Shown: positions 1 to 64,000 of the stretch, in pieces | Layout of the letters: each line of letters opens with the position of its first letter | Position numbering within the stretch: position 1 is the first letter of the stretch | Origin: a virus | Direction: 5' to 3' (one strand) | IMG/VR virus record: IMGVR_UViG_3300020469_000009 | Length of the DNA stretch: 64,000 bases | Notes under the pieces: model-generated | Databases searched by the model: none | What the model was told of the DNA's origin: nothing | The model's input: the letters and a program-made list of their open reading frames with translations, nothing else | Made by a program: the position numbers and the translations under genes

Positions 1-123
1 TGTTGCTGCTCTAGCATAAGCCTCTTGGGGAGACTTTTCGCTTTTACGCATATAAAAATCTCTTAACATTCCTCTTGCGTAATCTGCCAACAAGCCATCA
101 CGTTCGGTATTAACTTTTACCAT
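1..123 (-). CDS. nrdA: Ribonucleotide reductase large subunit, 5' end (truncated by window edge)
   Basis: Manual translation MVKVNTERDGLLADYARGMLRDFYMRKSEKSPQEAYARAAT resembles class I RNR alpha N-termini (L.D.Y...E.SPQEA.ARA); ATG overlaps the primase stop (TAATG). Confidence 0.75.
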   Translation of the reverse strand, partial: MVKVNTERDGLLADYARGMLRDFYMRKSEKSPQEAYARAAT

Positions 124-953
124 TATACTCTCTTCCAGTTATCTAATTTAATTTTCGCTTGTAGACCTTGATAGATATTTTCTTGAATGATTTTGTGAGG
201 ATTGAGGTTTTCTAATATCATATCATTTATATCTTTTGTTCTTACATTATCAGGCCAAATTACTATCTTGAAACCTCTGTCAATAAACTTAGAATATTTA
301 GAAATTATTTCTGCATTTCGCGGTTCATTGTCTAGACATATTATCATGTCCGAATTAAGATATTTATTTTTAGCCATATCCGAACCGGCCATCGCGAGGC
401 AATTAGGCAAAAATAAACTGTCAATAGGACCTTCTACTACTATAGTTTCTTTAGTTTCATCCCATCTTTCTAAACCAAATATTTTATCTTTACTTTTATC
501 TAGTAATATAGTGATATATTTTGGTTGACTATCATCTAAGGCTCTTGCTTGTAAAGCAAATAGCTTATTTTCTTTGTCATAAAATGGTATGATTATTTTT
601 TTTTGGCCGTCTTTGAGATTGTACCCGTACCTATTAACCAAGCTTCCAAGAAACTCAGTGTATAGAAACTTATTATAATGGCTAACAGGAATCCTACGGC
701 TCCGTAAGAATTGTATGCACTCATGAGAATCGTGAAGACTAGAAGCCCTCGGCAAATCAGATAAGATGCTGCTATGATTGATGGAGACTTGCTTGTTAAT
801 GCTAGGCCTAGACTTATTAGAGAGGCTGTTAATAATAGTATCATATCTTTGGTTACGTTGACATCCATGACATAAAAACATTTTTACATCATTATCATTG
901 TACACAAACGCAGGGGTAGTGCCGCAATACGGGCACGCTATTTCCATCACCAT
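123..953 (-). CDS. gp61: DNA primase (T4 gp61-like)
   Basis: N-terminal CPYC...CHGC zinc finger; TOPRIM motifs VVEGPIDSLF, DNEPRN, KDINDMI. Confidence 0.95.
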   Translation of the reverse strand: MVMEIACPYCGTTPAFVYNDNDVKMFLCHGCQRNQRYDTIINSLSNKSRPSINKQVSINHSSILSDLPRASSLHDSHECIQFLRSRRIPVSHYNKFLYTEFLGSLVNRYGYNLKDGQKKIIIPFYDKENKLFALQARALDDSQPKYITILLDKSKDKIFGLERWDETKETIVVEGPIDSLFLPNCLAMAGSDMAKNKYLNSDMIICLDNEPRNAEIISKYSKFIDRGFKIVIWPDNVRTKDINDMILENLNPHKIIQENIYQGLQAKIKLDNWKRV

Positions 954-960
954 AGATAGA

Positions 961-1518
961 TTATACTTCTATCTTTTTCTTCTTTTTCTTTTTTTCAGTG
1001 CCACCGTCAAGTAAAGAATCTATTCCTACTAAACCAGTAGCATTTAAAGCTGCATTAGTATCAGCTCCAGATAAAGGTCCACCAAATGCTGCACCAGATG
1101 TCATAGACTCTTCCATAGCATCTAACATAGCATCCCAATAACCTTCTTTTGTAGTGAGGTCCCAATCTTCTTTGGTACAAATACCGTGTTCAACAAATCT
1201 TTCTTGTAAATACTCTGCAGTTTCAGAGTTTGTATGTTGTTCTGTATATTCTTTAATAAGCATAAGTGCAGCTACATAAGTGCCAAACCTAGCACCACCT
1301 GGTACTTTAGATATTAGTCTTTTTAAATTCCAAACTAATCTGTCTAGCATATTGAAAGAGGCTTTTTGCTTTTTATCTCTATCTCTTTTATTTACTAGTA
1401 TCTTGCCTTTTTTATCAATAACACCTGTTTTAAACGCATCCCATTTGGAATACTTCATTGTAAGTTTACGAAGCATTCTAAAAACAAATATTGTATCTAC
1501 TACACTTTTTCCAGCCAT
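961..1518 (-). CDS. Conserved T4-like protein (gp61.1-like) with a C-terminal mimic of the major capsid protein N-arm
   Basis: WDAFKTGVIDKKG...LKRLISKVPG family signature next to primase; residues 136-167 match gp23 residues 49-80 at 20/32. Confidence 0.75.
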   Translation of the reverse strand: MAGKSVVDTIFVFRMLRKLTMKYSKWDAFKTGVIDKKGKILVNKRDRDKKQKASFNMLDRLVWNLKRLISKVPGGARFGTYVAALMLIKEYTEQHTNSETAEYLQERFVEHGICTKEDWDLTTKEGYWDAMLDAMEESMTSGAAFGGPLSGADTNAALNATGLVGIDSLLDGGTEKKKKKKKIEV

Positions 1519-1525
1519 ACTCTAT

Positions 1526-1900
1526 TTAATTCCCAAGTTTCTTTAGTAATACTGCAGTTTCCAGGCTAAATTTAACTTCAACCCAATCAGATTCATGAAG
1601 ATATGATAGATATTCAAATATTGTTTTAAACACTCTTTTTTCAGCATCATTGCAATGGAACATCATAAGTTCTTTGGCAGCATCTGTTTCAAATACATTA
1701 AAGAACAATATAACATGGTTGACTAATAAACGTATGTTTACATCTTTACCATTTACAATTTTTGTGGCTAATTTACGAGCATATTGTGATTTACGTAAGT
1801 CGTCTTGGAATTCTTTTTTGTCGGCAGCATAGACATTTCTATAATGCTTAAAAGCGTATTTCTCGAAATTTTTCTTATCCAGCTGCATCGATGTGACCAT
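1526..1900 (-). CDS. Conserved hypothetical protein of T4-like phages
   Basis: YAFKHY...EFQDDL...RLLVNHVILFFNVF pattern recalled from marine T4-like phages; lies in a late operon. Confidence 0.75.
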   Translation of the reverse strand: MVTSMQLDKKNFEKYAFKHYRNVYAADKKEFQDDLRKSQYARKLATKIVNGKDVNIRLLVNHVILFFNVFETDAAKELMMFHCNDAEKRVFKTIFEYLSYLHESDWVEVKFSLETAVLLKKLGN

Positions 1901-2273
1901 ACTCAGACGGATTTAATTTTGTCTGTGGCTTGGTATCGACTTTGTCTTTCTTACCGCTTAATTTGACTTCACGGGTTTTTTCGGCATCAGCTTCATCATT
2001 GTCAAATTCTTTATTACCAATTGCTACGTTTGCACCAGGTACTTCACCTGGAACAGATGCTGGTGCTCCAGCCACTGCAGATGCGGGTGCATTAGCAGGT
2101 GCAGCTTCGCCATCAGATACTTCTTCCTCTTCTTCATCATCAGATTTTTCTAATGGGTTTTTACCATTAGAAATTTGTTCACCTTCATCCTCTTTAATTT
2201 GATTTAAGAGTTTTATGAAGTCGTCAATATCACCTTCAAATTCTTGTAGAATATCTTTTATGTTGATTGCCAT
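1875..2273 (-). CDS. Acidic low-complexity late protein, possibly a head core or internal protein
   Basis: 132 aa, E/D-rich with an Ala/Pro linker; TATAAATA lies 4 nt upstream of the ATG. Confidence 0.65.
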   Translation of the reverse strand: MAINIKDILQEFEGDIDDFIKLLNQIKEDEGEQISNGKNPLEKSDDEEEEEVSDGEAAPANAPASAVAGAPASVPGEVPGANVAIGNKEFDNDEADAEKTREVKLSGKKDKVDTKPQTKLNPSEYGHIDAAG

Positions 2274-2277
2274 AGGT

Positions 2278-2285
2278 TATTTATA
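2278..2285 (-). promoter_or_regulatory. T4-type late promoter TATAAATA
   Basis: Exact gp55 consensus 4 nt upstream of ATG 2273. Confidence 0.8.
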
Positions 2286-2288
2286 CAA

Positions 2289-2319
2289 GAAGGGAAGAGA
2301 TGTTAAGTCTCTTCCCTTC
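2289..2319 (-). terminator. Stem-loop, probable terminator after the YRG peptide gene
   Basis: 12-bp inverted repeat GAAGGGAAGAGA/TCTCTTCCCTTC with a 7-nt loop; U-tract is short. Confidence 0.65.
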
Positions 2320-2343
2320 CGTTCTTATACTGTTGCAATAAGC

Positions 2344-2466
2344 TTAAGCAGCAAGTTTTCCAGTAATTCCACGATAAGTGACTTCGTCACTTTTCTTCGC
2401 TTTAGTTACTGGCGGCTTGCTTTTTAAGGTTTTTGCATCGTATTTGATACCTCTGTAGCAGTACAT
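2344..2466 (-). CDS. 40-aa basic peptide with two YRG motifs (DUF4278-like)
   Basis: MYCYRGIKYD...VTYRGITGKLAA; RBS GGAGG-taat-ATG supports the 2466 start over the track's 2526. Confidence 0.8.
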   Translation of the reverse strand: MYCYRGIKYDAKTLKSKPPVTKAKKSDEVTYRGITGKLAA

Positions 2467-2527
2467 ATTACCTCCGGTTTTCGTATCGATTTCGTACATA
2501 CACCTTTCGGTGTACACCCTTCTCAAC

Positions 2528-2663
2528 GCGTTCCTTCAGCAAACTTTCGGTCTCGTTCCCTTCTGGATTTATTGACCCAAAAAGAAGGTACTTGCTTTCC
2601 CCTAAGAATAGGGAGGTTTTCAGGTTTTGCCTACTTCCGTCATATATTGCTATATGATGAACG
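2528..2663 (-). ncRNA. Glutamine riboswitch-like RNA (glnA/Downstream-peptide class) with a large P3 insertion
   Basis: Minus strand: CGUUCA-UCAUAUA(GCAA)UAUAUGA-CGGAAGUAGGCAAA...UUUGCUGAAGGAACGC; P1, P2 hairpin and loop-E AGUA/GAA consensus, upstream of a YRG peptide. Confidence 0.8.
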
Positions 2664-2668
2664 TATAA

Positions 2669-2676
2669 TATTTATA
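2669..2676 (-). promoter_or_regulatory. T4-type late promoter TATAAATA driving the riboswitch/peptide unit
   Basis: Exact consensus 5 nt upstream of the aptamer CGUUC. Confidence 0.8.
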
Positions 2677-2679
2677 CTA

Positions 2680-5175
2680 TTATTCAAAAAAATTTGTTAG
2701 TGTAAGCCGCTTCTCAATTGACCAACCTATTGGGTCTAAGATACCTTCCATAGGTTCAACAATAATTTTTTGGAACATTTTTTGATAGTCAATATACTCT
2801 CTGACTTTAAATGTATTAGGTATTGCAGTCATATAAGATATAACATCTGAACCTACATTGTTAGGTTCTCTTAGCCAAAGGAATTTACCTTTTTCACCAT
2901 TGTTGATATATTCCCATGTGTTTTCTAGTTTATGTTGCTTGACAAGACGATTGAATAAAACAGCACCACGAATATGCGGTGGTGTACCTTTTTTAAAACC
3001 AATATTATCTCTTGGAGTATATGCCCACACATTATTCATAGTTCTTGGAAATGCGATATCTTCACCACGCAATGTCAAGAAATACTTTTTAAAATCTTGA
3101 ACAGCTTTTTGTACTTCAGCTTCATCACTTACCAAACACAATTCAATAAGTTTAAGTAAAGGTTCCCTGCAAATTTGTGGTGTTGAAGAACGTATAGCTT
3201 CAAGGCCTTGAATTTTTAGTTTAGGTTTTTCAGGACGATAGCCTTCAATATCCCAAACATTCATAGCATATCTTTTCTTGGCAGTCCAAAATGCAGAATC
3301 AGCTATATTTTCACGGCCCATAACCATTTTTTGTTCATACACATTTTGATATTTAGCTATCTTATCAAATTCTTGATTAAGAGCTTTGGTTAACTGTTCT
3401 TCGCAAACTCTGTCAAGAATATCTACAACTTCAGTTTTAGATTTGTCTGCGAAGAACTTATCAACCAATGGTTGAAGATTTACATAGTTTGAATCTGTGT
3501 CTATTGCTATAACATAATCAACTTTATCTGTTTTTAATAACTTATTTAGATAAGCATTGATTGCCATTTCAGCACGTTGAATTACAAATTGGCCAGATAA
3601 TGTAATTGATGAACCTAGCCTTGGGTCAAACCATCTATAATATTTGTTTGTTATTGCACCATAACCTGAGTTAAGTAATATTTTTCTAACATATTGAGCC
3701 AGGTGTAATTTAGTAATATCCTTACCTTCTTTTTGTGCCTTCTTCATTACACCCTGAATTTTTTTACGTTCAGAATATAGTTTACGCATAGCTCTTGGAA
3801 TCATACCTTCACGGTCTTTTTTGAAACACCAGCCAGATGCTGCAACAGCAAAATCACCAGGATTTTTAAATGTTTTATTATGTAAAAAATCACGCATACG
3901 TTTATCTTCAGATATATCAGGCCACACTTGAAGTTTGTCCATAATAGTTTCTGGAGATATATTATATTGCATAATTAAATGTGGATATAGAGAATTCAAA
4001 TCAAAAGATGCTACCCACCCATGTTTACCAACCTGTGGAGTTTTAACATAACCACCTGGAATAGCTTCAGTCAAACTATATTTAGGAAATGTAGTTGGTG
4101 GTATTTTATTTTCAACAGCCATTTCACGGTTAATCAAAGCATCCCAAGTTTTAACTACACCTGATACATCTTCATAATTAATACCAGCTTTATATGCCAC
4201 AGCTATTTGCACATCTATCAAACCCATTTTATCATCAAGTCTTTTAACAAGGTTTGTATCTTGAATATTGTAATCAATAAACTTATTAAAATCATCAAAG
4301 AATAATCTATGTAAAGTACCTGCTTCTTCATAATCAAGTTTCTTTTCACCAAGTTCTACAGTGGCAATATGGTCTAAACGATATGATTCTTGTACTGAAT
4401 TTTTTTTGTATCGGTCTAGATAATCAATATCATCTACACCCATGATTTCTACTCTTAGTTGTGTACCTTGTTTAGTTGGAAACTCACGTAATCTTGTGAC
4501 ATTCCAAGGTGATAATCTTTTAACATCAAAACCTAGTTTGACCATTCGGTTATGAATATACGGCATATCAAAAGTTTGTGTATTCCAACCCGTCACAACT
4601 TGTGGAAAGTTATCACACCAATACTTTAAGAAAAATTCTAGTATTTGTCTTTCAGAATTGCATGGTACATAAAATACCTTGTCAACTAATTCTTCAGGCA
4701 ACACAGAATCATTCCTTGACCAATCACCATTGCCAAATGTGATAAATTTATCCCTTAAACTGTCATGTACACAAATGGCTGTAATAGGATGTTTAGCTTC
4801 ATCAGGCTCTGGAAAACCTTCTTCAGAACTTACCTCAATATCAATAGTAAATACTCTAATCTCTTCACGCTTCCATTCGGTTTCAGCATTAGGATAAGTT
4901 TCTATACAATATTGAGAATTATAAAATGGAAAACCATATACTTTTAAATTTGTTTCTTCGTTTTGTTTAGCAAAAGTACGAGCATCAGGAATACTATCAA
5001 ATTGTAATGGTTTTAAATGATTACCATATATGTCAGTATAGCCTGTTTGTTTAGCTGATTGTATGTATAATGTTGGTTGATATTTTATTTTACTACGGAA
5101 TTCTTGACCATCTCTTATTCCACGAACAAGTAGATTTTGACCATACATGGCCACATTAGTGTAGTATTCTGACAT
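2680..5175 (-). CDS. gp43: Family B DNA polymerase (T4 gp43)
   Basis: Exonuclease DIEV; polymerase motifs SFDLNSLYP, KILLNSGYG, IDTDS, KKRY; 831 aa with no intein seen. Confidence 0.98.
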   Translation of the reverse strand: MSEYYTNVAMYGQNLLVRGIRDGQEFRSKIKYQPTLYIQSAKQTGYTDIYGNHLKPLQFDSIPDARTFAKQNEETNLKVYGFPFYNSQYCIETYPNAETEWKREEIRVFTIDIEVSSEEGFPEPDEAKHPITAICVHDSLRDKFITFGNGDWSRNDSVLPEELVDKVFYVPCNSERQILEFFLKYWCDNFPQVVTGWNTQTFDMPYIHNRMVKLGFDVKRLSPWNVTRLREFPTKQGTQLRVEIMGVDDIDYLDRYKKNSVQESYRLDHIATVELGEKKLDYEEAGTLHRLFFDDFNKFIDYNIQDTNLVKRLDDKMGLIDVQIAVAYKAGINYEDVSGVVKTWDALINREMAVENKIPPTTFPKYSLTEAIPGGYVKTPQVGKHGWVASFDLNSLYPHLIMQYNISPETIMDKLQVWPDISEDKRMRDFLHNKTFKNPGDFAVAASGWCFKKDREGMIPRAMRKLYSERKKIQGVMKKAQKEGKDITKLHLAQYVRKILLNSGYGAITNKYYRWFDPRLGSSITLSGQFVIQRAEMAINAYLNKLLKTDKVDYVIAIDTDSNYVNLQPLVDKFFADKSKTEVVDILDRVCEEQLTKALNQEFDKIAKYQNVYEQKMVMGRENIADSAFWTAKKRYAMNVWDIEGYRPEKPKLKIQGLEAIRSSTPQICREPLLKLIELCLVSDEAEVQKAVQDFKKYFLTLRGEDIAFPRTMNNVWAYTPRDNIGFKKGTPPHIRGAVLFNRLVKQHKLENTWEYINNGEKGKFLWLREPNNVGSDVISYMTAIPNTFKVREYIDYQKMFQKIIVEPMEGILDPIGWSIEKRLTLTNFFE

Positions 5176-5187
5176 ATTAGTATTATA

Positions 5188-5568
5188 CTAATTTGACGAC
5201 TTTTTGCCTATAGTATAATTAGCTTTTAATGTCCAAGATGATTTTTCTTTGAAAGGGATTATCTTTACTTTTTGTAAAGATGCTGGTTCTGGGTTTCCTA
5301 CTACTGAACAGAGTTTCCATTCTTCAAGCAACTTAGCAATGCCATTCCTACGAGCAACATCTTCTTGTGTTATCTCACGGTCAAAGCCATCAAGCTTAAA
5401 TAACTCTCTATAGTGGCAGAGATAATACTTTCCTTTTTTATGTAAAATATGACAAGTTTGAACTAGTTTTCTGTCTTTGCTCTCTAGTCCAATCCTAGTC
5501 AAAGTTTCTACAATTTTTAGGAAGTCATCTCGCTCTTTGAGTTGAATTTCTAGTAATTCCTCTAACAT
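5188..5568 (-). CDS. regA: Translational repressor RegA
   Basis: DDFLKIVETLTRIG...QTCHILHKKGKYY signature; between gp62 and gp43; GGAG upstream of ATG 5568. Confidence 0.95.
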   Translation of the reverse strand: MLEELLEIQLKERDDFLKIVETLTRIGLESKDRKLVQTCHILHKKGKYYLCHYRELFKLDGFDREITQEDVARRNGIAKLLEEWKLCSVVGNPEPASLQKVKIIPFKEKSSWTLKANYTIGKKSSN

Positions 5569-5606
5569 AATCTCCAAAAGTTTAAGTTAGATACGCCTGA
5601 ATCTAT

Positions 5607-6044
5607 TTATTTGATAGGTTTCCTACCACCTTGACCATTAGAGCTTTTGATTACCGTGATTTGTTCTGGAGTTAATACCTTGCAATAGTCTACAGCTGTA
5701 CGTTTTGATACACCAAAATATTCAGCTACTTCATCAACTCCATCTGTCTTAGTCATCTTTTGCCATTTAGCAAAATAACTATTTTTAGGCATTCCATGAA
5801 AGTAAAATGCATATTGTTCTTCTTCAGATACATTATCATATTTGTTCATCTCATTGGCAAAGTGAACTGTGTCACTTCTCATAGAGAATGCTAAATTGAC
5901 TACATATTTTACATAACCATTTAATTCACTAGCCCATTTTTTATTACCAATTGATTTAATATAATCAAAAGGTGATGGCTTTTTAATCTCGTATGTTTCT
6001 TCAGAAACTTCTTTGATTACGTTTCCGAATAAATCTATTTGCAT
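5607..6044 (-). CDS. gp62: Clamp loader small subunit (gp62)
   Basis: SPFDYIKSI...FANEMN...FAKW motifs; synteny gp45-gp44-gp62-regA-gp43. Confidence 0.9.
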   Translation of the reverse strand: MQIDLFGNVIKEVSEETYEIKKPSPFDYIKSIGNKKWASELNGYVKYVVNLAFSMRSDTVHFANEMNKYDNVSEEEQYAFYFHGMPKNSYFAKWQKMTKTDGVDEVAEYFGVSKRTAVDYCKVLTPEQITVIKSSNGQGGRKPIK

Positions 6045-6546
6045 TTGATTTTTTCTTTCTCCAATGTCCTATTAATTCTTTATACTGTCCCATCATAGAC
6101 TTTTCTTGATATTTGCATACAATCCACCATTGACCTGGGAATACCATAAATGCAGGTATATGAAATGCTGATGGTGAATGAAATAAAACATAAGGCATAT
6201 CACCTTTCCACATTAATTTTCTCATCCAGCTTTTAGGCTTGTACCCACTTATCATACCAAAAGACGCGCCATAGTCACCCAGTCCCAATTTAAGGCCTCT
6301 AAACTTTGATATACGTCTATGGCTATTATAATATGTACCTTTTTCCCATGCATAAAAGTAATTACCACGTCTAATAATATAGCATGGGTGTGTTTCGTTA
6401 TAACCAATACGTTTAGCACGAGCTCTAGGATAGTGTGTACTTAGAAAAAAGTATATCCTACTAATTTTGTAAGAGAGGAACAATTCTAACAATTTGTTCC
6501 AGGCATTTTTCAGCCACTTCTCTATGCTCTTTTTGTGTACTTGCAT
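6001..6546 (-). CDS. Hypothetical protein
   Basis: Only ORF filling the thyX-gp62 gap; overlaps both neighbours; start uncertain. Confidence 0.5.
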   Translation of the reverse strand: MQVHKKSIEKWLKNAWNKLLELFLSYKISRIYFFLSTHYPRARAKRIGYNETHPCYIIRRGNYFYAWEKGTYYNSHRRISKFRGLKLGLGDYGASFGMISGYKPKSWMRKLMWKGDMPYVLFHSPSAFHIPAFMVFPGQWWIVCKYQEKSMMGQYKELIGHWRKKKSNANRFIRKRNQRSF

Positions 6547-7093
6547 CTTTTCTTAACTCAATGTAATGAATCCAACTTCGTAATGTACCATTTACGTATA
6601 GCGTTGACATAGTGTTTCCTTCTGGTAAAACTGCTCTTGCTTGTTCTTTTGCAATACCTTTATCTAGTGCCCATTGATAAACTAATTTTGCTTCATCAAT
6701 AACACCCTGCTGTTTATGTTCCCAAGCTTTTTGTAAATCCATATCGGCATTATCTATAGAATTTTGTCTGTTCTTATTGTCTTGCATTCTAGCTTCTCTA
6801 AGAGTAAAATCCTGTGCAACCGCATACCTTTGACTAAACTCTTGAAAAGAAAAACTTCTATGTCTTAAAATTTGCCTTGCAATATCTCTTGTTGTCTTAA
6901 TTTCTAAACAAATATTTACCATTTCAAATGGAGACCAATGTTTATTTTTCATAAGATAATTTAGTAGCTTGTTTGCTGTTTCAGAATTATTTTGATTATC
7001 TGGATTTGACACTCTTGCTGTATATGCTACTAACTCTTGAAGATTAGCTTTCTCACCGTTTGTATAACTTATGATGCTAACTGAACTTGACAT
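6461..7093 (-). CDS. thyX: Flavin-dependent thymidylate synthase
   Basis: RHRSFSFQEFSQRY ThyX motif, HWSPFE, EQARAVLP, TQKEHR. Confidence 0.97.
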   Translation of the reverse strand: MSSSVSIISYTNGEKANLQELVAYTARVSNPDNQNNSETANKLLNYLMKNKHWSPFEMVNICLEIKTTRDIARQILRHRSFSFQEFSQRYAVAQDFTLREARMQDNKNRQNSIDNADMDLQKAWEHKQQGVIDEAKLVYQWALDKGIAKEQARAVLPEGNTMSTLYVNGTLRSWIHYIELRKDASTQKEHREVAEKCLEQIVRIVPLLQN

Positions 7094-8012
7094 TCTTCAT
7101 AACCTCTACTACAAATGCAGCTAAATTAATTTCTTGGCTAGTCACAAAAGCTGCCCTGTGTTGATATTCACCAATGATTAATATAAGATTAGGTATAGAA
7201 CTTGCTTCTACATACTCATTAATATTACGGTAAAAATCTTCAAATAAACTATCAGGGTCTGGATTATCAGCAATCCATTGACGACATGATTTAAAATCTT
7301 TTTGTTTGATAAATTTAATAAGTGTTTTAACTTTAGTAGTATTTACTAAACTAATAATACCACTATCAATTTCTCCAGATATATTAGAGTATCTTTGTAA
7401 TTCATTTATGATACGACGATTATCTGGAAAATACTGTTTGACAACTTCCAATACTGCTTTTTGATCAGCTTTAATACCTTCCTGATTTAATATTGATAAA
7501 CATTTTTTAGCTACAGCACCAGCAATTGCTGGTAAATCTTTCTTTGTAATACTAAAGTCAATAACACTACACCTTGAATGTAATGGTGGAATAATTTTAT
7601 GTTTGTAATTACAGGTTAATATGAATCTAGCATTACCACTAAATTCTTCAATAAAATTACGAAGAGCTGGTTGCACTGCCAAACCCAGGTAGTCGGCTTC
7701 ATCAATAATCACTACTTTCGGCTTAGTAGTTGTACTAACGGTAGAGACGAATTTTTTTATCTTATCTCTAAGTATGTCTATAGACCTACCTTCATCTGAC
7801 CCGTTGATTATGATGTAATCACAACCTAGCTCTTCGCAAAGGGCCCTAGCTACAGTAGTTTTGCCAGTCCCTGCCGAACCTGATAACAAAAGGTTCATCA
7901 TTTCACCTTTATCTTTTAGTGAGATGAATACCTTTTTCAAATTGTCTGGTAAAATTATATCATCCAAAAGTTTAGGACGATATTTTTCTACCCATAAAAA
8001 ATTATCTTTCAT
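7077..8012 (-). CDS. gp44: Clamp loader large subunit (gp44)
   Basis: LWVEKYRP, Walker A GSAGTGKTT, Walker B IIDEAD, SRC motif. Confidence 0.97.
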   Translation of the reverse strand: MKDNFLWVEKYRPKLLDDIILPDNLKKVFISLKDKGEMMNLLLSGSAGTGKTTVARALCEELGCDYIIINGSDEGRSIDILRDKIKKFVSTVSTTTKPKVVIIDEADYLGLAVQPALRNFIEEFSGNARFILTCNYKHKIIPPLHSRCSVIDFSITKKDLPAIAGAVAKKCLSILNQEGIKADQKAVLEVVKQYFPDNRRIINELQRYSNISGEIDSGIISLVNTTKVKTLIKFIKQKDFKSCRQWIADNPDPDSLFEDFYRNINEYVEASSIPNLILIIGEYQHRAAFVTSQEINLAAFVVEVMKNVKFS

Positions 8013-8245
8013 TTAAGTTCCTTGCTATGTTTTTTAATATATCCAATTGACCTACCTGTAGCTCTTGATGCAGCCGATAAACTATCATATACCTTACCAT
8101 TATACTCTACTGCTATAGAATTTTTTACAGCACCAGGTTTTCCTAATGGTTTAAATCCGTCTTTCCATTTTTTTTCGAGATTAGCAGCCTTGCGTTCCCA
8201 CGTCTTCTTCCAACGTGTCTTCTCGAACTCTTTCGTATTTGTCAA
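8009..8245 (-). CDS. Small basic protein with a NUMOD1-like HTH
   Basis: VEYNGKVYDSLSAASRATG resembles NUMOD1 DNA-binding modules. Confidence 0.55.
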   Translation of the reverse strand: MTNTKEFEKTRWKKTWERKAANLEKKWKDGFKPLGKPGAVKNSIAVEYNGKVYDSLSAASRATGRSIGYIKKHSKELK

Positions 8246-8639
8246 CTTGTACTCCGCATTCTTCTAAAAAATCTATGCCATCACATATTCTATATGGTTC
8301 ATCATAGACAACACGAACTACACCCGCCTGATGGATGAGCTTTGCACAATCATAGCAAGGAGATAGTGAGACATAAAGCGTCGATCCCTCTGCACTGGCT
8401 GTAGTTCGCGCGACTTTTGCAATTGCGTTTGATTCCGCATGCAAAACTTCTCTTTTGGTTTTATATGAATCATCTTCACAACAGTTATCCCACCCACGTG
8501 GGGTACCATTATAACCAAAAGCTAGTATGTTGTCATCTTTTACTATGATGGCACCACACTTAAATCTTTTACTGTAAGAATTTTGTCCTACAACATTTGC
8601 TAGTTCCATATACAATTTGTCTTGTCTACTCTGTTTCAT
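8181..8639 (-). CDS. cd: dCMP deaminase
   Basis: GYNGTP, HAESNAI, SPCYDC zinc-deaminase motifs. Confidence 0.95.
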   Translation of the reverse strand: MKQSRQDKLYMELANVVGQNSYSKRFKCGAIIVKDDNILAFGYNGTPRGWDNCCEDDSYKTKREVLHAESNAIAKVARTTASAEGSTLYVSLSPCYDCAKLIHQAGVVRVVYDEPYRICDGIDFLEECGVQVDKYERVREDTLEEDVGTQGC

Positions 8640-8916
8640 CTTCTTCTTTTAATAACTCTAATACTTGCACGGGTACTAACATATGAATTTTGTATGTTTC
8701 TTTTTTTGGATCGTTTTTTAATGCTTCTTTATAGAGACTTAATGCACTTAATGCATCATCAACAGTCACTTCTAAAAGTTTCTTATGTAAATCTTTTTGA
8801 GTTTTTAAGAACCTTTCAGCGGCAGCTGTAGCATCTTCAATAGCATCTTCAATAGATACTCTATCTTCTTCTGTGATATCAGACAGCACTGTACTCGCCA
8901 TCAGGTTGAAGGGCAA
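8626..8916 (-). CDS. Hypothetical protein
   Basis: 96-aa acidic helical ORF filling the gp45-cd gap. Confidence 0.55.
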   Translation of the reverse strand: MPFNLMASTVLSDITEEDRVSIEDAIEDATAAAERFLKTQKDLHKKLLEVTVDDALSALSLYKEALKNDPKKETYKIHMLVPVQVLELLKEEDETE

Positions 8917-9538
8917 TAAAGTAGTCTATACCACCAGCACCTTTAAACAAACATAATCCCTTAGCACATATATCAATACTATAATCATCAAGGACCATCT
9001 TTAATTTATCAACTGAGATTGACAAGTTATACTTTTGACTTTTTAATTCTTGTTGTGTTATTTTAAATTTGTTTGAAGTGGGTATTGTTTTATCATGTAC
9101 AATAATACCTTCCTCAGTAAATGTAATATCTGAAGCATTATTAATAGTAGCTGCTTTTGCTAACCTACCTAAATTTTCTTTAGTGATTTCTTTTTGTACA
9201 TCTACTTCTGGTAGTGTGATACCTTTTTCTGGTGGCCTTGCAATAATATTTTCATCTGCATAATAATATTTTTGTTCACCATTTGCATCTGATATTGTTA
9301 GTGAATCTTCACCAAATTCAAATTCAGCATCTTGATCAAATAGTGATACAACACCCATAAATTCATTTAAGTCATATATTGCAAATCTTACTGGAAATGT
9401 TTCATCAACAGTGACCTTTGCATAAATGTCTTTAATATTAGAAATGGTTTCAATTGTACTACCTTCTTCAATTAAGATGGATTGGTTAATTGAGGCAAAG
9501 TTTTTAAGTATGCCCAGTGTTCTCTTGCTAATTTTCAT
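8879..9538 (-). CDS. gp45: Sliding clamp (gp45)
   Basis: MKISKRTLGILKNFASINQSI, FAIYDLNEF, C-terminal YFIAL. Confidence 0.95.
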   Translation of the reverse strand: MKISKRTLGILKNFASINQSILIEEGSTIETISNIKDIYAKVTVDETFPVRFAIYDLNEFMGVVSLFDQDAEFEFGEDSLTISDANGEQKYYYADENIIARPPEKGITLPEVDVQKEITKENLGRLAKAATINNASDITFTEEGIIVHDKTIPTSNKFKITQQELKSQKYNLSISVDKLKMVLDDYSIDICAKGLCLFKGAGGIDYFIALQPDGEYSAV

Positions 9539-9540
9539 TA

Positions 9541-10758
9541 CTATCTCCTTTTATCTGTACGCAATATAACAAAGTTGTTATTAAAACGTCCATTAGGATT
9601 ATACTCCTTAGTGGTTAATTTTTGATATTCTTTATCAAACTGTTTTTCTGTCTTTGATAGTGCTGTTTGCAGGAATTCATCTGCTTTTCTTAACTTTTTA
9701 CCTCTACAACTTGTGACATGCTGAAGTGCTTGACCTTTTACTTCAAAACCTTCTACTCTATCAGAAAAATACTCTACAATTTTTTTATCTTTGCAATTAA
9801 ACAATATTAATCTATGTGCACCGATAATAGTTGTAGGATGTACTGAAACTACTTTATGTTCTGCACAGTCTGGCATATAATTTAGTTTAGCTACTTGTTT
9901 GTCTGCCGCTTTTGGCTTTCTAACTCTACCTGATTTATTTGCTTTTGTAGACATTTTAATTTTGTTTAAATCTTCCATAATCTTATTGAGTTGATTTATA
10001 CGCCATTTGACTTCTTTATTATCTAAATGACTATAACCTTCTATCAATTGTAGATTCCAATCGTCATCTAGCTTTTGTTTTCTAGCAGTCATTAGCTCAA
10101 CATACTCTACAAGCCACTTATTAATTACTTCTTCTACTATACCATTTGCTTTAGAAGTCAGTCCATATTTTTGAAATAGTGTATAAGCATCTATGGTTGA
10201 TCGTTTGCCTTCAATCCAATCATCTTCCATATCATATACATCAGTCATTACAGTGTCCCATACTTTTTCTCTATATAGTTCTATTGGAGACTTACGTTCT
10301 ACTTTAGGCTTATCATCATCTTCTTCTTTAGTATCTTTTTCACCTTCTACTAAAATTAGCTCTAATTTGTTATTGATATATTCTTTTATATCTCTAACTT
10401 TTCCAGATGTACCTGGTAATGTTTCCCAATACTCAGCATATTTCTTATTATAAGAAGGCCAACCTTTTAATACACATTGAATTTCAGCTGACAAAGCTGC
10501 ACCATATCTCCAGTCTTTGACTGCTCTTAGTTGTTTTAATCTTTGAGAAAATTGTGGTGTTTGCTTTGCATATTCTAATGCTATTTTCTTTCCATCTTTT
10601 TTCTGACCTTCTAATCTATAATAGTCAGTAGCATTATTCTTGGCACGGCCAAACTCTTCACCAGTCATTTTTTCTAATTCAATTTGAGTTGGTGGAACAG
10701 GTTCAGCTGTTTTTAACATCACAGCATTACGTTGCTTTTGTTTACGTGTTAGTGGCAT
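9541..10758 (-). CDS. Conserved hypothetical protein of T4-like phages
   Basis: 405 aa; QLIEGYSHL...RKPKAADKQVAKLNY...KKLRK...PNGRFN pattern; GGAG RBS. Confidence 0.75.
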   Translation of the reverse strand: MPLTRKQKQRNAVMLKTAEPVPPTQIELEKMTGEEFGRAKNNATDYYRLEGQKKDGKKIALEYAKQTPQFSQRLKQLRAVKDWRYGAALSAEIQCVLKGWPSYNKKYAEYWETLPGTSGKVRDIKEYINNKLELILVEGEKDTKEEDDDKPKVERKSPIELYREKVWDTVMTDVYDMEDDWIEGKRSTIDAYTLFQKYGLTSKANGIVEEVINKWLVEYVELMTARKQKLDDDWNLQLIEGYSHLDNKEVKWRINQLNKIMEDLNKIKMSTKANKSGRVRKPKAADKQVAKLNYMPDCAEHKVVSVHPTTIIGAHRLILFNCKDKKIVEYFSDRVEGFEVKGQALQHVTSCRGKKLRKADEFLQTALSKTEKQFDKEYQKLTTKEYNPNGRFNNNFVILRTDKRR

Positions 10759-10809
10759 AAAAATACTCCTTGCAAAAAGTGCTTACAGTATTATTATACT
10801 AAGTTTTGA

Positions 10810-10995
10810 TTATTTCTTCTTGGAGGATTTTTCTTCTTGATGAAATTTGATTAGCCATTTCATATCTGTTTGAATTTCTGTGATGGCTTTTTCAATGTGG
10901 GTAAGGTGATTGGTCTCTATAAGGTAAACCCTCCATGCGAGGAATCCTATAAAGCCCACTAGTGTCGTAATAAAGATTGATTCGTATATACCCAT
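10810..10995 (-). CDS. Small late membrane protein (single TM helix plus coiled coil), possibly lysis-related
   Basis: TM helix IFITTLVGFIGFLAW followed by NHLTHIEKAITEIQTDMKWL; TATAAATA at 11080-11087. Confidence 0.6.
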   Translation of the reverse strand: MGIYESIFITTLVGFIGFLAWRVYLIETNHLTHIEKAITEIQTDMKWLIKFHQEEKSSKKK

Positions 10996-11089
10996 CAGTT
11001 TTTCCTAAATTTAAAAGATAATATAATTTATTGTGATATGTTGCGGTTGTTTTAAATCCAGTTTACCAACTGTATAGTGTATTTATACT

Positions 11090-11995
11090 TTAGATAATAA
11101 TAATGGATGCTGAATCTCGAAATGATTTTAATGTTTTATATCCAGCAAATTTACAGCTCTTACTAAGTTGTCTTTGCATGTCGATTGCAGTATTTATAAT
11201 TTGCCCATTATACTGTGTATCGTTTTTAAACATTTTACCATCAATAGTTTCTGTACGGCCAAAAGATTCTTCATGGCCATAAAACATTTCAGATATTTCT
11301 ACTCCTGTTGCACCTAGACAGATGGACTTGGAGATGTCAGCAGTGTCAGTATAGTGTCCAGAAGAAAAGATATGTTTACCAGCGTTCCTAGCAATTTCAC
11401 TATTAATGCTAATGCAACTAGCGTGAGGCATAGCAATCCCAGTCTCCATATAATCCTGAGAATCGAACCTAGAATCAAATCCCACCCTGACAACCTCGAC
11501 GCCAACTTCGAAAAGCTTTCTGGTGGCTGTGGGGTCTGCGACTGGTCCTGCGATAATTTTAACATTTTGGTTTTCCTCCTTAAATTTTGCTACCTTGTAG
11601 ATATATTCTACACTGTGCGTATTATTTGTTTTACTTACTAAGTTTACCCACTGAATTTTTCCTGAAGGTAATTTAGATTTAAGTGCTTTCCACTTATTCA
11701 ATTGTTGTTCTGTATCACCTATAGATACAGCTACATTTTTTCGACCTTTAAAGAAAAAGTCATATAATTCATCTATATCATATCTAGTGGATAACATTAC
11801 TCCACAATTAGTATCAGAATCTGATATAGTTTCAGCTATTTCAAAAGTACCTGTTGCTGGATCTGATGATGCCCATATTACAGGTATATCATCAATTTGC
11901 ATTTCAGGATTGTCACTATTTAGAATACTGGAATAGCGTGGCTCAATGACCACGCTATCCAAGTTAACTGGTTTTTGATTATGCAGCTTGTGCAT
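11090..11995 (-). CDS. GMP reductase/IMPDH-fold protein lacking the catalytic Cys loop
   Basis: LDSVVIEPRYSS, IPVIWASSD, IIAGPV, ADISKSICLGA, MFYGHEES align with GuaC; GIGPGSVC is replaced by GFDSRFDS; likely start MHKLH at 11995. Confidence 0.7.
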   Translation of the reverse strand: MHKLHNQKPVNLDSVVIEPRYSSILNSDNPEMQIDDIPVIWASSDPATGTFEIAETISDSDTNCGVMLSTRYDIDELYDFFFKGRKNVAVSIGDTEQQLNKWKALKSKLPSGKIQWVNLVSKTNNTHSVEYIYKVAKFKEENQNVKIIAGPVADPTATRKLFEVGVEVVRVGFDSRFDSQDYMETGIAMPHASCISINSEIARNAGKHIFSSGHYTDTADISKSICLGATGVEISEMFYGHEESFGRTETIDGKMFKNDTQYNGQIINTAIDMQRQLSKSCKFAGYKTLKSFRDSASIIII

Positions 11996-12917
11996 ATTCA
12001 ACAGCTTTTTTAACAGCGTTAATTTTCTTAACTCTGTTTCCACCAAACCAAGCAGAGTGAACTCTGTTATCTCTAGTGTTAGCCAACTCATGGTCAGTCA
12101 TGTAAGTGACTGCATTAAGAGCTTGCCAGAAAGTACCCTTTTGAAAATTAGCACCCGGTTGAGTGTCAATAACTTCAAGAGCTCTTTGACCATTTCTAGT
12201 CAAGATAACATTATCTTTCTCTGATTTTGATGATTTGCCAAATACATCAGCAAAGTAGTTGTTAAGAGAGTCTTTAGTAAATCTCTTAGTACCTAAGAAC
12301 TCAGCTACTTCTTTGTATTCGTCCATTGACTCTTTAGCTAAACCTAATGTTTGCTGCACAGTTTGAGCATCAAATACTTTCCTGTGGTCTAGTGAAACAC
12401 CAGATTTTCCACCAAGAGCCATTGTCAATGTGTTATTGCATACAACTCTGATAGGTGAGAATCTTACATCAATAGATTTACCATATTGATGTGGATTAGA
12501 AAAAAGTAAATATGATTCAATTTTATCACCATTGAATAATTCAAAGTCATCATCTACTTTAGCCAATGCCCATACCATTTTGCCATCTTGTAAAGAACCA
12601 GCAGTATGCATTTGCATATTACCTTGTTTTACAAAATCAACAAAGAAGTCAAAAGCTTCATCATTTTGTACAGGCTCCCAATTTTGTCCGATAACACTTA
12701 AAACCTTTTGGTCTGTGCTACGTACAAGAGCTTGTTGTGAAGGTATACGAATTTCTTCGTTACCTGATTTTGCTACCATTGGAAGTTTTTCAACACTCCA
12801 ATCTAGCCCCGCAGCTTCTTGCATCTCACGAGGTGTGAGACTATCCGCTACTTTTACTCCAAGACCATGCCAAGGTAATTCCCCCGCATAAGCCATTGTT
12901 TCTACTGCATGTGCCAT
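11979..12917 (-). CDS. DUF932 family phage/plasmid-like protein
   Basis: MAHAVETMAYAGELPWHGLG, PIRVVCNNTL, WQALNAVT; strong AAGGAGG RBS. Confidence 0.9.
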   Translation of the reverse strand: MAHAVETMAYAGELPWHGLGVKVADSLTPREMQEAAGLDWSVEKLPMVAKSGNEEIRIPSQQALVRSTDQKVLSVIGQNWEPVQNDEAFDFFVDFVKQGNMQMHTAGSLQDGKMVWALAKVDDDFELFNGDKIESYLLFSNPHQYGKSIDVRFSPIRVVCNNTLTMALGGKSGVSLDHRKVFDAQTVQQTLGLAKESMDEYKEVAEFLGTKRFTKDSLNNYFADVFGKSSKSEKDNVILTRNGQRALEVIDTQPGANFQKGTFWQALNAVTYMTDHELANTRDNRVHSAWFGGNRVKKINAVKKAVEYAQAA

Positions 12918-13107
12918 AATAATCCTCCTTTTGTTTGCTATGATATTATGATATTAAAGTTATACTCTTGAAGCGTGATTTTTTTATTTTTTTAAAAAAA
13001 ACTTGATTTCTGCATTGTTTTATTATTTTAACAATTAATTTAACCATTCAATTCATAACAATTTCTTTTGCAAAAATAGCAATCTGAAACAGTGCTGCAG
13101 CAATTGT

Positions 13108-13452
13108 TTAGACGCCATGTAAATTAGAAACTGGATTCTGTGAACGCTCAATATCATTTTCATTGCTATTTCCTTCCCATATTTCTACAATCTCAGCAAC
13201 CTCTTTACCAGGATTGAATGGTCTATGCCACCCTTTTACTGGTATCTGAAATGCCTTGAATTTCTTTAACTCTGTGATTGATTTGTATTCATTCTCAATA
13301 GAACACTCACCTTTAATAAGGGTCCAATATTCTGCCCTTCTGAAGTGTCTCTGCATTGATAGTGATTTACCTGGTTGAATTACCAGGAGTTTTACCGAAT
13401 AGTTGTCACCTTCGGCTAATATTTTATAATGTCCCCACTGTCGCTTAATCAT
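13108..13452 (-). CDS. Mannose-6-phosphate isomerase type II cupin domain protein
   Basis: RQWGHY, PGKSLSMQRHFRRAEYW, WH, ENDIER. Confidence 0.85.
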   Translation of the reverse strand: MIKRQWGHYKILAEGDNYSVKLLVIQPGKSLSMQRHFRRAEYWTLIKGECSIENEYKSITELKKFKAFQIPVKGWHRPFNPGKEVAEIVEIWEGNSNENDIERSQNPVSNLHGV

Positions 13453-13459
13453 GACGGAT

Positions 13460-13479
13460 GGAGTCCCCGAAGGGACTCC
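13460..13479 (-). terminator. GC-rich hairpin with a cUUCGg tetraloop
   Basis: Minus strand GGAGTCCC-TTCG-GGGACTCC in the intergenic gap; no clear U-tract. Confidence 0.6.
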
Positions 13480-13485
13480 TAATAA

Positions 13486-13686
13486 TTAAAACATACCTTC
13501 ATCTTTTAAGATAGTAAAAACACCATAACCTATTGCAGCCATAGCTACAATTTTGGTCAATGGAGATGCGATAAGTATAAGAGTTCCAATACCGATAATT
13601 ACGATACCGTCCCAAGATGTTCTTTCTTTAAGACGTGAAGTCACCCATTCAATACCTTCCATTACTGTTTCTTTAATTGATTCCAT
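13486..13686 (-). CDS. Small two-TM membrane protein
   Basis: RLKERTSWDG followed by two hydrophobic helices; AAGGAG RBS and upstream AATAAATA. Confidence 0.8.
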   Translation of the reverse strand: MESIKETVMEGIEWVTSRLKERTSWDGIVIIGIGTLILIASPLTKIVAMAAIGYGVFTILKDEGMF

Positions 13687-13718
13687 GTTAGTTTTCTCCT
13701 TTTGTTATAACAATATAT

Positions 13719-14711
13719 TTATTCTATATTGTTAGCTATTGCAAGAGTTCTTGGATTACCTCTATTAGTAAGTCTAAAAGATAATCTATGTAAAACTCTC
13801 TGTTCTAGTACCTCATCTTTTTCAGGTACTCTTTTGTGTTGAGTAAGTAATTGGTCCATTATAATGACATCTCCTACTTCCCAATCATGTTGATAGATAT
13901 ACTTAGGTTGAAATAAGTATTCTTCTAATTCATCTCTTAATTTATGTCCTGGGTCATCATTTATTTGCATGTGATTATACTTATGCCAATAGATACCTTT
14001 TGTACCACCAGCATTTTCTTGTATTAGCCAAAGCTTAAATGGTTTTTTACCTGCTAATTTAAAGACCATGTGTTGTTCTTTTGACATGACCTTTCCCCAT
14101 TTTTCATAGTCATAAATATACGTAGCATATCTACCTTCTATTTTTTTTCTTAAATTATCTGGCATTTCTTTTAATGCCGGAATAGTATTCATAAATAATG
14201 TAGGTGTATTTTCAGCTCCTTTTATAGCTTGTAATGCGACTCCATCTGCACCGTGTAATTGATTAAGATTACAGTGCCAGTCTAAATAACCTAATTGAAA
14301 AATACCTGTCCATTTATTATTTTTCTTTTCACCAGTGACTCTTTGTACAGGATATTTTTTATGTGCTGGCCAATTAAATGGGTCAGGGTAATCAGAATTT
14401 TCTCTAAAATTATCATCACCCCAGTAATCACCAGGATTAGGATTTGGCATTTGTTTATTCATTAGACCTTCTAAACCTGTTTTTGCTGATGTACCATCTG
14501 CATTCCAAGCCATAAATCTATAATTATCAATGCCCCATATTTTACTAACAATTTTCGAAAAATGTATTGGATTTATATTTTGTTTTGGTATTATCAAAAT
14601 ACCACATGCCTCTACGGCCCTTTTGATTCTGTCATAATCAGGGTCTTTTAAATTAGTGATATCACAATCATCAAAAACTATTTTGTTGTTCTCTAACCCA
14701 TTCATCATCAT
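13719..14711 (-). CDS. TauD/TfdA-family Fe(II)/2OG dioxygenase
   Basis: LDWHCN, HDWEVGDVIIMDQLLTQHKR, RVLHR. Confidence 0.85.
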   Translation of the reverse strand: MMMNGLENNKIVFDDCDITNLKDPDYDRIKRAVEACGILIIPKQNINPIHFSKIVSKIWGIDNYRFMAWNADGTSAKTGLEGLMNKQMPNPNPGDYWGDDNFRENSDYPDPFNWPAHKKYPVQRVTGEKKNNKWTGIFQLGYLDWHCNLNQLHGADGVALQAIKGAENTPTLFMNTIPALKEMPDNLRKKIEGRYATYIYDYEKWGKVMSKEQHMVFKLAGKKPFKLWLIQENAGGTKGIYWHKYNHMQINDDPGHKLRDELEEYLFQPKYIYQHDWEVGDVIIMDQLLTQHKRVPEKDEVLEQRVLHRLSFRLTNRGNPRTLAIANNIE

Positions 14712-15699
14712 TATTTACCATAAATGTAAATCTATGCAGAACTCTTTTTTCTAGTAATTCTTCTGCTACAAATTCTCTTTTGTGTTGTGTAATTAATTGG
14801 TCCATAAGTATAATATCGCCATCTTCCCAATGATGCTCATATACATATTTGTCTTGAAACATCCAATCATATAAATCTTGTACTAATGTTTCATCGCCTT
14901 CAACACTCATATTATTTAGCCTATGAAAGTAAATACCTTCAATACCTTTTCTATTTTTCTGTATTAGTTTCATATCCATTGCTCTTCTTTCTTTGTTTAA
15001 AGATAAGAATTGCATAGTAATTCTTTGCATTGGATGCATTTTAGAAACATCAGCCCATTTCTTGTGGTCATATTCAAAGTGAGCTTTTTTACCTTCACAT
15101 CTAGCTCTTAATTCTTCTGGCATCTCTTTCAAAGCAGGTACACTGTTAGCATAAAAAGTACTTGCAACATTAGAATCTTTAATTGCTTGTAATCCTACAC
15201 CATCAGCTTCATAAAAATTACCTAAATTGCAGTGCCAATCTAAATCTCCTGTACCAAATATACCACCGCCAAATTTACCTTTCTTTTCACCAGTGACTCT
15301 TTGCACTGGATATGTGTTAGGTTCAGTTAATTGATACGGGTCTTTATAAGGTAATTGTTCAGTAAGTGCTGATGCTGGTGCTCTTGCATTATCCCAAGAT
15401 TGATTGCCTGCTTCAGGTGTAGATGTATATCCAACATTGCCAGTCCACTGCTCTGGTATTTCTATTAAGTCTCCATTTGGCATCCAGGAACACTGTCTCC
15501 AGTTATAGATACCATCTCTTGCTATAGTATCTACAATTTTAGCAAAGTAATTAGAATCTGTATTTTGTTTTCTTAGTAATACTATTTGTTTATTGAATAA
15601 CCACTCCCTGCATATTTTTCCAAGTTCTCTAATATCATTATCATTATCAGGAGAATCTACTACAATTTCGCAGTGAGTTGGATGTATTAATGTGTCCAT
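14671..15699 (-). CDS. TauD/TfdA-family Fe(II)/2OG dioxygenase (tandem paralog)
   Basis: YPVQRVTGEKK, LDWHCN, HHWEDGDIILMDQLITQHKR, RVLHR shared with the neighbour. Confidence 0.85.
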   Translation of the reverse strand: MDTLIHPTHCEIVVDSPDNDNDIRELGKICREWLFNKQIVLLRKQNTDSNYFAKIVDTIARDGIYNWRQCSWMPNGDLIEIPEQWTGNVGYTSTPEAGNQSWDNARAPASALTEQLPYKDPYQLTEPNTYPVQRVTGEKKGKFGGGIFGTGDLDWHCNLGNFYEADGVGLQAIKDSNVASTFYANSVPALKEMPEELRARCEGKKAHFEYDHKKWADVSKMHPMQRITMQFLSLNKERRAMDMKLIQKNRKGIEGIYFHRLNNMSVEGDETLVQDLYDWMFQDKYVYEHHWEDGDIILMDQLITQHKREFVAEELLEKRVLHRFTFMVNNDDEWVREQQNSF

Positions 15700-15926
15700 T
15701 ACGTATTTAACTCGTTTTTATTCATATAAAATCTTACACCTTTAAAGCCAACTATATCTGTAGGTTCTATTTTAAATTGAAACTTTTTACCCATTTCATG
15801 TTGTCTTCTTAAAAAACTCATAGCATTTTCATGTGCCTCAAACATATCTTTACCATTTACCATCTTTGTAGTGGTATAGCCAGGAAACTTTAATATTGCA
15901 CGGACATGCACAGGTTTTGATTTCAT
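15699..15926 (-). CDS. Hypothetical protein
   Basis: 75 aa, translationally coupled on both sides. Confidence 0.6.
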   Translation of the reverse strand: MKSKPVHVRAILKFPGYTTTKMVNGKDMFEAHENAMSFLRRQHEMGKKFQFKIEPTDIVGFKGVRFYMNKNELNT

Positions 15927-17161
15927 TAGTCAGCTTTTGATAATAGTGCGACAGAAGACCTGCCACCAAAACCAAAACTATTTTTTAAAGCATAATTAAT
16001 TTGCATTTCTTTAGGCTTTGTAATTAAGTCAAAATAATCATCACAAGGGTCTTTTAAATTAGCTGTATGTAAAGCAATTCCTTTATTCATCATCATACAT
16101 GTATAAGTTATTTCTGCTAATGTACATGCACCCATTGCATGACCTATATGTCCTTTTAGTGCTGATATTGTTGTACCCTTGGGAAGATAATCTTTTAAGG
16201 TGTTCAATTCTATTTCATCTCCCCTCGGTGTACCTGTGGCGTGCGCATTTACGTAGTCAATATCATCATACGTAATATCTTTGTCTTTCATTAAAGACTC
16301 CAAAGCCATTCTATAAGCTTTGCCATCGTCAGCTGGTGCCATAGGATGTCCAGCATCATTTCGATTTCTTACATCATCTACATAACAAAGAATTTTGGCC
16401 CCTCTTTTTTTAGCCTCATCTTCTCTTTCTACAATCATAGCTGCATAAGAGTTTCTAAGTACTGTGCCTGTTCTATTTTTGTCAAATGGTCTACAAACAC
16501 CATCTGGTGCTGCTGCACCTAAAGACATAAAGAACCATCTTGTTAATTCATGAGCATCTAATTGTTCATATCCTGTCAATATTGCATATTTGTTTCCTCT
16601 TTCCAAATATGCTTTTGCCATATCTAATAAGTAAATACCTGATGAACAAGTAGCAGCTGACTGATATACCGGTCCGTGTAATCCATAAATTCTTGATATT
16701 TCTGTTTGTAAGAAATCAATATTTACATTTAGTAAAAAATATGGATTCATACGTTTAAACTTTTTAATTAGTCCTTGATATATTTCTGCTTTTTTAGCAG
16801 GGTCTTCTTCATGTTCTTCTTTCCATTTTTCAAACCAATAAGACTGAAAGTATTCTAATGTAGTTGTAATAGGACCTCTTGTAGTACCAGTCATAATAGG
16901 TGCTTCTATATCAGATTTAAAATCAATATCAGCCATATTTTTTGCTTTATCAACTAAATCTAATACTGTCATTGTAGACCTATCATAATATTTAGTCATA
17001 GCTTTTCTTAATAATCCTTTTTCAACTATAGAGCTTTTTATAGCATCAATATCCATAGATACTGAAGTATCATCTTTCATATATCTGTCAAAATTATTTT
17101 CAATACCATCACTTCCCATACAGTCCGCAATAGCAACTCCTGTCACAGCTAATCTAGTCAT
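15926..17161 (-). CDS. fabF: Beta-ketoacyl-ACP synthase (FabF/KAS II-like)
   Basis: Cys-His-His triad motifs ATCSSG, NAHATGTPRGD, KGHIGHAMGA; CRPFD; KNSFGFGG. Confidence 0.92.
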   Translation of the reverse strand: MTRLAVTGVAIADCMGSDGIENNFDRYMKDDTSVSMDIDAIKSSIVEKGLLRKAMTKYYDRSTMTVLDLVDKAKNMADIDFKSDIEAPIMTGTTRGPITTTLEYFQSYWFEKWKEEHEEDPAKKAEIYQGLIKKFKRMNPYFLLNVNIDFLQTEISRIYGLHGPVYQSAATCSSGIYLLDMAKAYLERGNKYAILTGYEQLDAHELTRWFFMSLGAAAPDGVCRPFDKNRTGTVLRNSYAAMIVEREDEAKKRGAKILCYVDDVRNRNDAGHPMAPADDGKAYRMALESLMKDKDITYDDIDYVNAHATGTPRGDEIELNTLKDYLPKGTTISALKGHIGHAMGACTLAEITYTCMMMNKGIALHTANLKDPCDDYFDLITKPKEMQINYALKNSFGFGGRSSVALLSKAD

Positions 17162-18005
17162 CTAATACTCCCATTGTTGGGTCTCCAGCTTTTAATTGTT
17201 CAATAGCTTTTTCTCCAACTTTTGCATCTTGAGTTTTTTTAATTCTTTTTGCAATTAAATTTTTCATTGCTTGTCTATCTCCTCCTGCTTGTGCTGCTTC
17301 TTCATCAATACCAAATGCACTTTGTACATCTTCTTCTATATTATTTTCTATATCTTTTAATCTTTGTCTTGCAGCCGTTGGTGATATTTCAAAATATGTA
17401 CCAAACGTTAGTTCTTGTATATGAATATCTTCTGGTTGTTCAACTAACCAATGTACTTTTTTAGCTACTTCTTCACCGTCCATAAAACTTTCTGGTGTAA
17501 ATACAGGTTTAAACAAAGCAACTGCATCTGTATCTACAAATCCAGGTTTCATACAAGTCACTTTACATGGGTACTTTCTAGTAAATCTGTGTGATAATTG
17601 TTTACCAATAAATTGTAATCTATTTTTTTCACTGACATACGGACCCCAGAACTCATTATAAAATGCTCTAGTAATATCATTGTTAGCCATTTCACTAAAA
17701 TTTGTATGAGCCATACCACTTGTAGAACTCATAATAATAATGTGCTTCTTTTTATCTTGCCACTTATTATAAAGACCATAAGTAATTTTTGCTTGACTAT
17801 CTGGCCAGTAAACATTATTAATAAAAATATCTGGGTCTTCTTGTAATACCCAATTAATTACTGATTTATGTTTACCTACATTAACACCATTAGAACGAGA
17901 ACCACCTACAACTGTATAGTGATTAGCTTCTAATCTTTCTTTAATTGCTTTACCAACACCTTTAGTATGTCCAGTAATGCATACTTTTTTATTTTCAAAT
18001 GCCAT
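17154..18005 (-). CDS. Short-chain dehydrogenase/reductase
   Basis: ITGHTKGVG, INNV, SS, YVSEK (YxxxK), PGFVDT. Confidence 0.85.
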   Translation of the reverse strand: MAFENKKVCITGHTKGVGKAIKERLEANHYTVVGGSRSNGVNVGKHKSVINWVLQEDPDIFINNVYWPDSQAKITYGLYNKWQDKKKHIIIMSSTSGMAHTNFSEMANNDITRAFYNEFWGPYVSEKNRLQFIGKQLSHRFTRKYPCKVTCMKPGFVDTDAVALFKPVFTPESFMDGEEVAKKVHWLVEQPEDIHIQELTFGTYFEISPTAARQRLKDIENNIEEDVQSAFGIDEEAAQAGGDRQAMKNLIAKRIKKTQDAKVGEKAIEQLKAGDPTMGVLDD

Positions 18006-18220
18006 TAGTCAAAATACTTTTTTAAAGCGTCTAGTTTATCATCACACTCAGCAATCTTCATAAGTTCACCTTCAATAGTGACTGCTGTGTCAGGATGTTC
18101 TGCAACACCTACACCATTTGTGATAAGTGTTCTTACATTTAAAATATGAGCTTCTTTTTCACCTCTTAGTTTAAGAGTTAAAGCATTAACCCATTGTTCA
18201 CTTAAATTACTATTACTCAT
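18005..18220 (-). CDS. Small conserved hypothetical phage protein
   Basis: GVGVAEHPD...IEGEL..IA..DDKL..LKKYF pattern. Confidence 0.7.
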   Translation of the reverse strand: MSNSNLSEQWVNALTLKLRGEKEAHILNVRTLITNGVGVAEHPDTAVTIEGELMKIAECDDKLDALKKYFD

Positions 18221-18918
18221 TTATAGTTCTCCTTTATCCAATCATGTTTCTCCAACACTTGTTCAGGGTTGGGTTCTCCGTGGAATACACAGACTTTCCC
18301 GCCATCAGGAATTTCTCTTCCAAACATTTCACTTCTATCTCCTGCATGGGCGCCTCTTGCCATTCCTTTTTTGTAGGACCATGCCCACTCGTCTGGGAAT
18401 GGCTTACAGTAATCAGGGTAAGCATTAAAGTAGCTACTAATAACATTTTGATCACCGAAAAATGATACTTGTTTTTGAAAATCATGAAACACCTTTTTAT
18501 TAGTAATATAATACTCATAAATTGAAGAATATTCTTTGGAATTAAATCTCATGATTGAAGAATTATATTCTTTTCCAGGTAATATACCATTATCTGGTCT
18601 TATAAAGTCTCTTAAAATACCAAATTTTTCATGTTCAAAGAAACAATCTATATTATCTACAATAACTACATCTAAATCAAAATATAACCATTCACCTTCA
18701 CCCATTACATCAGTATTAAACATTTGTAATTTGTTCCACCAACCTTGAAAGCCTGGTAATAGTTCAATAGGTTTAATTGGGCCCGTGTAAAAATTCTGGT
18801 CGGTCATTACATAAAAGTTAAACTCTTTTGTAGTGTTTCGTTTGACCATATTGTATAATCTTTCAGTATAAGACTTAGGATATTTAGTACCCCAGTTTGT
18901 GCATACTACATTTATCAT
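18217..18918 (-). CDS. Glycosyltransferase, GT-A fold
   Basis: WGTKY...LYNMVKRN, WWNKL, YFDLD (DxD), NSSIM, GDQ, VFHGEPNP. Confidence 0.85.
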   Translation of the reverse strand: MINVVCTNWGTKYPKSYTERLYNMVKRNTTKEFNFYVMTDQNFYTGPIKPIELLPGFQGWWNKLQMFNTDVMGEGEWLYFDLDVVIVDNIDCFFEHEKFGILRDFIRPDNGILPGKEYNSSIMRFNSKEYSSIYEYYITNKKVFHDFQKQVSFFGDQNVISSYFNAYPDYCKPFPDEWAWSYKKGMARGAHAGDRSEMFGREIPDGGKVCVFHGEPNPEQVLEKHDWIKENYK

Positions 18919-19583
18919 ATTTCTAACCAGTCCTTACACATATCAGTCCATGCTTGGTGATATTCGCATCTTCTATAGTTTGCAAACCAAGGACCACCGT
19001 CTGTGTAATGTACGATATTTGATTCTTCTGGTTTGTCATAATAACCTATTAAATGATTCCACTTATAATCTAATTCACCTATATTATCTGCCCATAACAT
19101 TCTATGAAGATACATTGGTGACTCAGTATTTACTATTTCTGGTGTGAGATTCTTACATTTTTCGTTATTGAATAACATTACACTTGACCAATTTTTTCTT
19201 GGATAAGCATGCTGCATTTTGCCGTCCATCTTTGTCATAGATTTTGGTGAATAATCGTGTTTTACACAAGAAACTGATGCATTTCTATGTTTTGGATTAT
19301 TCATAATATTAACTAAATCAGCTTGCACTAACATATCACAATCCATAAACAAAGAATAACCTTTATAATTCATAAGTGCTGGTGGTAAAAATCTAGTAAT
19401 TGTAAATTCAGTAGAACCTTTTTTATCGTCTGCTCTTGTATAGAAACCTTGTTCTCTCAGTTCATGTAATTTAAGTGGTACAACTTCTATATTTGGATTT
19501 TCTTTTTGTATAGAGTGTTTTGCTACTTGGTATGCAATATCTTCTCTAGAATCCCAACCTATAAAGACTTTAAAATCCTGCAC
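18915..19583 (-). CDS. Glycosyltransferase (GT8/CDI-like)
   Basis: FIGWDSRE, STEFTITRF, FMDCDM, YPRKNWSS, HYTDGGPW. Confidence 0.88.
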   Translation of the reverse strand: MQDFKVFIGWDSREDIAYQVAKHSIQKENPNIEVVPLKLHELREQGFYTRADDKKGSTEFTITRFLPPALMNYKGYSLFMDCDMLVQADLVNIMNNPKHRNASVSCVKHDYSPKSMTKMDGKMQHAYPRKNWSSVMLFNNEKCKNLTPEIVNTESPMYLHRMLWADNIGELDYKWNHLIGYYDKPEESNIVHYTDGGPWFANYRRCEYHQAWTDMCKDWLEI

Positions 19584-20331
19584 TTTTTCTTTCCTTTGAA
19601 TAACCTAATTGTTTTCTAGATGGTCCTTTTAAATGATCAAAATATTCACCTAATGGACCTACAACTAGTGGATGTTTACTTTGTGCACCAAAACCTAAGT
19701 CCATACACTTTATAACATTTGATTTAATCATAGGAAAAGTAGTTTCATCAAAGGCAATACAGTCGTGCCAAGCTGAATATTCAAATATTTTATCACCATC
19801 ATACATATTACGATAAACACTGCACCACTCGTTGTGATTTTTATTTTCAGTGTCCCAAATCATAATGCTAGTTTCAGTATATTTAGCTGGCATTCTATTT
19901 ACAAATGACAGATAAACATCTGGGTGTACTATTTTTTCTAAAACTTCTAAAGGTAAGTCTTTCATAGTGACATTATCACCATCTAAATAAATTACGTATT
20001 TAGTCTTAGGATTTTCCAGTTCTTCTAGTTGTGCATATACTTTGTATGCAAATTTAGATGCTTGATGTGTAATATTATTTACATGCACATCATTTACATG
20101 TGGGTGTCTATCTTTATTTCTTTCAGCAAATTGCTTGTGTTCAGGTATTTCAGTATGGTAATCTAAAAAGTGTACTCTTGGTGATACAAAATCTGGTGGT
20201 TGACCTTCATAATAAACATATAAGTGTATATCTTTTGGCCAATGCTTATCAAAAGCTGCTACGGATTTATGTCCATATTGTTCCCAATTATGTGGGCCTA
20301 GTGTCATTACGACTGAAAATTTACTTACCAT
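19570..20331 (-). CDS. Putative glycosyltransferase, GT-A fold
   Basis: KFAYKVYA, YLDGD, WHDCIAFD, DHLKG. Confidence 0.7.
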   Translation of the reverse strand: MVSKFSVVMTLGPHNWEQYGHKSVAAFDKHWPKDIHLYVYYEGQPPDFVSPRVHFLDYHTEIPEHKQFAERNKDRHPHVNDVHVNNITHQASKFAYKVYAQLEELENPKTKYVIYLDGDNVTMKDLPLEVLEKIVHPDVYLSFVNRMPAKYTETSIMIWDTENKNHNEWCSVYRNMYDGDKIFEYSAWHDCIAFDETTFPMIKSNVIKCMDLGFGAQSKHPLVVGPLGEYFDHLKGPSRKQLGYSKERKSAGF

Positions 20332-21506
20332 GTGTACCCTGAGCTGTGTAATTCATGAGCTATTACATCATAAGCCAAATCAATTTTGTCTGTAATATCT
20401 ACTGAATCATTACCTAAGAAAAAACCGTGGTCATGAATAGTATCAGCATTTGGTAATGTACCAATTACTTCATAATCTAAATGTTCAATGACAGGGTTTC
20501 TTAAAAAATTACCTGCAACAATTGGTCTAATTTCTACTTGTGCTGCTTGCAATGCAGTGGTTAATTTTTTTCTATCAAAATCTGGATGTATTACTGAAAA
20601 ACCAAACCAAGAACTAGTGCCATGCTCTTCTTGTGTAATTACCATATCTTTAAATTTTTCTTTAAAGTACTTTGCATTTTTTCTTCTTTCTTCCATCATT
20701 GCAGGCCATTTTGCTAATTGTACTTGTCCAATTGCTCCACTCATATCTAATGGTCTTACACTATAACCAGGTAATACAAATTTAAAGCTATCTTCAAATG
20801 GGTCTCCTGTTTTGTCATGTATAAAATTCTTATCAGGTAATGTTCTTAACCAACCATGTGCTCTCATAGAGTCTAAGTAATGAGAATCTTCTTCTGTATG
20901 ACACAAAATCATACCACCCTCCATAGTTTGTAGATGATGACTAAAGAAAAATGAGTGTGTACCCATGTCTCCCAATGTACCAGTTTTCTTACCCTCTAAC
21001 TCAGCACCAAATGATTCACAATTGTCTTCAAATAAATGCATATCATTTTCGTCACAAATATCTCTTAGTTCTTGTAAGTGTGATGGATTGCCAAGTAAAT
21101 TTACAGTAAATATAGCTTTTGGTTTTAAATATGGATTATTAACAGCTTTTTTAACTTGTTCTACATCTAGATTAAGTGTATGCAAATCAACATCGCAAAA
21201 AATTAATCTAAGTCCATATTGTTGTAGTGGAAAGTATGTAGTAGACCAAGATACTGCTGGTACAATAACATAATCACCTTTCCATAAATTGTATGATGGA
21301 TTTAACACTGCAGAACCAATTGCTAATAAATTTGCAGATGAACCACTATTGACCATCTTAGCATAAGGTGCACCCATATATTCAGCAAACTGTTTTTCAA
21401 AGGTAAATACTTCTTCACCCATAGTGTATCTACCAGATTTAATTACTTTTTGAATGGCATCAACTTCTTCAGTTCCCCATGTATCACAGCTTAATGGGTA
21501 CTTCAT
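20325..21506 (-). CDS. colD: PLP-dependent DegT-family enzyme, ColD-type (GDP-4-keto-6-deoxymannose 3-dehydratase)
   Basis: [29 protein letters not shown] with His at the usual Schiff-base Lys position, as in ColD; adjacent to gmd. Confidence 0.8.
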
Positions 21507-22540
21507 GGTCTCACCAAATGTTTTTCTAATTCTTTATCTATCATATCATCCATTAGTGTTTTAAAATTATATTCAAACTTCCAACCTAATTCTTTTTGTG
21601 CTTTAGAAGAATCACCATGTAATAACTGTACTTCAGCAGGTCTAAAAAATTCTTCATCACACTCAATAACTAATTTGTCACCAAAATAACCTTTTTCTTC
21701 TATACCTTTGCCTTCCCATTTTAAAGGCATACCTAATTTACCAAAAACATATTCACAACATTCTTTTACAGAATGTATTTCTCCAGTTGCTAATACATAA
21801 TCTTCAGGTTTATCTTGTTGTAGCATTAGATACATACCATTAACATAATCTTTTGCATGTCCCCAGTCTCTCATGGCATCTAAATTACCAAGTGTTAACT
21901 TTTCTTGTTCATCACTGGATATAGCTACTGCAGCTTTTACAATTTTTTGAGTCACAAAATCATCACCACGTCTTGGTGATTCATGATTAAACAATATGCC
22001 ATTACATGCAAACATACCGTAAGATTCTCTATAATTTCTTGTAATCCAATATGCATATATTTTAGATACACCATAAGGTGAACGTGGCCAAAATGGCGTA
22101 TTTTCTGTTTGTGGTGTTTCAACTACTTTACCATACAATTCTGATGTAGAAGCTTGATAAAACTTACATGTTTTTTCTAAACCAGCTGTTCTAATAGCTT
22201 CTAATAATCTTGTCACTCCTAATCCTGATGCATCAGCTGTGTACACAGGAATGTCAAAAGATATTCTTACATGTGACATAGCAGCTAAATTATAAACTTC
22301 ATCAGGTTTTATCATTGACACTAATTTATCTAGTGTAGAACCATCTGTCATATCACCATAGTGTAGCCAAAAACGTTCGTGATTTAATATATTTTTAATT
22401 CTGCCTGTATTATCTGTTGCTCCTCTTCTACGAATGGCATGCACTTCATACCCTTTTTCTAATAAAAGTTCAGCTAAATATGGCCCGTCTTGTCCTGTAA
22501 TACCAGTGACAAAAGCTTTTTTGTTATCTCTAGTCTTCAT
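21503..22540 (-). CDS. gmd: GDP-mannose 4,6-dehydratase
   Basis: [46 protein letters not shown]. Confidence 0.97.
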
Positions 22541-23504
22541 TATTTTGTCCTTTTAACATATTAGTATAATACCGTAATACTTCAATAGTTTTCAATTCTT
22601 CAATGGACCAAGATGTATAAGCTAAGTTATATAACCATTGATGTCTTTTATCCCATTCAAAAAACTGAAAAGCATTATTAATGTCTTTTATATCAGTGAG
22701 ATACATAGGTGAACCAAATGCTCTTTTGCTTAACGCAAAAGTTGGTATACCTTCAGTCACAGCTTCTAATGCACCAGATGAACTATGAGTGACACATGCA
22801 TATGCTCCATTTAATGATTCAAATAAAGTTCTTCTAGATACTGGACAGTTATGCACTTCTAAATTTTCAATACCTTCAATACATTTTTTCAATGGTGACC
22901 TTGGGTCTAATTTTGGATGTGTTCTATAAATTATTTTTCTTTCTGTAATTTCTCTTATTTGTTTTAATGTTCTATTTGCAAATTTATGATAAGGTTCTAA
23001 ATCATCAAATTGCCACCCTGTTTCTGTTTGTGCTAAAAATACTATTGGACCGTCTTTATTATCTTGTGGTGGACCATCACAAAAATTAAATTGTTTTTTA
23101 AATGCTTCATATCTTTCTTTGGGTAAGTCTTGATTCCAGAATATACCTTGACCTGTACAAGAGTTTAAACCAACTCTAAACATCTGTGTTTCACTACTAT
23201 TCAGTGCATTTCTAATATGAGTTGAAAAGGCTGCTGAGTCTAAAAAGTAGCATGGTTGTTTTGCTGCTTCAATACCTCTTATAAGTACTGCTCTTTCTGT
23301 GTCTAATTTTCTTTGAGTGTATGAACCAAAAGCAAAACCTACATCACAACTTACTGTATGTGTGCCTTCATGTTTATATGCTGTAAATTCACCGCCTGAA
23401 TTATTGGCAGCACTGACTATAGATTCTAAAGCTGCAGTGATAGGATTACCACCATTATATCTTTTACCAGCTTTAATCGATGAGATATAGCTTACTATTT
23501 TCAT
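22530..23504 (-). CDS. Putative glycosyltransferase (capsule-synthesis/GT-B-like)
   Basis: YRTHP...[16 protein letters not shown]...[10 protein letters not shown]. Confidence 0.65.
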
Positions 23505-24285
23505 AACAAATTCCTTCGCGCATTTCTTTTATAGAGTATTGTTTATAAGCTAAATTATAAAACAGTTGTTCTCTATCATATAGTTTTAAATTATTTATTT
23601 GGTCTAAAGAGTTGCTACACCAAGCAGCTGGACAATATTCTTTATTAGTAGATATTACGGGTATACCTGCTTTTAATGCATCAATTGATGTTAATGAACC
23701 TGCAGTAATTAAACAATATGCATTTTCTAATTCATCTTCAATACTTTTTTTAGCAACCGACGGTCCAGACGTACCTTTCCCTCTTGGTTTTAATCTTAGT
23801 TTTATAGGCCTATCAGTCTGATCAGATACATAGTCAACTACTTTTTGTACCCATTGTTCTACTGTCATGCCTGTCATATAATGTGTCATTGTTTGTGATG
23901 ATGGACATATTAATATATGCTCACCACTTGGTTGCCAAGGCTTTACTCCATCCGACCATTCTAAAAATCTATCAGCAGGTACATTTAGTCTTCTATTATC
24001 ATGCAAACTATTTGCACACCATCTCCAATAAGTGTTATCCCAGCCAAGCAATCTTACATTTGTTGGGTCATACCGACCATTATACGGCATATCACAAAAA
24101 ATATAATTATCATCACTTTTCATTATTTGAGGATTATTACCTATCAATCCCCACAATACATAATTATTATGCAAACCACTGTTAATTTTTGCACCTGGCC
24201 AACCTTCTTCTAAGGCTTTATAAATTTTATCCATCTTAGGAGATGGTCTAGGCTGTATTAAAGATATTCCTTTAGAAGTTTCCAA
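23473..24285 (-). CDS. Putative glycosyltransferase (capsule-synthesis/GT-B-like)
   Basis: PWQ...ILIC, RLKP, SLTSIDALKAGIPV, NLAYKQY; paralog of its neighbours. Confidence 0.65.
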   Translation of the reverse strand: METSKGISLIQPRPSPKMDKIYKALEEGWPGAKINSGLHNNYVLWGLIGNNPQIMKSDDNYIFCDMPYNGRYDPTNVRLLGWDNTYWRWCANSLHDNRRLNVPADRFLEWSDGVKPWQPSGEHILICPSSQTMTHYMTGMTVEQWVQKVVDYVSDQTDRPIKLRLKPRGKGTSGPSVAKKSIEDELENAYCLITAGSLTSIDALKAGIPVISTNKEYCPAAWCSNSLDQINNLKLYDREQLFYNLAYKQYSIKEMREGICYENSKLYLID

Positions 24286-25115
24286 GGCTGCCCCTCTGCT
24301 AATTCTTGTTCATACCATTCAGTATATGCCATTTTTTCTAGCCATTCTGTACGGTCAGGTTTGTTTGGTGCTTCTATTTGTTTTATGTCAGTTGTTAAAT
24401 CATATGCAAATGAATTTGGACTTGTAATTACAGGTACTCCATTTAGTATTGCTTCAATTGCTGGTCCAGATGACCAATTAATTACACAATGTGTTTTTTG
24501 TAATAACTGTGGAAAATCTACTTTATCAATATCATTTAATGACTTGGGCTGAGATATTAATGTGTCAGGGTGTTTATAACTTACATAAGCAAAGTCAGTA
24601 AGATAATCTCTAGGATGTGGTCTTAATACAATTGGTCTATTTGAATGTTTTTTCAGTAAGTCGATCCATTGAACAACCCACTTTTCCATAGGTGGTAAAC
24701 CATGCCACTGCATCGAATCCCCTCTTTGAGTCGCAATAACAATATAGTCTTTATATTCTGATTCTCTCCAAGGTTTGACATCAATTCCAAATTTTTCCCA
24801 TCTTGGTTCTTTTTGTGGTTGTGGAAATTTTGCTGCTGCATTTATACCGTCAATTCCTAATCGCCAAGTAAGTCCTCTTCTTAATTGCCCGATTTCGATG
24901 ACAACGACTGGCTTTCCTCTACTTTTGAAATCATTATAGACATCTTGGTTAGGCTCCATTCTGCCAGCGAAAAGAATAGACCAAATAACAGCAACATCAG
25001 CATCCCTATCATTGTGAACAATGCTATCACCGCAAGACTCAATCCCTCTACCAAGGGCTTCAAATATTGGAGGACTGTTAAGCGCACCATAAGCAGTGAA
25101 TAAACTTACTTTCAT
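24258..25115 (-). CDS. Putative glycosyltransferase (capsule-synthesis/GT-B-like)
   Basis: LRPHPR, NWSSGPAIEAILNGVPV, WLEKMAYTEW. Confidence 0.7.
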   Translation of the reverse strand: MKVSLFTAYGALNSPPIFEALGRGIESCGDSIVHNDRDADVAVIWSILFAGRMEPNQDVYNDFKSRGKPVVVIEIGQLRRGLTWRLGIDGINAAAKFPQPQKEPRWEKFGIDVKPWRESEYKDYIVIATQRGDSMQWHGLPPMEKWVVQWIDLLKKHSNRPIVLRPHPRDYLTDFAYVSYKHPDTLISQPKSLNDIDKVDFPQLLQKTHCVINWSSGPAIEAILNGVPVITSPNSFAYDLTTDIKQIEAPNKPDRTEWLEKMAYTEWYEQELAEGQPWKLLKEYL

Positions 25116-25133
25116 TGTAAGTATTATACTTCA

Positions 25134-26333
25134 TTAATTGTATGATTTAGTGCTTTTCAGAAATTTTGTGTATGAAGACATTACATCTGAAGCATCATCT
25201 ACAGCTGATGGCATAGACTCTCTGTCATGGTATTCTACTGCTTCTCTATAATTGTCACTAGTTTTGACTCTAGTTGTTGCCATGCCTCTTGGTGCCATAT
25301 TATTATCGGCACCACGATTTGAAAATATTCTTGCTTTATCAGATATTTTCTTTAGTTTAATGTCGTAATCTCTACCCTCATATCTAACCCAATCTTGTGC
25401 AAATTTCTTTAGATTACCTTTTAATGGTTCAAAAGATATAATTGCATCTTCTGGTCTCATACTTCGGCCAAAACCATCTTGTCTATTACCAGATGCTACT
25501 ATTACATTTTTGCCATCTGTATAAAAGTAAATATCACCAATAGCCGTATTACCTTGCTCTGTGTTTTGTACATAAGCTACTACAGGTTTACCAACTGTGT
25601 GAAATTTCATGTGGTCGTTAGCTAGTTTTGTAGACAAACCTCTAAAATTAGACTCTGCTAGTTTGTGTTGTCTTTTAGCTTTTGCTAATTGTGTTTCTAA
25701 ATCTTTAAGTTCTTTTTTGTTTTTAATTAAGATAGTACCACCCATACCGCCAGTTTTAGATATCTCTAAACCTTTCTTTGTTTTATCAGTGGCATTATTA
25801 AAGGCTTTAATTTTAATATTCTCATCAACTTCTGATTCTGGTAATGCTTGACCAGTGACATCACTATCTTCATATCCAAACTTTTGATATCTTTGTTTAG
25901 CCATATTAGCAGCGCCTTTTAATTCATCATCTTCAATATCAGGACTTGGAGCATCACCGTCATCTACATTATCTCCTGTTGAATCATCAGTAGTTTCTAC
26001 AACTTTACCAAATTGTTCTTTTTTTGTAATAAGTAAATCAGTAAGTTCACTAAATAAATTAGATTCTTCTTTGATAGTACAAGGATAAGTCTTCTCTTTA
26101 AATACAAAAGATTTTTTACCACTGGCAAATGCTTGTCTTGCTGCTAATATGAATGCTCTTTTTTCAGATAGCATTATACCAGAATCTTTCATAAGCACAT
26201 TTTCAGCACTTAGTTTAGCTGCAATAGCCATTTGGCGTCTTTTGTCTTTGGATTTTCCTTTAAATTGTGGAGCATCAGATTTATAGAAATCTTTTATCCA
26301 ATCTCCCATATCATCTGACTTATCTAAAGGCAT
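25134..26333 (-). CDS. Modular virion internal/head protein
   Basis: N-terminal IKDFYKSDAPQFKGKSK..RR.MAIAA module; C-terminal domain shared with 26335..27831; scaffold-like terminal helix. Confidence 0.65.
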   Translation of the reverse strand: MPLDKSDDMGDWIKDFYKSDAPQFKGKSKDKRRQMAIAAKLSAENVLMKDSGIMLSEKRAFILAARQAFASGKKSFVFKEKTYPCTIKEESNLFSELTDLLITKKEQFGKVVETTDDSTGDNVDDGDAPSPDIEDDELKGAANMAKQRYQKFGYEDSDVTGQALPESEVDENIKIKAFNNATDKTKKGLEISKTGGMGGTILIKNKKELKDLETQLAKAKRQHKLAESNFRGLSTKLANDHMKFHTVGKPVVAYVQNTEQGNTAIGDIYFYTDGKNVIVASGNRQDGFGRSMRPEDAIISFEPLKGNLKKFAQDWVRYEGRDYDIKLKKISDKARIFSNRGADNNMAPRGMATTRVKTSDNYREAVEYHDRESMPSAVDDASDVMSSYTKFLKSTKSYN

Positions 26334-26334
26334 A

Positions 26335-27831
26335 TTAACCTCTAAAAGGAGTTTTAGGCAGTCTTCTCACATCAAATTGTGACTCACCGTCTTCATCTTT
26401 AAAGACTCTTATTTTAGTATCAAATTTTAAAACTCTCATTGGTGCACTATTAAATGCACCTTTTGCAGCTTTCATCGCTTCTTTTTTAAAGTCATTATAG
26501 TTTGGCTTATGGTCAAACATAAATGCTTCTTCATCTGGTGGTGCTCCATAAGCATCTGCATTTTCTCTATGACCTGGAGCAGCAAAACCATATTTACCAT
26601 CACTATAAAAAACAAAATCAAAATGACCATCATCTTTACTAACACAATGAGCCACAATTGGTTTTCCAAATCTTGGATTATGAAATTTCATTGGGTCTTG
26701 GTCAATAATATCTGTGTCTACACTATCACCATCATCTGTTGCTTTCAATTTATCACCAATAGTTGATTCACTAAGTCTATCTACGTTAACTTCTTCTTCC
26801 ATTCCTAACTTTTTAAGCTCTTTCTTAATAAGTCTATCAACTTTCTTCATTTCTGGTTTCATGAATGCAGCTTTACCAAACTGACCAATCATATCAGCTT
26901 TTTGTTTCATTAGGTCTGAATATTTTAAGAATCTAGAAGTTTCGTCGATATCTTCGCCTTGTGCTTTCTTAATTGCGTCCTGAGAAGGTGCACCTTTGTC
27001 ACCTTTGTTTCTCATTTTTTCTCCACGTTTTCTTTTTGCGTGGATATTAGCCCATAGGCCTTTTTCTTCTAATTCGTTTTTAATATCTTCAGGAAACTCT
27101 ACATCTTCAGCATAGAATTTTAGTGCAGCCGCAACACTAGGATTTTTTGATAAACCTCTTTCTAATTTTTCAATTTGTTTCATAGCACCAGTATAATCGC
27201 CTTCTGCATCTACTGCAATTTCCATAGCCATAAGTAAATTTTGTTTATGTTTTTCGACATCTCTTTCATTTCTAAAATTCATTTTTGCTTCAGCAAAAAT
27301 ATTGTGGTCTCCAGTAAATATTGACATGGTAGTCTCCTTATTATACATTTGATGGTATTTTTTAGTGTGTTTAGATAATTTAGTTTTCTTTAATTCGCCA
27401 TCAGCATCTTTATCGCCTGGTGCTGGTTTGTAAGCATCTGGATCGTCATCAGACATTTTAGCTTGTTTTTTGAACTGAGCTTCTCTATCGTCTTTTTTAT
27501 CTTTTTTGACACCTTTCATATAGTTGCCATCATCTTTCATATTCTTATCTTCTTCTACAGCTTCTTTCTTGACTTTTGCAGCTAAGTCTTTATCAGCTTT
27601 TCCCCATGTACCAGAACCTTTACTAATAAAGCTATTTACTCTAGCAAATGCCCATTGTTGTGATGTAGTTCCTGGACGGTGGCCAGTTTTCCAAGCAGCC
27701 ATGCCTCGGTCATACACTTGTTTTAGTATACCGTATGCGATACCACTTTCTTTTGATTTTGTTTTTAGGCCTGCAATTTCTTTTTCAGCAATAACAGCCC
27801 TCTCAAATATATTGTCTTGAAAGATACTCAT
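26335..27831 (-). CDS. Modular virion internal/head protein (DUF5824-like module)
   Basis: SGIAYGILKQVYDRGMAAWKTGHRPG..QQWAFARVNSF and GLWANIHAKRKR modules separated by acidic E-ending linkers; upstream AATAAATA. Confidence 0.7.
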   Translation of the reverse strand: MSIFQDNIFERAVIAEKEIAGLKTKSKESGIAYGILKQVYDRGMAAWKTGHRPGTTSQQWAFARVNSFISKGSGTWGKADKDLAAKVKKEAVEEDKNMKDDGNYMKGVKKDKKDDREAQFKKQAKMSDDDPDAYKPAPGDKDADGELKKTKLSKHTKKYHQMYNKETTMSIFTGDHNIFAEAKMNFRNERDVEKHKQNLLMAMEIAVDAEGDYTGAMKQIEKLERGLSKNPSVAAALKFYAEDVEFPEDIKNELEEKGLWANIHAKRKRGEKMRNKGDKGAPSQDAIKKAQGEDIDETSRFLKYSDLMKQKADMIGQFGKAAFMKPEMKKVDRLIKKELKKLGMEEEVNVDRLSESTIGDKLKATDDGDSVDTDIIDQDPMKFHNPRFGKPIVAHCVSKDDGHFDFVFYSDGKYGFAAPGHRENADAYGAPPDEEAFMFDHKPNYNDFKKEAMKAAKGAFNSAPMRVLKFDTKIRVFKDEDGESQFDVRRLPKTPFRG

Positions 27832-27841
27832 TGTGTATTAT

Positions 27842-29548
27842 TTATTTCTTTGAGTCCTTAATCTTAGAGAAATTGCCATCTTTATAAAACTCTATGAATC
27901 TTTTAAACCTATCTGCATTGTGAGCTTTGTGCGATATTACAAATATATTAGTATTCTCCATATTACTTACAATATCCCATAGCATTTCTGTTGCATCAGC
28001 ATCAAGAGAACTATCACCTACTTCATCCATCATAAGCAAATTAGTATTGACAGAGTTCTTAATCTTAGCTATTTCTCTCCAAGTAAACATTAGTGCTAAA
28101 TCAATTCTCATCTTTTCACCTTCTGAAAATGAAGCATAAGTAAAGTTATCTCTATATCTTGATTTGATTACCTCATTGAATTGTTCATCTAAAGTAAATG
28201 AGAATGCAGCTGACATCTTTTCTAGATGTACATTTATAAGCTTATTCATAACTGGTACATATTGCTTAATAATCTTAGCTTTGATACCGGTATCTCTTAA
28301 TAGCAATTTACATACATCATAGAAATGATTTTTTTCGCTCATATCCATAAGGTCTTTTGTAAACACTTTCTCTTCATCAAATAGTGAGGCTAGTAATTCC
28401 TTAGCATTGGGTAATGAAGTATCATCATTTTCGATTTTCAGATTTTCATTAAGTGTACTAAGATAAGTGCTAAGGGTACTAACCTCACTTCTTACTGACG
28501 ATTGCTGATTAATCAGCTCTGTAAGCTCTTGTTCTCTAGCTCTTGTAGTTTCCAATTCTTTAGATAGCTTGGCAAGTGCTTTTTCATAAGCAGGGATGAG
28601 ATTCTCATTTTTCTTTTTTTCTTTTTCAAGGCTGCTAATTTTTTCGTTCTTGAACGACTCTGATATTTCTTGTCCGCAAACTTCGCACTCAGTTTCTGTT
28701 CTATAGTAAGTGATGCGCTTCTGTTTTTCATCTATCCTCCTTTTTAACTCATTACCATGAGTCACACATTTTTGTTTTTCATCTACTACTTTGTTTACAT
28801 TTGGTGCAGCAATAGAATCTATTTTGTTTTGTAATCCATCATTTTCATCTACTAATATCTTTTTTTCACCTTCAACTCTTTGTATTTCTTTTTTAATCTT
28901 ATCTGCTGATTGTTCATTTTTCTTTTGCAATGTTTCAATAAGACTTTTTTGTCCATTTATTTTAGTTGTATGTACTTCTTTTTGATACTCTTTTTCTTTG
29001 ATATCGAGACCTAAATCAGTCAGTTTAGTTTTTAGAATATCATTCATCTTAGAGAATATTGTAATATCTAAAATCTCTTCTATGATTTGCCTTCTTTCAC
29101 CACCGCTTAAATCCATAAATGACTGATATCTAGCTGAACCTAATATAACAATTTGTGTAAATGATTTAAAGTTTAGACCAATTAAATCTTCTAGTTTCTT
29201 TTGATAATCTTTTTGATGTGCATCTTGTGTTATAAGAACTTCATTCTTATAAATTTCGAATATACCTGGTTTCATACCTCTTACAACACGATAAGATGTA
29301 TTATTAACATCAAATTTAACTTGAACTACACAGTCTTTATCATTAACTGTATTAATCAACTGTGTTTTTGAAACATTACGATATGGTTTATTAAAGATTG
29401 CATAACATAAAGCATCCAGCACAGTAGATTTACCACTACCATTTTGGCCTGTAATTAAAACTGTAGGTTTATCACTTAAGAATATAGTATTGCCATTATT
29501 ACCAGTACTTAAAAAATTCTTATATTGTATTTCTTTAAATATTATCAT
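27842..29548 (-). CDS. gp46: Recombination endonuclease ATPase subunit (gp46, Rad50/SbcC-like)
   Basis: GQNGSGKST, zinc hook CEVC, FSEGEKMRIDLAL, MMDE, ISH. Confidence 0.97.
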   Translation of the reverse strand: MIIFKEIQYKNFLSTGNNGNTIFLSDKPTVLITGQNGSGKSTVLDALCYAIFNKPYRNVSKTQLINTVNDKDCVVQVKFDVNNTSYRVVRGMKPGIFEIYKNEVLITQDAHQKDYQKKLEDLIGLNFKSFTQIVILGSARYQSFMDLSGGERRQIIEEILDITIFSKMNDILKTKLTDLGLDIKEKEYQKEVHTTKINGQKSLIETLQKKNEQSADKIKKEIQRVEGEKKILVDENDGLQNKIDSIAAPNVNKVVDEKQKCVTHGNELKRRIDEKQKRITYYRTETECEVCGQEISESFKNEKISSLEKEKKKNENLIPAYEKALAKLSKELETTRAREQELTELINQQSSVRSEVSTLSTYLSTLNENLKIENDDTSLPNAKELLASLFDEEKVFTKDLMDMSEKNHFYDVCKLLLRDTGIKAKIIKQYVPVMNKLINVHLEKMSAAFSFTLDEQFNEVIKSRYRDNFTYASFSEGEKMRIDLALMFTWREIAKIKNSVNTNLLMMDEVGDSSLDADATEMLWDIVSNMENTNIFVISHKAHNADRFKRFIEFYKDGNFSKIKDSKK

Positions 29549-30587
29549 CAGCTTCTTTTGCTTCTTCGTAAATTTCTATCATTATTTGTTTGATTTGGTC
29601 TTTATTAATATCTGTAGCTACATCATCAATATATTCACTAATTAAGTCTGTAGTTTCAGATAGTTCAATAATATCTTCAACATTATCTGCATTAAACTGT
29701 TCAAAGCTTTCAATTATTTTAAGTTCAAATGGTTCTTTTAAATTAATTGCATCAATATATTTTTCAAAGTTTTCAAATGATTCTTTTTCTTTTACATATA
29801 GCTTAACATAAGTATTTTTTAAATCTTCACCTTCTAAATCTTTTGGCTCACTATTGTTTGCATATATTAATTTAACATGATAACCAAGAGGATTTTTAAT
29901 AAACTCTAATTCTTTAGTTGCTGTATCTAATACCCAAAATCCATGACGTCCACCTGAATCAGACCACATAAGTTCATAAGGTGTACCAGTATATGTAAAG
30001 TTTTCTGTTGTGCTTTGAGAATGATAATGACCAGATATTACTCTATTCCAATCTTTAAAATCAAATAAATCAAACCCATCTTTACTGTAATGTCCTGGAA
30101 ACATAAGTGCACCTTGTACATCATAGTGTCCTATAAGTATATCGCCACCAGCTCTAATAGTATCAAAACTATCTTCATAATTATCTTTACACACCCACGG
30201 CATAAGTGTAATGCAACAGTCTTCTACATCAAAAGATTCTATAGTTTCATAAACATTTACGTTTGGCTCATTACCAATTACTTGTTGTGGTGAGTTATTT
30301 TTAAGGGAATGTTTAAAAGGAATATCGTGATTACCTACAATCACATCTAATTTCATATTTCGTTTTTGAATAGGTGTCACCATCATTTCTTTTTGAAATG
30401 CTAGTGTTTGAATGTTTAACCACTTACGTGAATCAAACCAGTCACCCACTTGAATTACATGCTGTATTTTTTCTTTATCTATGTAAGGCCAAAAAACTTC
30501 TTTATAAAATCTTTTTTGCCAAGCTTCAATTACAACATTTCTATTTCGAGCGCCAAAGTGGGTATCACCCAGTATCGCTATTTTCAT
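29535..30587 (-). CDS. gp47: Recombination endonuclease nuclease subunit (gp47, Mre11/SbcD-like)
   Basis: GDTHFGAR, GDWFD, GNHD, SGHYH. Confidence 0.97.
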   Translation of the reverse strand: MKIAILGDTHFGARNRNVVIEAWQKRFYKEVFWPYIDKEKIQHVIQVGDWFDSRKWLNIQTLAFQKEMMVTPIQKRNMKLDVIVGNHDIPFKHSLKNNSPQQVIGNEPNVNVYETIESFDVEDCCITLMPWVCKDNYEDSFDTIRAGGDILIGHYDVQGALMFPGHYSKDGFDLFDFKDWNRVISGHYHSQSTTENFTYTGTPYELMWSDSGGRHGFWVLDTATKELEFIKNPLGYHVKLIYANNSEPKDLEGEDLKNTYVKLYVKEKESFENFEKYIDAINLKEPFELKIIESFEQFNADNVEDIIELSETTDLISEYIDDVATDINKDQIKQIMIEIYEEAKEADDNI

Positions 30588-30939
30588 CTAATAGTTTTTC
30601 CCTTATCTTAGTAGCAGATATTTCTTCAATATCTTTATCGAAATGTTCCTGCTCAATTTTATAGCCCACGTCACGGCCATAAGTAATATGAGTAATGTTT
30701 GGAACATTAATGATATCATAATTATTATTATACTCGTAGCCTTCTTTTTTTAACTCTGCTATAATTTGCTCTTTTCTTTGTTCAAAAGTGAAAGGGTTTT
30801 TTTCAGTGCCATCTTGTTCTCTTAACAAAATAACTACTTGACCAGTTTTGGAAATTGCTCTCTTAAAAAGAGCAGTATGTCCTTTATGCCAGGGTTGGAA
30901 TCTGCCAAGCATTTGCGTAGTTTCTTTATATCTATCCAT
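30565..30939 (-). CDS. Cytidylyltransferase-like (HIGH-family) nucleotidyltransferase
   Basis: GRFQPWHKGH and ISATKIR. Confidence 0.85.
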   Translation of the reverse strand: MDRYKETTQMLGRFQPWHKGHTALFKRAISKTGQVVILLREQDGTEKNPFTFEQRKEQIIAELKKEGYEYNNNYDIINVPNITHITYGRDVGYKIEQEHFDKDIEEISATKIREKLLDENSDTG

Positions 30940-31274
30940 TCGTTTACTATGTAGTCTACATCTGACTCATTAGGAACTTCAAACAATTTGTCTGTGTCTT
31001 TATGTTCAGATTCTGTTATTGTATTCATCCATATTGATATAGTAGGTTTTACTATGTCTCTATAGTCCTGTTTTGGTGCTATAAAATCTAATATACCAGT
31101 TTTACCAGCCATTCTATAAGCTTGTCTTAACCTTCCATCATCAGAAAAATCCCAATCATCATGTAATAATCTATAATAATCAGCATTGTGGTGTGGAACT
31201 GTAAAATGATATGCTAACTCTTTAGCAACAGTGGTTTTGCCAGAACCTGATAACCCAAATATTAGTATTTTCAT
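30834..31274 (-). CDS. Adenylylsulfate kinase-like P-loop kinase
   Basis: GLSGSGKTT, NAD..R, DWDFS..GR.RQ, DFIAP, DT..LFE.P. Confidence 0.75.
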   Translation of the reverse strand: MKILIFGLSGSGKTTVAKELAYHFTVPHHNADYYRLLHDDWDFSDDGRLRQAYRMAGKTGILDFIAPKQDYRDIVKPTISIWMNTITESEHKDTDKLFEVPNESDVDYIVNEWIDIKKLRKCLADSNPGIKDILLFLREQFPKLVK

Positions 31275-31987
31275 TTATCTTCTTTAGTAGTCTTAGTTTT
31301 TCTAGGTTTACGTTTCTTTTTAACTTTAAAATCAGGATTCTCTTTAAAAAATTCTTCTTTCTTTGCTTCTCTTACTTTGTAATGTTTACCTTCAACTTCA
31401 AATTCAGTGATACCTTCCTTTATTGCTTCAATTTCATGTTTGACTCTTAAAGTATGTGACCGTAAAGTAAAACCTGTTCTCCCTTTTTCAGCAGCAGTTT
31501 TTGGTTTTGCTTCTTCAATATCACCTAGTTTTTGGTCAGCATAAGCTCTTGCTTTTTGGCTGGCTTCATCACTAAATTCACCATGTAAAAACAAACTTTG
31601 TTCAGCTTGTTGTATAAGCTTTAAGTCTATCATATACTTTCTTTTTTCTTTCTTAATTCTTTGTACCATGTGAGAGAACAATATCTGAGTCACAAAAGCG
31701 AATCCATTATTAAATCTATCACCATCAAATCTGTAAGCATATTTTACTGCCGCCAGAATTGCATCTTGAATCATTTCATCTCTATAAGAATAATTTACAA
31801 AATTAGGTCTTAATGCTAATCTATTAGCCATTCTTATAATACAATCTCCAAGATACCTACTCATCTCAGGTCTGTCTTTATTTTTTTCCATTTGCTTCCT
31901 GCATTTACGTGAATATTCATCTAAAGCTTTAGTGAATTCTTTATTGTTTACGTAATGAGCAGAGTCTTTTGTTTGTCTCTTTGCCAT
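31271..31987 (-). CDS. gp55: Late transcription sigma factor (gp55)
   Basis: HYVNNKEF, RPNFVNYSYRDEMIQDA, FAFVTQI, RIKKEK. Confidence 0.95.
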   Translation of the reverse strand: MAKRQTKDSAHYVNNKEFTKALDEYSRKCRKQMEKNKDRPEMSRYLGDCIIRMANRLALRPNFVNYSYRDEMIQDAILAAVKYAYRFDGDRFNNGFAFVTQILFSHMVQRIKKEKRKYMIDLKLIQQAEQSLFLHGEFSDEASQKARAYADQKLGDIEEAKPKTAAEKGRTGFTLRSHTLRVKHEIEAIKEGITEFEVEGKHYKVREAKKEEFFKENPDFKVKKKRKPRKTKTTKEDK

Positions 31988-33457
31988 TTATATGTCCACA
32001 CTGTTAATTTTATAATCGAATTTTTCTTCCGTGTAATATCGGAATCTTTCTCCTGCATGCCTTAAAGTAAAGTTATCTCTTGACTTCCATTTAATGTCAT
32101 CAATAATATCATATACTGTAGCTGCTTTACCGTCTTCTGTCTTTCTTAATATTCTACCAATAGATTGTAATACTTTTATTTTAGATTTCGATGGGTGAGC
32201 AAATATTAGATTATGCAAATTTCTAATATTAACACCAGTTGAAAATACTCCAAGTGATGCTACAATAGTGACATCATTTTTTTCAGCAAATTGCCTAGTC
32301 ATTTCTCTTGAATCTTTATCTGTTTCACCAGCAATATAATGTACGTCTCTATCTGTTATTTCATCTATCTGTTTATGTAGTTCTTTACCGTGTTCTAGTC
32401 TGCTAAACACTACTAGTGTATTACCAGGTAAGTCTGCTGCAAGTTTAGATATGAATTTTTGTCTTTTTTCATGTTTTATAATATGTGCTATTTCATCTTG
32501 ATAGTTCATATCTTTTACAAGTTTTTTATCATTGTCACTATAATTCAGTCTTAATAATTGTATTTTTACATCTGATATTTGGTCCTTATCAATAAGTTCT
32601 TTTGTTGTAATCATTTTTTCAATATTACCAAATAGACCTTTTAATACTAGTTCATGAGTTTTTGCTTCTTGTATAGTACCTGTCATTCCAACTCTATCAG
32701 GACATATTACAAGTTTTTTCATAATATTTTGTATAGATTTACTTTGTGCATGATGTACTTCATCAACAATTACACTGCCAAACTGAGCAAAATAGCCTGC
32801 ACTCATTTTATACAATGATTGCCAAGTTGATACAATAACTCTAGCATCAGTTTGTTTTTCTACTCCACCCATAATACCATGCATATCAGAAAATTTATCA
32901 TTACTATAATCAACAAAATCAGACATCATTTGTGTGACTAAGTTTATTGTTGGTACAATAATAAGTATTTTTCTTTCATGTATTTCTCTCCACCATCTCA
33001 TCAAAGCATAGATAATTAAAGATTTACCAGATGCGGTTGGTGATAAACATAACATTCTCTGTTTACGCACGCCTTGTTTGAATGCGTCTATCTGATAGTC
33101 CCGCATCTGGATTTTTTTTCCACCTGAGTGTAAGTCAAGTGCATCTAAGAAACCATCAAGTATTTTGTCGTCAATATTATTCTCGATACCAGGCATATTT
33201 TTTTTGGTACCTTCGAATTGAACATCGATATCTAGGTCCTTAGAAAACTTTGCTATATCTTGTACAAGACCAGCATAAATTGTAGAATCTTTCAAGTTTG
33301 CAAGACGAATTTTACCGTCCCAATACTTGTTTCGATAAGCAGGTGTAAAGTTTGCACCAGGAACTTTGAATGTAAAGTAATCAGATAAAGTCTGTAAATC
33401 AGCTTTATCTCCTTCAAAGTTTAGGTAAACATCATTTAGTTTGCGAAATAAAATCAT
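31988..33457 (-). CDS. uvsW: UvsW RNA-DNA/DNA helicase
   Basis: WDGKIRL, RDYQ, SPTASGKS, DEVH, QSIGRILR. Confidence 0.96.
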   Translation of the reverse strand: MILFRKLNDVYLNFEGDKADLQTLSDYFTFKVPGANFTPAYRNKYWDGKIRLANLKDSTIYAGLVQDIAKFSKDLDIDVQFEGTKKNMPGIENNIDDKILDGFLDALDLHSGGKKIQMRDYQIDAFKQGVRKQRMLCLSPTASGKSLIIYALMRWWREIHERKILIIVPTINLVTQMMSDFVDYSNDKFSDMHGIMGGVEKQTDARVIVSTWQSLYKMSAGYFAQFGSVIVDEVHHAQSKSIQNIMKKLVICPDRVGMTGTIQEAKTHELVLKGLFGNIEKMITTKELIDKDQISDVKIQLLRLNYSDNDKKLVKDMNYQDEIAHIIKHEKRQKFISKLAADLPGNTLVVFSRLEHGKELHKQIDEITDRDVHYIAGETDKDSREMTRQFAEKNDVTIVASLGVFSTGVNIRNLHNLIFAHPSKSKIKVLQSIGRILRKTEDGKAATVYDIIDDIKWKSRDNFTLRHAGERFRYYTEEKFDYKINSVDI

Positions 33458-33695
33458 TATACGTATTTGTCAACTGCTCACTTGGAATACACTTAAATGT
33501 AAAATCATAGAAATAAAAACTATTTCTATCTGCTAATTCCATAAATGTACCAATCTTAAATTTATTAGTTCCATTGTCATCAGTTTCTTGAAATACCACA
33601 GCAGGATTATCCATTTTTATTTGTCTGTCTTTTTCGCTTTTGACATCTCCAATAATTATTGGACCTCCACTGTCTAACTTTATAATCTTAATCAT
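33432..33695 (-). CDS. Small hypothetical protein (possibly Sm-like)
   Basis: MIKIIKLDSG..IIG...MDNP pattern; ATG coupled to the uvsY stop. Confidence 0.6.
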   Translation of the reverse strand: MIKIIKLDSGGPIIIGDVKSEKDRQIKMDNPAVVFQETDDNGTNKFKIGTFMELADRNSFYFYDFTFKCIPSEQLTNTYNDFISQTK

Positions 33696-34126
33696 AAGCT
33701 TCCACTTGTAAATCTTGCCCAATCAATTGCGGCTTTAATTGAACTGTTTCTCCATTTGATTTGCTCAAGAATATGATTTGCACCTTCTAAAAGTATTTCC
33801 ATGTACTCTATTTTCTTTAATAGGTCCACAACTTCTGGATCGGTATTAACATGTTTCTCAACGCCCGCTTTTGTTTTTAATTTTAAATCAAACGGCTTTT
33901 CTTTGTAATCATCTGACTTTGCTTGTCCAGAATAATACAATTCTTTTTCTTTCTTAAGTTCTGCTAATTTATGATTATACGCGATTTTCTTTGCTCTTAT
34001 ATCTAATAAGATTGTTAGATACTTATGGTGAAGTTTAGGTATATTTGTAGCCTCTTTATCAAGATTAACTCTGTCAATACCAGCGTCTTCTTCCCACAAG
34101 GAAAGCAGTTGTTCGTGCGTAATCAT
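33692..34126 (-). CDS. uvsY: Recombination mediator UvsY
   Basis: W.ED..ID, IPKLHHKYL, YYSG, IKAAIDW.RF..G; adjacent to uvsW. Confidence 0.92.
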   Translation of the reverse strand: MITHEQLLSLWEEDAGIDRVNLDKEATNIPKLHHKYLTILLDIRAKKIAYNHKLAELKKEKELYYSGQAKSDDYKEKPFDLKLKTKAGVEKHVNTDPEVVDLLKKIEYMEILLEGANHILEQIKWRNSSIKAAIDWARFTSGSL

Positions 34127-34129
34127 TAC

Positions 34130-34137
34130 TATAAATA
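34130..34137 (+). promoter_or_regulatory. Late promoter TATAAATA upstream of phoH
   Basis: Exact consensus in the divergent intergenic region. Confidence 0.6.
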
Positions 34138-34226
34138 TACTGTGATAAACAATTTTTTTCTAAATATATCACTTTCAAATAGACTCAGTCCGAGTCTTAT
34201 TAATCAACTATCAACTAGGAGACACT

Positions 34227-34910
34227 ATGGCTCGAAGGCAGAAAAAAGCTTCGTTACAAGCTGAATTAGATGCTTCAAAAGCATTTCATATACAGCCCAA
34301 AAATGAAACTCAAAATTATCTTTTAGAATGTATTCAAAAAAATATTATGACGGTCGCAATAGGACCGGCTGGTACAGGAAAAACTTACTGTACTGGTATG
34401 AAAGCTGCCCAATTATTTTTGAAAGGCGAGTATCAAAAAATCGTGTTAACACGGTCTAATATATCAACAGGTAAATCACTAGGACACTTTCCAGGTACTA
34501 TCGAAGAAAAGATGGAACCTTGGGTAAAACCTATATTGAATGTACTTATTGATGGATTAGGTTCGGGACGAGCTGAATGTATGCAAAGACAAAAACAAAT
34601 AGAAGTACAACCTATTGAAACAATAAGAGGTACATCATTTGATAACAGTATAATAATTGTAGACGAGGCGCAAAATTTAACTATAGATGAAATTAAAGCA
34701 GTGACTACTAGAATTGGTGAAAATACTAAATTGATATTATTAGGTGACCCAGCTCAATCTGATTTAAAGAATAGTGATTTGATTAAATTTGTAGATTTAT
34801 GTCATCAGTATAGAGTGCCGGCGCCCATCGTAACTTTTAGTATTAAAGATATCGTTAGGTCTGATATGGTAGCTAACTTAGTTAAAATGTTCGCGAAGGC
34901 TGGAATCTAA
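34227..34910 (+). CDS. phoH: PhoH-family ATPase
   Basis: GPAGTGKT, LGHFPG..EEKM.PW, IRGTSF, DEAQN, TRIGE, GDPAQSD. Confidence 0.96.
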   Translation: MARRQKKASLQAELDASKAFHIQPKNETQNYLLECIQKNIMTVAIGPAGTGKTYCTGMKAAQLFLKGEYQKIVLTRSNISTGKSLGHFPGTIEEKMEPWVKPILNVLIDGLGSGRAECMQRQKQIEVQPIETIRGTSFDNSIIIVDEAQNLTIDEIKAVTTRIGENTKLILLGDPAQSDLKNSDLIKFVDLCHQYRVPAPIVTFSIKDIVRSDMVANLVKMFAKAGI

Positions 34911-34989
34911 GAGACTGATTTTATATTCAGTAGCACCTTCAAAAGGAATCAAGCTACCTTTATGTAATACCGAAAAAGAAGTATTTTTT

Positions 34990-35583
34990 TTAGATTTTAT
35001 CGTTATTTTTTGCGCCATTTGTATACGTTGAATGTTCAAAGTATAAAAACTTAAATGACGATGTAGATGTGATATATTCTACGTCTTGTCTGGCCGCATC
35101 AAATTGTGGACCATCTAGTGATATAGGAAATGCATCAAAGAACTTCCATTCAGCCAAGGGCTTTAAATCTGCATCTGCTGCAAATAAAGATATATTAGAC
35201 ATTGTACTTAAGAATCCTGGCTCTCTAGCATCAGGTCTAGCTGTCACATTCTTTTTTGTGTATTCAGCAAATTGTTCATATGATTCAGGTGCAATCATAC
35301 CTTTCATCCATTCCAGTATTTGTCTATAACCTTGGAAATGTTTATCAACTAAAAAAGTGACATCTAATTGTGCATAGTCTAATGTATCACCAGGAACTGT
35401 TCTATTAGTGTTATATGGATTTGATAAAGGTAATTCACCAGCACTTATAACTGGTGCATTTACTTGTTGCACAGTGTATACTATATCAGGTGCTCTATCT
35501 ATTGTTAAAAAGAAGTGTTGAGGTGCTGTGAAACTTAGCTCAGTTTGTCTGGCTAAGACGTCTGAAAAATTTTTGCTAACCAT
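34990..35583 (-). CDS. gp3: Tail tube terminator/tail completion protein (gp3)
   Basis: PGDTLDY..L.VTFLVD..F..Y..I.EW and F.DAFPISL..F; downstream of gp23. Confidence 0.85.
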   Translation of the reverse strand: MVSKNFSDVLARQTELSFTAPQHFFLTIDRAPDIVYTVQQVNAPVISAGELPLSNPYNTNRTVPGDTLDYAQLDVTFLVDKHFQGYRQILEWMKGMIAPESYEQFAEYTKKNVTARPDAREPGFLSTMSNISLFAADADLKPLAEWKFFDAFPISLDGPQFDAARQDVEYITSTSSFKFLYFEHSTYTNGAKNNDKI

Positions 35584-35915
35584 TAGCTATCTACCTTGGC
35601 GCCAGCTCTCCACTGATAGCATGACCAATATCTGGCTTTCCACTTTGGTCCAGGATCAGCACAATTATGTCTTGCTCTAAATGATGCTCTTCTAGCTGGG
35701 TCATCTCTTTTGATTTCCATTTTTGGGTCACCAAATCTAACCATAACAACATTACCTTTTGGACCTTTTACGTATACTTTAAATTTTGATTTACCATCAC
35801 TTACCCGCATTGGGTCATTTAGTTTTACTTTTGTGCCTTGGTATTCTGCCTCTGTGATATTGTGGTCAAATACTTTATCACAATCTTCGCAACAAAATTC
35901 TTGAAAGTTTTTCAT
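35583..35915 (-). CDS. Putative capsid-internal protein with a CTS-like N-terminus
   Basis: MKNFQEF...TEAEYQG, VRFGDP, SFRARHNC, ARYWSC; TATAAATA 4 nt upstream. Confidence 0.75.
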   Translation of the reverse strand: MKNFQEFCCEDCDKVFDHNITEAEYQGTKVKLNDPMRVSDGKSKFKVYVKGPKGNVVMVRFGDPKMEIKRDDPARRASFRARHNCADPGPKWKARYWSCYQWRAGAKVDS

Positions 35916-35935
35916 ATACTATTTATATTTAGGAT

Positions 35936-35961
35936 AAAAAAAAGGGAGTCCGAAGACTCCC
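35936..35961 (-). terminator. Rho-independent terminator after gp23
   Basis: Minus strand GGGAGTC-TTCG-GACTCCC followed by a T8 run. Confidence 0.9.
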
Positions 35962-35987
35962 TTTTAAAATTCGTTATCGAACGTGGC

Positions 35988-37478
35988 TTACACGTTGTCA
36001 ACTCTGAATTTTCTGTAGTACATGTTTGAATCAGGAGCATGTAAACCTTGAGATTGGATAGTTCTAGAAGCGAACGGGTTTGAAACCATTCCATATCTAG
36101 TTTTAAATCCAATTTTAGGTTGGAATGTTTCCTGACTAACCGCACGAACCATTTGTAATGGAACGTAAGGACAATAGAACATACCTGCATCCATATTGTT
36201 AGTACCTTTATAACCAACAACAACATAGTCGCCGTTAGTTGCATAAGGATCAACATAGACTTTTGTACGTCCATTTAGTACTCCAGCAAACGTACCACTA
36301 GTTACGTCTACATTTAGATTATCTTGTAATCCAGATGTATAGTCTAGTAGTCCAGCCATTGTTAAAGCTGATGCAACGTTAGCAGAACAAAGGATAAAGT
36401 TTCCTTTTCCTCTTCGAGTTTCAAATGCAATTTTATTACATTCTTTTTCGATTTGCATCATAAGGCCTTTTTGTCTCTCAACAGACCATCTTCCTTGACC
36501 GTCAGCGATCAAGTCGAATATTCCGTTAGTAGTTAAGCCTTGTGCTCCGTATTTAGCCTGAGATAGGATTGTGTGTACAACTTCTCTATTGATTTCCGCT
36601 AGGATTTCAGTAGAAAGAATGTTAGCTAATTCAGCCTCAGCGTCCAAACCGTGGACAGCTTTAAGGTCTTGAACTAGTTCCATAGTGTATTCACTTTTGA
36701 GAGCTCTTGTTTTAGCTTCAACAGCTGTTCTCTCAATTGTGAAAGACATTTCACGGAAGTTGTCACCTTCTCCTTCTCTTGTGTTCATTCCGAAAGAAGT
36801 ATTTCCTTCAGCTTGTCCACTTGGCATATAGCCAGAGTTTAGGTTAGGGTTTGCAGTAACTGTGTCTACAAATGGGTCATTCACAGGTGTGATTGATCCA
36901 GTATCAGTTACGGGGTCAGAGTCAGCAGTGCTAACACCATCATTTTTAGCTCTAGAGACAGCGAATGGATTTCCAGCCGCGTCCGTGTTGCTTCCTGCAG
37001 AGTGCGTATTAGGTTTCCCTGTATTAAACGCAGTACCTGAGAAGTTAGAGAACGGTTCGTCGTACATGGCTTCAATACCAAGACCATTACCATCGCCACT
37101 AACACCTTCGTTAGTATTGTTGTATCTTGCTCTTAGCGCGAATATAAGACCAGTTGGAGCGTTCATAGGTTGAACACCACATAAGTCAAATGCCATCATT
37201 TGTGGAACCGCACGTCTAACTAGAGATATAATGATAGGGTCATAACCAGCTCGACCAGTAGCGTTTACAGCACTATTCGTGTTTGCTCCACTCATAGCAC
37301 CACCAAAGCTAGCACCAGATAAAGAAGCTTCTTCTAAGTTTTGCTCCTCTGCTAATGCCTTCTCTGTATTTTCGAGAACTTGTGCAAGAACAGCTTTCTT
37401 ATCACGCTCATCTACTTTTGGTAAATCTTCGTGTTCGATTACTGGAGCCCATTTCTCTGTAAGTACGTCGTATGACAT
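35988..37478 (-). CDS. gp23: Major capsid protein (gp23)
   Basis: GVQPMNAPTGLIFALR, RALKSEYTMELVQDLKAVHGLDAE, FYCPYVPL, FQPKIGFKTRYG. Confidence 0.99.
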   Translation of the reverse strand: MSYDVLTEKWAPVIEHEDLPKVDERDKKAVLAQVLENTEKALAEEQNLEEASLSGASFGGAMSGANTNSAVNATGRAGYDPIIISLVRRAVPQMMAFDLCGVQPMNAPTGLIFALRARYNNTNEGVSGDGNGLGIEAMYDEPFSNFSGTAFNTGKPNTHSAGSNTDAAGNPFAVSRAKNDGVSTADSDPVTDTGSITPVNDPFVDTVTANPNLNSGYMPSGQAEGNTSFGMNTREGEGDNFREMSFTIERTAVEAKTRALKSEYTMELVQDLKAVHGLDAEAELANILSTEILAEINREVVHTILSQAKYGAQGLTTNGIFDLIADGQGRWSVERQKGLMMQIEKECNKIAFETRRGKGNFILCSANVASALTMAGLLDYTSGLQDNLNVDVTSGTFAGVLNGRTKVYVDPYATNGDYVVVGYKGTNNMDAGMFYCPYVPLQMVRAVSQETFQPKIGFKTRYGMVSNPFASRTIQSQGLHAPDSNMYYRKFRVDNV

Positions 37479-37545
37479 GGTTTTTCTCCTAAGTTAATTT
37501 AAGTTAGATTATTAATTTTCTTAAAAATCGTTGGTTTTTTCATTC

Positions 37546-39540
37546 TTATTTAAGTGCAGTTTTAGACAAGTATCTAACGTACTGCGAAACAACTGGGTTT
37601 CCAGTTCCTTCTACTTCAGGTTGGCTTTCGCCTTCCTTCCCTGCGAAAACTTCATCACCATAAGATGACAGAGCTTTGGCTGCAGTTTCTGGAGAATCAA
37701 AGTAGGACTCTTTGAGAGCCTCTAGCTTCTCTTTGTACTCATTAGTACTACCAGCTTCTACACTGTCTCCCAATTTTTCTAGGCGTATCTTTTGGGTTTC
37801 AGTTAAACCTTCACTTACTTCAGTAGTAATGTCGGCTTTTTCGTAAGCTAGTACCTTCTCTTGCAGCTTTTCAACAAGTTCGTCTTTCTCACCAATTTGG
37901 TCTTTATATCCTTCAACCGCCTCGGTAAGTTCATCAACAACCTTAATATCATCTTCAGGTATGTCAATGTAATTCTTTTCAAATAGACCTTTAAGGTCTT
38001 TTATAAAGTTCTCAGCTATTTCTGTTCTTAGAGAATACTTAATTTCTAAAGCATTTTCTTTTAGCCACTCTTCAGTAGCATAGTCAGTATATTTAGAGAA
38101 CTTTTCTTCTAATTCTTTGATTCTATCAGCATTTTCAGCTTCTAATTTTTCTTCGATTTCAGAAACTTTAGCATTTACTTTTTCATTTACCGCAGTTTCA
38201 AAGACTATAGCAGCTTTAGATTTGAAATCTTCATCAAGGTCAACATCTTCTTCCATGTCATCCTCTTTTTCATCCATATCTTTTTTCATTTCTTTAGGCT
38301 CTTCTTTAGTCTCTTTAACGTCATCTTCTTCTTCATCCATGTCGTCTTTAGCCATTTCTTCCATATCTTTTTTCATCTCCTTAGGCTCATCCTCTTCCTC
38401 GTCCATATCATCTTTTTTCATTTCTGATACGCCTTTTTTAGGATCGGAATCATCTTTCATTGGAGTTTCAACTGGGTCTTTACCTTGGTCATGAGGACCT
38501 TTATCAGCTTCAGCTTCTTCTTTATCAACATCGCCTTTAGCCATATCTAAAGTAGCTTTATCTTGCGGTGGTAAATTCTTATCATTAGCATTTTTTTCAA
38601 TTTCAGTAGGTTGCTTTTCAGCTTTTACTTCATTAGCATCCTCATCCATTTTTTCGTCTTCTTCTTTTTCCATGTCCTTCATTTCTTTTTTCTCATCGTC
38701 TTTATGGGACATTTCTTCGACTTCTTTAGTTTCTTTCTTTTCGTCTTCTTCCTCGTCCATATCATCTTTTGCCATTTCTTTAACTTCTTCTTTGGCACCA
38801 TCTTTACGGACTTTAGCTAAATCAGCTGCGTCGATGTCTCCATCGCCGTCTTTATCTAATTTTTTCTGATCACCTTTAAGCTCTTCTTTTTCCATATCTT
38901 TAGACATTTCTTCGACTTCTTTAGTCTCTTTTTTATCGTCTTTTTTATCTTTGATAGCTTTTTGTAGAGCAGGTGGTAATTTTTTCTGGCCAGCAGATAA
39001 TTCTTCTTTAACGTCATCTTCTTCTTCGTCCATGTCGTCTTTTTTCATTTCTTTTGGCTCTTCTTTAGTCTCCTTAACTTCGTCTTCTTCCTCATCCATA
39101 TCTTTTTCAGCTTCTTCTTCTTTAGTTTCAGCTACTTTTTTCTTTGGATCAGAATCGTCTTTCATTGGAGTTTCAATAGGGTCTTTTTCTTGGTCGTGAG
39201 CAGGTTTATCAGCTTCTACTTCAGCAGATTCGTCTCCGCCACCAGTACCTTTATCACCACCTTTGTCAGTCATTGGCTCTGCACCCGTTTCATTTTTATC
39301 TGGCTCAGCAGTTGGAGCGGCCGCTTGTTTATTAGCCAAAGTTTCTTTTTCGTCTGCAGGTAATTCTTTATCGTTGACGTTCTTTTGAACAGTAGTATCT
39401 TGGCCCTCAGTGACTTCTTCCTCTTGAGGGTTTTTGATTTCGTCTTTTTTAGTCATATCAGCTTCTTTTGCTTGAAGGTTTTTCTCCATCAAGTCTTCTA
39501 TGACTTCAATAAGACCTTTTTTCTCTTCGTTATCTGACAT
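37546..39540 (-). CDS. gp22: Prohead core scaffold protein (gp22), expanded and repetitive
   Basis: C-terminal EDFKSKAAIVFETAV...EEWLKEN...LFEKNYIDIPE core; long K/E/D/M repeat N-terminal region; between gp21 and gp23. Confidence 0.9.
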   Translation of the reverse strand: MSDNEEKKGLIEVIEDLMEKNLQAKEADMTKKDEIKNPQEEEVTEGQDTTVQKNVNDKELPADEKETLANKQAAAPTAEPDKNETGAEPMTDKGGDKGTGGGDESAEVEADKPAHDQEKDPIETPMKDDSDPKKKVAETKEEEAEKDMDEEEDEVKETKEEPKEMKKDDMDEEEDDVKEELSAGQKKLPPALQKAIKDKKDDKKETKEVEEMSKDMEKEELKGDQKKLDKDGDGDIDAADLAKVRKDGAKEEVKEMAKDDMDEEEDEKKETKEVEEMSHKDDEKKEMKDMEKEEDEKMDEDANEVKAEKQPTEIEKNANDKNLPPQDKATLDMAKGDVDKEEAEADKGPHDQGKDPVETPMKDDSDPKKGVSEMKKDDMDEEEDEPKEMKKDMEEMAKDDMDEEEDDVKETKEEPKEMKKDMDEKEDDMEEDVDLDEDFKSKAAIVFETAVNEKVNAKVSEIEEKLEAENADRIKELEEKFSKYTDYATEEWLKENALEIKYSLRTEIAENFIKDLKGLFEKNYIDIPEDDIKVVDELTEAVEGYKDQIGEKDELVEKLQEKVLAYEKADITTEVSEGLTETQKIRLEKLGDSVEAGSTNEYKEKLEALKESYFDSPETAAKALSSYGDEVFAGKEGESQPEVEGTGNPVVSQYVRYLSKTALK

Positions 39541-39575
39541 TTTGCTATAGCTCCAAATATTAATTTATTTATTTT

Positions 39576-40226
39576 TTATTGATTCTCTAAGAACCTTTTA
39601 AACAATTTTAGTTTTGTATTATTTAATTCTCTACGACCGGCCTCAAGCAACTCTTTTCTAGCTTTTTCAAGGTCGATTCTTTGCCATACACCTGACTCAT
39701 ATATCCAATCCGCTTGCTCATAAACTCCCTCAACGAAAGCCTCTTGAGCAGATGGGTCAAATACAACATCAGCTGCTGTAGTTAAGACAAAATCTTCTTG
39801 CACTTCATTATATCCCTGACGAGTCATTCTCAAAGAACCTAATCCTCGAGATGAAACACCAATTTTTACGCCATCGTCAAGTAGATTTTCAACGATTTTA
39901 CCCATTGGAGTACTAAGGACTTGTGCTTTTCCTTTATAGTAATAGCCATCTCTAGTTAACTCTTTCGTCATGATAGCCGCTCTTTCAGGGTTTACAACCG
40001 GCTCAGCCGGGTGGTTTAATTCACCTAGTGCTCTTGACTGGGCGATATAATCTTTTTTATAAGCTTCAACAGCTTTATCCATTACGTGTTGAGGATAAAC
40101 ACGTCCATTTCTATTTTGTTTTTCTGCTTGTAAGAATGGACCTTGGATAAATTTCCTTTTTTGTTCTTTACCTTCTGTAAGAACTTCAAGGTCATTGAAT
40201 GAAATATCTTCTTTGATTAATTTCAT
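39576..40226 (-). CDS. gp21: Prohead protease (gp21)
   Basis: NRNGRVYP, ALGELNHP, GVSSRGLGS, DVVFDPSA. Confidence 0.97.
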   Translation of the reverse strand: MKLIKEDISFNDLEVLTEGKEQKRKFIQGPFLQAEKQNRNGRVYPQHVMDKAVEAYKKDYIAQSRALGELNHPAEPVVNPERAAIMTKELTRDGYYYKGKAQVLSTPMGKIVENLLDDGVKIGVSSRGLGSLRMTRQGYNEVQEDFVLTTAADVVFDPSAQEAFVEGVYEQADWIYESGVWQRIDLEKARKELLEAGRRELNNTKLKLFKRFLENQ

Positions 40227-40606
40227 TATTGTCCTCTGAATACGATAACGGCGTTTGGTGATGTACCACTAATGACTACATTGCCTTTTGCTTGTGCAAT
40301 AGCAACTCCACCAGTCATATTAAAGTCCCATTTACCAGTAGCAAAAACTTTGCCGTCAATAGTAATTGCATTAGGACCCATATTAACTACAGATTCCATT
40401 TTAATTGGTCTCATATAATGATTGATATTTTTTTCATCTGAGTCTGATGCTGGTGATTGGCCTGGACCGTAAATATTTTTTACTTGATAAGTAAATGTAA
40501 ATGCATCTGAATCAAGTGTTGCAGCAGTGTCTATATGATAGACTACTCTGTTTCCTTGTGATGAACCTTGAATCCCTACGGATTTACTAACAACTGTATT
40601 TGCCAT
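40226..40606 (-). CDS. Hypothetical late structural protein
   Basis: Beta-rich 126 aa in the head cluster; AATAAATA 4 nt upstream; two DSD motifs. Confidence 0.65.
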   Translation of the reverse strand: MANTVVSKSVGIQGSSQGNRVVYHIDTAATLDSDAFTFTYQVKNIYGPGQSPASDSDEKNINHYMRPIKMESVVNMGPNAITIDGKVFATGKWDFNMTGGVAIAQAKGNVVISGTSPNAVIVFRGQ

Positions 40607-40621
40607 ATCTTATTTATTCCT

Positions 40622-41368
40622 TTAAGTACCTGAGTAATTACGTGACCTTGTACTTACTCTTTTTTTAGTAATTCTTGATTTTAGTGCAGCTAGTTTCTTT
40701 TTACCTGCTCCCATTGCTCGTTTTGCTCTTTTTAGTTTGATGCCTGTTCTACGTAATCTAGCTTTTTGTGTACCAGTTTGAGGTATACATCTATTACCCT
40801 GTAATCTAGTTCCTTTTGGACATCTTTTTCTTTTTGTAATTCTTCCTTTAGACCTTCTAAAAATAACTCTTGCTCTACCTGGTTGTGCTTCATCAAATGT
40901 AGTCATCCCATCTTCTAATGGGTCATCCATACTTTCTGGTAAATCTTGGTCTACTAAATCAAATGAATCAGCAAACATAGCATCTTTGATTTTTAAGTAA
41001 TTATTAACACCATCATCATAATAGTCTCTCATACCATCAATTTCAAATTCTACATCCATTATTTCGCCATACTCATCAGGTATAAAATCGTAATAAGTTT
41101 CTGGACATGAACAATCATCATCGTCATCTGGACAATCACATATAGTATCATTTAAATCAGTTTCTAATTTTTCATCCAATTCAATTTCATAATCAAATTG
41201 TACTACTTCTTGAAACTTTTCAATAGATACTTCATCATGTATTTCTTGTAATACATCTTCATTTATAATGTGGTCTGGTTTTACTTCAATACCTTCAGAT
41301 ACCTGTGCCTTTACTTTAGCACGGTGTTCGTCAAACTTATTTTGTTTCCAGTTTCTAAGATTGCTCAT
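40622..41368 (-). CDS. gp68: Prohead core protein (gp68-like)
   Basis: Acidic N-terminal part, then a very basic R/K-rich C-terminus after FDE-A; between gp67 and gp21. Confidence 0.65.
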   Translation of the reverse strand: MSNLRNWKQNKFDEHRAKVKAQVSEGIEVKPDHIINEDVLQEIHDEVSIEKFQEVVQFDYEIELDEKLETDLNDTICDCPDDDDDCSCPETYYDFIPDEYGEIMDVEFEIDGMRDYYDDGVNNYLKIKDAMFADSFDLVDQDLPESMDDPLEDGMTTFDEAQPGRARVIFRRSKGRITKRKRCPKGTRLQGNRCIPQTGTQKARLRRTGIKLKRAKRAMGAGKKKLAALKSRITKKRVSTRSRNYSGT

Positions 41369-41534
41369 CAGTTTCTACTTGTTTTGTTTCTGTTTCTGCC
41401 TCAGGAGAAATCATTTCTTTTGCCATTTCCGCTTTCATATCAGCTAGTTTCTCAAAAGCTTTTTGGTCTAATTTCTCTTTCGCATCAGACTTGAAACCTT
41501 GTTCGTCATTTAATAGTTCTTTAAGTCCACTCAT
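41355..41534 (-). CDS. gp67: Prohead core protein (gp67-like), not in the ORF track
   Basis: Manual translation MSGLKELLNDEQGFKSDAKEKLDQKAFEKLADMKAEMAKEMISPEAETETKQVETDEQS (59 aa); TATAAATA 4 nt upstream; syntenic position. Confidence 0.7.
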   Translation of the reverse strand: MSGLKELLNDEQGFKSDAKEKLDQKAFEKLADMKAEMAKEMISPEAETETKQVETDEQS

Positions 41535-41551
41535 AATTTATTTATACTCCC

Positions 41552-42541
41552 TTAGCCTCTTATCATATCCATCTCCAATTGGAGATTTTGTTTTAATTGT
41601 TCTTCAAGCTCGTCTTTTTCACCTTTACCTTCATCATAGAGAGCTTGACCATTTAACTGAACACCACCTGGTAATTCAGTATTCTCATACTTTTTCAAGT
41701 TTGAGCCCCACTGCATCTTTAATAATGCAGATGAATACTTTTTAATCCATATATCATTGTAAACATCGCCATATATCTCAGGGTCAGTTGCTTCATAACA
41801 TTCAATTAAGAAGAACTCTCCTTTTTTAGGACGTTTCCAATCAATATCTAAATAAAGTCTGTTTTTAGCTTTACTAAATCTAATTGCTGGTGATGTGTTT
41901 AATAAGAAATCTATATGTTCAACATACATTTTTTGTATGTAATATCCAGTAATTCCTGAACCAGCTGCATTACCATAGAATGCATCAAAGTTATTTAAGA
42001 AGTATTGATATTCATAATTGTACATTCCAGATTGAGCAAAGCTATCTACTTTTGATACTCTAGATATTTGTATGATATTTTCTGGTACTCTTATTCCTAC
42101 TTGTCCACCTTCAACTAATGCATATGAATCTCTTAAGTACAATTGTTCTTTTGTGTAATTTTTTCTGAATACTTTATTATCTGAGTCTAATGCAAGGTCA
42201 CTATCTGTTTTTACATAAACATTAAAACCAGAATCTGAATCTGTATTTTTACTTGGATTGTGAAATACTCTTGCACCTTTTTTATATTCAGAATCATGAT
42301 TGAAAACTGGTGCTGTAATATCTTGATGACGTCTTTGATTTTCAGCTATTACTTTAGCATTTACTTCTAATACTCTATAAGTTCTTTCATTACCGTCATA
42401 GTGATACTCTTGATACATTTTAATTGCATCATCGATACAGTCTTCTAATTGCACATCAGATACTTCTACGTTTACAACAGGTGCTCCACACCTACGTAGC
42501 ATATAATCAGCTAAACTTTGTTTACTTTTCGGTAGTGCCAT
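41552..42541 (-). CDS. gp13: Neck protein (gp13)
   Basis: LRRCGAPVVNVEV...Q.EDCIDDA...EYHYDG; WIKKY..AL.K.QWGSNL.KY...LPGGV.LNG. Confidence 0.93.
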   Translation of the reverse strand: MALPKSKQSLADYMLRRCGAPVVNVEVSDVQLEDCIDDAIKMYQEYHYDGNERTYRVLEVNAKVIAENQRRHQDITAPVFNHDSEYKKGARVFHNPSKNTDSDSGFNVYVKTDSDLALDSDNKVFRKNYTKEQLYLRDSYALVEGGQVGIRVPENIIQISRVSKVDSFAQSGMYNYEYQYFLNNFDAFYGNAAGSGITGYYIQKMYVEHIDFLLNTSPAIRFSKAKNRLYLDIDWKRPKKGEFFLIECYEATDPEIYGDVYNDIWIKKYSSALLKMQWGSNLKKYENTELPGGVQLNGQALYDEGKGEKDELEEQLKQNLQLEMDMIRG

Positions 42542-44054
42542 CTATATTTTCCCGTGATTCACTGTACATGTCCATTTGGTCATCTTCAGTATTTATTTGA
42601 CCTCCATCGATCTCTTTCATTATTTCACGGTCAATCCTAGCAATATCGTCTTCAGACTGGGCTAAGATGATTTTTCGCACATATTCAATAGAGAAATATT
42701 TACCAACATATTCAGTAGCATCTCTTAATAGATTCATCCTGTCAGTTAGTAGTTCTACATCTTTAAGTTCTTTAAAGTGTGTGTCTTCTATGAAATCAAA
42801 TGTAATATGAGTTCTCATATCATCAAATTCTTCAGCAGTACAAATACCTTTTAATGAACATTGTACTCTTAGTATTTCATTAAACAATTCACCAAATTGT
42901 TTCTTTAATCTAGCTACAAACTTACCAAATTTAAGTTCATCTCTTGAAATATCAGAAGCTCTACCAATTTGGAATGCTGTATCAGCACCATTTACTCTTG
43001 ATAAAGGAACGTTAAGAGCTTCATATAATTTGTTTTTAAAATATATGATATCATCGAGGTCACCTAGATTTTGGCCACCAGGTAAAGTGGTAATCTCTGT
43101 TGCTCTTCCGTCTCTTCTTGGTAGCCAAAAATCTTCCAAGACACTCATAAATTTACGACTGTCCCTGATAGCACCAGTGACTGGGTCATAATCTATTTTG
43201 TTTCTAAATCTGTTTTGCATATCTCTAAGATACTGCTCTGCTTTTATCTTTGGTAAATTACCAACATCAATATAGAATATTCTTCTTTCTGGAGCTCTTG
43301 CTATTCTGTAAACAATTAATGAGTCTTCCATAGACCTTAAGTTATTGAATGCTTTTACAGCTTTATCTAAATAACCTATAATCATACCTTTATTTTTATC
43401 TACTATACCAGATGGACAGAATACTACAGAGTCTTTTGATAACTTAACTGCTGCACCCATATCACCATCAGGTGAAAATTCAAAATGTTCTTCTATATCT
43501 TCTAAGAAAGGCATTCCTGTTTTAATATTTTTTGAATAGATAGGTTTAATTACTCTTTTCATTTTAAGAGCATCAATAGGTCTTAATTCTTGTATACCGT
43601 CTTTTGGACTTTTTGCATCTATGATTACTTGATAATATAATCTACCATCAACATACCACTGTCTAAATGTTTCATAAGATTTTTTCTGAAATCTTACTAA
43701 CTCTAATATTTTTTGGAATTCTGTTCTAATAAGCTCTTTAATTCGGTCATCCATATTTAGATTATCTAACCTAATTGATACAGGAGCTCTATCATGTTCT
43801 ACTACAAAAGCTTCATTAACAATATCATCAATAGCCATATCAGCTTCTGGATAAAGTGCTACTTCTCTATATGTAGATATAAGGGCGTGTTCGGTTCTGG
43901 CTTTATCGTCTTGTTCATACGTATAGCCTATACGTCCACCTACCGGTAAATCGGTTCCATCGTCTAATTGAACCGGTACTGGAGAGGGTATTTTAGGTGA
44001 TTTTTCTGGTGATATTAACTCAAAGCCAAATAAATCTTCTTTTTGTTCTGCCAT
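42522..44054 (-). CDS. gp20: Portal protein (gp20)
   Basis: WYVDGR, YRIARAPERRIFYIDVGNLPK.KAEQY, EDFWLPRR, TLPGGQNLG. Confidence 0.98.
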   Translation of the reverse strand: MAEQKEDLFGFELISPEKSPKIPSPVPVQLDDGTDLPVGGRIGYTYEQDDKARTEHALISTYREVALYPEADMAIDDIVNEAFVVEHDRAPVSIRLDNLNMDDRIKELIRTEFQKILELVRFQKKSYETFRQWYVDGRLYYQVIIDAKSPKDGIQELRPIDALKMKRVIKPIYSKNIKTGMPFLEDIEEHFEFSPDGDMGAAVKLSKDSVVFCPSGIVDKNKGMIIGYLDKAVKAFNNLRSMEDSLIVYRIARAPERRIFYIDVGNLPKIKAEQYLRDMQNRFRNKIDYDPVTGAIRDSRKFMSVLEDFWLPRRDGRATEITTLPGGQNLGDLDDIIYFKNKLYEALNVPLSRVNGADTAFQIGRASDISRDELKFGKFVARLKKQFGELFNEILRVQCSLKGICTAEEFDDMRTHITFDFIEDTHFKELKDVELLTDRMNLLRDATEYVGKYFSIEYVRKIILAQSEDDIARIDREIMKEIDGGQINTEDDQMDMYSESRENIDGTTEK

Positions 44055-44122
44055 GTTTCTCCTAACACTGTTTTGTCATAATATGCCGCTTTAGTATTAT
44101 ACTAAAACGTACGCAATAATTC

Positions 44123-44689
44123 TTAACCGACGTTGTCGGTAGTGTTCGAAGTCCAGAATTGATATCTGATAGTTGCAGAGAACTCTGAGATTGTATCGGC
44201 TGTGTCAAACGATACATCAATTGGATCGATTGTAGTCGGGAAACAACCACGTAGAACTATTGATTTATTCACTTGGCCATCTTTGCCGATTTGCTCGACA
44301 GTCCAATCTTGAACGAATGAAGCAAAATCAGTAGCATCAATTCCGCCCGCCGAAGTATTACCAACATGCGTATTAATATTATTACTCCATGATTCCATTG
44401 CATTTCTTATAGCAAAGTTGTTATCATTAATCACGGTTATCGTCCAAGGTTGAAATTTTCTATCACCTGGTAGATATAATTCTCTTCCACGGTAAGGAAC
44501 CATAATCTCTGATAATTCAGAACCAGGTAATTGTGCTGTTTTAATCATGAATGAACCAAGTTGTACTAGTCCAAGCCCAGTTGAATCTGTATTAGTGATT
44601 CCAGCTGGAAATTGTGGTATTACTCTAAATTGGTTGGCTCTTGCGCCACCACCGATTAAAGCTGCTTTAAAATCATCTATTCTTGCCAT
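44123..44689 (-). CDS. gp19: Tail tube protein (gp19)
   Basis: GGARANQF, LPGS, GDRKFQPWTITVIND, FPT.I..I. Confidence 0.95.
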   Translation of the reverse strand: MARIDDFKAALIGGGARANQFRVIPQFPAGITNTDSTGLGLVQLGSFMIKTAQLPGSELSEIMVPYRGRELYLPGDRKFQPWTITVINDNNFAIRNAMESWSNNINTHVGNTSAGGIDATDFASFVQDWTVEQIGKDGQVNKSIVLRGCFPTTIDPIDVSFDTADTISEFSATIRYQFWTSNTTDNVG

Positions 44690-44693
44690 TCTA

Positions 44694-46487
44694 TTATGCT
44701 CCTGCTACCTCTTCAAAACTAACTCCACTTCGTACTGCTACAAAGTTAAGTGTAATGAAGTTTATTGAACGATTCGGTTTGATGTAGATATCAGCCACGA
44801 ATCTGTTTCCATCGATTACTGCTGCCGTGTTGTTTGAAGCATCACAGACTACTTTAAAGTCCGTCATTCCTCGTCTTGACTTAACATCTGCTAAGAACGG
44901 CTCTACCGCGGCTACGAAATTTGCTCTTGTGAAATCATCATTGAATTCAAACAATTGGAACTTAGCAGCTGTAGCAATTGCTTTTTCTAATACAATGAAT
45001 AACCTTCTAACATTAATTCTATCAAATGCTGATGGTTTGCTTAATGCTGTTTTATCACCAAATAGTAATGTTCCCTGTCCTTTAAATGTAACGACTGGGT
45101 TAACTCTAGATTTGTATAATTCATCTCTTTCAGCTTGTGAAGGATTATATTGTAATTTAACTACGTTTTTGTAGAATCCTCTGTTTAAACCAGCTGGTGA
45201 GAACCAAGCATCATTAGTAAATTCTGCTCTTGCTGTGACTCCTGCAGTATCTGGATTTAAAGGCATATTAAAGAACTCGTCATTATATCTATCATATTGA
45301 CGTTTCCAACCTGAATCAAATACTCCGTATGAGTTTGAATTCCAATCTGAGAAATAATCAACTATTTTTCTAGCTGATGGACTGTTTACAGCCACTGTTT
45401 CAGATGGTGATATAAATGCCATTGCATCTTTTCTTGCTTTAGCACCAGCCATTACATATTTACCGACTGTAGTGCTATGTTCACCAGTTATTAATAAGTT
45501 TACATCTTCAGTTTCAGCATCTAGTAATTTATCGTATGCTGCCATGATTGCTCCATCTGTGACAGCTGAACCATCATTACCATTCTTAAGCAGTGCTTTA
45601 TAGATTGGTGTACCTGAAGTTTCAGATGGTAAATCTGAATCATATGTTCTTTTCAATGTAGCAAATGAACCTCTTGCAATAGAAGTAATAGTTGCACCTG
45701 GAGTATAATTAGCTCCACCTGCGCCTGTTGCTGTAGTACCAAAGTTATTTACTAAGTATACCCATTGTGATTGATCGTTTACTTTATTTACAAAGAAGTT
45801 ATTAGCATTGTTTCCATCTTTACTGTTTGCAGCTTTTGATAGGAAAGAATAAGTTTCTAATACTTCGTTTGCTGTGCCAGTAGGTCTATCATTTAATGTG
45901 TAAACCATTACGTGGCATTCGTCTCTTAAATCTGAATCATAAGTTTTTGCCCAGTCAGATGTGCCTGGTACTGCATCAAAGTAATCTCTAAGTTTAACAC
46001 TACCAAATACGTTTGTTGTATTATATGTATCTGAATCTAGTTGACTGTCTACAATTAGTACACCAATATCATTACCAAGACTACCTGGGAATCTTGCATA
46101 TACGTTTGATGTTAAACCTGTTTTGTCTGATGAAAAATCATTTTCGTTTTGAATATTAGCATCTGAATCTACTGCATTATCAGAGTCACCCATTGATGCG
46201 TTTAAAGCTCCAGTTGCTGATGCACGAACTACTTTACAAGCATTTGCATAAGATAAGAAATTAGCTGCAGCATACCAATCATCTCTGACGTATCCTGCGT
46301 TAGTGCCTTTTCTCGGCTGTCCGTGTTTGTTTAATAAATCTTGCTCTGAAGATATTAATGTGACTTCATTTACAGGACCCCACTCGAAACGTCCTGCAAA
46401 ACCACCAATCGACGTGGCGACGGCTGGTACAATATTTGTAAGGTCTGTTTCTTTGACCTGTACTCCTGGGCTTACTAGAAATGCCAT
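44694..46487 (-). CDS. gp18: Tail sheath protein (gp18)
   Basis: SPGVQVKETDLT, WFSPAGLNRG, FDRINVRRLF, FEFND, IKPNRSINFI. Confidence 0.98.
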   Translation of the reverse strand: MAFLVSPGVQVKETDLTNIVPAVATSIGGFAGRFEWGPVNEVTLISSEQDLLNKHGQPRKGTNAGYVRDDWYAAANFLSYANACKVVRASATGALNASMGDSDNAVDSDANIQNENDFSSDKTGLTSNVYARFPGSLGNDIGVLIVDSQLDSDTYNTTNVFGSVKLRDYFDAVPGTSDWAKTYDSDLRDECHVMVYTLNDRPTGTANEVLETYSFLSKAANSKDGNNANNFFVNKVNDQSQWVYLVNNFGTTATGAGGANYTPGATITSIARGSFATLKRTYDSDLPSETSGTPIYKALLKNGNDGSAVTDGAIMAAYDKLLDAETEDVNLLITGEHSTTVGKYVMAGAKARKDAMAFISPSETVAVNSPSARKIVDYFSDWNSNSYGVFDSGWKRQYDRYNDEFFNMPLNPDTAGVTARAEFTNDAWFSPAGLNRGFYKNVVKLQYNPSQAERDELYKSRVNPVVTFKGQGTLLFGDKTALSKPSAFDRINVRRLFIVLEKAIATAAKFQLFEFNDDFTRANFVAAVEPFLADVKSRRGMTDFKVVCDASNNTAAVIDGNRFVADIYIKPNRSINFITLNFVAVRSGVSFEEVAGA

Positions 46488-46573
46488 GTATGTGACTCCT
46501 TAAGAATTCTTTATAGTTTATTTATTTTTTAACAATCTACTGAGGTTGTTTTTCCACAGTCCCTCTACAGTTC

Positions 46574-46581
46574 TATTTATA
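46574..46581 (-). promoter_or_regulatory. Late promoter TATAAATA upstream of gp18
   Basis: Exact consensus in the gp17-gp18 gap; a second AATAAATA lies closer to the start. Confidence 0.75.
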
Positions 46582-46592
46582 ATTGTCAATCA

Positions 46593-48434
46593 TTAGAAAT
46601 TTGGGTCAAAGTTCTGATAAACCTTGTCAAACCATTCTGGTTTTTCATCTTCATCTACATTAATTGGAGTCCATAAATCTCCTGATTGGTCCTTTTCGCC
46701 TAAATAAGTATCATTTTCAGACAACCATCCGATTGGCATATCATCTTTATCTTCTATTTTATCTTTATACATAAGTCGAGAAGCATTTAATTCAGTAAGT
46801 TCTTTCCAATGCTCACAACCTGATGCCCACCCAAACAATACTAAACACATAACTAAATCATCATTTGTGCCTGGCTCTGCTGCAAATGATGAACCTGACT
46901 CACCTTTTCGTACAAAAGTTGTGAGTTCTACGTATATATCATAGTCTTCTACAATTAGTTTATCAGCTTCTATCAATGATTTTATATTAGAACAACCACT
47001 AGTTTTAACTGAATGTGATGTAGTCACACCTAATTTTGCACTTGGACCACCACCTAATTGGTGTCCTGCTCTTCCTTTTGATGATGACCTTAATAAATTT
47101 TCATAACTTAATTCAAAATGTAAGTCATTTAATACTTGTGCACCTAAATCATTTGCCTCAACTAACACATGCGCATCATTAAAATGTTTTCCTACATTAG
47201 ATATAAATTGTGGTAATACCATTGGTGATATTTCATTTGACCTAAATTTAGCTACAGCTTTATATGGAACAGTTGTAATATCAAACACTACAAATGCTGA
47301 ATAATCTAATCGAATACCTCTAGCTGTATCACACACAAGAATATACTTATGACCTGGTTTTGGTTCCTCATGATAATCAACCTCTTCAAATGTTTTTACA
47401 GGTTCTACATATGACATATTTTGTAATTTTGTAGGTGATATCAAAGTATTACTAGAGCCAATAAATTGACATTCAAATTCTTGTCTAAATTGGTCTTCTG
47501 ATGTGTTGGCAATTTGTTCTTCTTTCCAGTTTTCGTCTCTGCCAGGCACATCCCACCAATTAATTTCAATAGGATTAAATTGTGACCTCTTTGCCGTAGC
47601 TTCTGTCCACATTTTATAGAAATGGTTCATACCTCTTGGTGTAGATACCACTATCATTTTTGTATCTGAACCAGATGAAATTGTAGGATATACTGAACGG
47701 AAAAAATCTTCAGCATCATTTGGTGGTACGAATGCAAACTCATCTAAAAACAGTAATGAAAATGACATACCCCTTGCAGCTGAACCTGATGATGATGTTG
47801 CTATTACTTTACTGCCATTTTCTAATGATATTGACCTTTTGTTCCAAGTAATAACACCTTGTTGCAACCAATACGGTAAATTTTCGTATGATAACTGTAA
47901 TCTACCTAAAATCTCTTGGGCTAATTCTCCTTTGTTAGCAAGTATACCTACAGTTTTACCTGGATTAAAAAGTAAGAACCATAAAATGTATGCTACACTT
48001 GTGGTTGACTTACCACACTGTCTAGGCAATTTAGCTATATTGAATCTGTTTTGATGAAAAGAAGATAACATATCTCTTTGAAAGTCATAAAGTGTAAATG
48101 GTATTTCACCAAAGTCTACAGACATAATTTTCATGTATGACTCAGCAAAATAAATTGGGTCTTCCATACACTTCTTATATTCTCTTAATTGTTCAGGTGT
48201 ATAGTCAACATTTTGATATGCTGCTTTGATATTAGGATTACCAACATAATGAGAAGCTTTGATATCGTTCTCAAAGAGTTCTGGTTTTGTATCTCTTGTG
48301 GGTGTGTCTTTATATTTTCTACCGACTGCTAAAAATGCTAATAAGTCTTTTTTAGTTTCGAAGTAGTGGTCACCGAACTGTTTCCAGCCATCATGAAGCT
48401 TTGAGTCGTACTCCTTATCACTAACATAGTTCAT
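46593..48434 (-). CDS. gp17: Terminase large subunit (gp17)
   Basis: PRQCGKST, LDEFAFV, VSTPRGMNHFY, QEFECQF, DDLVM. Confidence 0.98.
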   Translation of the reverse strand: MNYVSDKEYDSKLHDGWKQFGDHYFETKKDLLAFLAVGRKYKDTPTRDTKPELFENDIKASHYVGNPNIKAAYQNVDYTPEQLREYKKCMEDPIYFAESYMKIMSVDFGEIPFTLYDFQRDMLSSFHQNRFNIAKLPRQCGKSTTSVAYILWFLLFNPGKTVGILANKGELAQEILGRLQLSYENLPYWLQQGVITWNKRSISLENGSKVIATSSSGSAARGMSFSLLFLDEFAFVPPNDAEDFFRSVYPTISSGSDTKMIVVSTPRGMNHFYKMWTEATAKRSQFNPIEINWWDVPGRDENWKEEQIANTSEDQFRQEFECQFIGSSNTLISPTKLQNMSYVEPVKTFEEVDYHEEPKPGHKYILVCDTARGIRLDYSAFVVFDITTVPYKAVAKFRSNEISPMVLPQFISNVGKHFNDAHVLVEANDLGAQVLNDLHFELSYENLLRSSSKGRAGHQLGGGPSAKLGVTTSHSVKTSGCSNIKSLIEADKLIVEDYDIYVELTTFVRKGESGSSFAAEPGTNDDLVMCLVLFGWASGCEHWKELTELNASRLMYKDKIEDKDDMPIGWLSENDTYLGEKDQSGDLWTPINVDEDEKPEWFDKVYQNFDPNF

Positions 48435-48438
48435 AGGA

Positions 48439-48825
48439 TTACTCTTTACCTAATAGCTCTAACAAATCTTTGGTATTTAGTTTTACATTTAGATTGTTAT
48501 TCGTCACATTGCTATCTTTTGTCACACCTTTATTAATTTTCTCCACACGAATGTGATGGTCCATTAGTTGGCCTGCAATATTACCTAGCGTTTGTGCCGT
48601 ATTAGATGCTACTTCAATGGCTCGCGGGTGCTCGGACTCCTGCGCGAGTTGAACAGCACTATCAAGTACATCTTGAAGTCTCTCGCTTGCAGCGTACAGG
48701 ACTTCCCTGGCATACTCGTAGTCATCTTGACGATGTTGTACTAATTTGGCTACTTGACCTTTGGTATCTTTTACCTCGGTATCTAGTTCAGTTAGTTGCT
48801 TTTTTTCATCTCCATTTTTTTCCAT
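48439..48825 (-). CDS. gp16: Terminase small subunit (gp16)
   Basis: DDYEYARE, ESEHPRAIEV, VTNNNL...T.DL; immediately upstream of gp17. Confidence 0.9.
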   Translation of the reverse strand: MEKNGDEKKQLTELDTEVKDTKGQVAKLVQHRQDDYEYAREVLYAASERLQDVLDSAVQLAQESEHPRAIEVASNTAQTLGNIAGQLMDHHIRVEKINKGVTKDSNVTNNNLNVKLNTKDLLELLGKE

Positions 48826-48850
48826 ACTCTATTTATAGTATAAGTATAAT

Positions 48851-49429
48851 ATGAATAAGGACGATTTTGTAATTGAATTACCTGGATTTGAATTTGATAA
48901 AGATAGATTGATAGACTTTATGAATTCAGATGTATTAGGTGATTGGAGAGAGCTAAACCATTTTCCTATGAAAGGGCTAAGTAATGAATTTAATCTTGGT
49001 GGTACTTTTCTTATGGAAGGTGGTGGTTATATGTTAAAAGAATTAGAGACAAAACATGTTGACCATGTACGTCATATATATGACCAAGTAAATCCAAATA
49101 TATTATTGTGGGCAAAGATGGCTTTAAAACCAGCAAACTTTTTAAAATATCCACCCTATATGAAATTAGCAAAACATAAAGATAGATTAAGAACAGGTAG
49201 TATTCACTTTCCATTAGGACCAGGTGAACCTACTAATTTTTATGATGATGACTATAATTTAATATATCAACATGAACATAATGGTAATCCAGTTATTATG
49301 CACACTCACAAATATTTTCATGGTGTGGATAATAAAGATAAAGAAAGATATTGTTTTCAAATCACACTAAAACATGATTGGGAATTATTACATGAATGGA
49401 ATGCGAATGGAACTCTCTATACAAGTTGA
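48851..49429 (+). CDS. Fe(II)/2OG oxygenase-like cupin protein
   Basis: HKD...IHFPL...HGVDN...R (HxD...H...R). Confidence 0.65.
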   Translation: MNKDDFVIELPGFEFDKDRLIDFMNSDVLGDWRELNHFPMKGLSNEFNLGGTFLMEGGGYMLKELETKHVDHVRHIYDQVNPNILLWAKMALKPANFLKYPPYMKLAKHKDRLRTGSIHFPLGPGEPTNFYDDDYNLIYQHEHNGNPVIMHTHKYFHGVDNKDKERYCFQITLKHDWELLHEWNANGTLYTS

Positions 49430-49964
49430 ATCAGTAGACCCTACTCAAATGAACTCTATGCAAATGTTAGAGCTGTTTGAATTTTGTGCTGAAGCCTCTC
49501 AAGAAGATTTGCCACCAGCAAAAAATATGGAAGTAAAAGATTATGAAAATAAACCAGAAACTTTATTACATAAATTATGGATATCAAAAGAATATGATAG
49601 ATTGTTTTTAGGTTGGCAAGGAGAAAGATTAGTTGGTATTTCAGCCTGTTATAGGTTAAATAAAAAGGTTATGATATGTGGTTGCCGTTCTTGGACAGTA
49701 CCAGATATGAGAACTAAATATGTTCATGGTAATCATATATTTCCAGAACAATTTAAGTATGCCAAAAATGAAGGATGTCATGCAGCTTGGTTTACTTTTA
49801 ATGATTATAATGTATGGCTATACAAATTTTTAAAAAGAATAAGTGAAGGTAAAGCTACAGCATTTGGTATGAAAAATTCAGATACATATAAAGATATGAC
49901 ATTTGTACCTGGTCAGATGTTAATAAAAAATACTACTCAAATGGTTGCTATAAAAAAATTATGA
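49374..49964 (+). CDS. GNAT-like protein (start may be 49407)
   Basis: LVGISACY...RSWTVPDMR...FTFNDYN resembles a GNAT fold; weak. Confidence 0.5.
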   Translation: MIGNYYMNGMRMELSIQVESVDPTQMNSMQMLELFEFCAEASQEDLPPAKNMEVKDYENKPETLLHKLWISKEYDRLFLGWQGERLVGISACYRLNKKVMICGCRSWTVPDMRTKYVHGNHIFPEQFKYAKNEGCHAAWFTFNDYNVWLYKFLKRISEGKATAFGMKNSDTYKDMTFVPGQMLIKNTTQMVAIKKL

Positions 49965-50701
49965 TACCCGTATTTGCTCCATTAAAAGAACAATTAGATT
50001 TTAGTGAACACAAAATTGTGGAAGAACTATTAGCTACTCATATTGATAAACATAGTGTATTAGCTACAACTACATTTGAAGATGGACAATCTAGATGGAA
50101 AGGCGTAATGTCTTTTGAAGATGAAAAATTTGCTAAAACAAAAGACGTAATTCATTATGAAGATTCAAGTGATACACATCGGTCTATAATTAGAGGAATG
50201 GACACGTTTTGGATGACTAATCTTACTTATCATGATGACCGTTCAAAATATGAAAGTTGGGATTATCATAGAACAATACCATTGTGGGTAGAACATCAAC
50301 ATCCTTGGAAGTTCAGAGAAGATTTAAACATTCCTTATACTCAAGCTGTAATTCAAATGTTGCCATTTGAATATGTCACAACAGTAAGATGTATTTTACA
50401 GCAACCACCATCAATTGGTGTAATACACGCTGATTCTGGTAAGAAAATGAATCAACAATATTATGCTGATGGCAATGGTTCTATAACTTTAAATGTTTTA
50501 GCCGGTGGTGCTAATCTTTGGGTTGAAACAGATACTGGTGAAAAAATGATTGATGAATCTAAATGGAAGGTTTGGCATTTTGATGATTCAAATCCGCATT
50601 GTACCACAGAGACAAAATCAAGAAGAATACAAATAAGAGTATTTGGAAAATTGAAATCAGACTATACAGAATTGCTAGACTTAGAACACGCCTTATTATA
50701 A
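49961..50701 (+). CDS. Fe(II)/2OG oxygenase, Asp/Asn beta-hydroxylase-like
   Basis: IHAD, ITLN, FDDSNPHC, RIQIR. Confidence 0.65.
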   Translation: MIPVFAPLKEQLDFSEHKIVEELLATHIDKHSVLATTTFEDGQSRWKGVMSFEDEKFAKTKDVIHYEDSSDTHRSIIRGMDTFWMTNLTYHDDRSKYESWDYHRTIPLWVEHQHPWKFREDLNIPYTQAVIQMLPFEYVTTVRCILQQPPSIGVIHADSGKKMNQQYYADGNGSITLNVLAGGANLWVETDTGEKMIDESKWKVWHFDDSNPHCTTETKSRRIQIRVFGKLKSDYTELLDLEHALL

Positions 50702-50739
50702 GTGATTGATTTCTTATAATAAAAAAGTGAAAAAAAACC

Positions 50740-50768
50740 TTTACAATGACCTTGTTTTATGATAAGAT
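50740..50768 (+). promoter_or_regulatory. Sigma70-type early promoter
   Basis: TTTACA-17 nt-TAAGAT with upstream A-tracts (UP element); AGGAG RBS downstream. Confidence 0.7.
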
Positions 50769-50798
50769 AACATCATAAATTAAACAGGAGCAAACTAT

Positions 50799-51005
50799 AT
50801 GTCTAACACTATCACTTCAGAATTCGCTTTTCACAACACACACCCAAAAGATTTATTCCCCATATTTGACAATTTCAATATAGTATTTTTTAAATTTTTG
50901 GATATTTCGGACCAAGGGGCTTTAGTTTTTCAACTAACTTTTTCATCCAAAATTGACTTTCAAAACTTCAATAATTTCCTCAAAGGGGACAATTCAAATT
51001 ATTAA
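50799..51005 (+). CDS. Small early hypothetical protein
   Basis: 68 aa with its own promoter and RBS. Confidence 0.6.
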   Translation: MSNTITSEFAFHNTHPKDLFPIFDNFNIVFFKFLDISDQGALVFQLTFSSKIDFQNFNNFLKGDNSNY

Positions 51006-52018
51006 ACCGGTTTAGCCTTTGGCGAAAACGCTTTAGGATATACAGCAACTCTTGAATTTTTAATTCCAGCACTATTTCTGTTATTTCTAAAACCTGCTAC
51101 ATAAGTAGGTTCATATTCACCACCAGGAATTTGTGGATTAATAATTTTATGATTTGAAACTATTTCGTATGTATCACCTTTTTTCTTTAAAGTCATTGGA
51201 CCTTGATGAAATTCATCTACATTATATGGTGAAGGTTTTTTACCTGCTTCTGGTCCATACACAGTATTCTTTTTTACAGTTGGGTCTTTTACGGTTCTTT
51301 TAAATGCATCTCCACTTCGTAATCCATCAGGTCTTTCATCTTTTACAGCATCTATAAAGTCTTGAGCTTTTTTATTTTTCTTTAATTTTGGGTCTTTTGA
51401 AATTCCACCATACTGCATAAAATTTTTTGGTCCAGTTCCGTCTTTATGTGATATAAATCCAACTTGAGTTCTACCGTCTACACCTAAAAGACAAAAGTCT
51501 GACTTAGGCACTTTATCACCACGATAAGGTGGTTGTGAAATAATGTCTGATGCTTTTACTATTCTTTTACCAACTTTAATATTTAGATAAGGTGTTCCAT
51601 CTTTATCCATAGCAGCATGAAACAAATTATGAAATGCAGTTAAAGCCATATTTTCTTTTGCAGTAGATTTGCCCTTGGGAACGCCACCTAAGTCTGGAGA
51701 TTTGTAAAAGTCTTTCTCTTTACCCATATACATAGGTTCACCTTTGTAAAAGAATTTCACCGCACCTTGGTTTCTGATAGGTTGTTCTAGAGTTTGTTGC
51801 ATAGATTGTACACCATGCTCTACACCATTTACTTCTATTTTTTTATCTAAAACAATTAGACCTTTTGTAGTTAAAAACTCTTTTCCATCTTTAATTTTTT
51901 GAATAATAATAGGTAAACGACCTTTTCTCTTAGAATCAGCTAAGTCTAACCAAGTAAATTCTGGTTTAGAAGCTTCATCTAAAAATTCATTAAATTTTTT
52001 GTGTATTTTTGTTTTCAT
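51002..52018 (-). CDS. Putative capsid-packaged protein with a PD-(D/E)xK-like nuclease motif
   Basis: CTS-like KKFNEFLDE-A; E...PKSDF...ISHK motif; basic. Confidence 0.55.
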   Translation of the reverse strand: MKTKIHKKFNEFLDEASKPEFTWLDLADSKRKGRLPIIIQKIKDGKEFLTTKGLIVLDKKIEVNGVEHGVQSMQQTLEQPIRNQGAVKFFYKGEPMYMGKEKDFYKSPDLGGVPKGKSTAKENMALTAFHNLFHAAMDKDGTPYLNIKVGKRIVKASDIISQPPYRGDKVPKSDFCLLGVDGRTQVGFISHKDGTGPKNFMQYGGISKDPKLKKNKKAQDFIDAVKDERPDGLRSGDAFKRTVKDPTVKKNTVYGPEAGKKPSPYNVDEFHQGPMTLKKKGDTYEIVSNHKIINPQIPGGEYEPTYVAGFRNNRNSAGIKNSRVAVYPKAFSPKAKPV

Positions 52019-52799
52019 TTTTCCTCAATAACATTATAAATGGTTTTACTGGGTCTACCTCCCACCATTTTTCTCCAGGAAATGCATTACCTGGTCTATG
52101 GTGATGGTTGTTATGCCAATTTTCTCCTAATGCTATTGGTAGCATCCAAGGTGTATTTTTGCTATCTTCTCCAGTATCATAAGTTCTATATCCACTCATA
52201 TGATTCCAATAATTACTCATATTAGTACTAAATACACTCATGAATCCTGGCACAACACCTAAGAATAATAATGCATTAAGTCCGCCAAAAGCGAAAAGCA
52301 AAGCATAGTAAGACAGAATAATAAGATGATACCAATCGTGAAAAACAACCTGCACTTTATCTCTAATCATATGACGACCATACATTAAAGCTGCACTTGG
52401 TTTGTCTCTAAACAATTTATCATCATAGAACGAAAACAAGATTTTAAATCCATGTTCGTGAGGACTATGTGGATCATAGCCTTTATCTGTATAATGGTGG
52501 TGCTGTCTATGCATCATCACCCACGCTAATGGCGAACCGGTATTTGCGAGTATGCCAAGTAAGGAAAAAGCATACTCGACTATCTTATAAGTCTTAAAAG
52601 ACCTATGAGACAATAGTCTATGATATGTAAAATTAATTCCCAAAGCTATTATTGCAAACCACATAGCAAATGCTGCTACCCACCAACCAGTTGCAACTGG
52701 TAAAGTTATGGCATAAATAACTCCGGCTAAAAGAATGAGATGCTGATATGGAAACCATTCAGACCTCGGACGCATATATTGTTTAATTAAGTTTATCAT
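51990..52799 (-). CDS. Membrane fatty-acid desaturase (delta-9-like)
   Basis: His boxes HRLLSH, HRQHH, HNNHH; DPHSP; GENWH; WWEVD; TM helices. Confidence 0.93.
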   Translation of the reverse strand: MINLIKQYMRPRSEWFPYQHLILLAGVIYAITLPVATGWWVAAFAMWFAIIALGINFTYHRLLSHRSFKTYKIVEYAFSLLGILANTGSPLAWVMMHRQHHHYTDKGYDPHSPHEHGFKILFSFYDDKLFRDKPSAALMYGRHMIRDKVQVVFHDWYHLIILSYYALLFAFGGLNALLFLGVVPGFMSVFSTNMSNYWNHMSGYRTYDTGEDSKNTPWMLPIALGENWHNNHHHRPGNAFPGEKWWEVDPVKPFIMLLRKNENKNTQKI

Positions 52800-52803
52800 A
52801 AAT

Positions 52804-52823
52804 TATTTATTCCGCTATAAATA
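52804..52823. promoter_or_regulatory. Divergent late promoters (AATAAATA on minus, TATAAATA on plus)
   Basis: 52804-52811 lies 4 nt before the desaturase ATG; 52816-52823 lies before the 52834 operon. Confidence 0.7.
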
Positions 52824-52833
52824 TATTTTTATT

Positions 52834-53523
52834 ATGGGAACAATAATGCGTCAACTTTCTATTGAAGACAAAGACCAAGTCTACGACCTAATGATGCGTA
52901 GATATATTCAATTGTCTAAATCACCAGTTCAATCCAGAAGCAATGAAAATGTTCAAGAACAATATGACCTATTCATAGATGAACATATGAATTTTCAATG
53001 GACTGATGGCCTCCCTAATGAGGTTAACAAGGGCAGGGCTTTCGGTGTATTCCATGATGAAGAATTAATGGTAATACTCACACAAAAATTCTCAACAACT
53101 AGAATGCCATCTTGGTATGTGGGTAATATGATTTCTTGTCCATCACTGAAGAGTTATAAAACTGTTGCTGAATATACTGCTAAGTTATTAGATATGGCTG
53201 TATCAGATGCAGAAAAATATGGGTATACTCAGTTTTATTGGGTCACTTCCACAAAAGGATGGAATAAAAGAGAACAACTTTGGTATAACTATAGTGATAC
53301 CTTTAAAAGGTATAATGTCTTTATTGAGAATGTAATACCAGCAAACACTGAACCTAAGTTTGATTATGAAAAAGTTATTACTGGTTATAGGAAACATCCA
53401 ATAGATTTGGCAATTAAGTCAGCAAGAATAAAGCCACATCTAAGACATGAAACATTTAAAGAGTATTTAAAAGTAGATTATGTACCATTGCAGGATTTAG
53501 ATAATGAGTTTGGAAAAAGTTAA
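52834..53523 (+). CDS. GNAT-like hypothetical protein
   Basis: MRQLSIEDKDQV start, AFGVFHDEEL, DAEKYGYTQFY; C-terminus paralogous to the next ORF. Confidence 0.5.
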   Translation: MGTIMRQLSIEDKDQVYDLMMRRYIQLSKSPVQSRSNENVQEQYDLFIDEHMNFQWTDGLPNEVNKGRAFGVFHDEELMVILTQKFSTTRMPSWYVGNMISCPSLKSYKTVAEYTAKLLDMAVSDAEKYGYTQFYWVTSTKGWNKREQLWYNYSDTFKRYNVFIENVIPANTEPKFDYEKVITGYRKHPIDLAIKSARIKPHLRHETFKEYLKVDYVPLQDLDNEFGKS

Positions 53524-54112
53524 AATATTAGATGATAGCTGGAAAGAACCAGTAAAAGAATTACTAAAACTTAGAGATACCCATAGTGGTATGTCAAAAG
53601 AATCTATAGATTTTGATAATATTTGGAGTGACGAATATTTAAACAAATACTTTGATCCAAATGAACCATATTTTCTATGGGGATATATTGATGATGGAAA
53701 ATTAACTAGTATGTGTGGTGTATATAAATGGAAACTTATTCCAAGATGCACAACTACAATTTTTGTATCTGATTATTCAGTTGGCATGGGCATATTTGCT
53801 ATTGTAGAAGATATGTGGAAAGTTCATTTCAAGTGGATGTTAGATAATGGTATCACACAGGGATTTACTTTTTCAGATGCAGAAACTACTCTTGATGCAG
53901 TCACAGCAAAAACAAGAATACAAAAAGCTAAAAAGAAACTATTACAAAGAGCTGGTGATAATCGATGGTTTACACAAGTAGAAGAAGTAGTAAAAGCAAA
54001 TACAGATACGTCTTGGACAGGATTTAAAATTATAACTGGTAATCGTAAATGGCCAGTTGATATGGTAATTAAAAGCTACACTTACACAGGAAATTGGTTT
54101 GAAAAAGACTGA
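53504..54112 (+). CDS. GNAT-like hypothetical protein (paralog)
   Basis: LWGYIDDGKL; EEVVKANT...ITGNRKWPVDMVIKS versus ENVIPANT...ITGYRKHPIDLAIKS in 52834. Confidence 0.5.
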   Translation: MSLEKVKILDDSWKEPVKELLKLRDTHSGMSKESIDFDNIWSDEYLNKYFDPNEPYFLWGYIDDGKLTSMCGVYKWKLIPRCTTTIFVSDYSVGMGIFAIVEDMWKVHFKWMLDNGITQGFTFSDAETTLDAVTAKTRIQKAKKKLLQRAGDNRWFTQVEEVVKANTDTSWTGFKIITGNRKWPVDMVIKSYTYTGNWFEKD

Positions 54113-55109
54113 GGATATTATATCATTGGCAAATGGTAAACCTATTGCAGTCACAGGTAATGGTCGGTGTGGTACATCATTCATAAATAGACAATTATAC
54201 AGACATGCAGTTATTAATAGTTCAGAACCTCAGGGCTTTTTAGAAGAATTCATGAGACTTTCCAGAGGTATATATGAATATCAATGGGAACCTATACCAA
54301 GAGTAAAAGATTTTAGCCAGGAATCAGCTTATACTGGTTATTTGTTTTCTGCTCTTAGTAATAAAAGCAATAAAAAATATTCAGGATTTAATTTAACAAC
54401 TGATGAAGCTTTAGAATATTTAAGACCAAGAATAGAAAAACTGAAAAAGCATGGGTTAGATAATCTACATTTAAAAATTTTTCCAATAGATTTTTGTGTA
54501 TTACATAAAATTGATGAAGAGTTTTGTAAAGAATTATTGCATCACTACCATTGGATATTTTTGTATAGAGAAGATTGGAAAGATGCATTTTCAAGTCTTT
54601 TATTTGGTGCAACTAGAGACAAGTTTCATTTCTATGATGATGAAGATATTATGAATACCGATACTTGGAAATATGGTGGGGCGAAAGATGCAAAGAGTTT
54701 TGTAAATCCTTATACCGCAACTGCAATAATGGACCAATCTTATGGTATGATAAATTCTATATTTACAAAAGAAATCTCTTGTTCTATAATAGAGATGAAA
54801 GAAATTCAAGAAATACCAGACAATCATGCTGAGTTTTTAAATACAAACTGTCCATATAAACCAAATGATTTTTGGACACAATCACCAAAAATGTTTAGCA
54901 ATAAAAAAGAGTTTACCAATCAAGCTTTAATAAACTTAGATAAAGCTACAGATAAAGCTGAAAAAAGACTCAAACAACTAGTTGCTGGTTCAAATGGATT
55001 GATGACTTTAGATGGTGACTCTTTGAGAATGGATGATTCAAAATTAAGAGATGGTAAACCTTATTTAGAGTATAATATAGGTACACCATTTTTGGAGTAT
55101 AATATTTAG
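54099..55109 (+). CDS. Putative PAPS-dependent sulfotransferase
   Basis: 5'-PSB-like GRCGTS near the N-terminus and 3'-PB-like LYRED...S. Confidence 0.6.
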   Translation: MKKTEDIISLANGKPIAVTGNGRCGTSFINRQLYRHAVINSSEPQGFLEEFMRLSRGIYEYQWEPIPRVKDFSQESAYTGYLFSALSNKSNKKYSGFNLTTDEALEYLRPRIEKLKKHGLDNLHLKIFPIDFCVLHKIDEEFCKELLHHYHWIFLYREDWKDAFSSLLFGATRDKFHFYDDEDIMNTDTWKYGGAKDAKSFVNPYTATAIMDQSYGMINSIFTKEISCSIIEMKEIQEIPDNHAEFLNTNCPYKPNDFWTQSPKMFSNKKEFTNQALINLDKATDKAEKRLKQLVAGSNGLMTLDGDSLRMDDSKLRDGKPYLEYNIGTPFLEYNI

Positions 55110-56078
55110 ATGGAACATTTTTACACACACAATAATCATTTTAAGTGGGGATATAATAAGAAATGGTTTACACAAAGACAAAAACCTCAAGACAGATATA
55201 CTGTTGAATTTGGTGTTGTTGATAATCCTTTGGATTTTAAACAAGAGTGTTATAGAGCTGCAAGATTAATTGATGAGTATGCTTATGGTGTGGGTACTTC
55301 TATTGAACTTATGTTTAGTGGTGGTTCAGAATCTGAAGTAATGCTTCGTTCTTTCATAGACCAAGATATAAGAGTCAATATTAATATTATGACTTATGAC
55401 CCACATTTGAATTTACATGATATATCTCATGCAATAGTATTTTGTGAAACAAATAATTTAGATTATGTACTTCATGAAGTACCAATATTACAGTGGTTGC
55501 ATGAAGAAGGTCTTAAATATGGGTCACTATCACAGTCTATTTCACCAAGAATTCTGCCCCACATGCTGCTTATGGAGAGACTAAGTGAAGGTATACCAGT
55601 CATGGGAATGGGTGAATGTTATATTGCACATGGAAATTTAAAACAATACTATGATTTAGTGGACGGTAAAATTATGCGAAATACTAAAGATGATTATGAA
55701 CCAGCACCTTGGTATTTTTATGAAAGAGAAAAAATTAATAGTTGGTATCGATTTGCACAAAAACAAAACATTAAAGCAATACCAGGATTTTTCCAATATA
55801 CACCAGAACTTATGTATGCTTTCCTTGATGAAGAAATGACAAAGCAATTAGCAATGAATAATTGGCCTGGTAAATTATCTAACACTAGTACTAAAAAAGA
55901 AATATATTCAAAACACTTTCCTGGAATACTACAAAAGAGAAAGTACGATGGATTTGAACAATTAGCTAAAATGGATAATCAATTAAGACCTACATTACAA
56001 AGTGAGTATGGCGACTATTCTCAAGAAGTAAAAATTGAATATAATGAATTAATAAAACAACTGGAAGGCGATAAATGA
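55110..56078 (+). CDS. PP-loop (adenine nucleotide alpha-hydrolase/asparagine synthase-like) protein
   Basis: LMFSGGSESE (SGGxDS-like), MGMGE, RKYDGFE. Confidence 0.55.
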   Translation: MEHFYTHNNHFKWGYNKKWFTQRQKPQDRYTVEFGVVDNPLDFKQECYRAARLIDEYAYGVGTSIELMFSGGSESEVMLRSFIDQDIRVNINIMTYDPHLNLHDISHAIVFCETNNLDYVLHEVPILQWLHEEGLKYGSLSQSISPRILPHMLLMERLSEGIPVMGMGECYIAHGNLKQYYDLVDGKIMRNTKDDYEPAPWYFYEREKINSWYRFAQKQNIKAIPGFFQYTPELMYAFLDEEMTKQLAMNNWPGKLSNTSTKKEIYSKHFPGILQKRKYDGFEQLAKMDNQLRPTLQSEYGDYSQEVKIEYNELIKQLEGDK

Positions 56079-56806
56079 AAAAGATGTTAATTACAGGTGC
56101 TTCATCTGGTATAGGTGCAGCTTTTGTAGACCATTACAAAGATAAGTTTGAACTTATTACAACTGCAAGAACCGAGAAAGAATGGATTACTGACCCAGGC
56201 GATATAACTGACAAAGAATTTAGAGCTGAATTAATTAAAAAACATAATCCTCATGTAGTGATTAATAATGCTGGTGGATTTAGAGAAACATTTGATGAGA
56301 CATACCACTTAAATACTGTATCTGCAGGTGAAATCTTTGAAGGATTTTATGATAAGATGCTACCATATACTCATATATTTAATGTAATATCTTACGGTAT
56401 TAGAATGTATGGCTGGCAAGATATGAGTAGAGAACGTTCTTATTACTATTCAAGTAAAAAAGCTTTATATGAGTTTGTCAATAATGTAAATATGTCTAAA
56501 CATAGACCAGTACATGTATGTAATTTAATACCGGGTGTTGTAAAAACTGATGCTGTAGATGCTGATATTTTAAGAAAAACTCAAATCAATAAAGGTATAG
56601 TAGAAGAAAATACTTTAGAGTACTATCTCAAAGAGAATTATCATAAAGGTAGAACACCATTCCATGCTTTCTTTCCTATTGCTAAAGAAGATTTACCAAT
56701 TATATCAGAATTCATAATGACACTTCCAGATTACATAAATATAGATGATATTGTAATAGGAATGTTTAATAAACAAACATTTCCTGGTAAACCAACAACA
56801 CAATGA
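56075..56806 (+). CDS. Short-chain dehydrogenase/reductase
   Basis: ITGASSGIG, INNAG, YYSSK (YxxxK), PGVVKT. Confidence 0.88.
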   Translation: MKKMLITGASSGIGAAFVDHYKDKFELITTARTEKEWITDPGDITDKEFRAELIKKHNPHVVINNAGGFRETFDETYHLNTVSAGEIFEGFYDKMLPYTHIFNVISYGIRMYGWQDMSRERSYYYSSKKALYEFVNNVNMSKHRPVHVCNLIPGVVKTDAVDADILRKTQINKGIVEENTLEYYLKENYHKGRTPFHAFFPIAKEDLPIISEFIMTLPDYINIDDIVIGMFNKQTFPGKPTTQ

Positions 56807-56813
56807 GGAGTGT

Positions 56814-57497
56814 ATGCAAACAGGCGATTTTAATAAAGCCGCTGAATTATTAGAAACTACAGCTAATTTTGATATTATAAAGATTAAAGCTGGCCTTGAT
56901 ATTCAAATGTATCAAGAAATTCTAAAAGAAGTAGAAGCTAAATTTCCTTTTTATAAAAAAGATAATCAAGAAACTTATGAAGGTTTAGCCTTGCAGTATT
57001 TTGATGAAGATAATCCTTATTCTGACGGTGTAAATCAAGCTTCAGGTTCTGATAAGTATAGTAGTTATAAAGATGTTGGTTATGAAAAATACTTAAAAAC
57101 TGGTGAAGGACATTTTGATGATTGGCAATATGATAGAAGTAAACTAAACGATGCTGGTAAATTGTTTCAGCCATTTTTTGATTTATGTAAAGAAAAGTTT
57201 CCTGAATTACATTTGTATAGAGCAAGATTATTAAAAACACATCCTAGACATTTTTGTTTAGACCATGTTGATGAACCAAAGTCATTACGAATACACCTAC
57301 CTATTGTATCTAATAAGTGGGCAATAATGTATTTTTTAGATAGACCATATTATTTAAAAGCTGATGGTAGTGTTTACTTATGCAATACTGGTCATAAATT
57401 CCATTCATTCTATAATTTTTCTTCAGGTTTATTTAGAACTCACATTGTTGTAAATGCTAAATTAAAATCAGATATGGGTCAATATGTGGTGGGCTAA
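56814..57497 (+). CDS. Asp/Asn beta-hydroxylase-like Fe(II)/2OG oxygenase
   Basis: RARLL, HVD, RIHLPIVSN, ADGSVY, HSFYN, RTH. Confidence 0.78.
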   Translation: MQTGDFNKAAELLETTANFDIIKIKAGLDIQMYQEILKEVEAKFPFYKKDNQETYEGLALQYFDEDNPYSDGVNQASGSDKYSSYKDVGYEKYLKTGEGHFDDWQYDRSKLNDAGKLFQPFFDLCKEKFPELHLYRARLLKTHPRHFCLDHVDEPKSLRIHLPIVSNKWAIMYFLDRPYYLKADGSVYLCNTGHKFHSFYNFSSGLFRTHIVVNAKLKSDMGQYVVG

Positions 57498-58248
57498 ATT
57501 AGATTTTACAGTTAATGTTGATGCAATGGTAAAGCAGCTGGAAGTTGCTAAAGCTATGTATAAGGCAATATATGATGACCACGGTTATGGACCACAATTT
57601 GGTGGATTGTCTATTTTGTCAGACAATGGTGACCCTCTTAGAGGAATGATATCAGGAAAACAAGCATGGGAAGAAGGAAAAATTAATTTTGAATTGGCAA
57701 TAAAAAAAGGTATCAATTTTGAATATAACTATGATAAGAAAACTAAGTTATGTATAGGAGAAACTGAAAGAGTAATTGATTTACTAGATGATATGGGTAT
57801 GACTCCAAGAAGAGCAAGATATACTGTGCTTAAACCTGGTGGAAAGAGTTCTATACATAATGATTCAAAAAGCGGTGAATATGCTTGTAGGATTCACATA
57901 CCTTTAATTACAAATAAAAAATGTACACACTCTTTATTTTTAGAAGATGGTACAAAGATAGATGAAAAACATTTTCCTGCTGATGGCAGTGTTTACATTA
58001 TGCAAGTAAATAATGTTCACCAAATTATAAATCCTACTGAAAAAGAAAGATGGCATTTTCTGTGTAGTTGTTATGATTCTACAGGATATAGTCCATTTAA
58101 AATATCTAACAATGAGTTAAACACTGTAAAGGTAAAGGCAGAAGCTTTTAAGAATGGTGTAAAATGGACGGAAGGTGGTGGTAAATTATTTGAAGATATT
58201 ACTCATACTTCTCAAGTTCATCAGCCAGACCAGGAAAGTAATACTTAG
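57484..58248 (+). CDS. Asp/Asn beta-hydroxylase-like Fe(II)/2OG oxygenase (paralog)
   Basis: RARY, HND, RIHIPLITN, ADGSVY, HQIIN, RWH. Confidence 0.78.
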   Translation: MWWAKLDFTVNVDAMVKQLEVAKAMYKAIYDDHGYGPQFGGLSILSDNGDPLRGMISGKQAWEEGKINFELAIKKGINFEYNYDKKTKLCIGETERVIDLLDDMGMTPRRARYTVLKPGGKSSIHNDSKSGEYACRIHIPLITNKKCTHSLFLEDGTKIDEKHFPADGSVYIMQVNNVHQIINPTEKERWHFLCSCYDSTGYSPFKISNNELNTVKVKAEAFKNGVKWTEGGGKLFEDITHTSQVHQPDQESNT

Positions 58249-58618
58249 TTCCAACTTTAGCTTGCAGTTCTACAAACTCATCATATGTCATTTCACTAAT
58301 TGTATGTTCTACAGTACCACCGCCAGAATCAGGTATTGATTGTAAGATAGGTTGAATTGTATTTAACATTTCAGTAGCTGAAGATTCATCTTTCATAACA
58401 CGATAAGTGTTCATTTGAAACTCACCATTTTTTCTATCTTTTTCATCTAATAATCTGATAAAGAAAAGCATTTTGTTTTGTTCAACATAACCACCTTGTG
58501 ATTCTAGTAATGCTGATAACTGATCTCTAGACATATGTGAATATATGTATAAACCAAACTCGGCTTCTAAGACTGTTTCGTCACTTGGAACTGATAGTGT
58601 AGTTTTTAATGCATGCAT
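58199..58618 (-). CDS. Hypothetical late protein
   Basis: 139 aa; TATAAATA 4 nt upstream. Confidence 0.65.
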   Translation of the reverse strand: MHALKTTLSVPSDETVLEAEFGLYIYSHMSRDQLSALLESQGGYVEQNKMLFFIRLLDEKDRKNGEFQMNTYRVMKDESSATEMLNTIQPILQSIPDSGGGTVEHTISEMTYDEFVELQAKVGTKYYFPGLADELEKYE

Positions 58619-58630
58619 ACATTATTTATA

Positions 58631-58777
58631 TCATGATTGAAGATACCAGATAACTGCAACTGCTAGAGTTGGTGGAATAATAGCAATGCAAGAAGGTATT
58701 AAAACCATATATAACATTGGATTTTTTAACATCCAATCCATATCATCTTCATGTGTCTTTTTTATTGCCTTTTTCAT
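58631..58777 (-). CDS. Small membrane protein, not in the ORF track
   Basis: Manual translation MKKAIKKTHEDDMDWMLKNPMLYMVLIPSCIAIIPPTLAVAVIWYLQS (48 aa); TATAAT 6 nt upstream. Confidence 0.6.
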   Translation of the reverse strand: MKKAIKKTHEDDMDWMLKNPMLYMVLIPSCIAIIPPTLAVAVIWYLQS

Positions 58778-58825
58778 AGTATAATTATACCAAGCTTCAA
58801 AATAAATAGATTATAAGGTTATAAT

Positions 58826-59506
58826 ATGTTTCCAGCGAAAATAAATTTTGTGTGTTTGAAATATGGCACAAAATATTCATCACAATATGTAAATACACTC
58901 TATAGTATGCTTTCGAGGCATGTTAGTATTCCATTTGAATTACATTGTATGACTGAAGACCCAACCGATATAATACCTGAAATAAAAATTGTTGAGCTTC
59001 CAGACCTAGGTTTAGATAAATGGTGGTGGAAAATGTTAATGTTTAAAGAAGATTTTTTTGAAGATGGTATGTTTTTAGACTTAGATATTATAATCAAAAA
59101 CGATATTACTCATTTATATGCGCCTACTAACTACATGAGAATACTTTATACAAACTGGATAGACTTAGGTGAACAAAAAAAGTGGACAATTGGTGATAAC
59201 TATAAGTATTGTGAATTAAATTCATCAGTGATGTGTTGGGATAAAGATACTAAAAGACAGTTTATATGGGATGACTTTATAGAAAATAGAGATAAGATTT
59301 TATTTTTATATAGAGGAATAGATAATTATTTAGAAAATAGACAAAAAAGAAATATAAGAGTATATCCAAACGATCAAACATTTTGTTATTCATATTGGAA
59401 TTGCGATAAAGATTATAGGCCAGAATCTAGTATAATTCTATTTGACTACAATGAAAAAAAGCAACATCAAATTAGAAAAAAGTGGGTAAAAGAACTATGG
59501 GTCTAA
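58826..59506 (+). CDS. Glycosyltransferase, GT-A fold
   Basis: CLKYGTKY, WWWKM, FLDLD, NSSVM; AATAAATA at 58801-58808. Confidence 0.8.
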   Translation: MFPAKINFVCLKYGTKYSSQYVNTLYSMLSRHVSIPFELHCMTEDPTDIIPEIKIVELPDLGLDKWWWKMLMFKEDFFEDGMFLDLDIIIKNDITHLYAPTNYMRILYTNWIDLGEQKKWTIGDNYKYCELNSSVMCWDKDTKRQFIWDDFIENRDKILFLYRGIDNYLENRQKRNIRVYPNDQTFCYSYWNCDKDYRPESSIILFDYNEKKQHQIRKKWVKELWV

Positions 59507-60144
59507 TGCAACAAACAAAAATGATGGAACTTTTTCCTATTCCTGTATGGGAATGGAGCAGACAATTAGCTGAAATATCTCAAGACTACCCACATCGTAC
59601 AGAAGACTTTGCTAAATCATATTCTAGAAATCAATTTATAGCTAAAACTTGGATGCTAGAAGTTTTAAAAGTATATGTTGATATTGACAGAAGTACTAAA
59701 TGGTGGATTATGGGTTCATGGTATGGTTCAATTACAGTACCACTTATACGAAGTACATTCAAACCAAAAGATAAAATACACTTAGTAGATTTTGATAATG
59801 AAGCTTTAGATATAGCAAAAAAACTACATGGTGATTATGCAATTTCAACACATCATATAGATGTAAACTGGGAGATGAAACGTCTTTCAAAGTTGAAAGC
59901 AGACATTTGGATTAATACTAGTTGTGAACATATGTACCCTTTAACAGAAGAGTTTAATCCAAATGGTCTGTGTGTTTTTCAATCTACTAATTTTGCTAAA
60001 GACCCATCACACATTAATTGTTGTAAAAATTTAGATGAGTTTATTGAACAATGCAATTTTAAAGAAATACTTTATTCAGGAGAAAAACCATTCCATGATT
60101 GGGATGATATTCACAAAAGATTTATGGTAATAGGATATAAATGA
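59497..60144 (+). CDS. Class I SAM-dependent methyltransferase-like protein
   Basis: IMGSWYG, VDFD, INTSCEHM, QST, HINC, RFMVIG. Confidence 0.7.
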   Translation: MGLMQQTKMMELFPIPVWEWSRQLAEISQDYPHRTEDFAKSYSRNQFIAKTWMLEVLKVYVDIDRSTKWWIMGSWYGSITVPLIRSTFKPKDKIHLVDFDNEALDIAKKLHGDYAISTHHIDVNWEMKRLSKLKADIWINTSCEHMYPLTEEFNPNGLCVFQSTNFAKDPSHINCCKNLDEFIEQCNFKEILYSGEKPFHDWDDIHKRFMVIGYK

Positions 60145-60923
60145 TAAATGTATTTACTGTAAGGTGGGGAACTAAATATAGTATAGATTATGTAAATCGT
60201 TTGTACAATATGGTGAAAAGAAATTTAAGAGCTGATTTTAAATTTTACTGCCAAACTGATGATACAAATGGTATGGACACTAATATAGTTGCATTACCTT
60301 TTTTAGATGAATTACCAAACTCAACACCAGAAAAAATGTATGCATCTGAAGAATTTATAACTGGATTACCAAGACTTTGGGATAGACCTAAACTAAATTA
60401 TTGGAAACCAAATGGGTGGGGAATTACTGGACAAAAAATGTATTTTGATTTAGACTTAGTAATTCAAAATAGTTTATTGCCTATCATTAAATTGCATAAA
60501 GACAAACCCTTAATAGGTAGGTCTTGGTGGCATAATATGAATGATGAAAAAAAACCTTTTTGGCTTAAAAATTACGGTGCCAGATGTAATGGTGGTATGA
60601 TGATGTGGAATGATGAACAAGGTAAACCATTATGGCGTGATTTAAAAAAGAATGCTGAAAAGATTTATTTTATATGCACTGGTGGTTCTGATAATTGGAT
60701 TACATATAGACACTTTGATAAATTTGATAAGATACCACCTAAATATTATTACTCTTTTAATAGAGGATGTGAATGGCCACATGATACAGATATGCATAGA
60801 CATAGAAAGAATAAAATAGTATGTGTTTTTAATACTGATGAATATGGTAGAAACAAACACTTTCAATTAGAACTACATCAAGCAGAAAGGAATTACAAAT
60901 GGGTACAAGAGTACTGGCAGTAA
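60141..60923 (+). CDS. Glycosyltransferase, GT-A fold
   Basis: WGTKYS.DYVNRLYNMVKRN, YFDLD, NGGMMMW; paralog of 18217. Confidence 0.8.
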   Translation: MINVFTVRWGTKYSIDYVNRLYNMVKRNLRADFKFYCQTDDTNGMDTNIVALPFLDELPNSTPEKMYASEEFITGLPRLWDRPKLNYWKPNGWGITGQKMYFDLDLVIQNSLLPIIKLHKDKPLIGRSWWHNMNDEKKPFWLKNYGARCNGGMMMWNDEQGKPLWRDLKKNAEKIYFICTGGSDNWITYRHFDKFDKIPPKYYYSFNRGCEWPHDTDMHRHRKNKIVCVFNTDEYGRNKHFQLELHQAERNYKWVQEYWQ

Positions 60924-61567
60924 GAATTGGAGACAAATATGGACCTGAATATGAAGATTATTTAAGGTCTAAAATACCTAATATAGATTTTGTAAGAGTA
61001 TCAGATTGCAGATTTAAACTACAATGGAATAAAGTAGCATTTATGTCATTGCCAACAGAAGACCCAGTTGTTGTAATTGATATTGATATTTTACTTATGA
61101 ATGACTATATGGAATTGATAGATTATCCTATTCAGAAAGGTCAGTTTCTAGGATTGAAGGCGTGGTGGAAAGATACTGCTCATCCTGACTATAGTCTAAA
61201 TGGGGCTTTTTACAAGTATTATCCCAAAGACTGTAAATATATTTACAAGAAATTATGCTCTGATCCTGAGTACTGGATGAACCACTACATTGGACGCGGC
61301 ATAACACATGGTCCAGTGAATGGTGAACAATATTTTGTAGAGGATTCAGTAAAAGAACAGTTAGAACTAATATATGTGCCATCATCTTGGTTTGGTAAAA
61401 TGATTTTAAATCCAGGAAGTGAATGGCTAAATGATTGTAATGACGCGTATCCTGGTGATTATTTTTATGATAATAAAGATGAAGTGTTTAATCCTTCTGT
61501 GAAGCTTGTGCATTTTCAAAAGACACGTTCGCTTCATGAATTATGGAAAACAACTCCACAGGAGTAG
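60899..61567 (+). CDS. Glycosyltransferase, GT-A fold
   Basis: RIGDKYGPEY, QWNK, IDID, NGAFYKY, GEQ, LVHF. Confidence 0.72.
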   Translation: MGTRVLAVRIGDKYGPEYEDYLRSKIPNIDFVRVSDCRFKLQWNKVAFMSLPTEDPVVVIDIDILLMNDYMELIDYPIQKGQFLGLKAWWKDTAHPDYSLNGAFYKYYPKDCKYIYKKLCSDPEYWMNHYIGRGITHGPVNGEQYFVEDSVKEQLELIYVPSSWFGKMILNPGSEWLNDCNDAYPGDYFYDNKDEVFNPSVKLVHFQKTRSLHELWKTTPQE

Positions 61568-62243
61568 ATGCTTTTCTTATTCTTGATTTAATATCTTTAC
61601 TAGCATCTCTTACGGCCGGAATGTCGAATACTTCGATTTTCATTCTAAATAAATCTTCTTGACTGTAGTTTTTGGCCATGTGTTCTACAGATATAGTTGG
61701 TACTTCAACAGGTACCTCTTCTACTTTTTCAATTACTTTTTCTATAACTTCTTTTTCAGATTCAATATTACTACGTAGCTCATGTTCTATCTGAGCTCTT
61801 ATTTCATCTTCATCAATTTGACTATTAAGAATACCGCCAGAGTCTTTCCAGTCTTTAAACTGTTGATATTCTTCTAAAGCTGCTTCTTCAGCTTGCCAAA
61901 AAACCTTTGTATCTTCATCAATATCATCTATTGTGTATTGCTGTAATATTTTTGAAAAGAATGTACCAGGACCAGAAGCATTGGCTGCATGATTTTCTAC
62001 TCTACCCCAACCTTCACTATCAAAGTATTTAGCTTGTACTAAAGTTCTTTCTTCATCTAGCCATCTTACATTTTCAATTGTAAGTTTACCATCAATTAAT
62101 TCTCTTCTTTGACCTTGGTTGTGTAATACAGCTCCACGTTTGACCTGCATCTTTTCACGAGTTGTTTCGTTTCCTTCACGGTCATACATCTGTATATCTG
62201 CCGATGTAAATTCTGGTTTATCTGTTATGTAATCGTCTGACAT
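61488..62243 (-). CDS. Hypothetical late protein
   Basis: 251 aa, acidic; AATAAATA 4 nt upstream; C-terminal LFRMKIEVFD...KSRIRKA. Confidence 0.65.
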   Translation of the reverse strand: MSDDYITDKPEFTSADIQMYDREGNETTREKMQVKRGAVLHNQGQRRELIDGKLTIENVRWLDEERTLVQAKYFDSEGWGRVENHAANASGPGTFFSKILQQYTIDDIDEDTKVFWQAEEAALEEYQQFKDWKDSGGILNSQIDEDEIRAQIEHELRSNIESEKEVIEKVIEKVEEVPVEVPTISVEHMAKNYSQEDLFRMKIEVFDIPAVRDASKDIKSRIRKASTPVELFSIIHEANVSFENAQASQKD

Positions 62244-62256
62244 ATATTATTTATTC

Positions 62257-63252
62257 CTACGCCGGATTAGCAAGCGAGAGATAATAAGTCGCTTGTGCCG
62301 TTGCTGAACCTGACGGTGTTGAAGTTGATGTATAAGTTGGGTCACTAAAAGATTGTGTTTGGTTATCAGTTGTCTGTCTAGTATCAGTGAAAGAACCTCT
62401 ATTTGAACTACCACTTGGAGCGGAAGTCACCACTGAATATTGTAATTTAGATGCTGCTACTTTATTAATAAGTGCAGGAATACATGCTTGGTCTATAAAA
62501 CTTGTGGCTTGGTATGAACCAGTTTCATCAATTGATGCTATTTCTTTTACTACTGTACCATTCCACATTACAGGTTTTATATCACTACCAGGAACTGAAC
62601 CTAATGCTGTTTTTATCCAAAGTTTATGAGTTGTTGTACCAGCTGAATATGTAGTATCACTATGCCAAGTACCACAGTCTACCCAAGTACCACTTCCACC
62701 ATTTGTTGGAGCATTTGTACCTATTCTATATGAACCTACTTCATCACCTGAATACATATCTACTAAACATTGAGAAATAATTTCGTCAAAATAATCATCA
62801 TTATATCCAGATGCTGTTCTAAGTGTAGCAGGTGATACAAATTTTAAGTATGAATATTGGTCATTAGCAGAAAATGATGTACCTAAAGTAGATGCTGACC
62901 TATTTTGATGATATGCATAAGTTGCAACAGTGCTTGTACCTAAACCTGGAAATGAAGGATAGTCATCACCACCAGAGTTATTTCTTGCTTGTGTATTTGC
63001 TTGTTGAGTAGAAGCTGTATCTGTGGCTGAACCAATAGATGTCCAACCAGAAACTGAACCAACATTTAAAGCTCCTGCAGGACCTGTACCAGCAGATGTT
63101 TGTCCGTTTGCAGCATTTACACCAGAAGATGTATGATAATATTGTAGGAAAGATGCATAACGTTTTCGGATATTATATTGTAAACGATCCAACTCGCCGT
63201 CGGTCATTTGTTTCAAGCCTGAAGTTCCGTTTACTTTTAATGGTCTTGCCAT
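62257..63252 (-). CDS. Putative virion structural (tail/baseplate-associated) protein
   Basis: S/T/G-rich; RPL...LKQMTD, GSYRI, RGSFTDT, PSGS...TYYL pattern. Confidence 0.65.
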   Translation of the reverse strand: MARPLKVNGTSGLKQMTDGELDRLQYNIRKRYASFLQYYHTSSGVNAANGQTSAGTGPAGALNVGSVSGWTSIGSATDTASTQQANTQARNNSGGDDYPSFPGLGTSTVATYAYHQNRSASTLGTSFSANDQYSYLKFVSPATLRTASGYNDDYFDEIISQCLVDMYSGDEVGSYRIGTNAPTNGGSGTWVDCGTWHSDTTYSAGTTTHKLWIKTALGSVPGSDIKPVMWNGTVVKEIASIDETGSYQATSFIDQACIPALINKVAASKLQYSVVTSAPSGSSNRGSFTDTRQTTDNQTQSFSDPTYTSTSTPSGSATAQATYYLSLANPA

Positions 63253-63260
63253 AATTTATC

Positions 63261-64000
63261 CTATACTAATAACGACCCTGAAAGAACCGTTAATCCGTTT
63301 ACGTCTTGTATAATTAGTGATTGAGTACTAGAAAAACTCTGACCCGCAACTGAGAGTGATAAAGATTGTGGTGATAATACTGATGTTGAATCAATAGACC
63401 TCCACTCTGCATATCTATATGAACCATCTGAGTCTGTATTATTTGTACCTGGTTTTACTGAGTGTTTAACAATATTCTTTTCTGTTCTTTCTGCTGAAGA
63501 CATATCCAATGCTTTATTTTGTGCAGTTGGATCATCAATTAAAGTAGCATCTAAGAAATAAATTTCTGCAGCTCTAAATCCAGCAAATGTTCTACCTGTT
63601 TCAGACTGTTTGTTTATAATTTCTATTACAAGCCCATCAAAATGTGCATCGGTATCTGTACCAGTTCTTACAACTATGTTTCTACCATCTGAATCATCAG
63701 TTGTTGGTAGATAAATTCTCTTACCAAATAAATCAGAGTCATGCTCTGAATCATACATAACTGATATAAAGTTATATCCTGTTCCTCTAGGAGAACCATC
63801 TGAATCTGAATCATAAACACCCATAAGACCTGAACCAAATGAGTTTCTTTGAATTGCTGTACCTTTTCTACCTGCTCTTGTTGCATAGTCAGAATCATTT
63901 AATAAGTTAACAATTTTTCTAGCAACCCTTGCTTCTGAATCTCCTACATCAATTTGTAATACTTTATCTTCTGAATCAGCTGCAGTTTGATTTACTAATG
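63261..64000 (-). CDS. C-terminal part of a DSD/DSE-rich putative structural (fibre-like) protein, truncated by the window edge
   Basis: Frame stays open upstream of the track's ATG 63824 to the window end (LVNQTAADSEDKVLQIDVGDSEARVARKIVNLLNDSDYATRAGRKG...). Confidence 0.7.
   Translation of the reverse strand, partial: LVNQTAADSEDKVLQIDVGDSEARVARKIVNLLNDSDYATRAGRKGTAIQRNSFGSGLMGVYDSDSDGSPRGTGYNFISVMYDSEHDSDLFGKRIYLPTTDDSDGRNIVVRTGTDTDAHFDGLVIEIINKQSETGRTFAGFRAAEIYFLDATLIDDPTAQNKALDMSSAERTEKNIVKHSVKPGTNNTDSDGSYRYAEWRSIDSTSVLSPQSLSLSVAGQSFSSTQSLIIQDVNGLTVLSGSLLV

What the first reader, a model, noticed from the sequence alone, without database searches (positions are those of the whole stretch)
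961..1518. Protein beside primase carries a copy of the capsid protein cleavage site and mature N-arm
Seen: residues 136-167 EESMTSGAAFGGPLSGADTNAALNATGLVGID (nt 1018-1113) align without gaps to gp23 residues 49-80 EEASLSGASFGGAMSGANTNSAVNATGRAGYD (nt 37239-37334), 20/32 identical, 36 kb away, followed by a poly-Lys tail. Established: gp21 cleaves gp23 after a Glu in this region, creating the mature N-terminus. From memory and unverified, T4-family gp61.1 proteins resemble their own gp23 N-arm, which would imply co-evolution. Inference: a late-expressed capsid mimic that fills vacant N-arm sites (for example at vertices or the portal), titrates gp21, or decoys capsid-sensing host defences.
Basis: partly seen in the sequence, partly recalled or inferred. 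Interest (0 to 1): 0.82.

Follow-up and report, generated by a model that had tools for sequence, protein, structure and literature searches.

The report
Capsid-arm copy in gp61.1 protein
The gene just upstream of the primase in this marine T4-like phage (T4 gene 61.1 family, function unknown) ends in a selection-maintained copy of the stretch of its own major capsid protein that the head protease cuts, plus a lysine tail, so it is probably an overlooked, protease-trimmed head component.

Summary
Residues 135-170 of the 185-aa ORF at 961-1518(-) match residues 48-83 of the window's gp23 (20/36 identical, BLASTP E=1e-10). That is 16 SD above composition-preserving shuffles and survives low-complexity filtering. 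A Lys7 tail follows.

The ORF is a long form of the T4 gp61.1 family and lies directly upstream of primase. At least 110 of 143 family members carry the same C-terminal module: hydrophobic-x-Glu, about 30 Gly/Ala/Ser/Asn-rich residues, then a Lys/Arg-rich tail. The copied gp23 stretch is the gp21 maturation site plus the 'N-fist' (T4 gp23* 66-91).

T4's 54-aa gp61.1 matches T4 gp23 in the same way (E=6e-9). It starts with a decapeptide 7/10 identical to the IPII/IPIII capsid-targeting sequence.

Resemblance to the phage's own gp23 is clear-cut at the level of deep lineages: the window lineage, Straboviridae, phiM12. It is not seen at fine scale. Synonymous sites are saturated, so recent gene conversion is unlikely.

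Best reading (about 0.45): a prohead-directed protein cut by gp21, releasing a basic N-fist-like peptide. No function was shown. 'Late-expressed' is unproven, and T4's transcript is early.

This scan found the same thing before on other DNA. I found no paper that describes it.

The parts
961..1518 (-). gp61.1-family gene, long form, 185 aa
   Evidence: ORF. PHROG 18642 (6.5e-26) and PHROG 2086 (8.7e-19). tblastn hits to genes annotated '61.1' in Acj9, Acj61, Aeh1 and PX29. 65 metagenomic homologues.
1177..1518 (-). Conserved N-terminal domain (residues 1-114), helical, fold unknown
   Evidence: This is the most widely conserved part of the family (alignment A2; tblastn coverage). AF2 gives pLDDT 73-87 for residues 10-70, all helices. 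No PDB fold match. T4 gp61.1 lacks this domain.
1108..1116 (-). Met135-Glu136-Glu137, aligned to the Leu-Glu-Glu maturation site of gp23; predicted gp21 cut after Glu137
   Evidence: Alignment. P3 is hydrophobic (M 40, L 29, I 15, V 13, F 12) among the 110 members in which the parser found a hydrophobic-x-Glu site; the Glu at P1 was part of the search pattern, so its presence is not an independent result. gp23 proteins of the same lineage carry L, I or M at P3, then x-Glu. Cleavage itself is inferred, not shown.
1009..1107 (-). N-fist-like segment (residues 138-170), a copy of the gp23 mature N-terminus
   Evidence: Profile-profile comparison of site plus N-fist gives probability 96%, E=1.6e-9, while the part before the site shows no homology. 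AF2 predicts the segment to be disordered on its own.
973..993 (-). Lys7 tail (residues 176-182)
   Evidence: Read directly from the sequence. A Lys/Arg-rich tail 21-37 residues after the site (mode about 30) in most of the 110 parsed members.
35988..37478 (-). gp23 major capsid protein; the copied region is residues 48-83, nt 37230-37337
   Evidence: Pfam Gp23 1e-134. Alignment. No second gp23/gp24 paralogue in the window.
39576..40226 (-). gp21 prohead protease, the presumed processing enzyme
   Evidence: Pfam Peptidase_S77, 3.6e-38.
37546..39540 (-). gp22-type scaffolding protein, 664 aa, extremely acidic; a possible partner for the Lys tail (inference only)
   Evidence: Pfam T4_CASP, 1.9e-41. 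Composition visible.
123..953 (-). DNA primase (gp61), 7 nt downstream of the gp61.1-family gene
   Evidence: PHROG 47 DNA primase, 2.3e-53. The same neighbourhood occurs in Acj9, Vibrio D484, S13, EcS1 and Aeh1, and with one or two small genes between in Phynn and phiM12.
1526..1900 (-). DUF7207 gene immediately upstream; a conserved neighbour outside Straboviridae
   Evidence: Pfam DUF7207, 1.2e-23. It holds the same position in L130/L131. By eye the gene at the same position in S-RIM2, S-SKS1 and ACG-2014f looks homologous; not tested against Pfam.
2278..2285 (-). TATAAATA, 4 nt before the ATG of ORF 1875-2273; a possible late promoter for the run ORF132, DUF7207, gp61.1, primase
   Evidence: The same TATAAATA-N4-ATG arrangement stands at the small terminase gene (48825), and another TATAAATA lies 87 nt upstream of the sheath gene. 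This is a consensus match only.

Best explanation
ORF 961-1518(-) is a long-form member of the T4 gp61.1 family. It has two parts. The first is a conserved helical N-terminal region of about 134 residues. The second is a C-terminal module that copies, at the protein level, the piece of the phage's own major capsid protein running from the head-protease cleavage site through the N-fist, and then ends in a Lys-rich tail.

The most likely mechanism has four steps.
1. The protein is taken into the assembling prohead. The N-terminal region plays the part that the 10-residue capsid-targeting sequence plays in T4's 54-aa short form.
2. The prohead protease gp21 cuts after Glu137, at Met-Glu-Glu|Ser, just as it cuts gp23 after the aligned Leu-Glu-Glu|Ala.
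3. The released peptide of about 48 residues has the same kind of N-terminus as mature gp23 and a basic tail.
4. That peptide stays with the head, engaging whatever the gp23 N-fist engages (neighbouring gp23 surfaces, or before expansion the core) and, through its tail, DNA or the acidic scaffold.

Shown here: family membership, the mimicry, its maintenance by selection, the conserved hydrophobic-x-Glu site, and the presence of gp21. Inferred: prohead entry, cleavage, and the fate and partner of the peptide.
For: 1. The mimicry is real and specific. It is confined to the cleavage site plus N-fist: hhalign probability 96%, E=1.6e-9, with no signal upstream of the site.
2. It is kept by selection on the protein. 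Nucleotide identity is 67/108. Among the 20 identical residues, 11 codons are identical against 9.6 expected from codon usage. The module stays conserved while the N-domain drifts to about 50% identity.
3. The module is a family trait. At least 110 of 143 distinct members have hydrophobic-x-Glu, then a small-residue segment, mostly 21-37 residues long, then a Lys/Arg-rich tail. gp23 proteins of the same lineage have L, I or M at P3, then x-Glu, at the aligned place.
4. The window encodes gp21 (Peptidase_S77). T4 gp21 cuts after Glu in head proteins (PMC5694885).
5. T4 gp61.1 lacks the N-domain. It starts with a decapeptide 7/10 identical to the IPII/IPIII capsid-targeting sequence, conserving positions 7, 8 and 10, with Phe for Tyr at position 4; the review names positions 4 and 7 for targeting and 8 and 10 for processing (PMC9026906).
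6. One relative (L110) carries an ADP-ribosyltransferase-like domain downstream of the module: ExoT match E=0.005 with the STS and E-x-E motifs aligned. This recalls T4 Alt, which is packaged and cut by gp21.
7. [quoted passage not shown]
8. The copied stretch equals the N-fist, T4 gp23* 66-91. That stretch lies inside and disordered in the unexpanded head and later makes inter-capsomer and Soc contacts (PMC7136217, PMC9546572).
Against: No experiment places any gp61.1 protein in a head. The T4 head mass-spectrometry paper I read lists nine processed head proteins and never mentions 61.1. The T4 time-course proteome did not detect the protein, and its transcript is classed early. ORF185 itself has no targeting-sequence-like N-terminus. 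Its P3 residue is Met, not the Leu or Ile of the T4 consensus. Nothing forces a protease substrate to copy 30 residues on the P' side, so cleavage alone does not explain the mimicry. Some lineages keep the N-domain with a different C-terminal part or none (HTVC008M, Melnitz, Astolliot). The two parts therefore need not serve a single purpose.
Confidence: 0.45

Rival explanations
1. Cytoplasmic pseudo-substrate of gp21. The protein stays outside the prohead and offers a copy of the main cleavage site. Any prematurely active protease is then occupied or inhibited before gp23 is assembled, or the timing of maturation is tuned.
For: The copy spans both sides of the scissile bond. The site is conserved across the family. 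T4's transcript is early, before head assembly. The module is predicted to be disordered and accessible.
Against: T4's form starts with a capsid-targeting-like decapeptide, which points into the head. The conserved basic tail and the enzyme-fused relative have no role in this model. Known gp21 sites share only a hydrophobic residue, any residue, then Glu, so a 30-residue P' copy is more than a decoy needs.
Confidence: 0.15
2. Decoy or blocker for a host factor that recognises the N-terminal region of gp23, for example a capsid-sensing defence system, a protease or a chaperone. The free copy is made early and soaks up or masks the sensor.
For: In T4 the gene lies between genes 41 and 61, next to dmd and sp (annotation). 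From memory, this stretch also holds other counter-defence genes. The T4 transcript is early. The copied stretch ends just before gp23 residue 93, where, from memory, the Gol peptide sensed by Lit begins. Resemblance follows the phage's own gp23 type at lineage level.
Against: The family is conserved in position and design across enteric, marine, cyanobacterial and rhizobial T4-like phages. That is unlike typical patchy, host-specific counter-defence genes. The conserved Glu site, the basic tail and the T4 targeting-like start are unexplained. No known sensor targets this stretch.
Confidence: 0.12
3. Assembly regulator. The module competes with the gp23 N-terminal region for the scaffolding core (gp22) or for gp23-gp23 contacts. 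It thereby limits aberrant polymerisation or influences head size.
For: Before expansion the gp23 N-terminus lies inside and probably contacts the core. Head-length mutations map to A66, A94 and G97 of T4 gp23 (PMC9546572). The window's scaffold protein is extremely acidic, a natural partner for a Lys7 tail.
Against: There is no direct evidence. Gene 61.1 has not emerged from the classical T4 head-morphogenesis genetics (my knowledge, unverified). This model overlaps with the best explanation rather than excluding it.
Confidence: 0.1
4. The resemblance is a chance match of two low-complexity Gly/Ala/Ser/Asn-rich segments, or a functionless remnant of a recombination event between the two genes.
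For: Both segments are rich in small residues. Some lineages show only marginal similarity to their own gp23, with z between 0.4 and 3.5.
Against: z=16 against shuffles of the same composition. E=1e-8 with SEG filtering on. The pattern recurs independently in T4, phiM12 and cyanophages. Synonymous sites are saturated while the residues are kept. The module is conserved across the lineage.
Confidence: 0.03

Closest known systems
T4 gp61.1 (54 aa, 'hypothetical protein') and its long forms annotated '61.1' in Acj9, Acj61, Aeh1 and PX29 (PHROG 2086 / 18642)
   Same: The position directly upstream of primase gene 61. The C-terminal module of hydrophobic-x-Glu, an N-fist-like stretch matching the phage's own gp23 type, and a Lys/Arg-rich tail. 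The N-domain is homologous to the Acj9-type long forms.
   Different: T4 has only the module, preceded by a 10-residue targeting-like leader. The window protein has a leader region of about 134 residues instead. The N-fist sequence itself is of a different type, following the window lineage's gp23.
T4 internal proteins IPI, IPII, IPIII and Alt (capsid-targeting sequence, cut by gp21, basic, delivered with the DNA)
   Same: A hydrophobic-x-Glu site separates a leader from a basic product. T4 gp61.1's first ten residues are 7/10 identical to the IPII/IPIII targeting sequence. A relative carries an ADP-ribosyltransferase-like cargo, as Alt does.
   Different: ORF185 has no targeting decapeptide. 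No internal protein is known to copy the capsid protein's own mature N-terminus. Neither packaging nor cleavage of gp61.1 has been shown.
gp23 major capsid protein, N-fist (T4 gp23* residues 66-91) and maturation site
   Same: 36 residues align at 56% identity, including the cleavage site. The consensus of the lineage's gp23 N-fists and that of its gp61.1 modules agree at 20 of 33 positions.
   Different: There is no HK97-fold body and no Pfam Gp23 hit. The annotations 'major capsid protein' (Pantoea phage Phynn) and 'capsid protein' (Vibrio phage 1.081.O) for homologues are mis-annotations, probably caused by this short match.
Long N-terminal propeptides of head proteins in giant phages (SPN3US gp50, gp53, gp54; 124-127 residues)
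   Same: A leader longer than 100 residues, removed by a T4-type prohead protease after Glu (PMC5694885). This would parallel the stretch of about 137 residues before the predicted cut.
   Different: There is no sequence relationship. In SPN3US the cleavage was shown by mass spectrometry, whereas here it is only inferred.

Membership tests
gp61.1 family (PHROG 2086 / 18642) | Significant sequence similarity to proteins annotated 61.1 | tested here: met
   PHROG 18642 at 6.5e-26 and PHROG 2086 at 8.7e-19 over residues 3-181. tblastn to Acj9 61.1 at 1e-13 over residues 2-166.
gp61.1 family (PHROG 2086 / 18642) | Position immediately upstream of the primase gene, same strand | tested here: met
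   A 7-nt gap to primase 123-953(-). The same neighbourhood is seen in T4, Acj9, Vibrio D484, S13, EcS1 and Aeh1.
gp61.1 family (PHROG 2086 / 18642) | C-terminal module: hydrophobic-x-Glu, small-residue segment resembling the gp23 mature N-terminus, Lys/Arg-rich tail | tested here: met
   The module was found in at least 110 of 143 distinct members.
Capsid-targeted, gp21-processed internal head proteins (IP/Alt type) | N-terminal decapeptide targeting sequence of the IPII/IPIII type | tested here: not met
   ORF185's first ten residues bear no resemblance to it. T4 gp61.1 does meet this feature, 7/10 identical.
Capsid-targeted, gp21-processed internal head proteins (IP/Alt type) | gp21 cleavage motif Leu/Ile-x-Glu | tested here: inconclusive
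   The site is Met-Glu-Glu, with Met at P3. gp23 proteins of this lineage carry L, I or M at P3, so Met may be accepted, but this protease's specificity is unknown.
Capsid-targeted, gp21-processed internal head proteins (IP/Alt type) | A cognate prohead protease is encoded | tested here: met
   Peptidase_S77 at 39576-40226(-), 3.6e-38.
Capsid-targeted, gp21-processed internal head proteins (IP/Alt type) | Physical presence in proheads or virions, and observed cleavage | not testable with these tools
   This needs mass spectrometry or N-terminal sequencing. The literature I could read gives no detection.
Gp23 major capsid protein (PF07068) | HK97-fold capsid body matching the Pfam model | tested here: not met
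   No Pfam family at E<=0.1. The similarity is limited to 36 residues. AF2 shows helices plus a disordered tail.

The most novel reading that the evidence does not exclude
A trans-acting capsid arm. The released peptide is a free N-fist that docks on gp23 where the lattice cannot supply one, for example the capsomers facing the portal, where the gp23 N-fists are disordered in T4. Its Lys tail meanwhile holds DNA or neck components. On this view T4-type heads contain a conserved, so far unseen, symmetry-completing minor subunit. That would explain why about 30 P'-side residues are kept like the phage's own gp23 type.
Probability: 0.15. Interest if true: 0.85.

Novelty: new variant of a known kind. 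Interest (0 to 1): 0.62.

Why it matters
T4 head assembly is one of the best-studied assembly pathways. Yet a gene conserved across enteric, marine, cyanobacterial and rhizobial T4-like phages still has no function. Its product is a free-standing copy of the exact piece of the capsid protein that is cut and then refolds during maturation.

If it is a head component, the parts list of the T4 head is incomplete. The design of a leader, a protease site and a basic capsid-arm copy would then be a general way of loading peptides, and in some phages enzymes, into heads. If it acts in the cytoplasm instead, it would be a new kind of capsid mimic that controls the protease or host sensors.

Either way the hypothesis is directly testable in T4 with a 54-codon deletion and one mass-spectrometry run. 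On a practical level, homologues are being mis-annotated as capsid proteins.

Tried and rejected
- Complex prediction of gp21 (alignment A3) with ORF185 residues 96-185 (from A2) gave no verdict: score 0.00 and controls not run. This is no evidence either way.
- AF2 on the whole protein gave mean pLDDT 59. Only residues 10-70 are moderately confident.
- Foldseek against the PDB found nothing below E=2.7. BFVD returned only homologues of the same family.
- The language-model atlas search returned unnamed viral clusters only.
- Pfam found nothing for ORF185.
- I tested whether the stretch before the cleavage site copies the gp23 propeptide. It does not: hhalign score 10, against up to 13 for column-shuffled controls. 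The longer alignment is carried by the N-fist.
- Recent gene conversion is rejected by codon analysis.
- A low-complexity artefact is rejected.
- Fine-scale co-variation inside the window's own lineage could not be tested. The 165-169 kb contigs that carry relatives are in ENA/Logan and cannot be searched by the genome search. The one long IMG/VR contig of the lineage lacks gp23. A second IMG/VR scan gave only short contigs.
- 11 of the 15 IMG/VR contigs I searched held no full gp23 gene.
- A kinase-like reading of the C-terminal domain of the Rhizobium phage RHph_I1_18 homologue got no support.
- Literature searches for gp61.1 or 61.1 found no functional statement.

Full report
**The observation**

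The ORF at 961-1518 on the minus strand encodes 185 residues. BLASTP against the window's gp23 (35988-37478, minus strand; Pfam Gp23 1e-134) aligns residues 135-170 with gp23 residues 48-83. The alignment has no gaps, 20/36 identities and 29/36 positives, and E=1e-10 with composition-adjusted statistics.

The match is not a composition effect.
- Its local score is 110, against 26 +/- 5 (maximum 56) for 5000 shuffles of the same residues.
- With SEG filtering on, a six-frame search of the whole window still returns gp23 at E=1e-8 and nothing else.
- Only gp23 and this ORF carry the motif.

Seven consecutive lysines follow five residues later.

**What the gene is**

The next gene downstream, 7 nt away, is the DNA primase. 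The ORF matches two PHROGs of unknown function, 18642 and 2086. By tblastn it matches 444 phage records, among them genes annotated '61.1' in Acinetobacter phages Acj9 and Acj61 and Aeromonas phages Aeh1 and PX29. It is therefore a long form of the T4 gene 61.1 family.

The window is a marine, uncultured T4-like phage at 33% G+C. It has gp20, gp21, gp22, gp23, sheath and terminase genes on the same strand. Close relatives of the protein (50-93% identity) are common in ocean metagenomes.

**Anatomy**

Alignment of 26 homologues (A2) shows three parts:
- a well-conserved N-terminal domain (residues 1 to about 114);
- a variable linker;
- a conserved C-terminal module.

AF2 gives moderate confidence only for helices in residues 10-70 and predicts the module to be disordered. 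No solved fold matches.

The module has three elements. The first is a hydrophobic residue, any residue, then Glu; here it is Met135-Glu136-Glu137. The second is about 30 residues rich in Gly, Ala, Ser, Asn and Thr. The third is a Lys/Arg-rich tail. A simple parser finds this design in at least 110 of 143 distinct family members. P3 is Met, Leu, Ile, Val or Phe, and the distance from the site to the basic tail has a mode near 30 residues. Most of the remaining members are long forms that the parser mis-read and that show the module.

**What exactly is copied**

In gp23 proteins of this lineage the aligned position reads Leu, Ile or Met, any residue, then Glu, followed by Ala or Ser. This corresponds to the T4 gp21 maturation site; T4 gp21 cuts after Glu (PMC5694885). 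The residues after it correspond to the N-fist, T4 gp23* residues 66-91 (PMC7136217).

According to the T4 head structures, this stretch is disordered and inside the shell before expansion, probably touching the core. Afterwards it is externalised and makes inter-capsomer contacts and part of the Soc site (PMC9546572).

Profile-profile comparison confirms that homology is confined to the site plus N-fist: probability 96%, E=1.6e-9, against shuffled-column scores of at most 9. The stretch before the site has no similarity to the gp23 propeptide.

**Is it a family-wide relationship?**

T4's own gp61.1 is only 54 residues and aligns to T4 gp23 residues 57-93 with 17/37 identities, E=6e-9.

I collected 21 pairs of gp61.1-type proteins with the gp23 of the same genome, from named phages and IMG/VR contigs.
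- Scores against the phage's own gp23 lie 11-23 SD above shuffles for eight Straboviridae.
- Sinorhizobium phage phiM12 lies 5 SD above shuffles.
- Four cyanophage-type genomes and Rhizobium phage RHph_I1_18 score only 0.3-3.5 SD above shuffles. They share little more than the site and a Pro-x-Asn start.

The score matrix is block-like. The window module scores 110 on its own gp23 and at most 39 elsewhere. phiM12 scores 46 against at most 31. The Straboviridae score 50-117 among themselves and at most 48 outside.

Permuting the pairing gives p=0.001 with one representative for each of ten lineages. Within Straboviridae there is no fine tracking (p=0.13). The S-RIM2 module fits the gp23 of another cyanophage-type contig better than its own. 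'Co-evolution' is therefore supported only as concerted similarity at the level of deep lineages.

**Selection versus conversion**

The two DNA segments are 62% identical. Among the 20 identical residues, 11 use the same codon against 9.6 expected from the window's codon usage, and one conserved Ser uses TCT in one copy and AGT in the other. The copy is old and the resemblance is held at the protein level. The consensus N-fist of 53 gp23 proteins and the consensus module of 15 gp61.1 proteins of this lineage agree at 20 of 33 positions.

**Clues to mechanism**

1. The Glu site is kept at the aligned place across the family, and the window encodes gp21.
2. T4's short form replaces the N-terminal domain by a decapeptide 7/10 identical to the capsid-targeting sequence of IPII and IPIII. 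It conserves positions 7, 8 and 10 and has Phe for Tyr at position 4; a review assigns positions 4 and 7 to targeting and 8 and 10 to processing (PMC9026906).
3. Cyanophages show further layouts of the same idea. One is a 61-residue short form in ACG-2014f, whose tail after the lysines also copies the first conserved gp23 helix. Another is a leader plus module in S-SKS1. A third, in S-RIM2, begins directly with the N-fist copy.
4. One IMG/VR relative carries an ADP-ribosyltransferase-like domain after the module (Pfam 4e-4, below threshold; ExoT E=0.005 with the STS and E-x-E motifs aligned). This recalls the packaged, gp21-cut T4 Alt.
5. Propeptides longer than 100 residues are known in giant-phage head proteins.

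Together these favour a prohead-directed protein that gp21 trims, releasing a basic peptide with a gp23-like N-terminus.

Cleavage alone does not explain why 30 residues on the P' side mimic gp23. The simplest inference is that the peptide binds what the N-fist binds. I could not test this.

**Evidence against, and timing**

No paper I could search assigns a function or location to gp61.1. The T4 head mass-spectrometry study does not mention it. In a T4 time course the transcript is 'early' and the protein was not detected. The T4 locus has no TATAAATA.

In this window a TATAAATA lies 4 nt before the ATG of ORF 1875-2273, three genes upstream of ORF185, with no terminator-like site that scan could place on the coding strand in between. 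The identical TATAAATA-N4-ATG arrangement precedes the small terminase gene. Late expression is therefore possible here but unproven.

Pelagiphage HTVC008M, Melnitz and Pseudomonas phage Astolliot keep the N-domain without the module.

**Comparison with what is known, and verdict**

The protein is a member of the gp61.1 family on all three features tested. It works most like the capsid-targeted, gp21-processed internal proteins, but it is not shown to be one: it lacks the targeting decapeptide, and cleavage and packaging are untested. It is not a capsid protein, and 'capsid protein' annotations of homologues are errors.

Earlier notes of this scan reached the same reading on other genomes. I re-tested their main claims here. 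I rate it a new variant of a known kind, with moderate to high interest. The mimicry is certain and the mechanism remains open.

Noticed in passing
window 2274-2285, 48826-48837, 58619-58630 (all minus strand): TATAAATA stands exactly 4 nt before the ATG of three genes: ORF 1875-2273, the small terminase homologue 48439-48825, and ORF 58199-58618. Another copy lies 87 nt upstream of the sheath gene. The spacing would give nearly leaderless late transcripts.
   Followed up: partly
window 2289-2319: A perfect 13-bp stem-loop sits between a 40-codon ORF with a GGAGG ribosome-binding site (about 2344-2466, minus strand) and the TATAAATA at 2278-2285. It may be a terminator or processing site separating the DNA polymerase unit from the unit that contains gp61.1.
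   Followed up: no
L110:1992-3380 (IMG/VR contig 3300025769_000116): A gp61.1-family protein of 463 aa. The N-domain, the module and a basic stretch are followed by a domain resembling ADP-ribosyltransferases (ExoT E=0.005, STS and E-x-E motifs aligned; Pfam ADPrib_exo_Tox 4e-4, below threshold).
   Followed up: partly
L144:824-1009 (Synechococcus phage ACG-2014f): A 61-residue short form. After its lysine run, the last 12 residues include a 10-residue stretch that copies the first conserved helix of its own gp23, the segment just before and including Arg-Arg-Ser-x-Pro. In some lineages the mimicry therefore extends beyond the N-fist. Similar Val-Arg-Arg tails occur in Pantoea phage Phynn and in IMG/VR loci L072 and L089.
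   Followed up: partly
L142:443-985 (S-RIM2) and L143:555-1013 (S-SKS1): The S-RIM2 protein begins directly with the N-fist copy, with no leader and no cleavage site. The S-SKS1 protein has a 14-residue leader plus an N-fist copy at its start and a second generic module near its C-terminus.
   Followed up: partly
L006:1477-1974 (Pantoea phage Phynn) and L020:1180-1659 (Vibrio phage 1.081.O): gp61.1 homologues are annotated 'major capsid protein' and 'capsid protein'. This is most likely because of the short N-fist match.
   Followed up: yes
window 37546-39540 (minus strand): The gp22-type scaffolding protein is unusually long (664 aa). It has a large, repetitive, extremely acidic N-terminal region ahead of the conserved T4_CASP domain (residues 430-655).
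   Followed up: no
window 1526-1900; L130/L131; L142-L144: A DUF7207 gene sits immediately upstream of the gp61.1-type gene, often overlapping it, in the window and its relatives L130/L131; the gene at that place in three cyanophages looks homologous by eye (untested). This is a conserved gene pair of unknown meaning.
   Followed up: no
L017:41-1204 (Rhizobium phage RHph_I1_18): A 387-aa family member. The N-domain, a weak module and a basic stretch are followed by a domain of about 190 residues with no detectable family.
   Followed up: partly

Follow-up and report, generated by a model that had tools for sequence, protein, structure and literature searches.

The major capsid protein of chlorovirus PBCV-1 is glycosylated, through N-linkage, at atypical sequons by virus-encoded enzymes of the cytoplasm. 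General O-glycosylation in Bacteroidetes, with the sequon D-(S/T)-(A/I/L/V/M/T), takes place in the periplasm; phage tails, by contrast, are put together in the cytoplasm. Mycobacteriophage virions are reportedly glycosylated by phage-encoded glycosyltransferases (work of Freeman et al. in 2023, cited in PMC11256854), with capsid and tail-tube subunits as the modified proteins; we know of no defined tripeptide tag in these phages. In staphylococci, SdgB O-GlcNAcylates a minimal DSD peptide, the bare DSD being sufficient as acceptor (PMC8561734), and SdgB-type glycosylation shields the stalks of serine-aspartate repeat adhesins from proteolysis (PMC8561734, PMC3794999). Pelagimyophages carry an enzyme-rich 'host recognition cluster' whose transferases were read as modifiers of host LPS and for which no motif was reported (PMC7029224).

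In the window, the whole 64,000-nucleotide stretch of viral DNA analyzed here (IMG/VR record IMGVR_UViG_3300020469_000009), the tripeptide D-S-[D/E] behaves like a displayed tag: it is real, selected, specific to one clade and located on exposed virion proteins (Table 1). As in the substrates of SdgB/SdgA, the Ser is flanked by Asp in a D-S-D acceptor context. The staphylococcal sites, however, are dense on the extended stalk of a bacterial cell-wall protein and form long SD dipeptide runs, whereas isolated tripeptides over many folds are found here, the carrier is a phage tail and Glu is accepted at the third position. A six-frame search of the phage genomes G001, G002, G003, G008 and G029 revealed neither GT4 (PF00534, Glycos_transf_1) nor DUF1975 (PF09318), the domains of the staphylococcal enzyme, with positive controls detected. 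The two GT-B-like proteins of the window have folds like KpsC or the 2-epimerase, and the long tandem Ser-Asp repeats on which the staphylococcal system acts are absent as well. The Bacteroidetes sequon, named in an earlier reading of the sequence alone (hereafter the sequence-only reading), also has Asp before a hydroxy amino acid in a three-residue motif. It does not fit, because it requires a methyl-bearing third residue and uses Thr, whereas the motif here ends in an acidic residue and makes no use of Thr (DSA, DSI, DSL, DSM and DSV, zero each and DST once in the four enriched window proteins). The mycobacteriophages, which belong to another phage group and infect another host phylum, would resemble this locus in the glycosylation (putative here) of their own structural proteins by enzymes encoded within or next to the structural region, but the subunits modified there, those of capsid and tube, are without tag excess here. 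PBCV-1 would share a virus-encoded sugar pathway with transferases, a non-canonical short sequon and independence of the host secretory machinery, but is a eukaryotic virus with an N-linked modification on a capsid protein. The pelagimyophages are likewise marine, T4-like and low in GC, and their glycosyltransferase-rich islands also lie within the structural region beside fibre genes, but the cultured members HTVC008M and Mosig have no DSD excess.

Table 1. Features of the window, with observed and expected numbers of D-S-[D/E].
Feature	Coordinates	Strand	Basis or content
gp43	2680-5175		zero D-S-[D/E]
GT-A type glycosyltransferase	18217-18918	-	phrog_1962
GT-A type glycosyltransferase	18915-19583	-	nucleotide-diphospho-sugar transferase family
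GDP-mannose 4,6-dehydratase and DegT-type aminotransferase	20325-22540	-	Pfam E 7e-139 and 4e-71
GT-B/KpsC-like transferase, 324 aa	22530-23504	-	weak Pfam DUF6716, Epimerase_2; AF2 pLDDT 91
Two paralogous KpsC/WbbB-like (beta-Kdo-transferase-like) proteins	23473-24285, 24258-25115	-	AF2 pLDDT 92; Foldseek top KpsC, WbbB
gp46	27842-29548		zero D-S-[D/E]
gp23	35988-37478	-	1 copy (ADSDP), 0.22 expected; chance level
gp22	37546-39540	-	2 copies (DDSDP), 1.0 expected; chance level
126-aa protein between gp13 and gp21	40226-40606	-	2 motifs, 0.04 expected
Motif sites of the 126-aa protein	40505-40513, 40436-40444	-	D-S-[D/E]
gp13-like head-tail adaptor (neck)	41552-42541	-	phrog_211; 4 motifs, 0.23 expected
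Motif sites of the gp13-like protein	42287-42295, 42233-42241, 42197-42205, 42179-42187	-	residues 83-121
Tail sheath gp18	44694-46487	-	Pfam and PHROG tail sheath; 5 D-S-D, 0.45 expected
Motif sites of the sheath	46179-46187, 46161-46169, 46029-46037, 45930-45938, 45633-45641	-	D-S-D
T4-type late promoter, perfect	52816-52823	+	TATAAATA; followed by seven-gene enzyme island to 58248
SDR (island member)	56075-56806	+	
Weak Asp/Arg-hydroxylase-like protein (island member)	57484-58248	+	
phrog_1962-like small glycosyltransferase paralogs	58826-59506, 60141-60923	+	BLAST paralogy
Methyltransferase-like protein	59482-60144	+	Mosig 'methyltransferase' homolog
Fibre or baseplate-associated protein, C-terminal 245 aa, cut by window end	63261-64000	-	9 motifs, 0.46 expected

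The DSD/DSE counts made by eye in the sequence-only reading, including the zero values for gp43 and gp46, were all reproduced (Table 1), and the enrichment it had proposed to check against composition-shuffled sequences was confirmed and is much larger than first claimed. The sheath, the gp13-like protein, the 126-aa protein and the ORF at the window end together contain 20 D-S-[D/E] where 1.2 are expected, and in none of these four proteins did any of 2000 shuffles reach the observed count. DSD occurs 16 times in them against an expectation of 0.81 (P ~7e-16), while neither DTD, ESD nor other D-x-D tripeptides are enriched there or in G001, a relative of 152 kb. The G001 genome has 189 D-S-[D/E] in total (31 expected), with 179 copies (9.4 expected) in 17 enriched proteins of the outer tail, neck, baseplate and fibres; DSD (n=130, 7.9 expected) ranks first by far in an unbiased tripeptide scan (P ~1e-107). 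Within the DSD-positive clade the excess is about 19-fold and is spread over 4-17 proteins per genome. Specificity was found at all three positions, Glu being tolerated at the third. Because GANTC sites are at expectation in the DNA (187 vs 193), the DNA word of the motif is always in frame, TCA is the preferred Ser codon of these genes and synonymous change at motif codons runs at the normal rate, the excess is not a DNA-level signal.

The sheath is assigned to T4-like gp18 by a conserved N-terminal domain III piece and C-terminal sheath domains (Pfam Gp18_domIII_N, Phage_sheath_1 and Phage_sheath_1C; E 8e-85 to solved T4-like sheaths). Its residues 4-98 and 306-596 align with gp18 residues 3-93 and 345-655, and all five motifs (GDSDN, VDSDA, LDSDT and, twice, YDSDL) fall in the variable middle part, residues 101-285; four of the sites have homologous counterparts in the DSD-positive lineages. 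The motifs of the gp13-like protein sit in an insertion of about 60 residues that is specific to the clade, is missing from Mosig gp13 and is enlarged with additional motifs in G008. The 126-aa protein has no Pfam or PHROG match, and its orthologs in G003, G004 and G008 retain one motif. The ORF at the window end has no family match; its full-length G001 ortholog, a 722-aa protein with 23 motifs, adjoins a gp9/10-like gene. The gp22 and gp23 copies are due to chance and lie outside the motif system: they are not conserved in the orthologs of G003, G004 and G008, and all three precede Pro, a residue found after just 1 of the 406 motifs of the enriched proteins (P 1e-4). The proposed enrichment in virion proteins stands for tail, neck, baseplate and fibres and fails for gp23 and gp22, and as the capsid copies are at chance level the 'decorated virion' suggested earlier would instead be a decorated tail, neck and fibres.

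The motif trait belongs to a single clade of marine, uncultured T4-like phages, delimited by a sheath identity of at least about 56%. It is lacking in about 145 other sheath representatives, all at a sheath identity of 55% or less, and there is no motif excess in the three cultured relatives HTVC008M, Melnitz and Mosig. The trait has a single origin, so that its co-occurrence with any clade-specific gene counts as one event. In the clade genomes the gp7-, gp8- and gp9/10-like proteins, gp14, gp15, sheath and fibres are motif-rich; tube, portal, the gp25/6/53/5/48/54-like proteins (inner baseplate) and terminase are at chance level and the capsid is not enriched. All 169 motifs compared between G001 and G002 are retained. 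The motif Ser is 100% conserved between orthologs, as compared with 75% for the remaining Ser (P 5e-19), and is never swapped for Thr, Asn or Gly; synonymous drift at its codons is normal. At the peptide level, purifying selection on the motif is strong. At least 15 protein families with no relation to one another carry it, between variable flanking residues. It sits in new surface loops or lineage-specific insertions and on exposed helix faces (in a 15-residue fibre repeat its Ser would fall on the exposed side), and it is mostly isolated (only 8 spacings of 2 residues between successive motifs, DSDSD, in G001, G003 and G004).

At least seven glycosyltransferase-like genes are present in the window (about nine had been claimed), and the GDP-sugar pathway and methyltransferase-like protein named in the sequence-only reading were recovered, whereas its sulfotransferase and GNATs were not confirmed. 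The dehydratase and aminotransferase genes, judging from their Pfam matches, make up a GDP-perosamine-type sugar pathway; G003 is DSD-positive yet has neither gene. The 324-aa protein matched KpsC and UDP-GlcNAc 2-epimerase folds in Foldseek (probability 1.0). Its family comprises 16 IMG/VR loci only, all within the DSD-positive clade; Mosig gave only weak paralog matches, and HTVC008M and Melnitz gave none. The protein is the best candidate for an enzyme that would read the tag. The neighboring KpsC/WbbB-like pair is conserved in G003, G007, G008 and G009 and has distant homologs in Mosig, CcrColossus-type phages and contigs estimated at about 350 kb; among those checked, genomes with such homologs have no motif excess. 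The KpsC/WbbB-type (GT99/GT107) double-Rossmann GT-B-like fold is indicated by two folded models (Foldseek probability 1.0, TM 0.46-0.53 to KpsC) at a sequence identity of 8-13%, the third protein being assigned by paralogy. The second GT-A type protein (18915-19583) is 60% identical in G003 and also occurs in Mosig, without motif excess there. The transferase block is kept in every clade lineage covering that region; the seven-gene enzyme island is conserved in G001 and G002 and not in G003. Further genes of the window specify 2OG oxygenases, a ketosynthase/SDR set and numerous proteins without known family.

The reading we prefer, which we place somewhat below an even chance, is that D-S-[D/E] serves as a tag read by an enzyme that modifies the serine, most plausibly by O-glycosylation. 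The tag would be displayed on the solvent-facing neck, sheath, peripheral baseplate and fibres, and an enzyme would recognize it and modify the central Ser. O-glycosylation, the most plausible chemistry, would take place in the infected cell through glycosyltransferases of the phage, with phage-made sugars of the GDP-perosamine and ulosonic-acid types. The outcome would be a sugar-coated tail and fibres, providing protection from proteases or a tuned adsorption surface. That the Ser carries any modification, that a glycan is what it carries and which enzyme would attach it first are all inferences. In favor of this reading are the size and specificity of the excess, the invariant Ser, the spread over unrelated families, the placement in insertions, the restriction to outer parts, the relatives without the trait, the late-type promoters and the SdgB precedent. 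The clade also keeps the transferase block, and the 324-aa family is confined to it, both of which argue for an O-glycosylation tag. A link of the motif to any particular enzyme is not supported: Mosig has homologs of two of the most conserved transferases and no motif excess, and the 324-aa family co-occurs with the motif through a single origin only. Also counted against the tag are the folds of the conserved transferases, which resemble KpsC/WbbB, enzymes acting on lipid or glycan acceptors, and the published reading of such pelagimyophage genes as modifiers of host LPS (PMC7029224); the lack of enrichment in gp23, the head surface in T4-like phages; the absence of significant motif avoidance in non-virion proteins (ratio 0.63 vs 0.80 baseline, P 0.18); the short-distance stability of each site, which is also compatible with a structural role; and the absence of an SdgB-type enzyme, Pkinase or CotH kinase from the clade genomes. 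In its most specific form, a phage-made glycan on neck, sheath, outer baseplate and fibres, not on the head, at the D-S-[D/E] Ser, with a KpsC-like transferase, converted from lipid or glycan acceptors to proteins, as the initiating enzyme, the proposal is on the whole unlikely.

A serious rival, although one to which we give clearly less than an even chance, is an unmodified functional surface element, in which an acidic patch and a hydroxyl would bind seawater Mg2+/Ca2+ or bridge contacts via cations; the contacts proposed are docking of fibres on sheath and neck, weak binding to glycans of the host surface and stabilization of trimeric fibres. The motif is indeed acidic and limited to the outside of the tail, on a set of proteins which we take to be about the T4 parts touching or near the retracted long fibres; every site is strictly conserved at short distance, as structural ion sites are; and the motif is not avoided by non-virion proteins. 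In G003, G004 and G008, 34-56% of the motifs share a single heptad register that puts the final Asp in the core, which would give Asp rings in a trimer, but in the window's own lineage motifs occur in heptad context no oftener than random positions. A cation site would not obviously need a Ser as invariant as the Asp, or a lack of enrichment in other D-x-D; the canonical DxDxDG / EF-hand-like calcium loop (Asp/Asn at 1, 3, 5, Gly at 6) is overlapped by only 8 of 426 motifs (~2%), and HTVC008M, Mosig and Melnitz, relatives from the same seawater habitat, manage without the motif.

A tag read by something other than a glycosyltransferase, whether a host cytoplasmic modifier or an enzyme of phosphorylation, phosphoglycerol/phosphoethanolamine transfer, acylation or Asp hydroxylation, would behave identically and suits both the lack of a recognizable dedicated protein O-glycosyltransferase in the phage and the oxygenases, ketosynthase/SDR set and family-less proteins of the window. 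It is nevertheless distinctly unlikely, as the clade genomes are without Pkinase or CotH kinase; the Asp/Asn hydroxylase link suggested earlier was not supported, Asp/Arg-hydroxylase-like and TauD-like genes being present also in Mosig, which has no motif excess. Quite improbable is a purely structural element (helix N-cap, coiled-coil trimerization) multiplied by duplication of internal fibre repeats. Some motifs do lie in repeats, namely the 15-residue fibre repeat DSDIRKDLDSDLKSF (46 copies), a 21-residue spacing with an R-L-DSD...Q..L pattern and a G004 paralog array, but 172 of the 179 motifs in the window's lineage lie neither in a heptad context nor in repetitive sequence and are still at 18 times expectation, and others occupy globular loops of the sheath, gp13, gp14, gp15 and the gp8-like protein, whose homologs elsewhere fold without the motif. 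The chance of a random or compositional artefact, with which the gp22 and gp23 copies would agree, is practically nil; shuffles, tripeptide scan, ortholog conservation and three control genomes reject it, and for the tail proteins it is refuted.

If the Ser is modified, the tail and fibre surfaces of an abundant marine phage group are not bare protein, and models of adsorption, host range, protease resistance and virion decay in seawater would change. The many "LPS-like" glycosyltransferases of marine myophages would then gain a non-envelope target and, if confirmed, the tripeptide would offer a small and portable sequon for glycosylating proteins in the cytoplasm. If a repurposed KpsC-like transferase did begin such a glycan, this would be the first case of protein glycosylation directed by a sequon in T4-like phages, and the KpsC-like fold would acquire a new class of acceptor. 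An unmodified three-residue element would still be selected hundreds of times per virion and would point to an unrecognized surface chemistry of phage tails.

Late promoters had also been proposed ahead of several enzyme genes, and late-type promoters were seen upstream of 52834, 58826 and 26335, with AATAAATA located 17 nt upstream of 58826.

Four proteins of the window carry the tripeptide D-S-[D/E] (DS[DE]) in excess over per-protein shuffles (n=2000): the tail sheath (5 copies vs 0.45 expected), the gp13-like neck adaptor (4 vs 0.23), a 126-aa protein (2 vs 0.04) and the end ORF, which is the C-terminal 245 aa of a fibre or baseplate protein (9 vs 0.46). These composition-shuffled controls had been proposed by a sequence-only reading, and the observed count was reached in 0/2000 shuffles in each of the four proteins. 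Every motif count of that reading was reproduced, whereas the copies it had cited in gp22 and gp23 proved to be at chance level. Within the four enriched proteins, the over-representation of DSD (16 copies vs 0.81 expected) surpasses that of every other tripeptide by many orders of magnitude, and DSE is also raised (4 vs 0.38); DTD (1 copy), ESD (0 copies) and the remaining D-x-D tripeptides (1 copy vs about 7 expected) are not enriched, and each of the three motif positions therefore matters. A composition artefact is ruled out by the shuffles together with the tripeptide scan, and chance is a practically negligible explanation of the excess.

The 64-kb window (33% GC) stems from an uncultured marine T4-like myophage, the nearest cultured phages being the Pelagibacter phages HTVC008M and Mosig and the Methylophilales phage Melnitz (sheath identity to the window <50% each). 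Gene identities were taken from Pfam and PHROGs. The scaffold gp22 is of unusual length (664 aa, 20% Glu, 13% Asp) and contains an internal duplication, with KDPxETPMKDDSDPKK at residues ~119-135 and ~354-370. A 185-aa ORF beside the primase region contains a 36-residue stretch with 56-58% identity (BLAST) to the N-terminal part of gp23 in three related contigs (G002, G003 and G004).

Features of the window with their coordinates (strand in parentheses where given) and the basis of assignment or a remark
Feature	Coordinates	Basis or remark
ORF with gp23-like stretch	961-1518 (-)	BLAST
gp43 DNA polymerase	2680-5175	Pfam/PHROGs
Clamp loader, clamp		Pfam/PHROGs
gp46/gp47		Pfam/PHROGs
Compact operon	13719-22540 (-)	
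Small GT-A transferases	18217, 18915, 58826, 60141	PHROGs and homology
KpsC-like protein, 324 aa	22530-23504	AlphaFold model
KpsC-like protein	23473-24285	AlphaFold model
Paralog of the KpsC-like proteins	24258-25115	
PhoH	34227-34910 (+)	
gp23	35988-37478	Pfam/PHROGs
gp22 scaffold	37546-39540 (-)	Pfam/PHROGs
gp21	39576-40226	Pfam/PHROGs
126-aa protein	40226-40606 (-)	
gp13-like adaptor	41552-42541	Pfam/PHROGs
gp20 portal	42522-44054	Pfam/PHROGs
Tube protein	44123-44689	Pfam/PHROGs
gp18 sheath	44694-46487	Pfam/PHROGs
gp17 terminase	46593-48434	Pfam/PHROGs
Enzyme island	48851-61567	
End ORF	63261-64000 (-)	

Relatives at graded distances occur in IMG/VR; the analysis covered G001 (a 152-kb contig, estimated 85% complete, sheath 87% identical to that of the window), G002 (109 kb), G003 (69.5 kb, sheath 55% identical), G004 (35 kb), G008 and G029, together with the ENA contig L244. 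G001 contains 189 DS[DE] vs 31 expected, 179 of them in 17 proteins for which 9.4 are expected; examples are a 781-aa protein (30 copies), a 1415-aa protein (29 copies) and the full-length counterpart of the end ORF (23 copies). The corresponding numbers are 99 vs 15.6 in G003, 100 vs 11.2 in G004 and 46 vs 8.5 in G008, and a single 990-aa protein of L244 has 46 copies. When the tripeptides of the virion modules were scanned without prior choice of a motif, DSD ranked first in each lineage (P 2e-107 in G001, 1e-72 in G003, 8e-62 in G004), whereas the top tripeptide in Mosig was TVT (only 34 vs 12).

The motif was found in at least 15 protein families. Rich in it are gp7-like and gp8-like peripheral wedge proteins and a gp9/10-like connector of the baseplate, a giant structural protein (DUF4815/VrlC), the gp14 neck protein, the gp15 sheath terminator, the sheath, gp13 and several fibre-like proteins that belong to no known family. 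Chance level (0-1 copies) was observed for tube, portal, terminase, protease, scaffold and capsid gp23 as well as for the gp25-, gp6-, gp53-, gp5-, gp48- and gp54-like inner baseplate proteins. All five sheath motifs lie within residues 101-285, while residues 4-98 and 306-596 can be aligned with residues 3-93 and 345-655 of gp18 in solved T4-type sheaths; the variable middle presumably corresponds to the outward-facing domains of the gp18 structure. Of the sheath sites, four have homologous counterparts in the different lineages, and further ones are lineage-specific. Two of the homologous sites belong to a small inserted loop absent from DSD-negative sheaths, and the others stand in place of G-G/S-S-type loops. 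The four gp13 motifs are likewise located inside an insertion of ~60 residues, which is missing from gp13 of Mosig and is longer in G008, with added motif copies.

Orthologs of G001 and G002 (54-96% identity) retain 169/169 motifs. Motif serines are thus conserved in all cases vs 75% of the other serines in the same proteins (P 5e-19), and motif aspartates in 99% vs 88% of the others (P 5e-9). The flanks carry little information apart from positions +1 and -1: Pro at +1 is nearly excluded (1/406 motifs, P 1e-4), as are acidic residues at -1, and the three Pro-followed copies of the window are exactly the non-conserved copies in head proteins. GATTCAGAT is the spelling of most motif copies, and wherever DS is written GAYTCN, a GANTC (CcrM/HinfI-type) site results. 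A DNA signal of this kind was rejected, GANTC occurring 187 times vs 193 expected. The 9-mer GATTCAGAT occurs in frame only, and motif-bearing genes prefer TCA for Ser outside the motif as well (53%). Between orthologs, synonymous change affects motif codons much as other codons (Ser 30% vs 37%, Asp 20% vs 18%), whereas the motif amino acids never change in the same comparison. The signal therefore resides in the peptide.

Regarding the distribution among phages, IMG/VR sheaths with at least 55% identity to that of the window have 5-7 copies each, with the exception of G008 (2), and those with at most 48% identity have 0-2. When 1.84 billion representative proteins were searched exhaustively, 150 sheath representatives were obtained, which are rich only at 57-61% identity (9 and 13 copies). 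P0160 and P0163 seemed to be exceptions but come from DSD-positive genomes, and no independent gain of the motif was found among the 150. Loss within the clade was also considered and rejected, as G008 (2 copies in the sheath) and P0163 (1 copy) proved to be DSD-positive in neighbouring or split genes. No part of the genome is enriched in HTVC008M (20 vs 26.4 expected), Melnitz (24 vs 26.2) or Mosig (18 vs 25.0). Because the excess is limited to close sheaths and the control genomes are not enriched, the trait arose once, in one narrow clade.

The window encodes a GDP-mannose 4,6-dehydratase and a DegT aminotransferase, which suggest a GDP-perosamine-type pathway, as well as a mannose-6-phosphate-isomerase-type cupin, a ketosynthase/SDR/2xTauD set, a fatty-acid-desaturase-like protein and a weak Asp/Arg-hydroxylase-like protein. 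The compact operon comprises two TauD-like dioxygenases, a 75-aa ORF without family match, a FabF-like ketosynthase, an SDR-like protein, several unknowns, the aminotransferase and the dehydratase; its content resembles that of a pathway making an N-acylated 4-amino-6-deoxyhexose (perosamine-type) sugar, and no acyl carrier protein was recognised. AlphaFold models of 23473-24285 (pLDDT 92) and 22530-23504 (pLDDT 91) gave structural matches to KpsC/WbbB beta-Kdo transferases as well as to the related 2-epimerase fold (probability 1.0, TM ~0.5). The enzyme set proposed from sequence alone is thus borne out for the GDP-sugar genes and for at least seven transferase-like genes, whereas the sulfotransferase and GNATs were not confirmed. 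A perfect TATAAATA is located just upstream of 52834, and the relaxed core NATAAATA precedes 58826, 26335 (the head of a co-directional run holding the KpsC-like genes) and many structural genes; 15 of the 28 sites in the window lie at most 60 nt upstream of a start codon. A protein atlas search with the first gene of the late island returned unnamed viral clusters only.

The block 24258/23473/22530...18915/18217 is kept beside gp46 in all lineages with sequence for this region (window, G001/G006, G003, G007, G008, G009), and the 18915 homologs of the window and G003 are 60% identical, above the sheath identity. As partners of the motif, 18915-19583 and/or 23473-24285 were rejected: their homologs stand side by side in CcrColossus-type Caulobacter phages and in Mosig, where the motif is not in excess, and 23473 homologs also occur in contigs of genomes estimated at ~350 kb. 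Partial sheaths from six contigs of the latter type have 0-1 motif copies. The contigs G015, G017-G020 and G022 (L191-L196) are estimated to be 9-23% complete at 32-88 kb, i.e. genomes of roughly 350 kb, and have distant (~35%) KpsC-like homologs and sheath ORFs of ~1100 aa. Only 22530-23504 is clade-limited, with 16 IMG/VR loci, all in the clade; its family profile gave weak paralog matches only in Mosig and none in HTVC008M and Melnitz. As the motif arose once, this co-occurrence is one event and no statistical proof. The clade-conserved gene 34227-34910, absent from Mosig, was dismissed as PhoH. GT4, DUF1975, Pkinase and CotH domains were not found in clade genomes, which removes an SdgB-type enzyme, a Pkinase and CotH as partners.

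The proposed check whether DSx-rich relatives also carry the enzymes was positive for the transferase block and negative for the GDP-sugar genes and the late-promoter island, both missing from G003; since G003 is DSD-positive, these cannot be essential for the tag. The slot of the window's island at 48851-61567, between fibre genes and terminase, is occupied in G003 (L095-L096, 5426-25777) by a wholly different enzyme island with three paralogous proteins of 390-470 aa, TauD-like and hydroxylase-like proteins, and proteins weakly similar to Mosig genes whose annotation is that of MoaA-like molybdenum-cofactor enzymes; the slot is conserved and its content swapped. Flanked by uvsY and a gp19-like gene, PhoH is a solitary gene read from the opposite strand, 97 nt downstream of a TATAAATA copy, and is unusually well conserved (93% identical in G002, 62% in G003).

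Literature searches yielded no account of a DSD tag in phages. Judged from sequence, DS[DE] has the look of a sequon: of its three residues the serine never varies, whereas the flanks do, with Pro banned at +1. It sits in surface loops of recent origin and on helix faces that are exposed, a virion carries hundreds of copies, and the clade has conserved its set of glycan genes. A bare D-S-D has been shown experimentally to be sufficient for serine O-GlcNAcylation, which shields an extended stalk from proteases (PMC8561734, PMC3794999). We tentatively regard DS[DE] as an enzyme-read tag, the serine of which would be modified by phage glycosylation. Against glycosylation speak the resemblance of the conserved transferases to lipid- or glycan-acceptor enzymes, the assignment of such genes to host-LPS modification in the literature (PMC7029224), the untagged head and the lack of significant tag avoidance in non-virion proteins, for which a ratio of 0.46 in G001 looked promising but was not significant vs a three-genome baseline.

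The main rival, an unmodified acidic surface element for cation binding or docking, is only somewhat less probable. Between 34 and 56% of the motifs in three lineages share one heptad register that places the last Asp in the core, which would suit ion-binding Asp rings in trimeric fibres; however, this context is no commoner than at random positions in the lineage of the window, a canonical DxDxDG loop fits only 2% of the motifs, and the serine specificity is left unexplained. A single amplified repeat or coiled-coil core motif covers part of the motifs of G003, G004, G008 and L244 but not those of the window's lineage, and was rejected; that the motif is purely structural is improbable. Reading of the tag by another enzyme, or another chemistry, is given a low but appreciable probability.

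Two relatives show further features of the fibre and sheath regions. G004 (L099-L100, 236-16576) has nine tandem paralogous fibre-like genes of 244-734 aa, which may form a cassette coding for alternative receptor-binding proteins. One member (2169-4163) was read: L-DSD-D punctuates its coiled-coil-like N-terminal repeat, and its C-terminal part has repeated '...VYVFTRSGTTW...' units resembling a beta-propeller. In L244 (8532-11758 and 16020-18992), the 990-aa neighbour of the sheath pieces carries the 15-residue repeat DSDIRKDLDSDLKSF in two blocks with conserved spacer domains between them. The sheath gene of this contig is called as three pieces of 168, 342 and 585 aa, and a NUMOD3 (homing-endonuclease-type) gene is found near a truncated terminase gene, which suggests interrupted genes.
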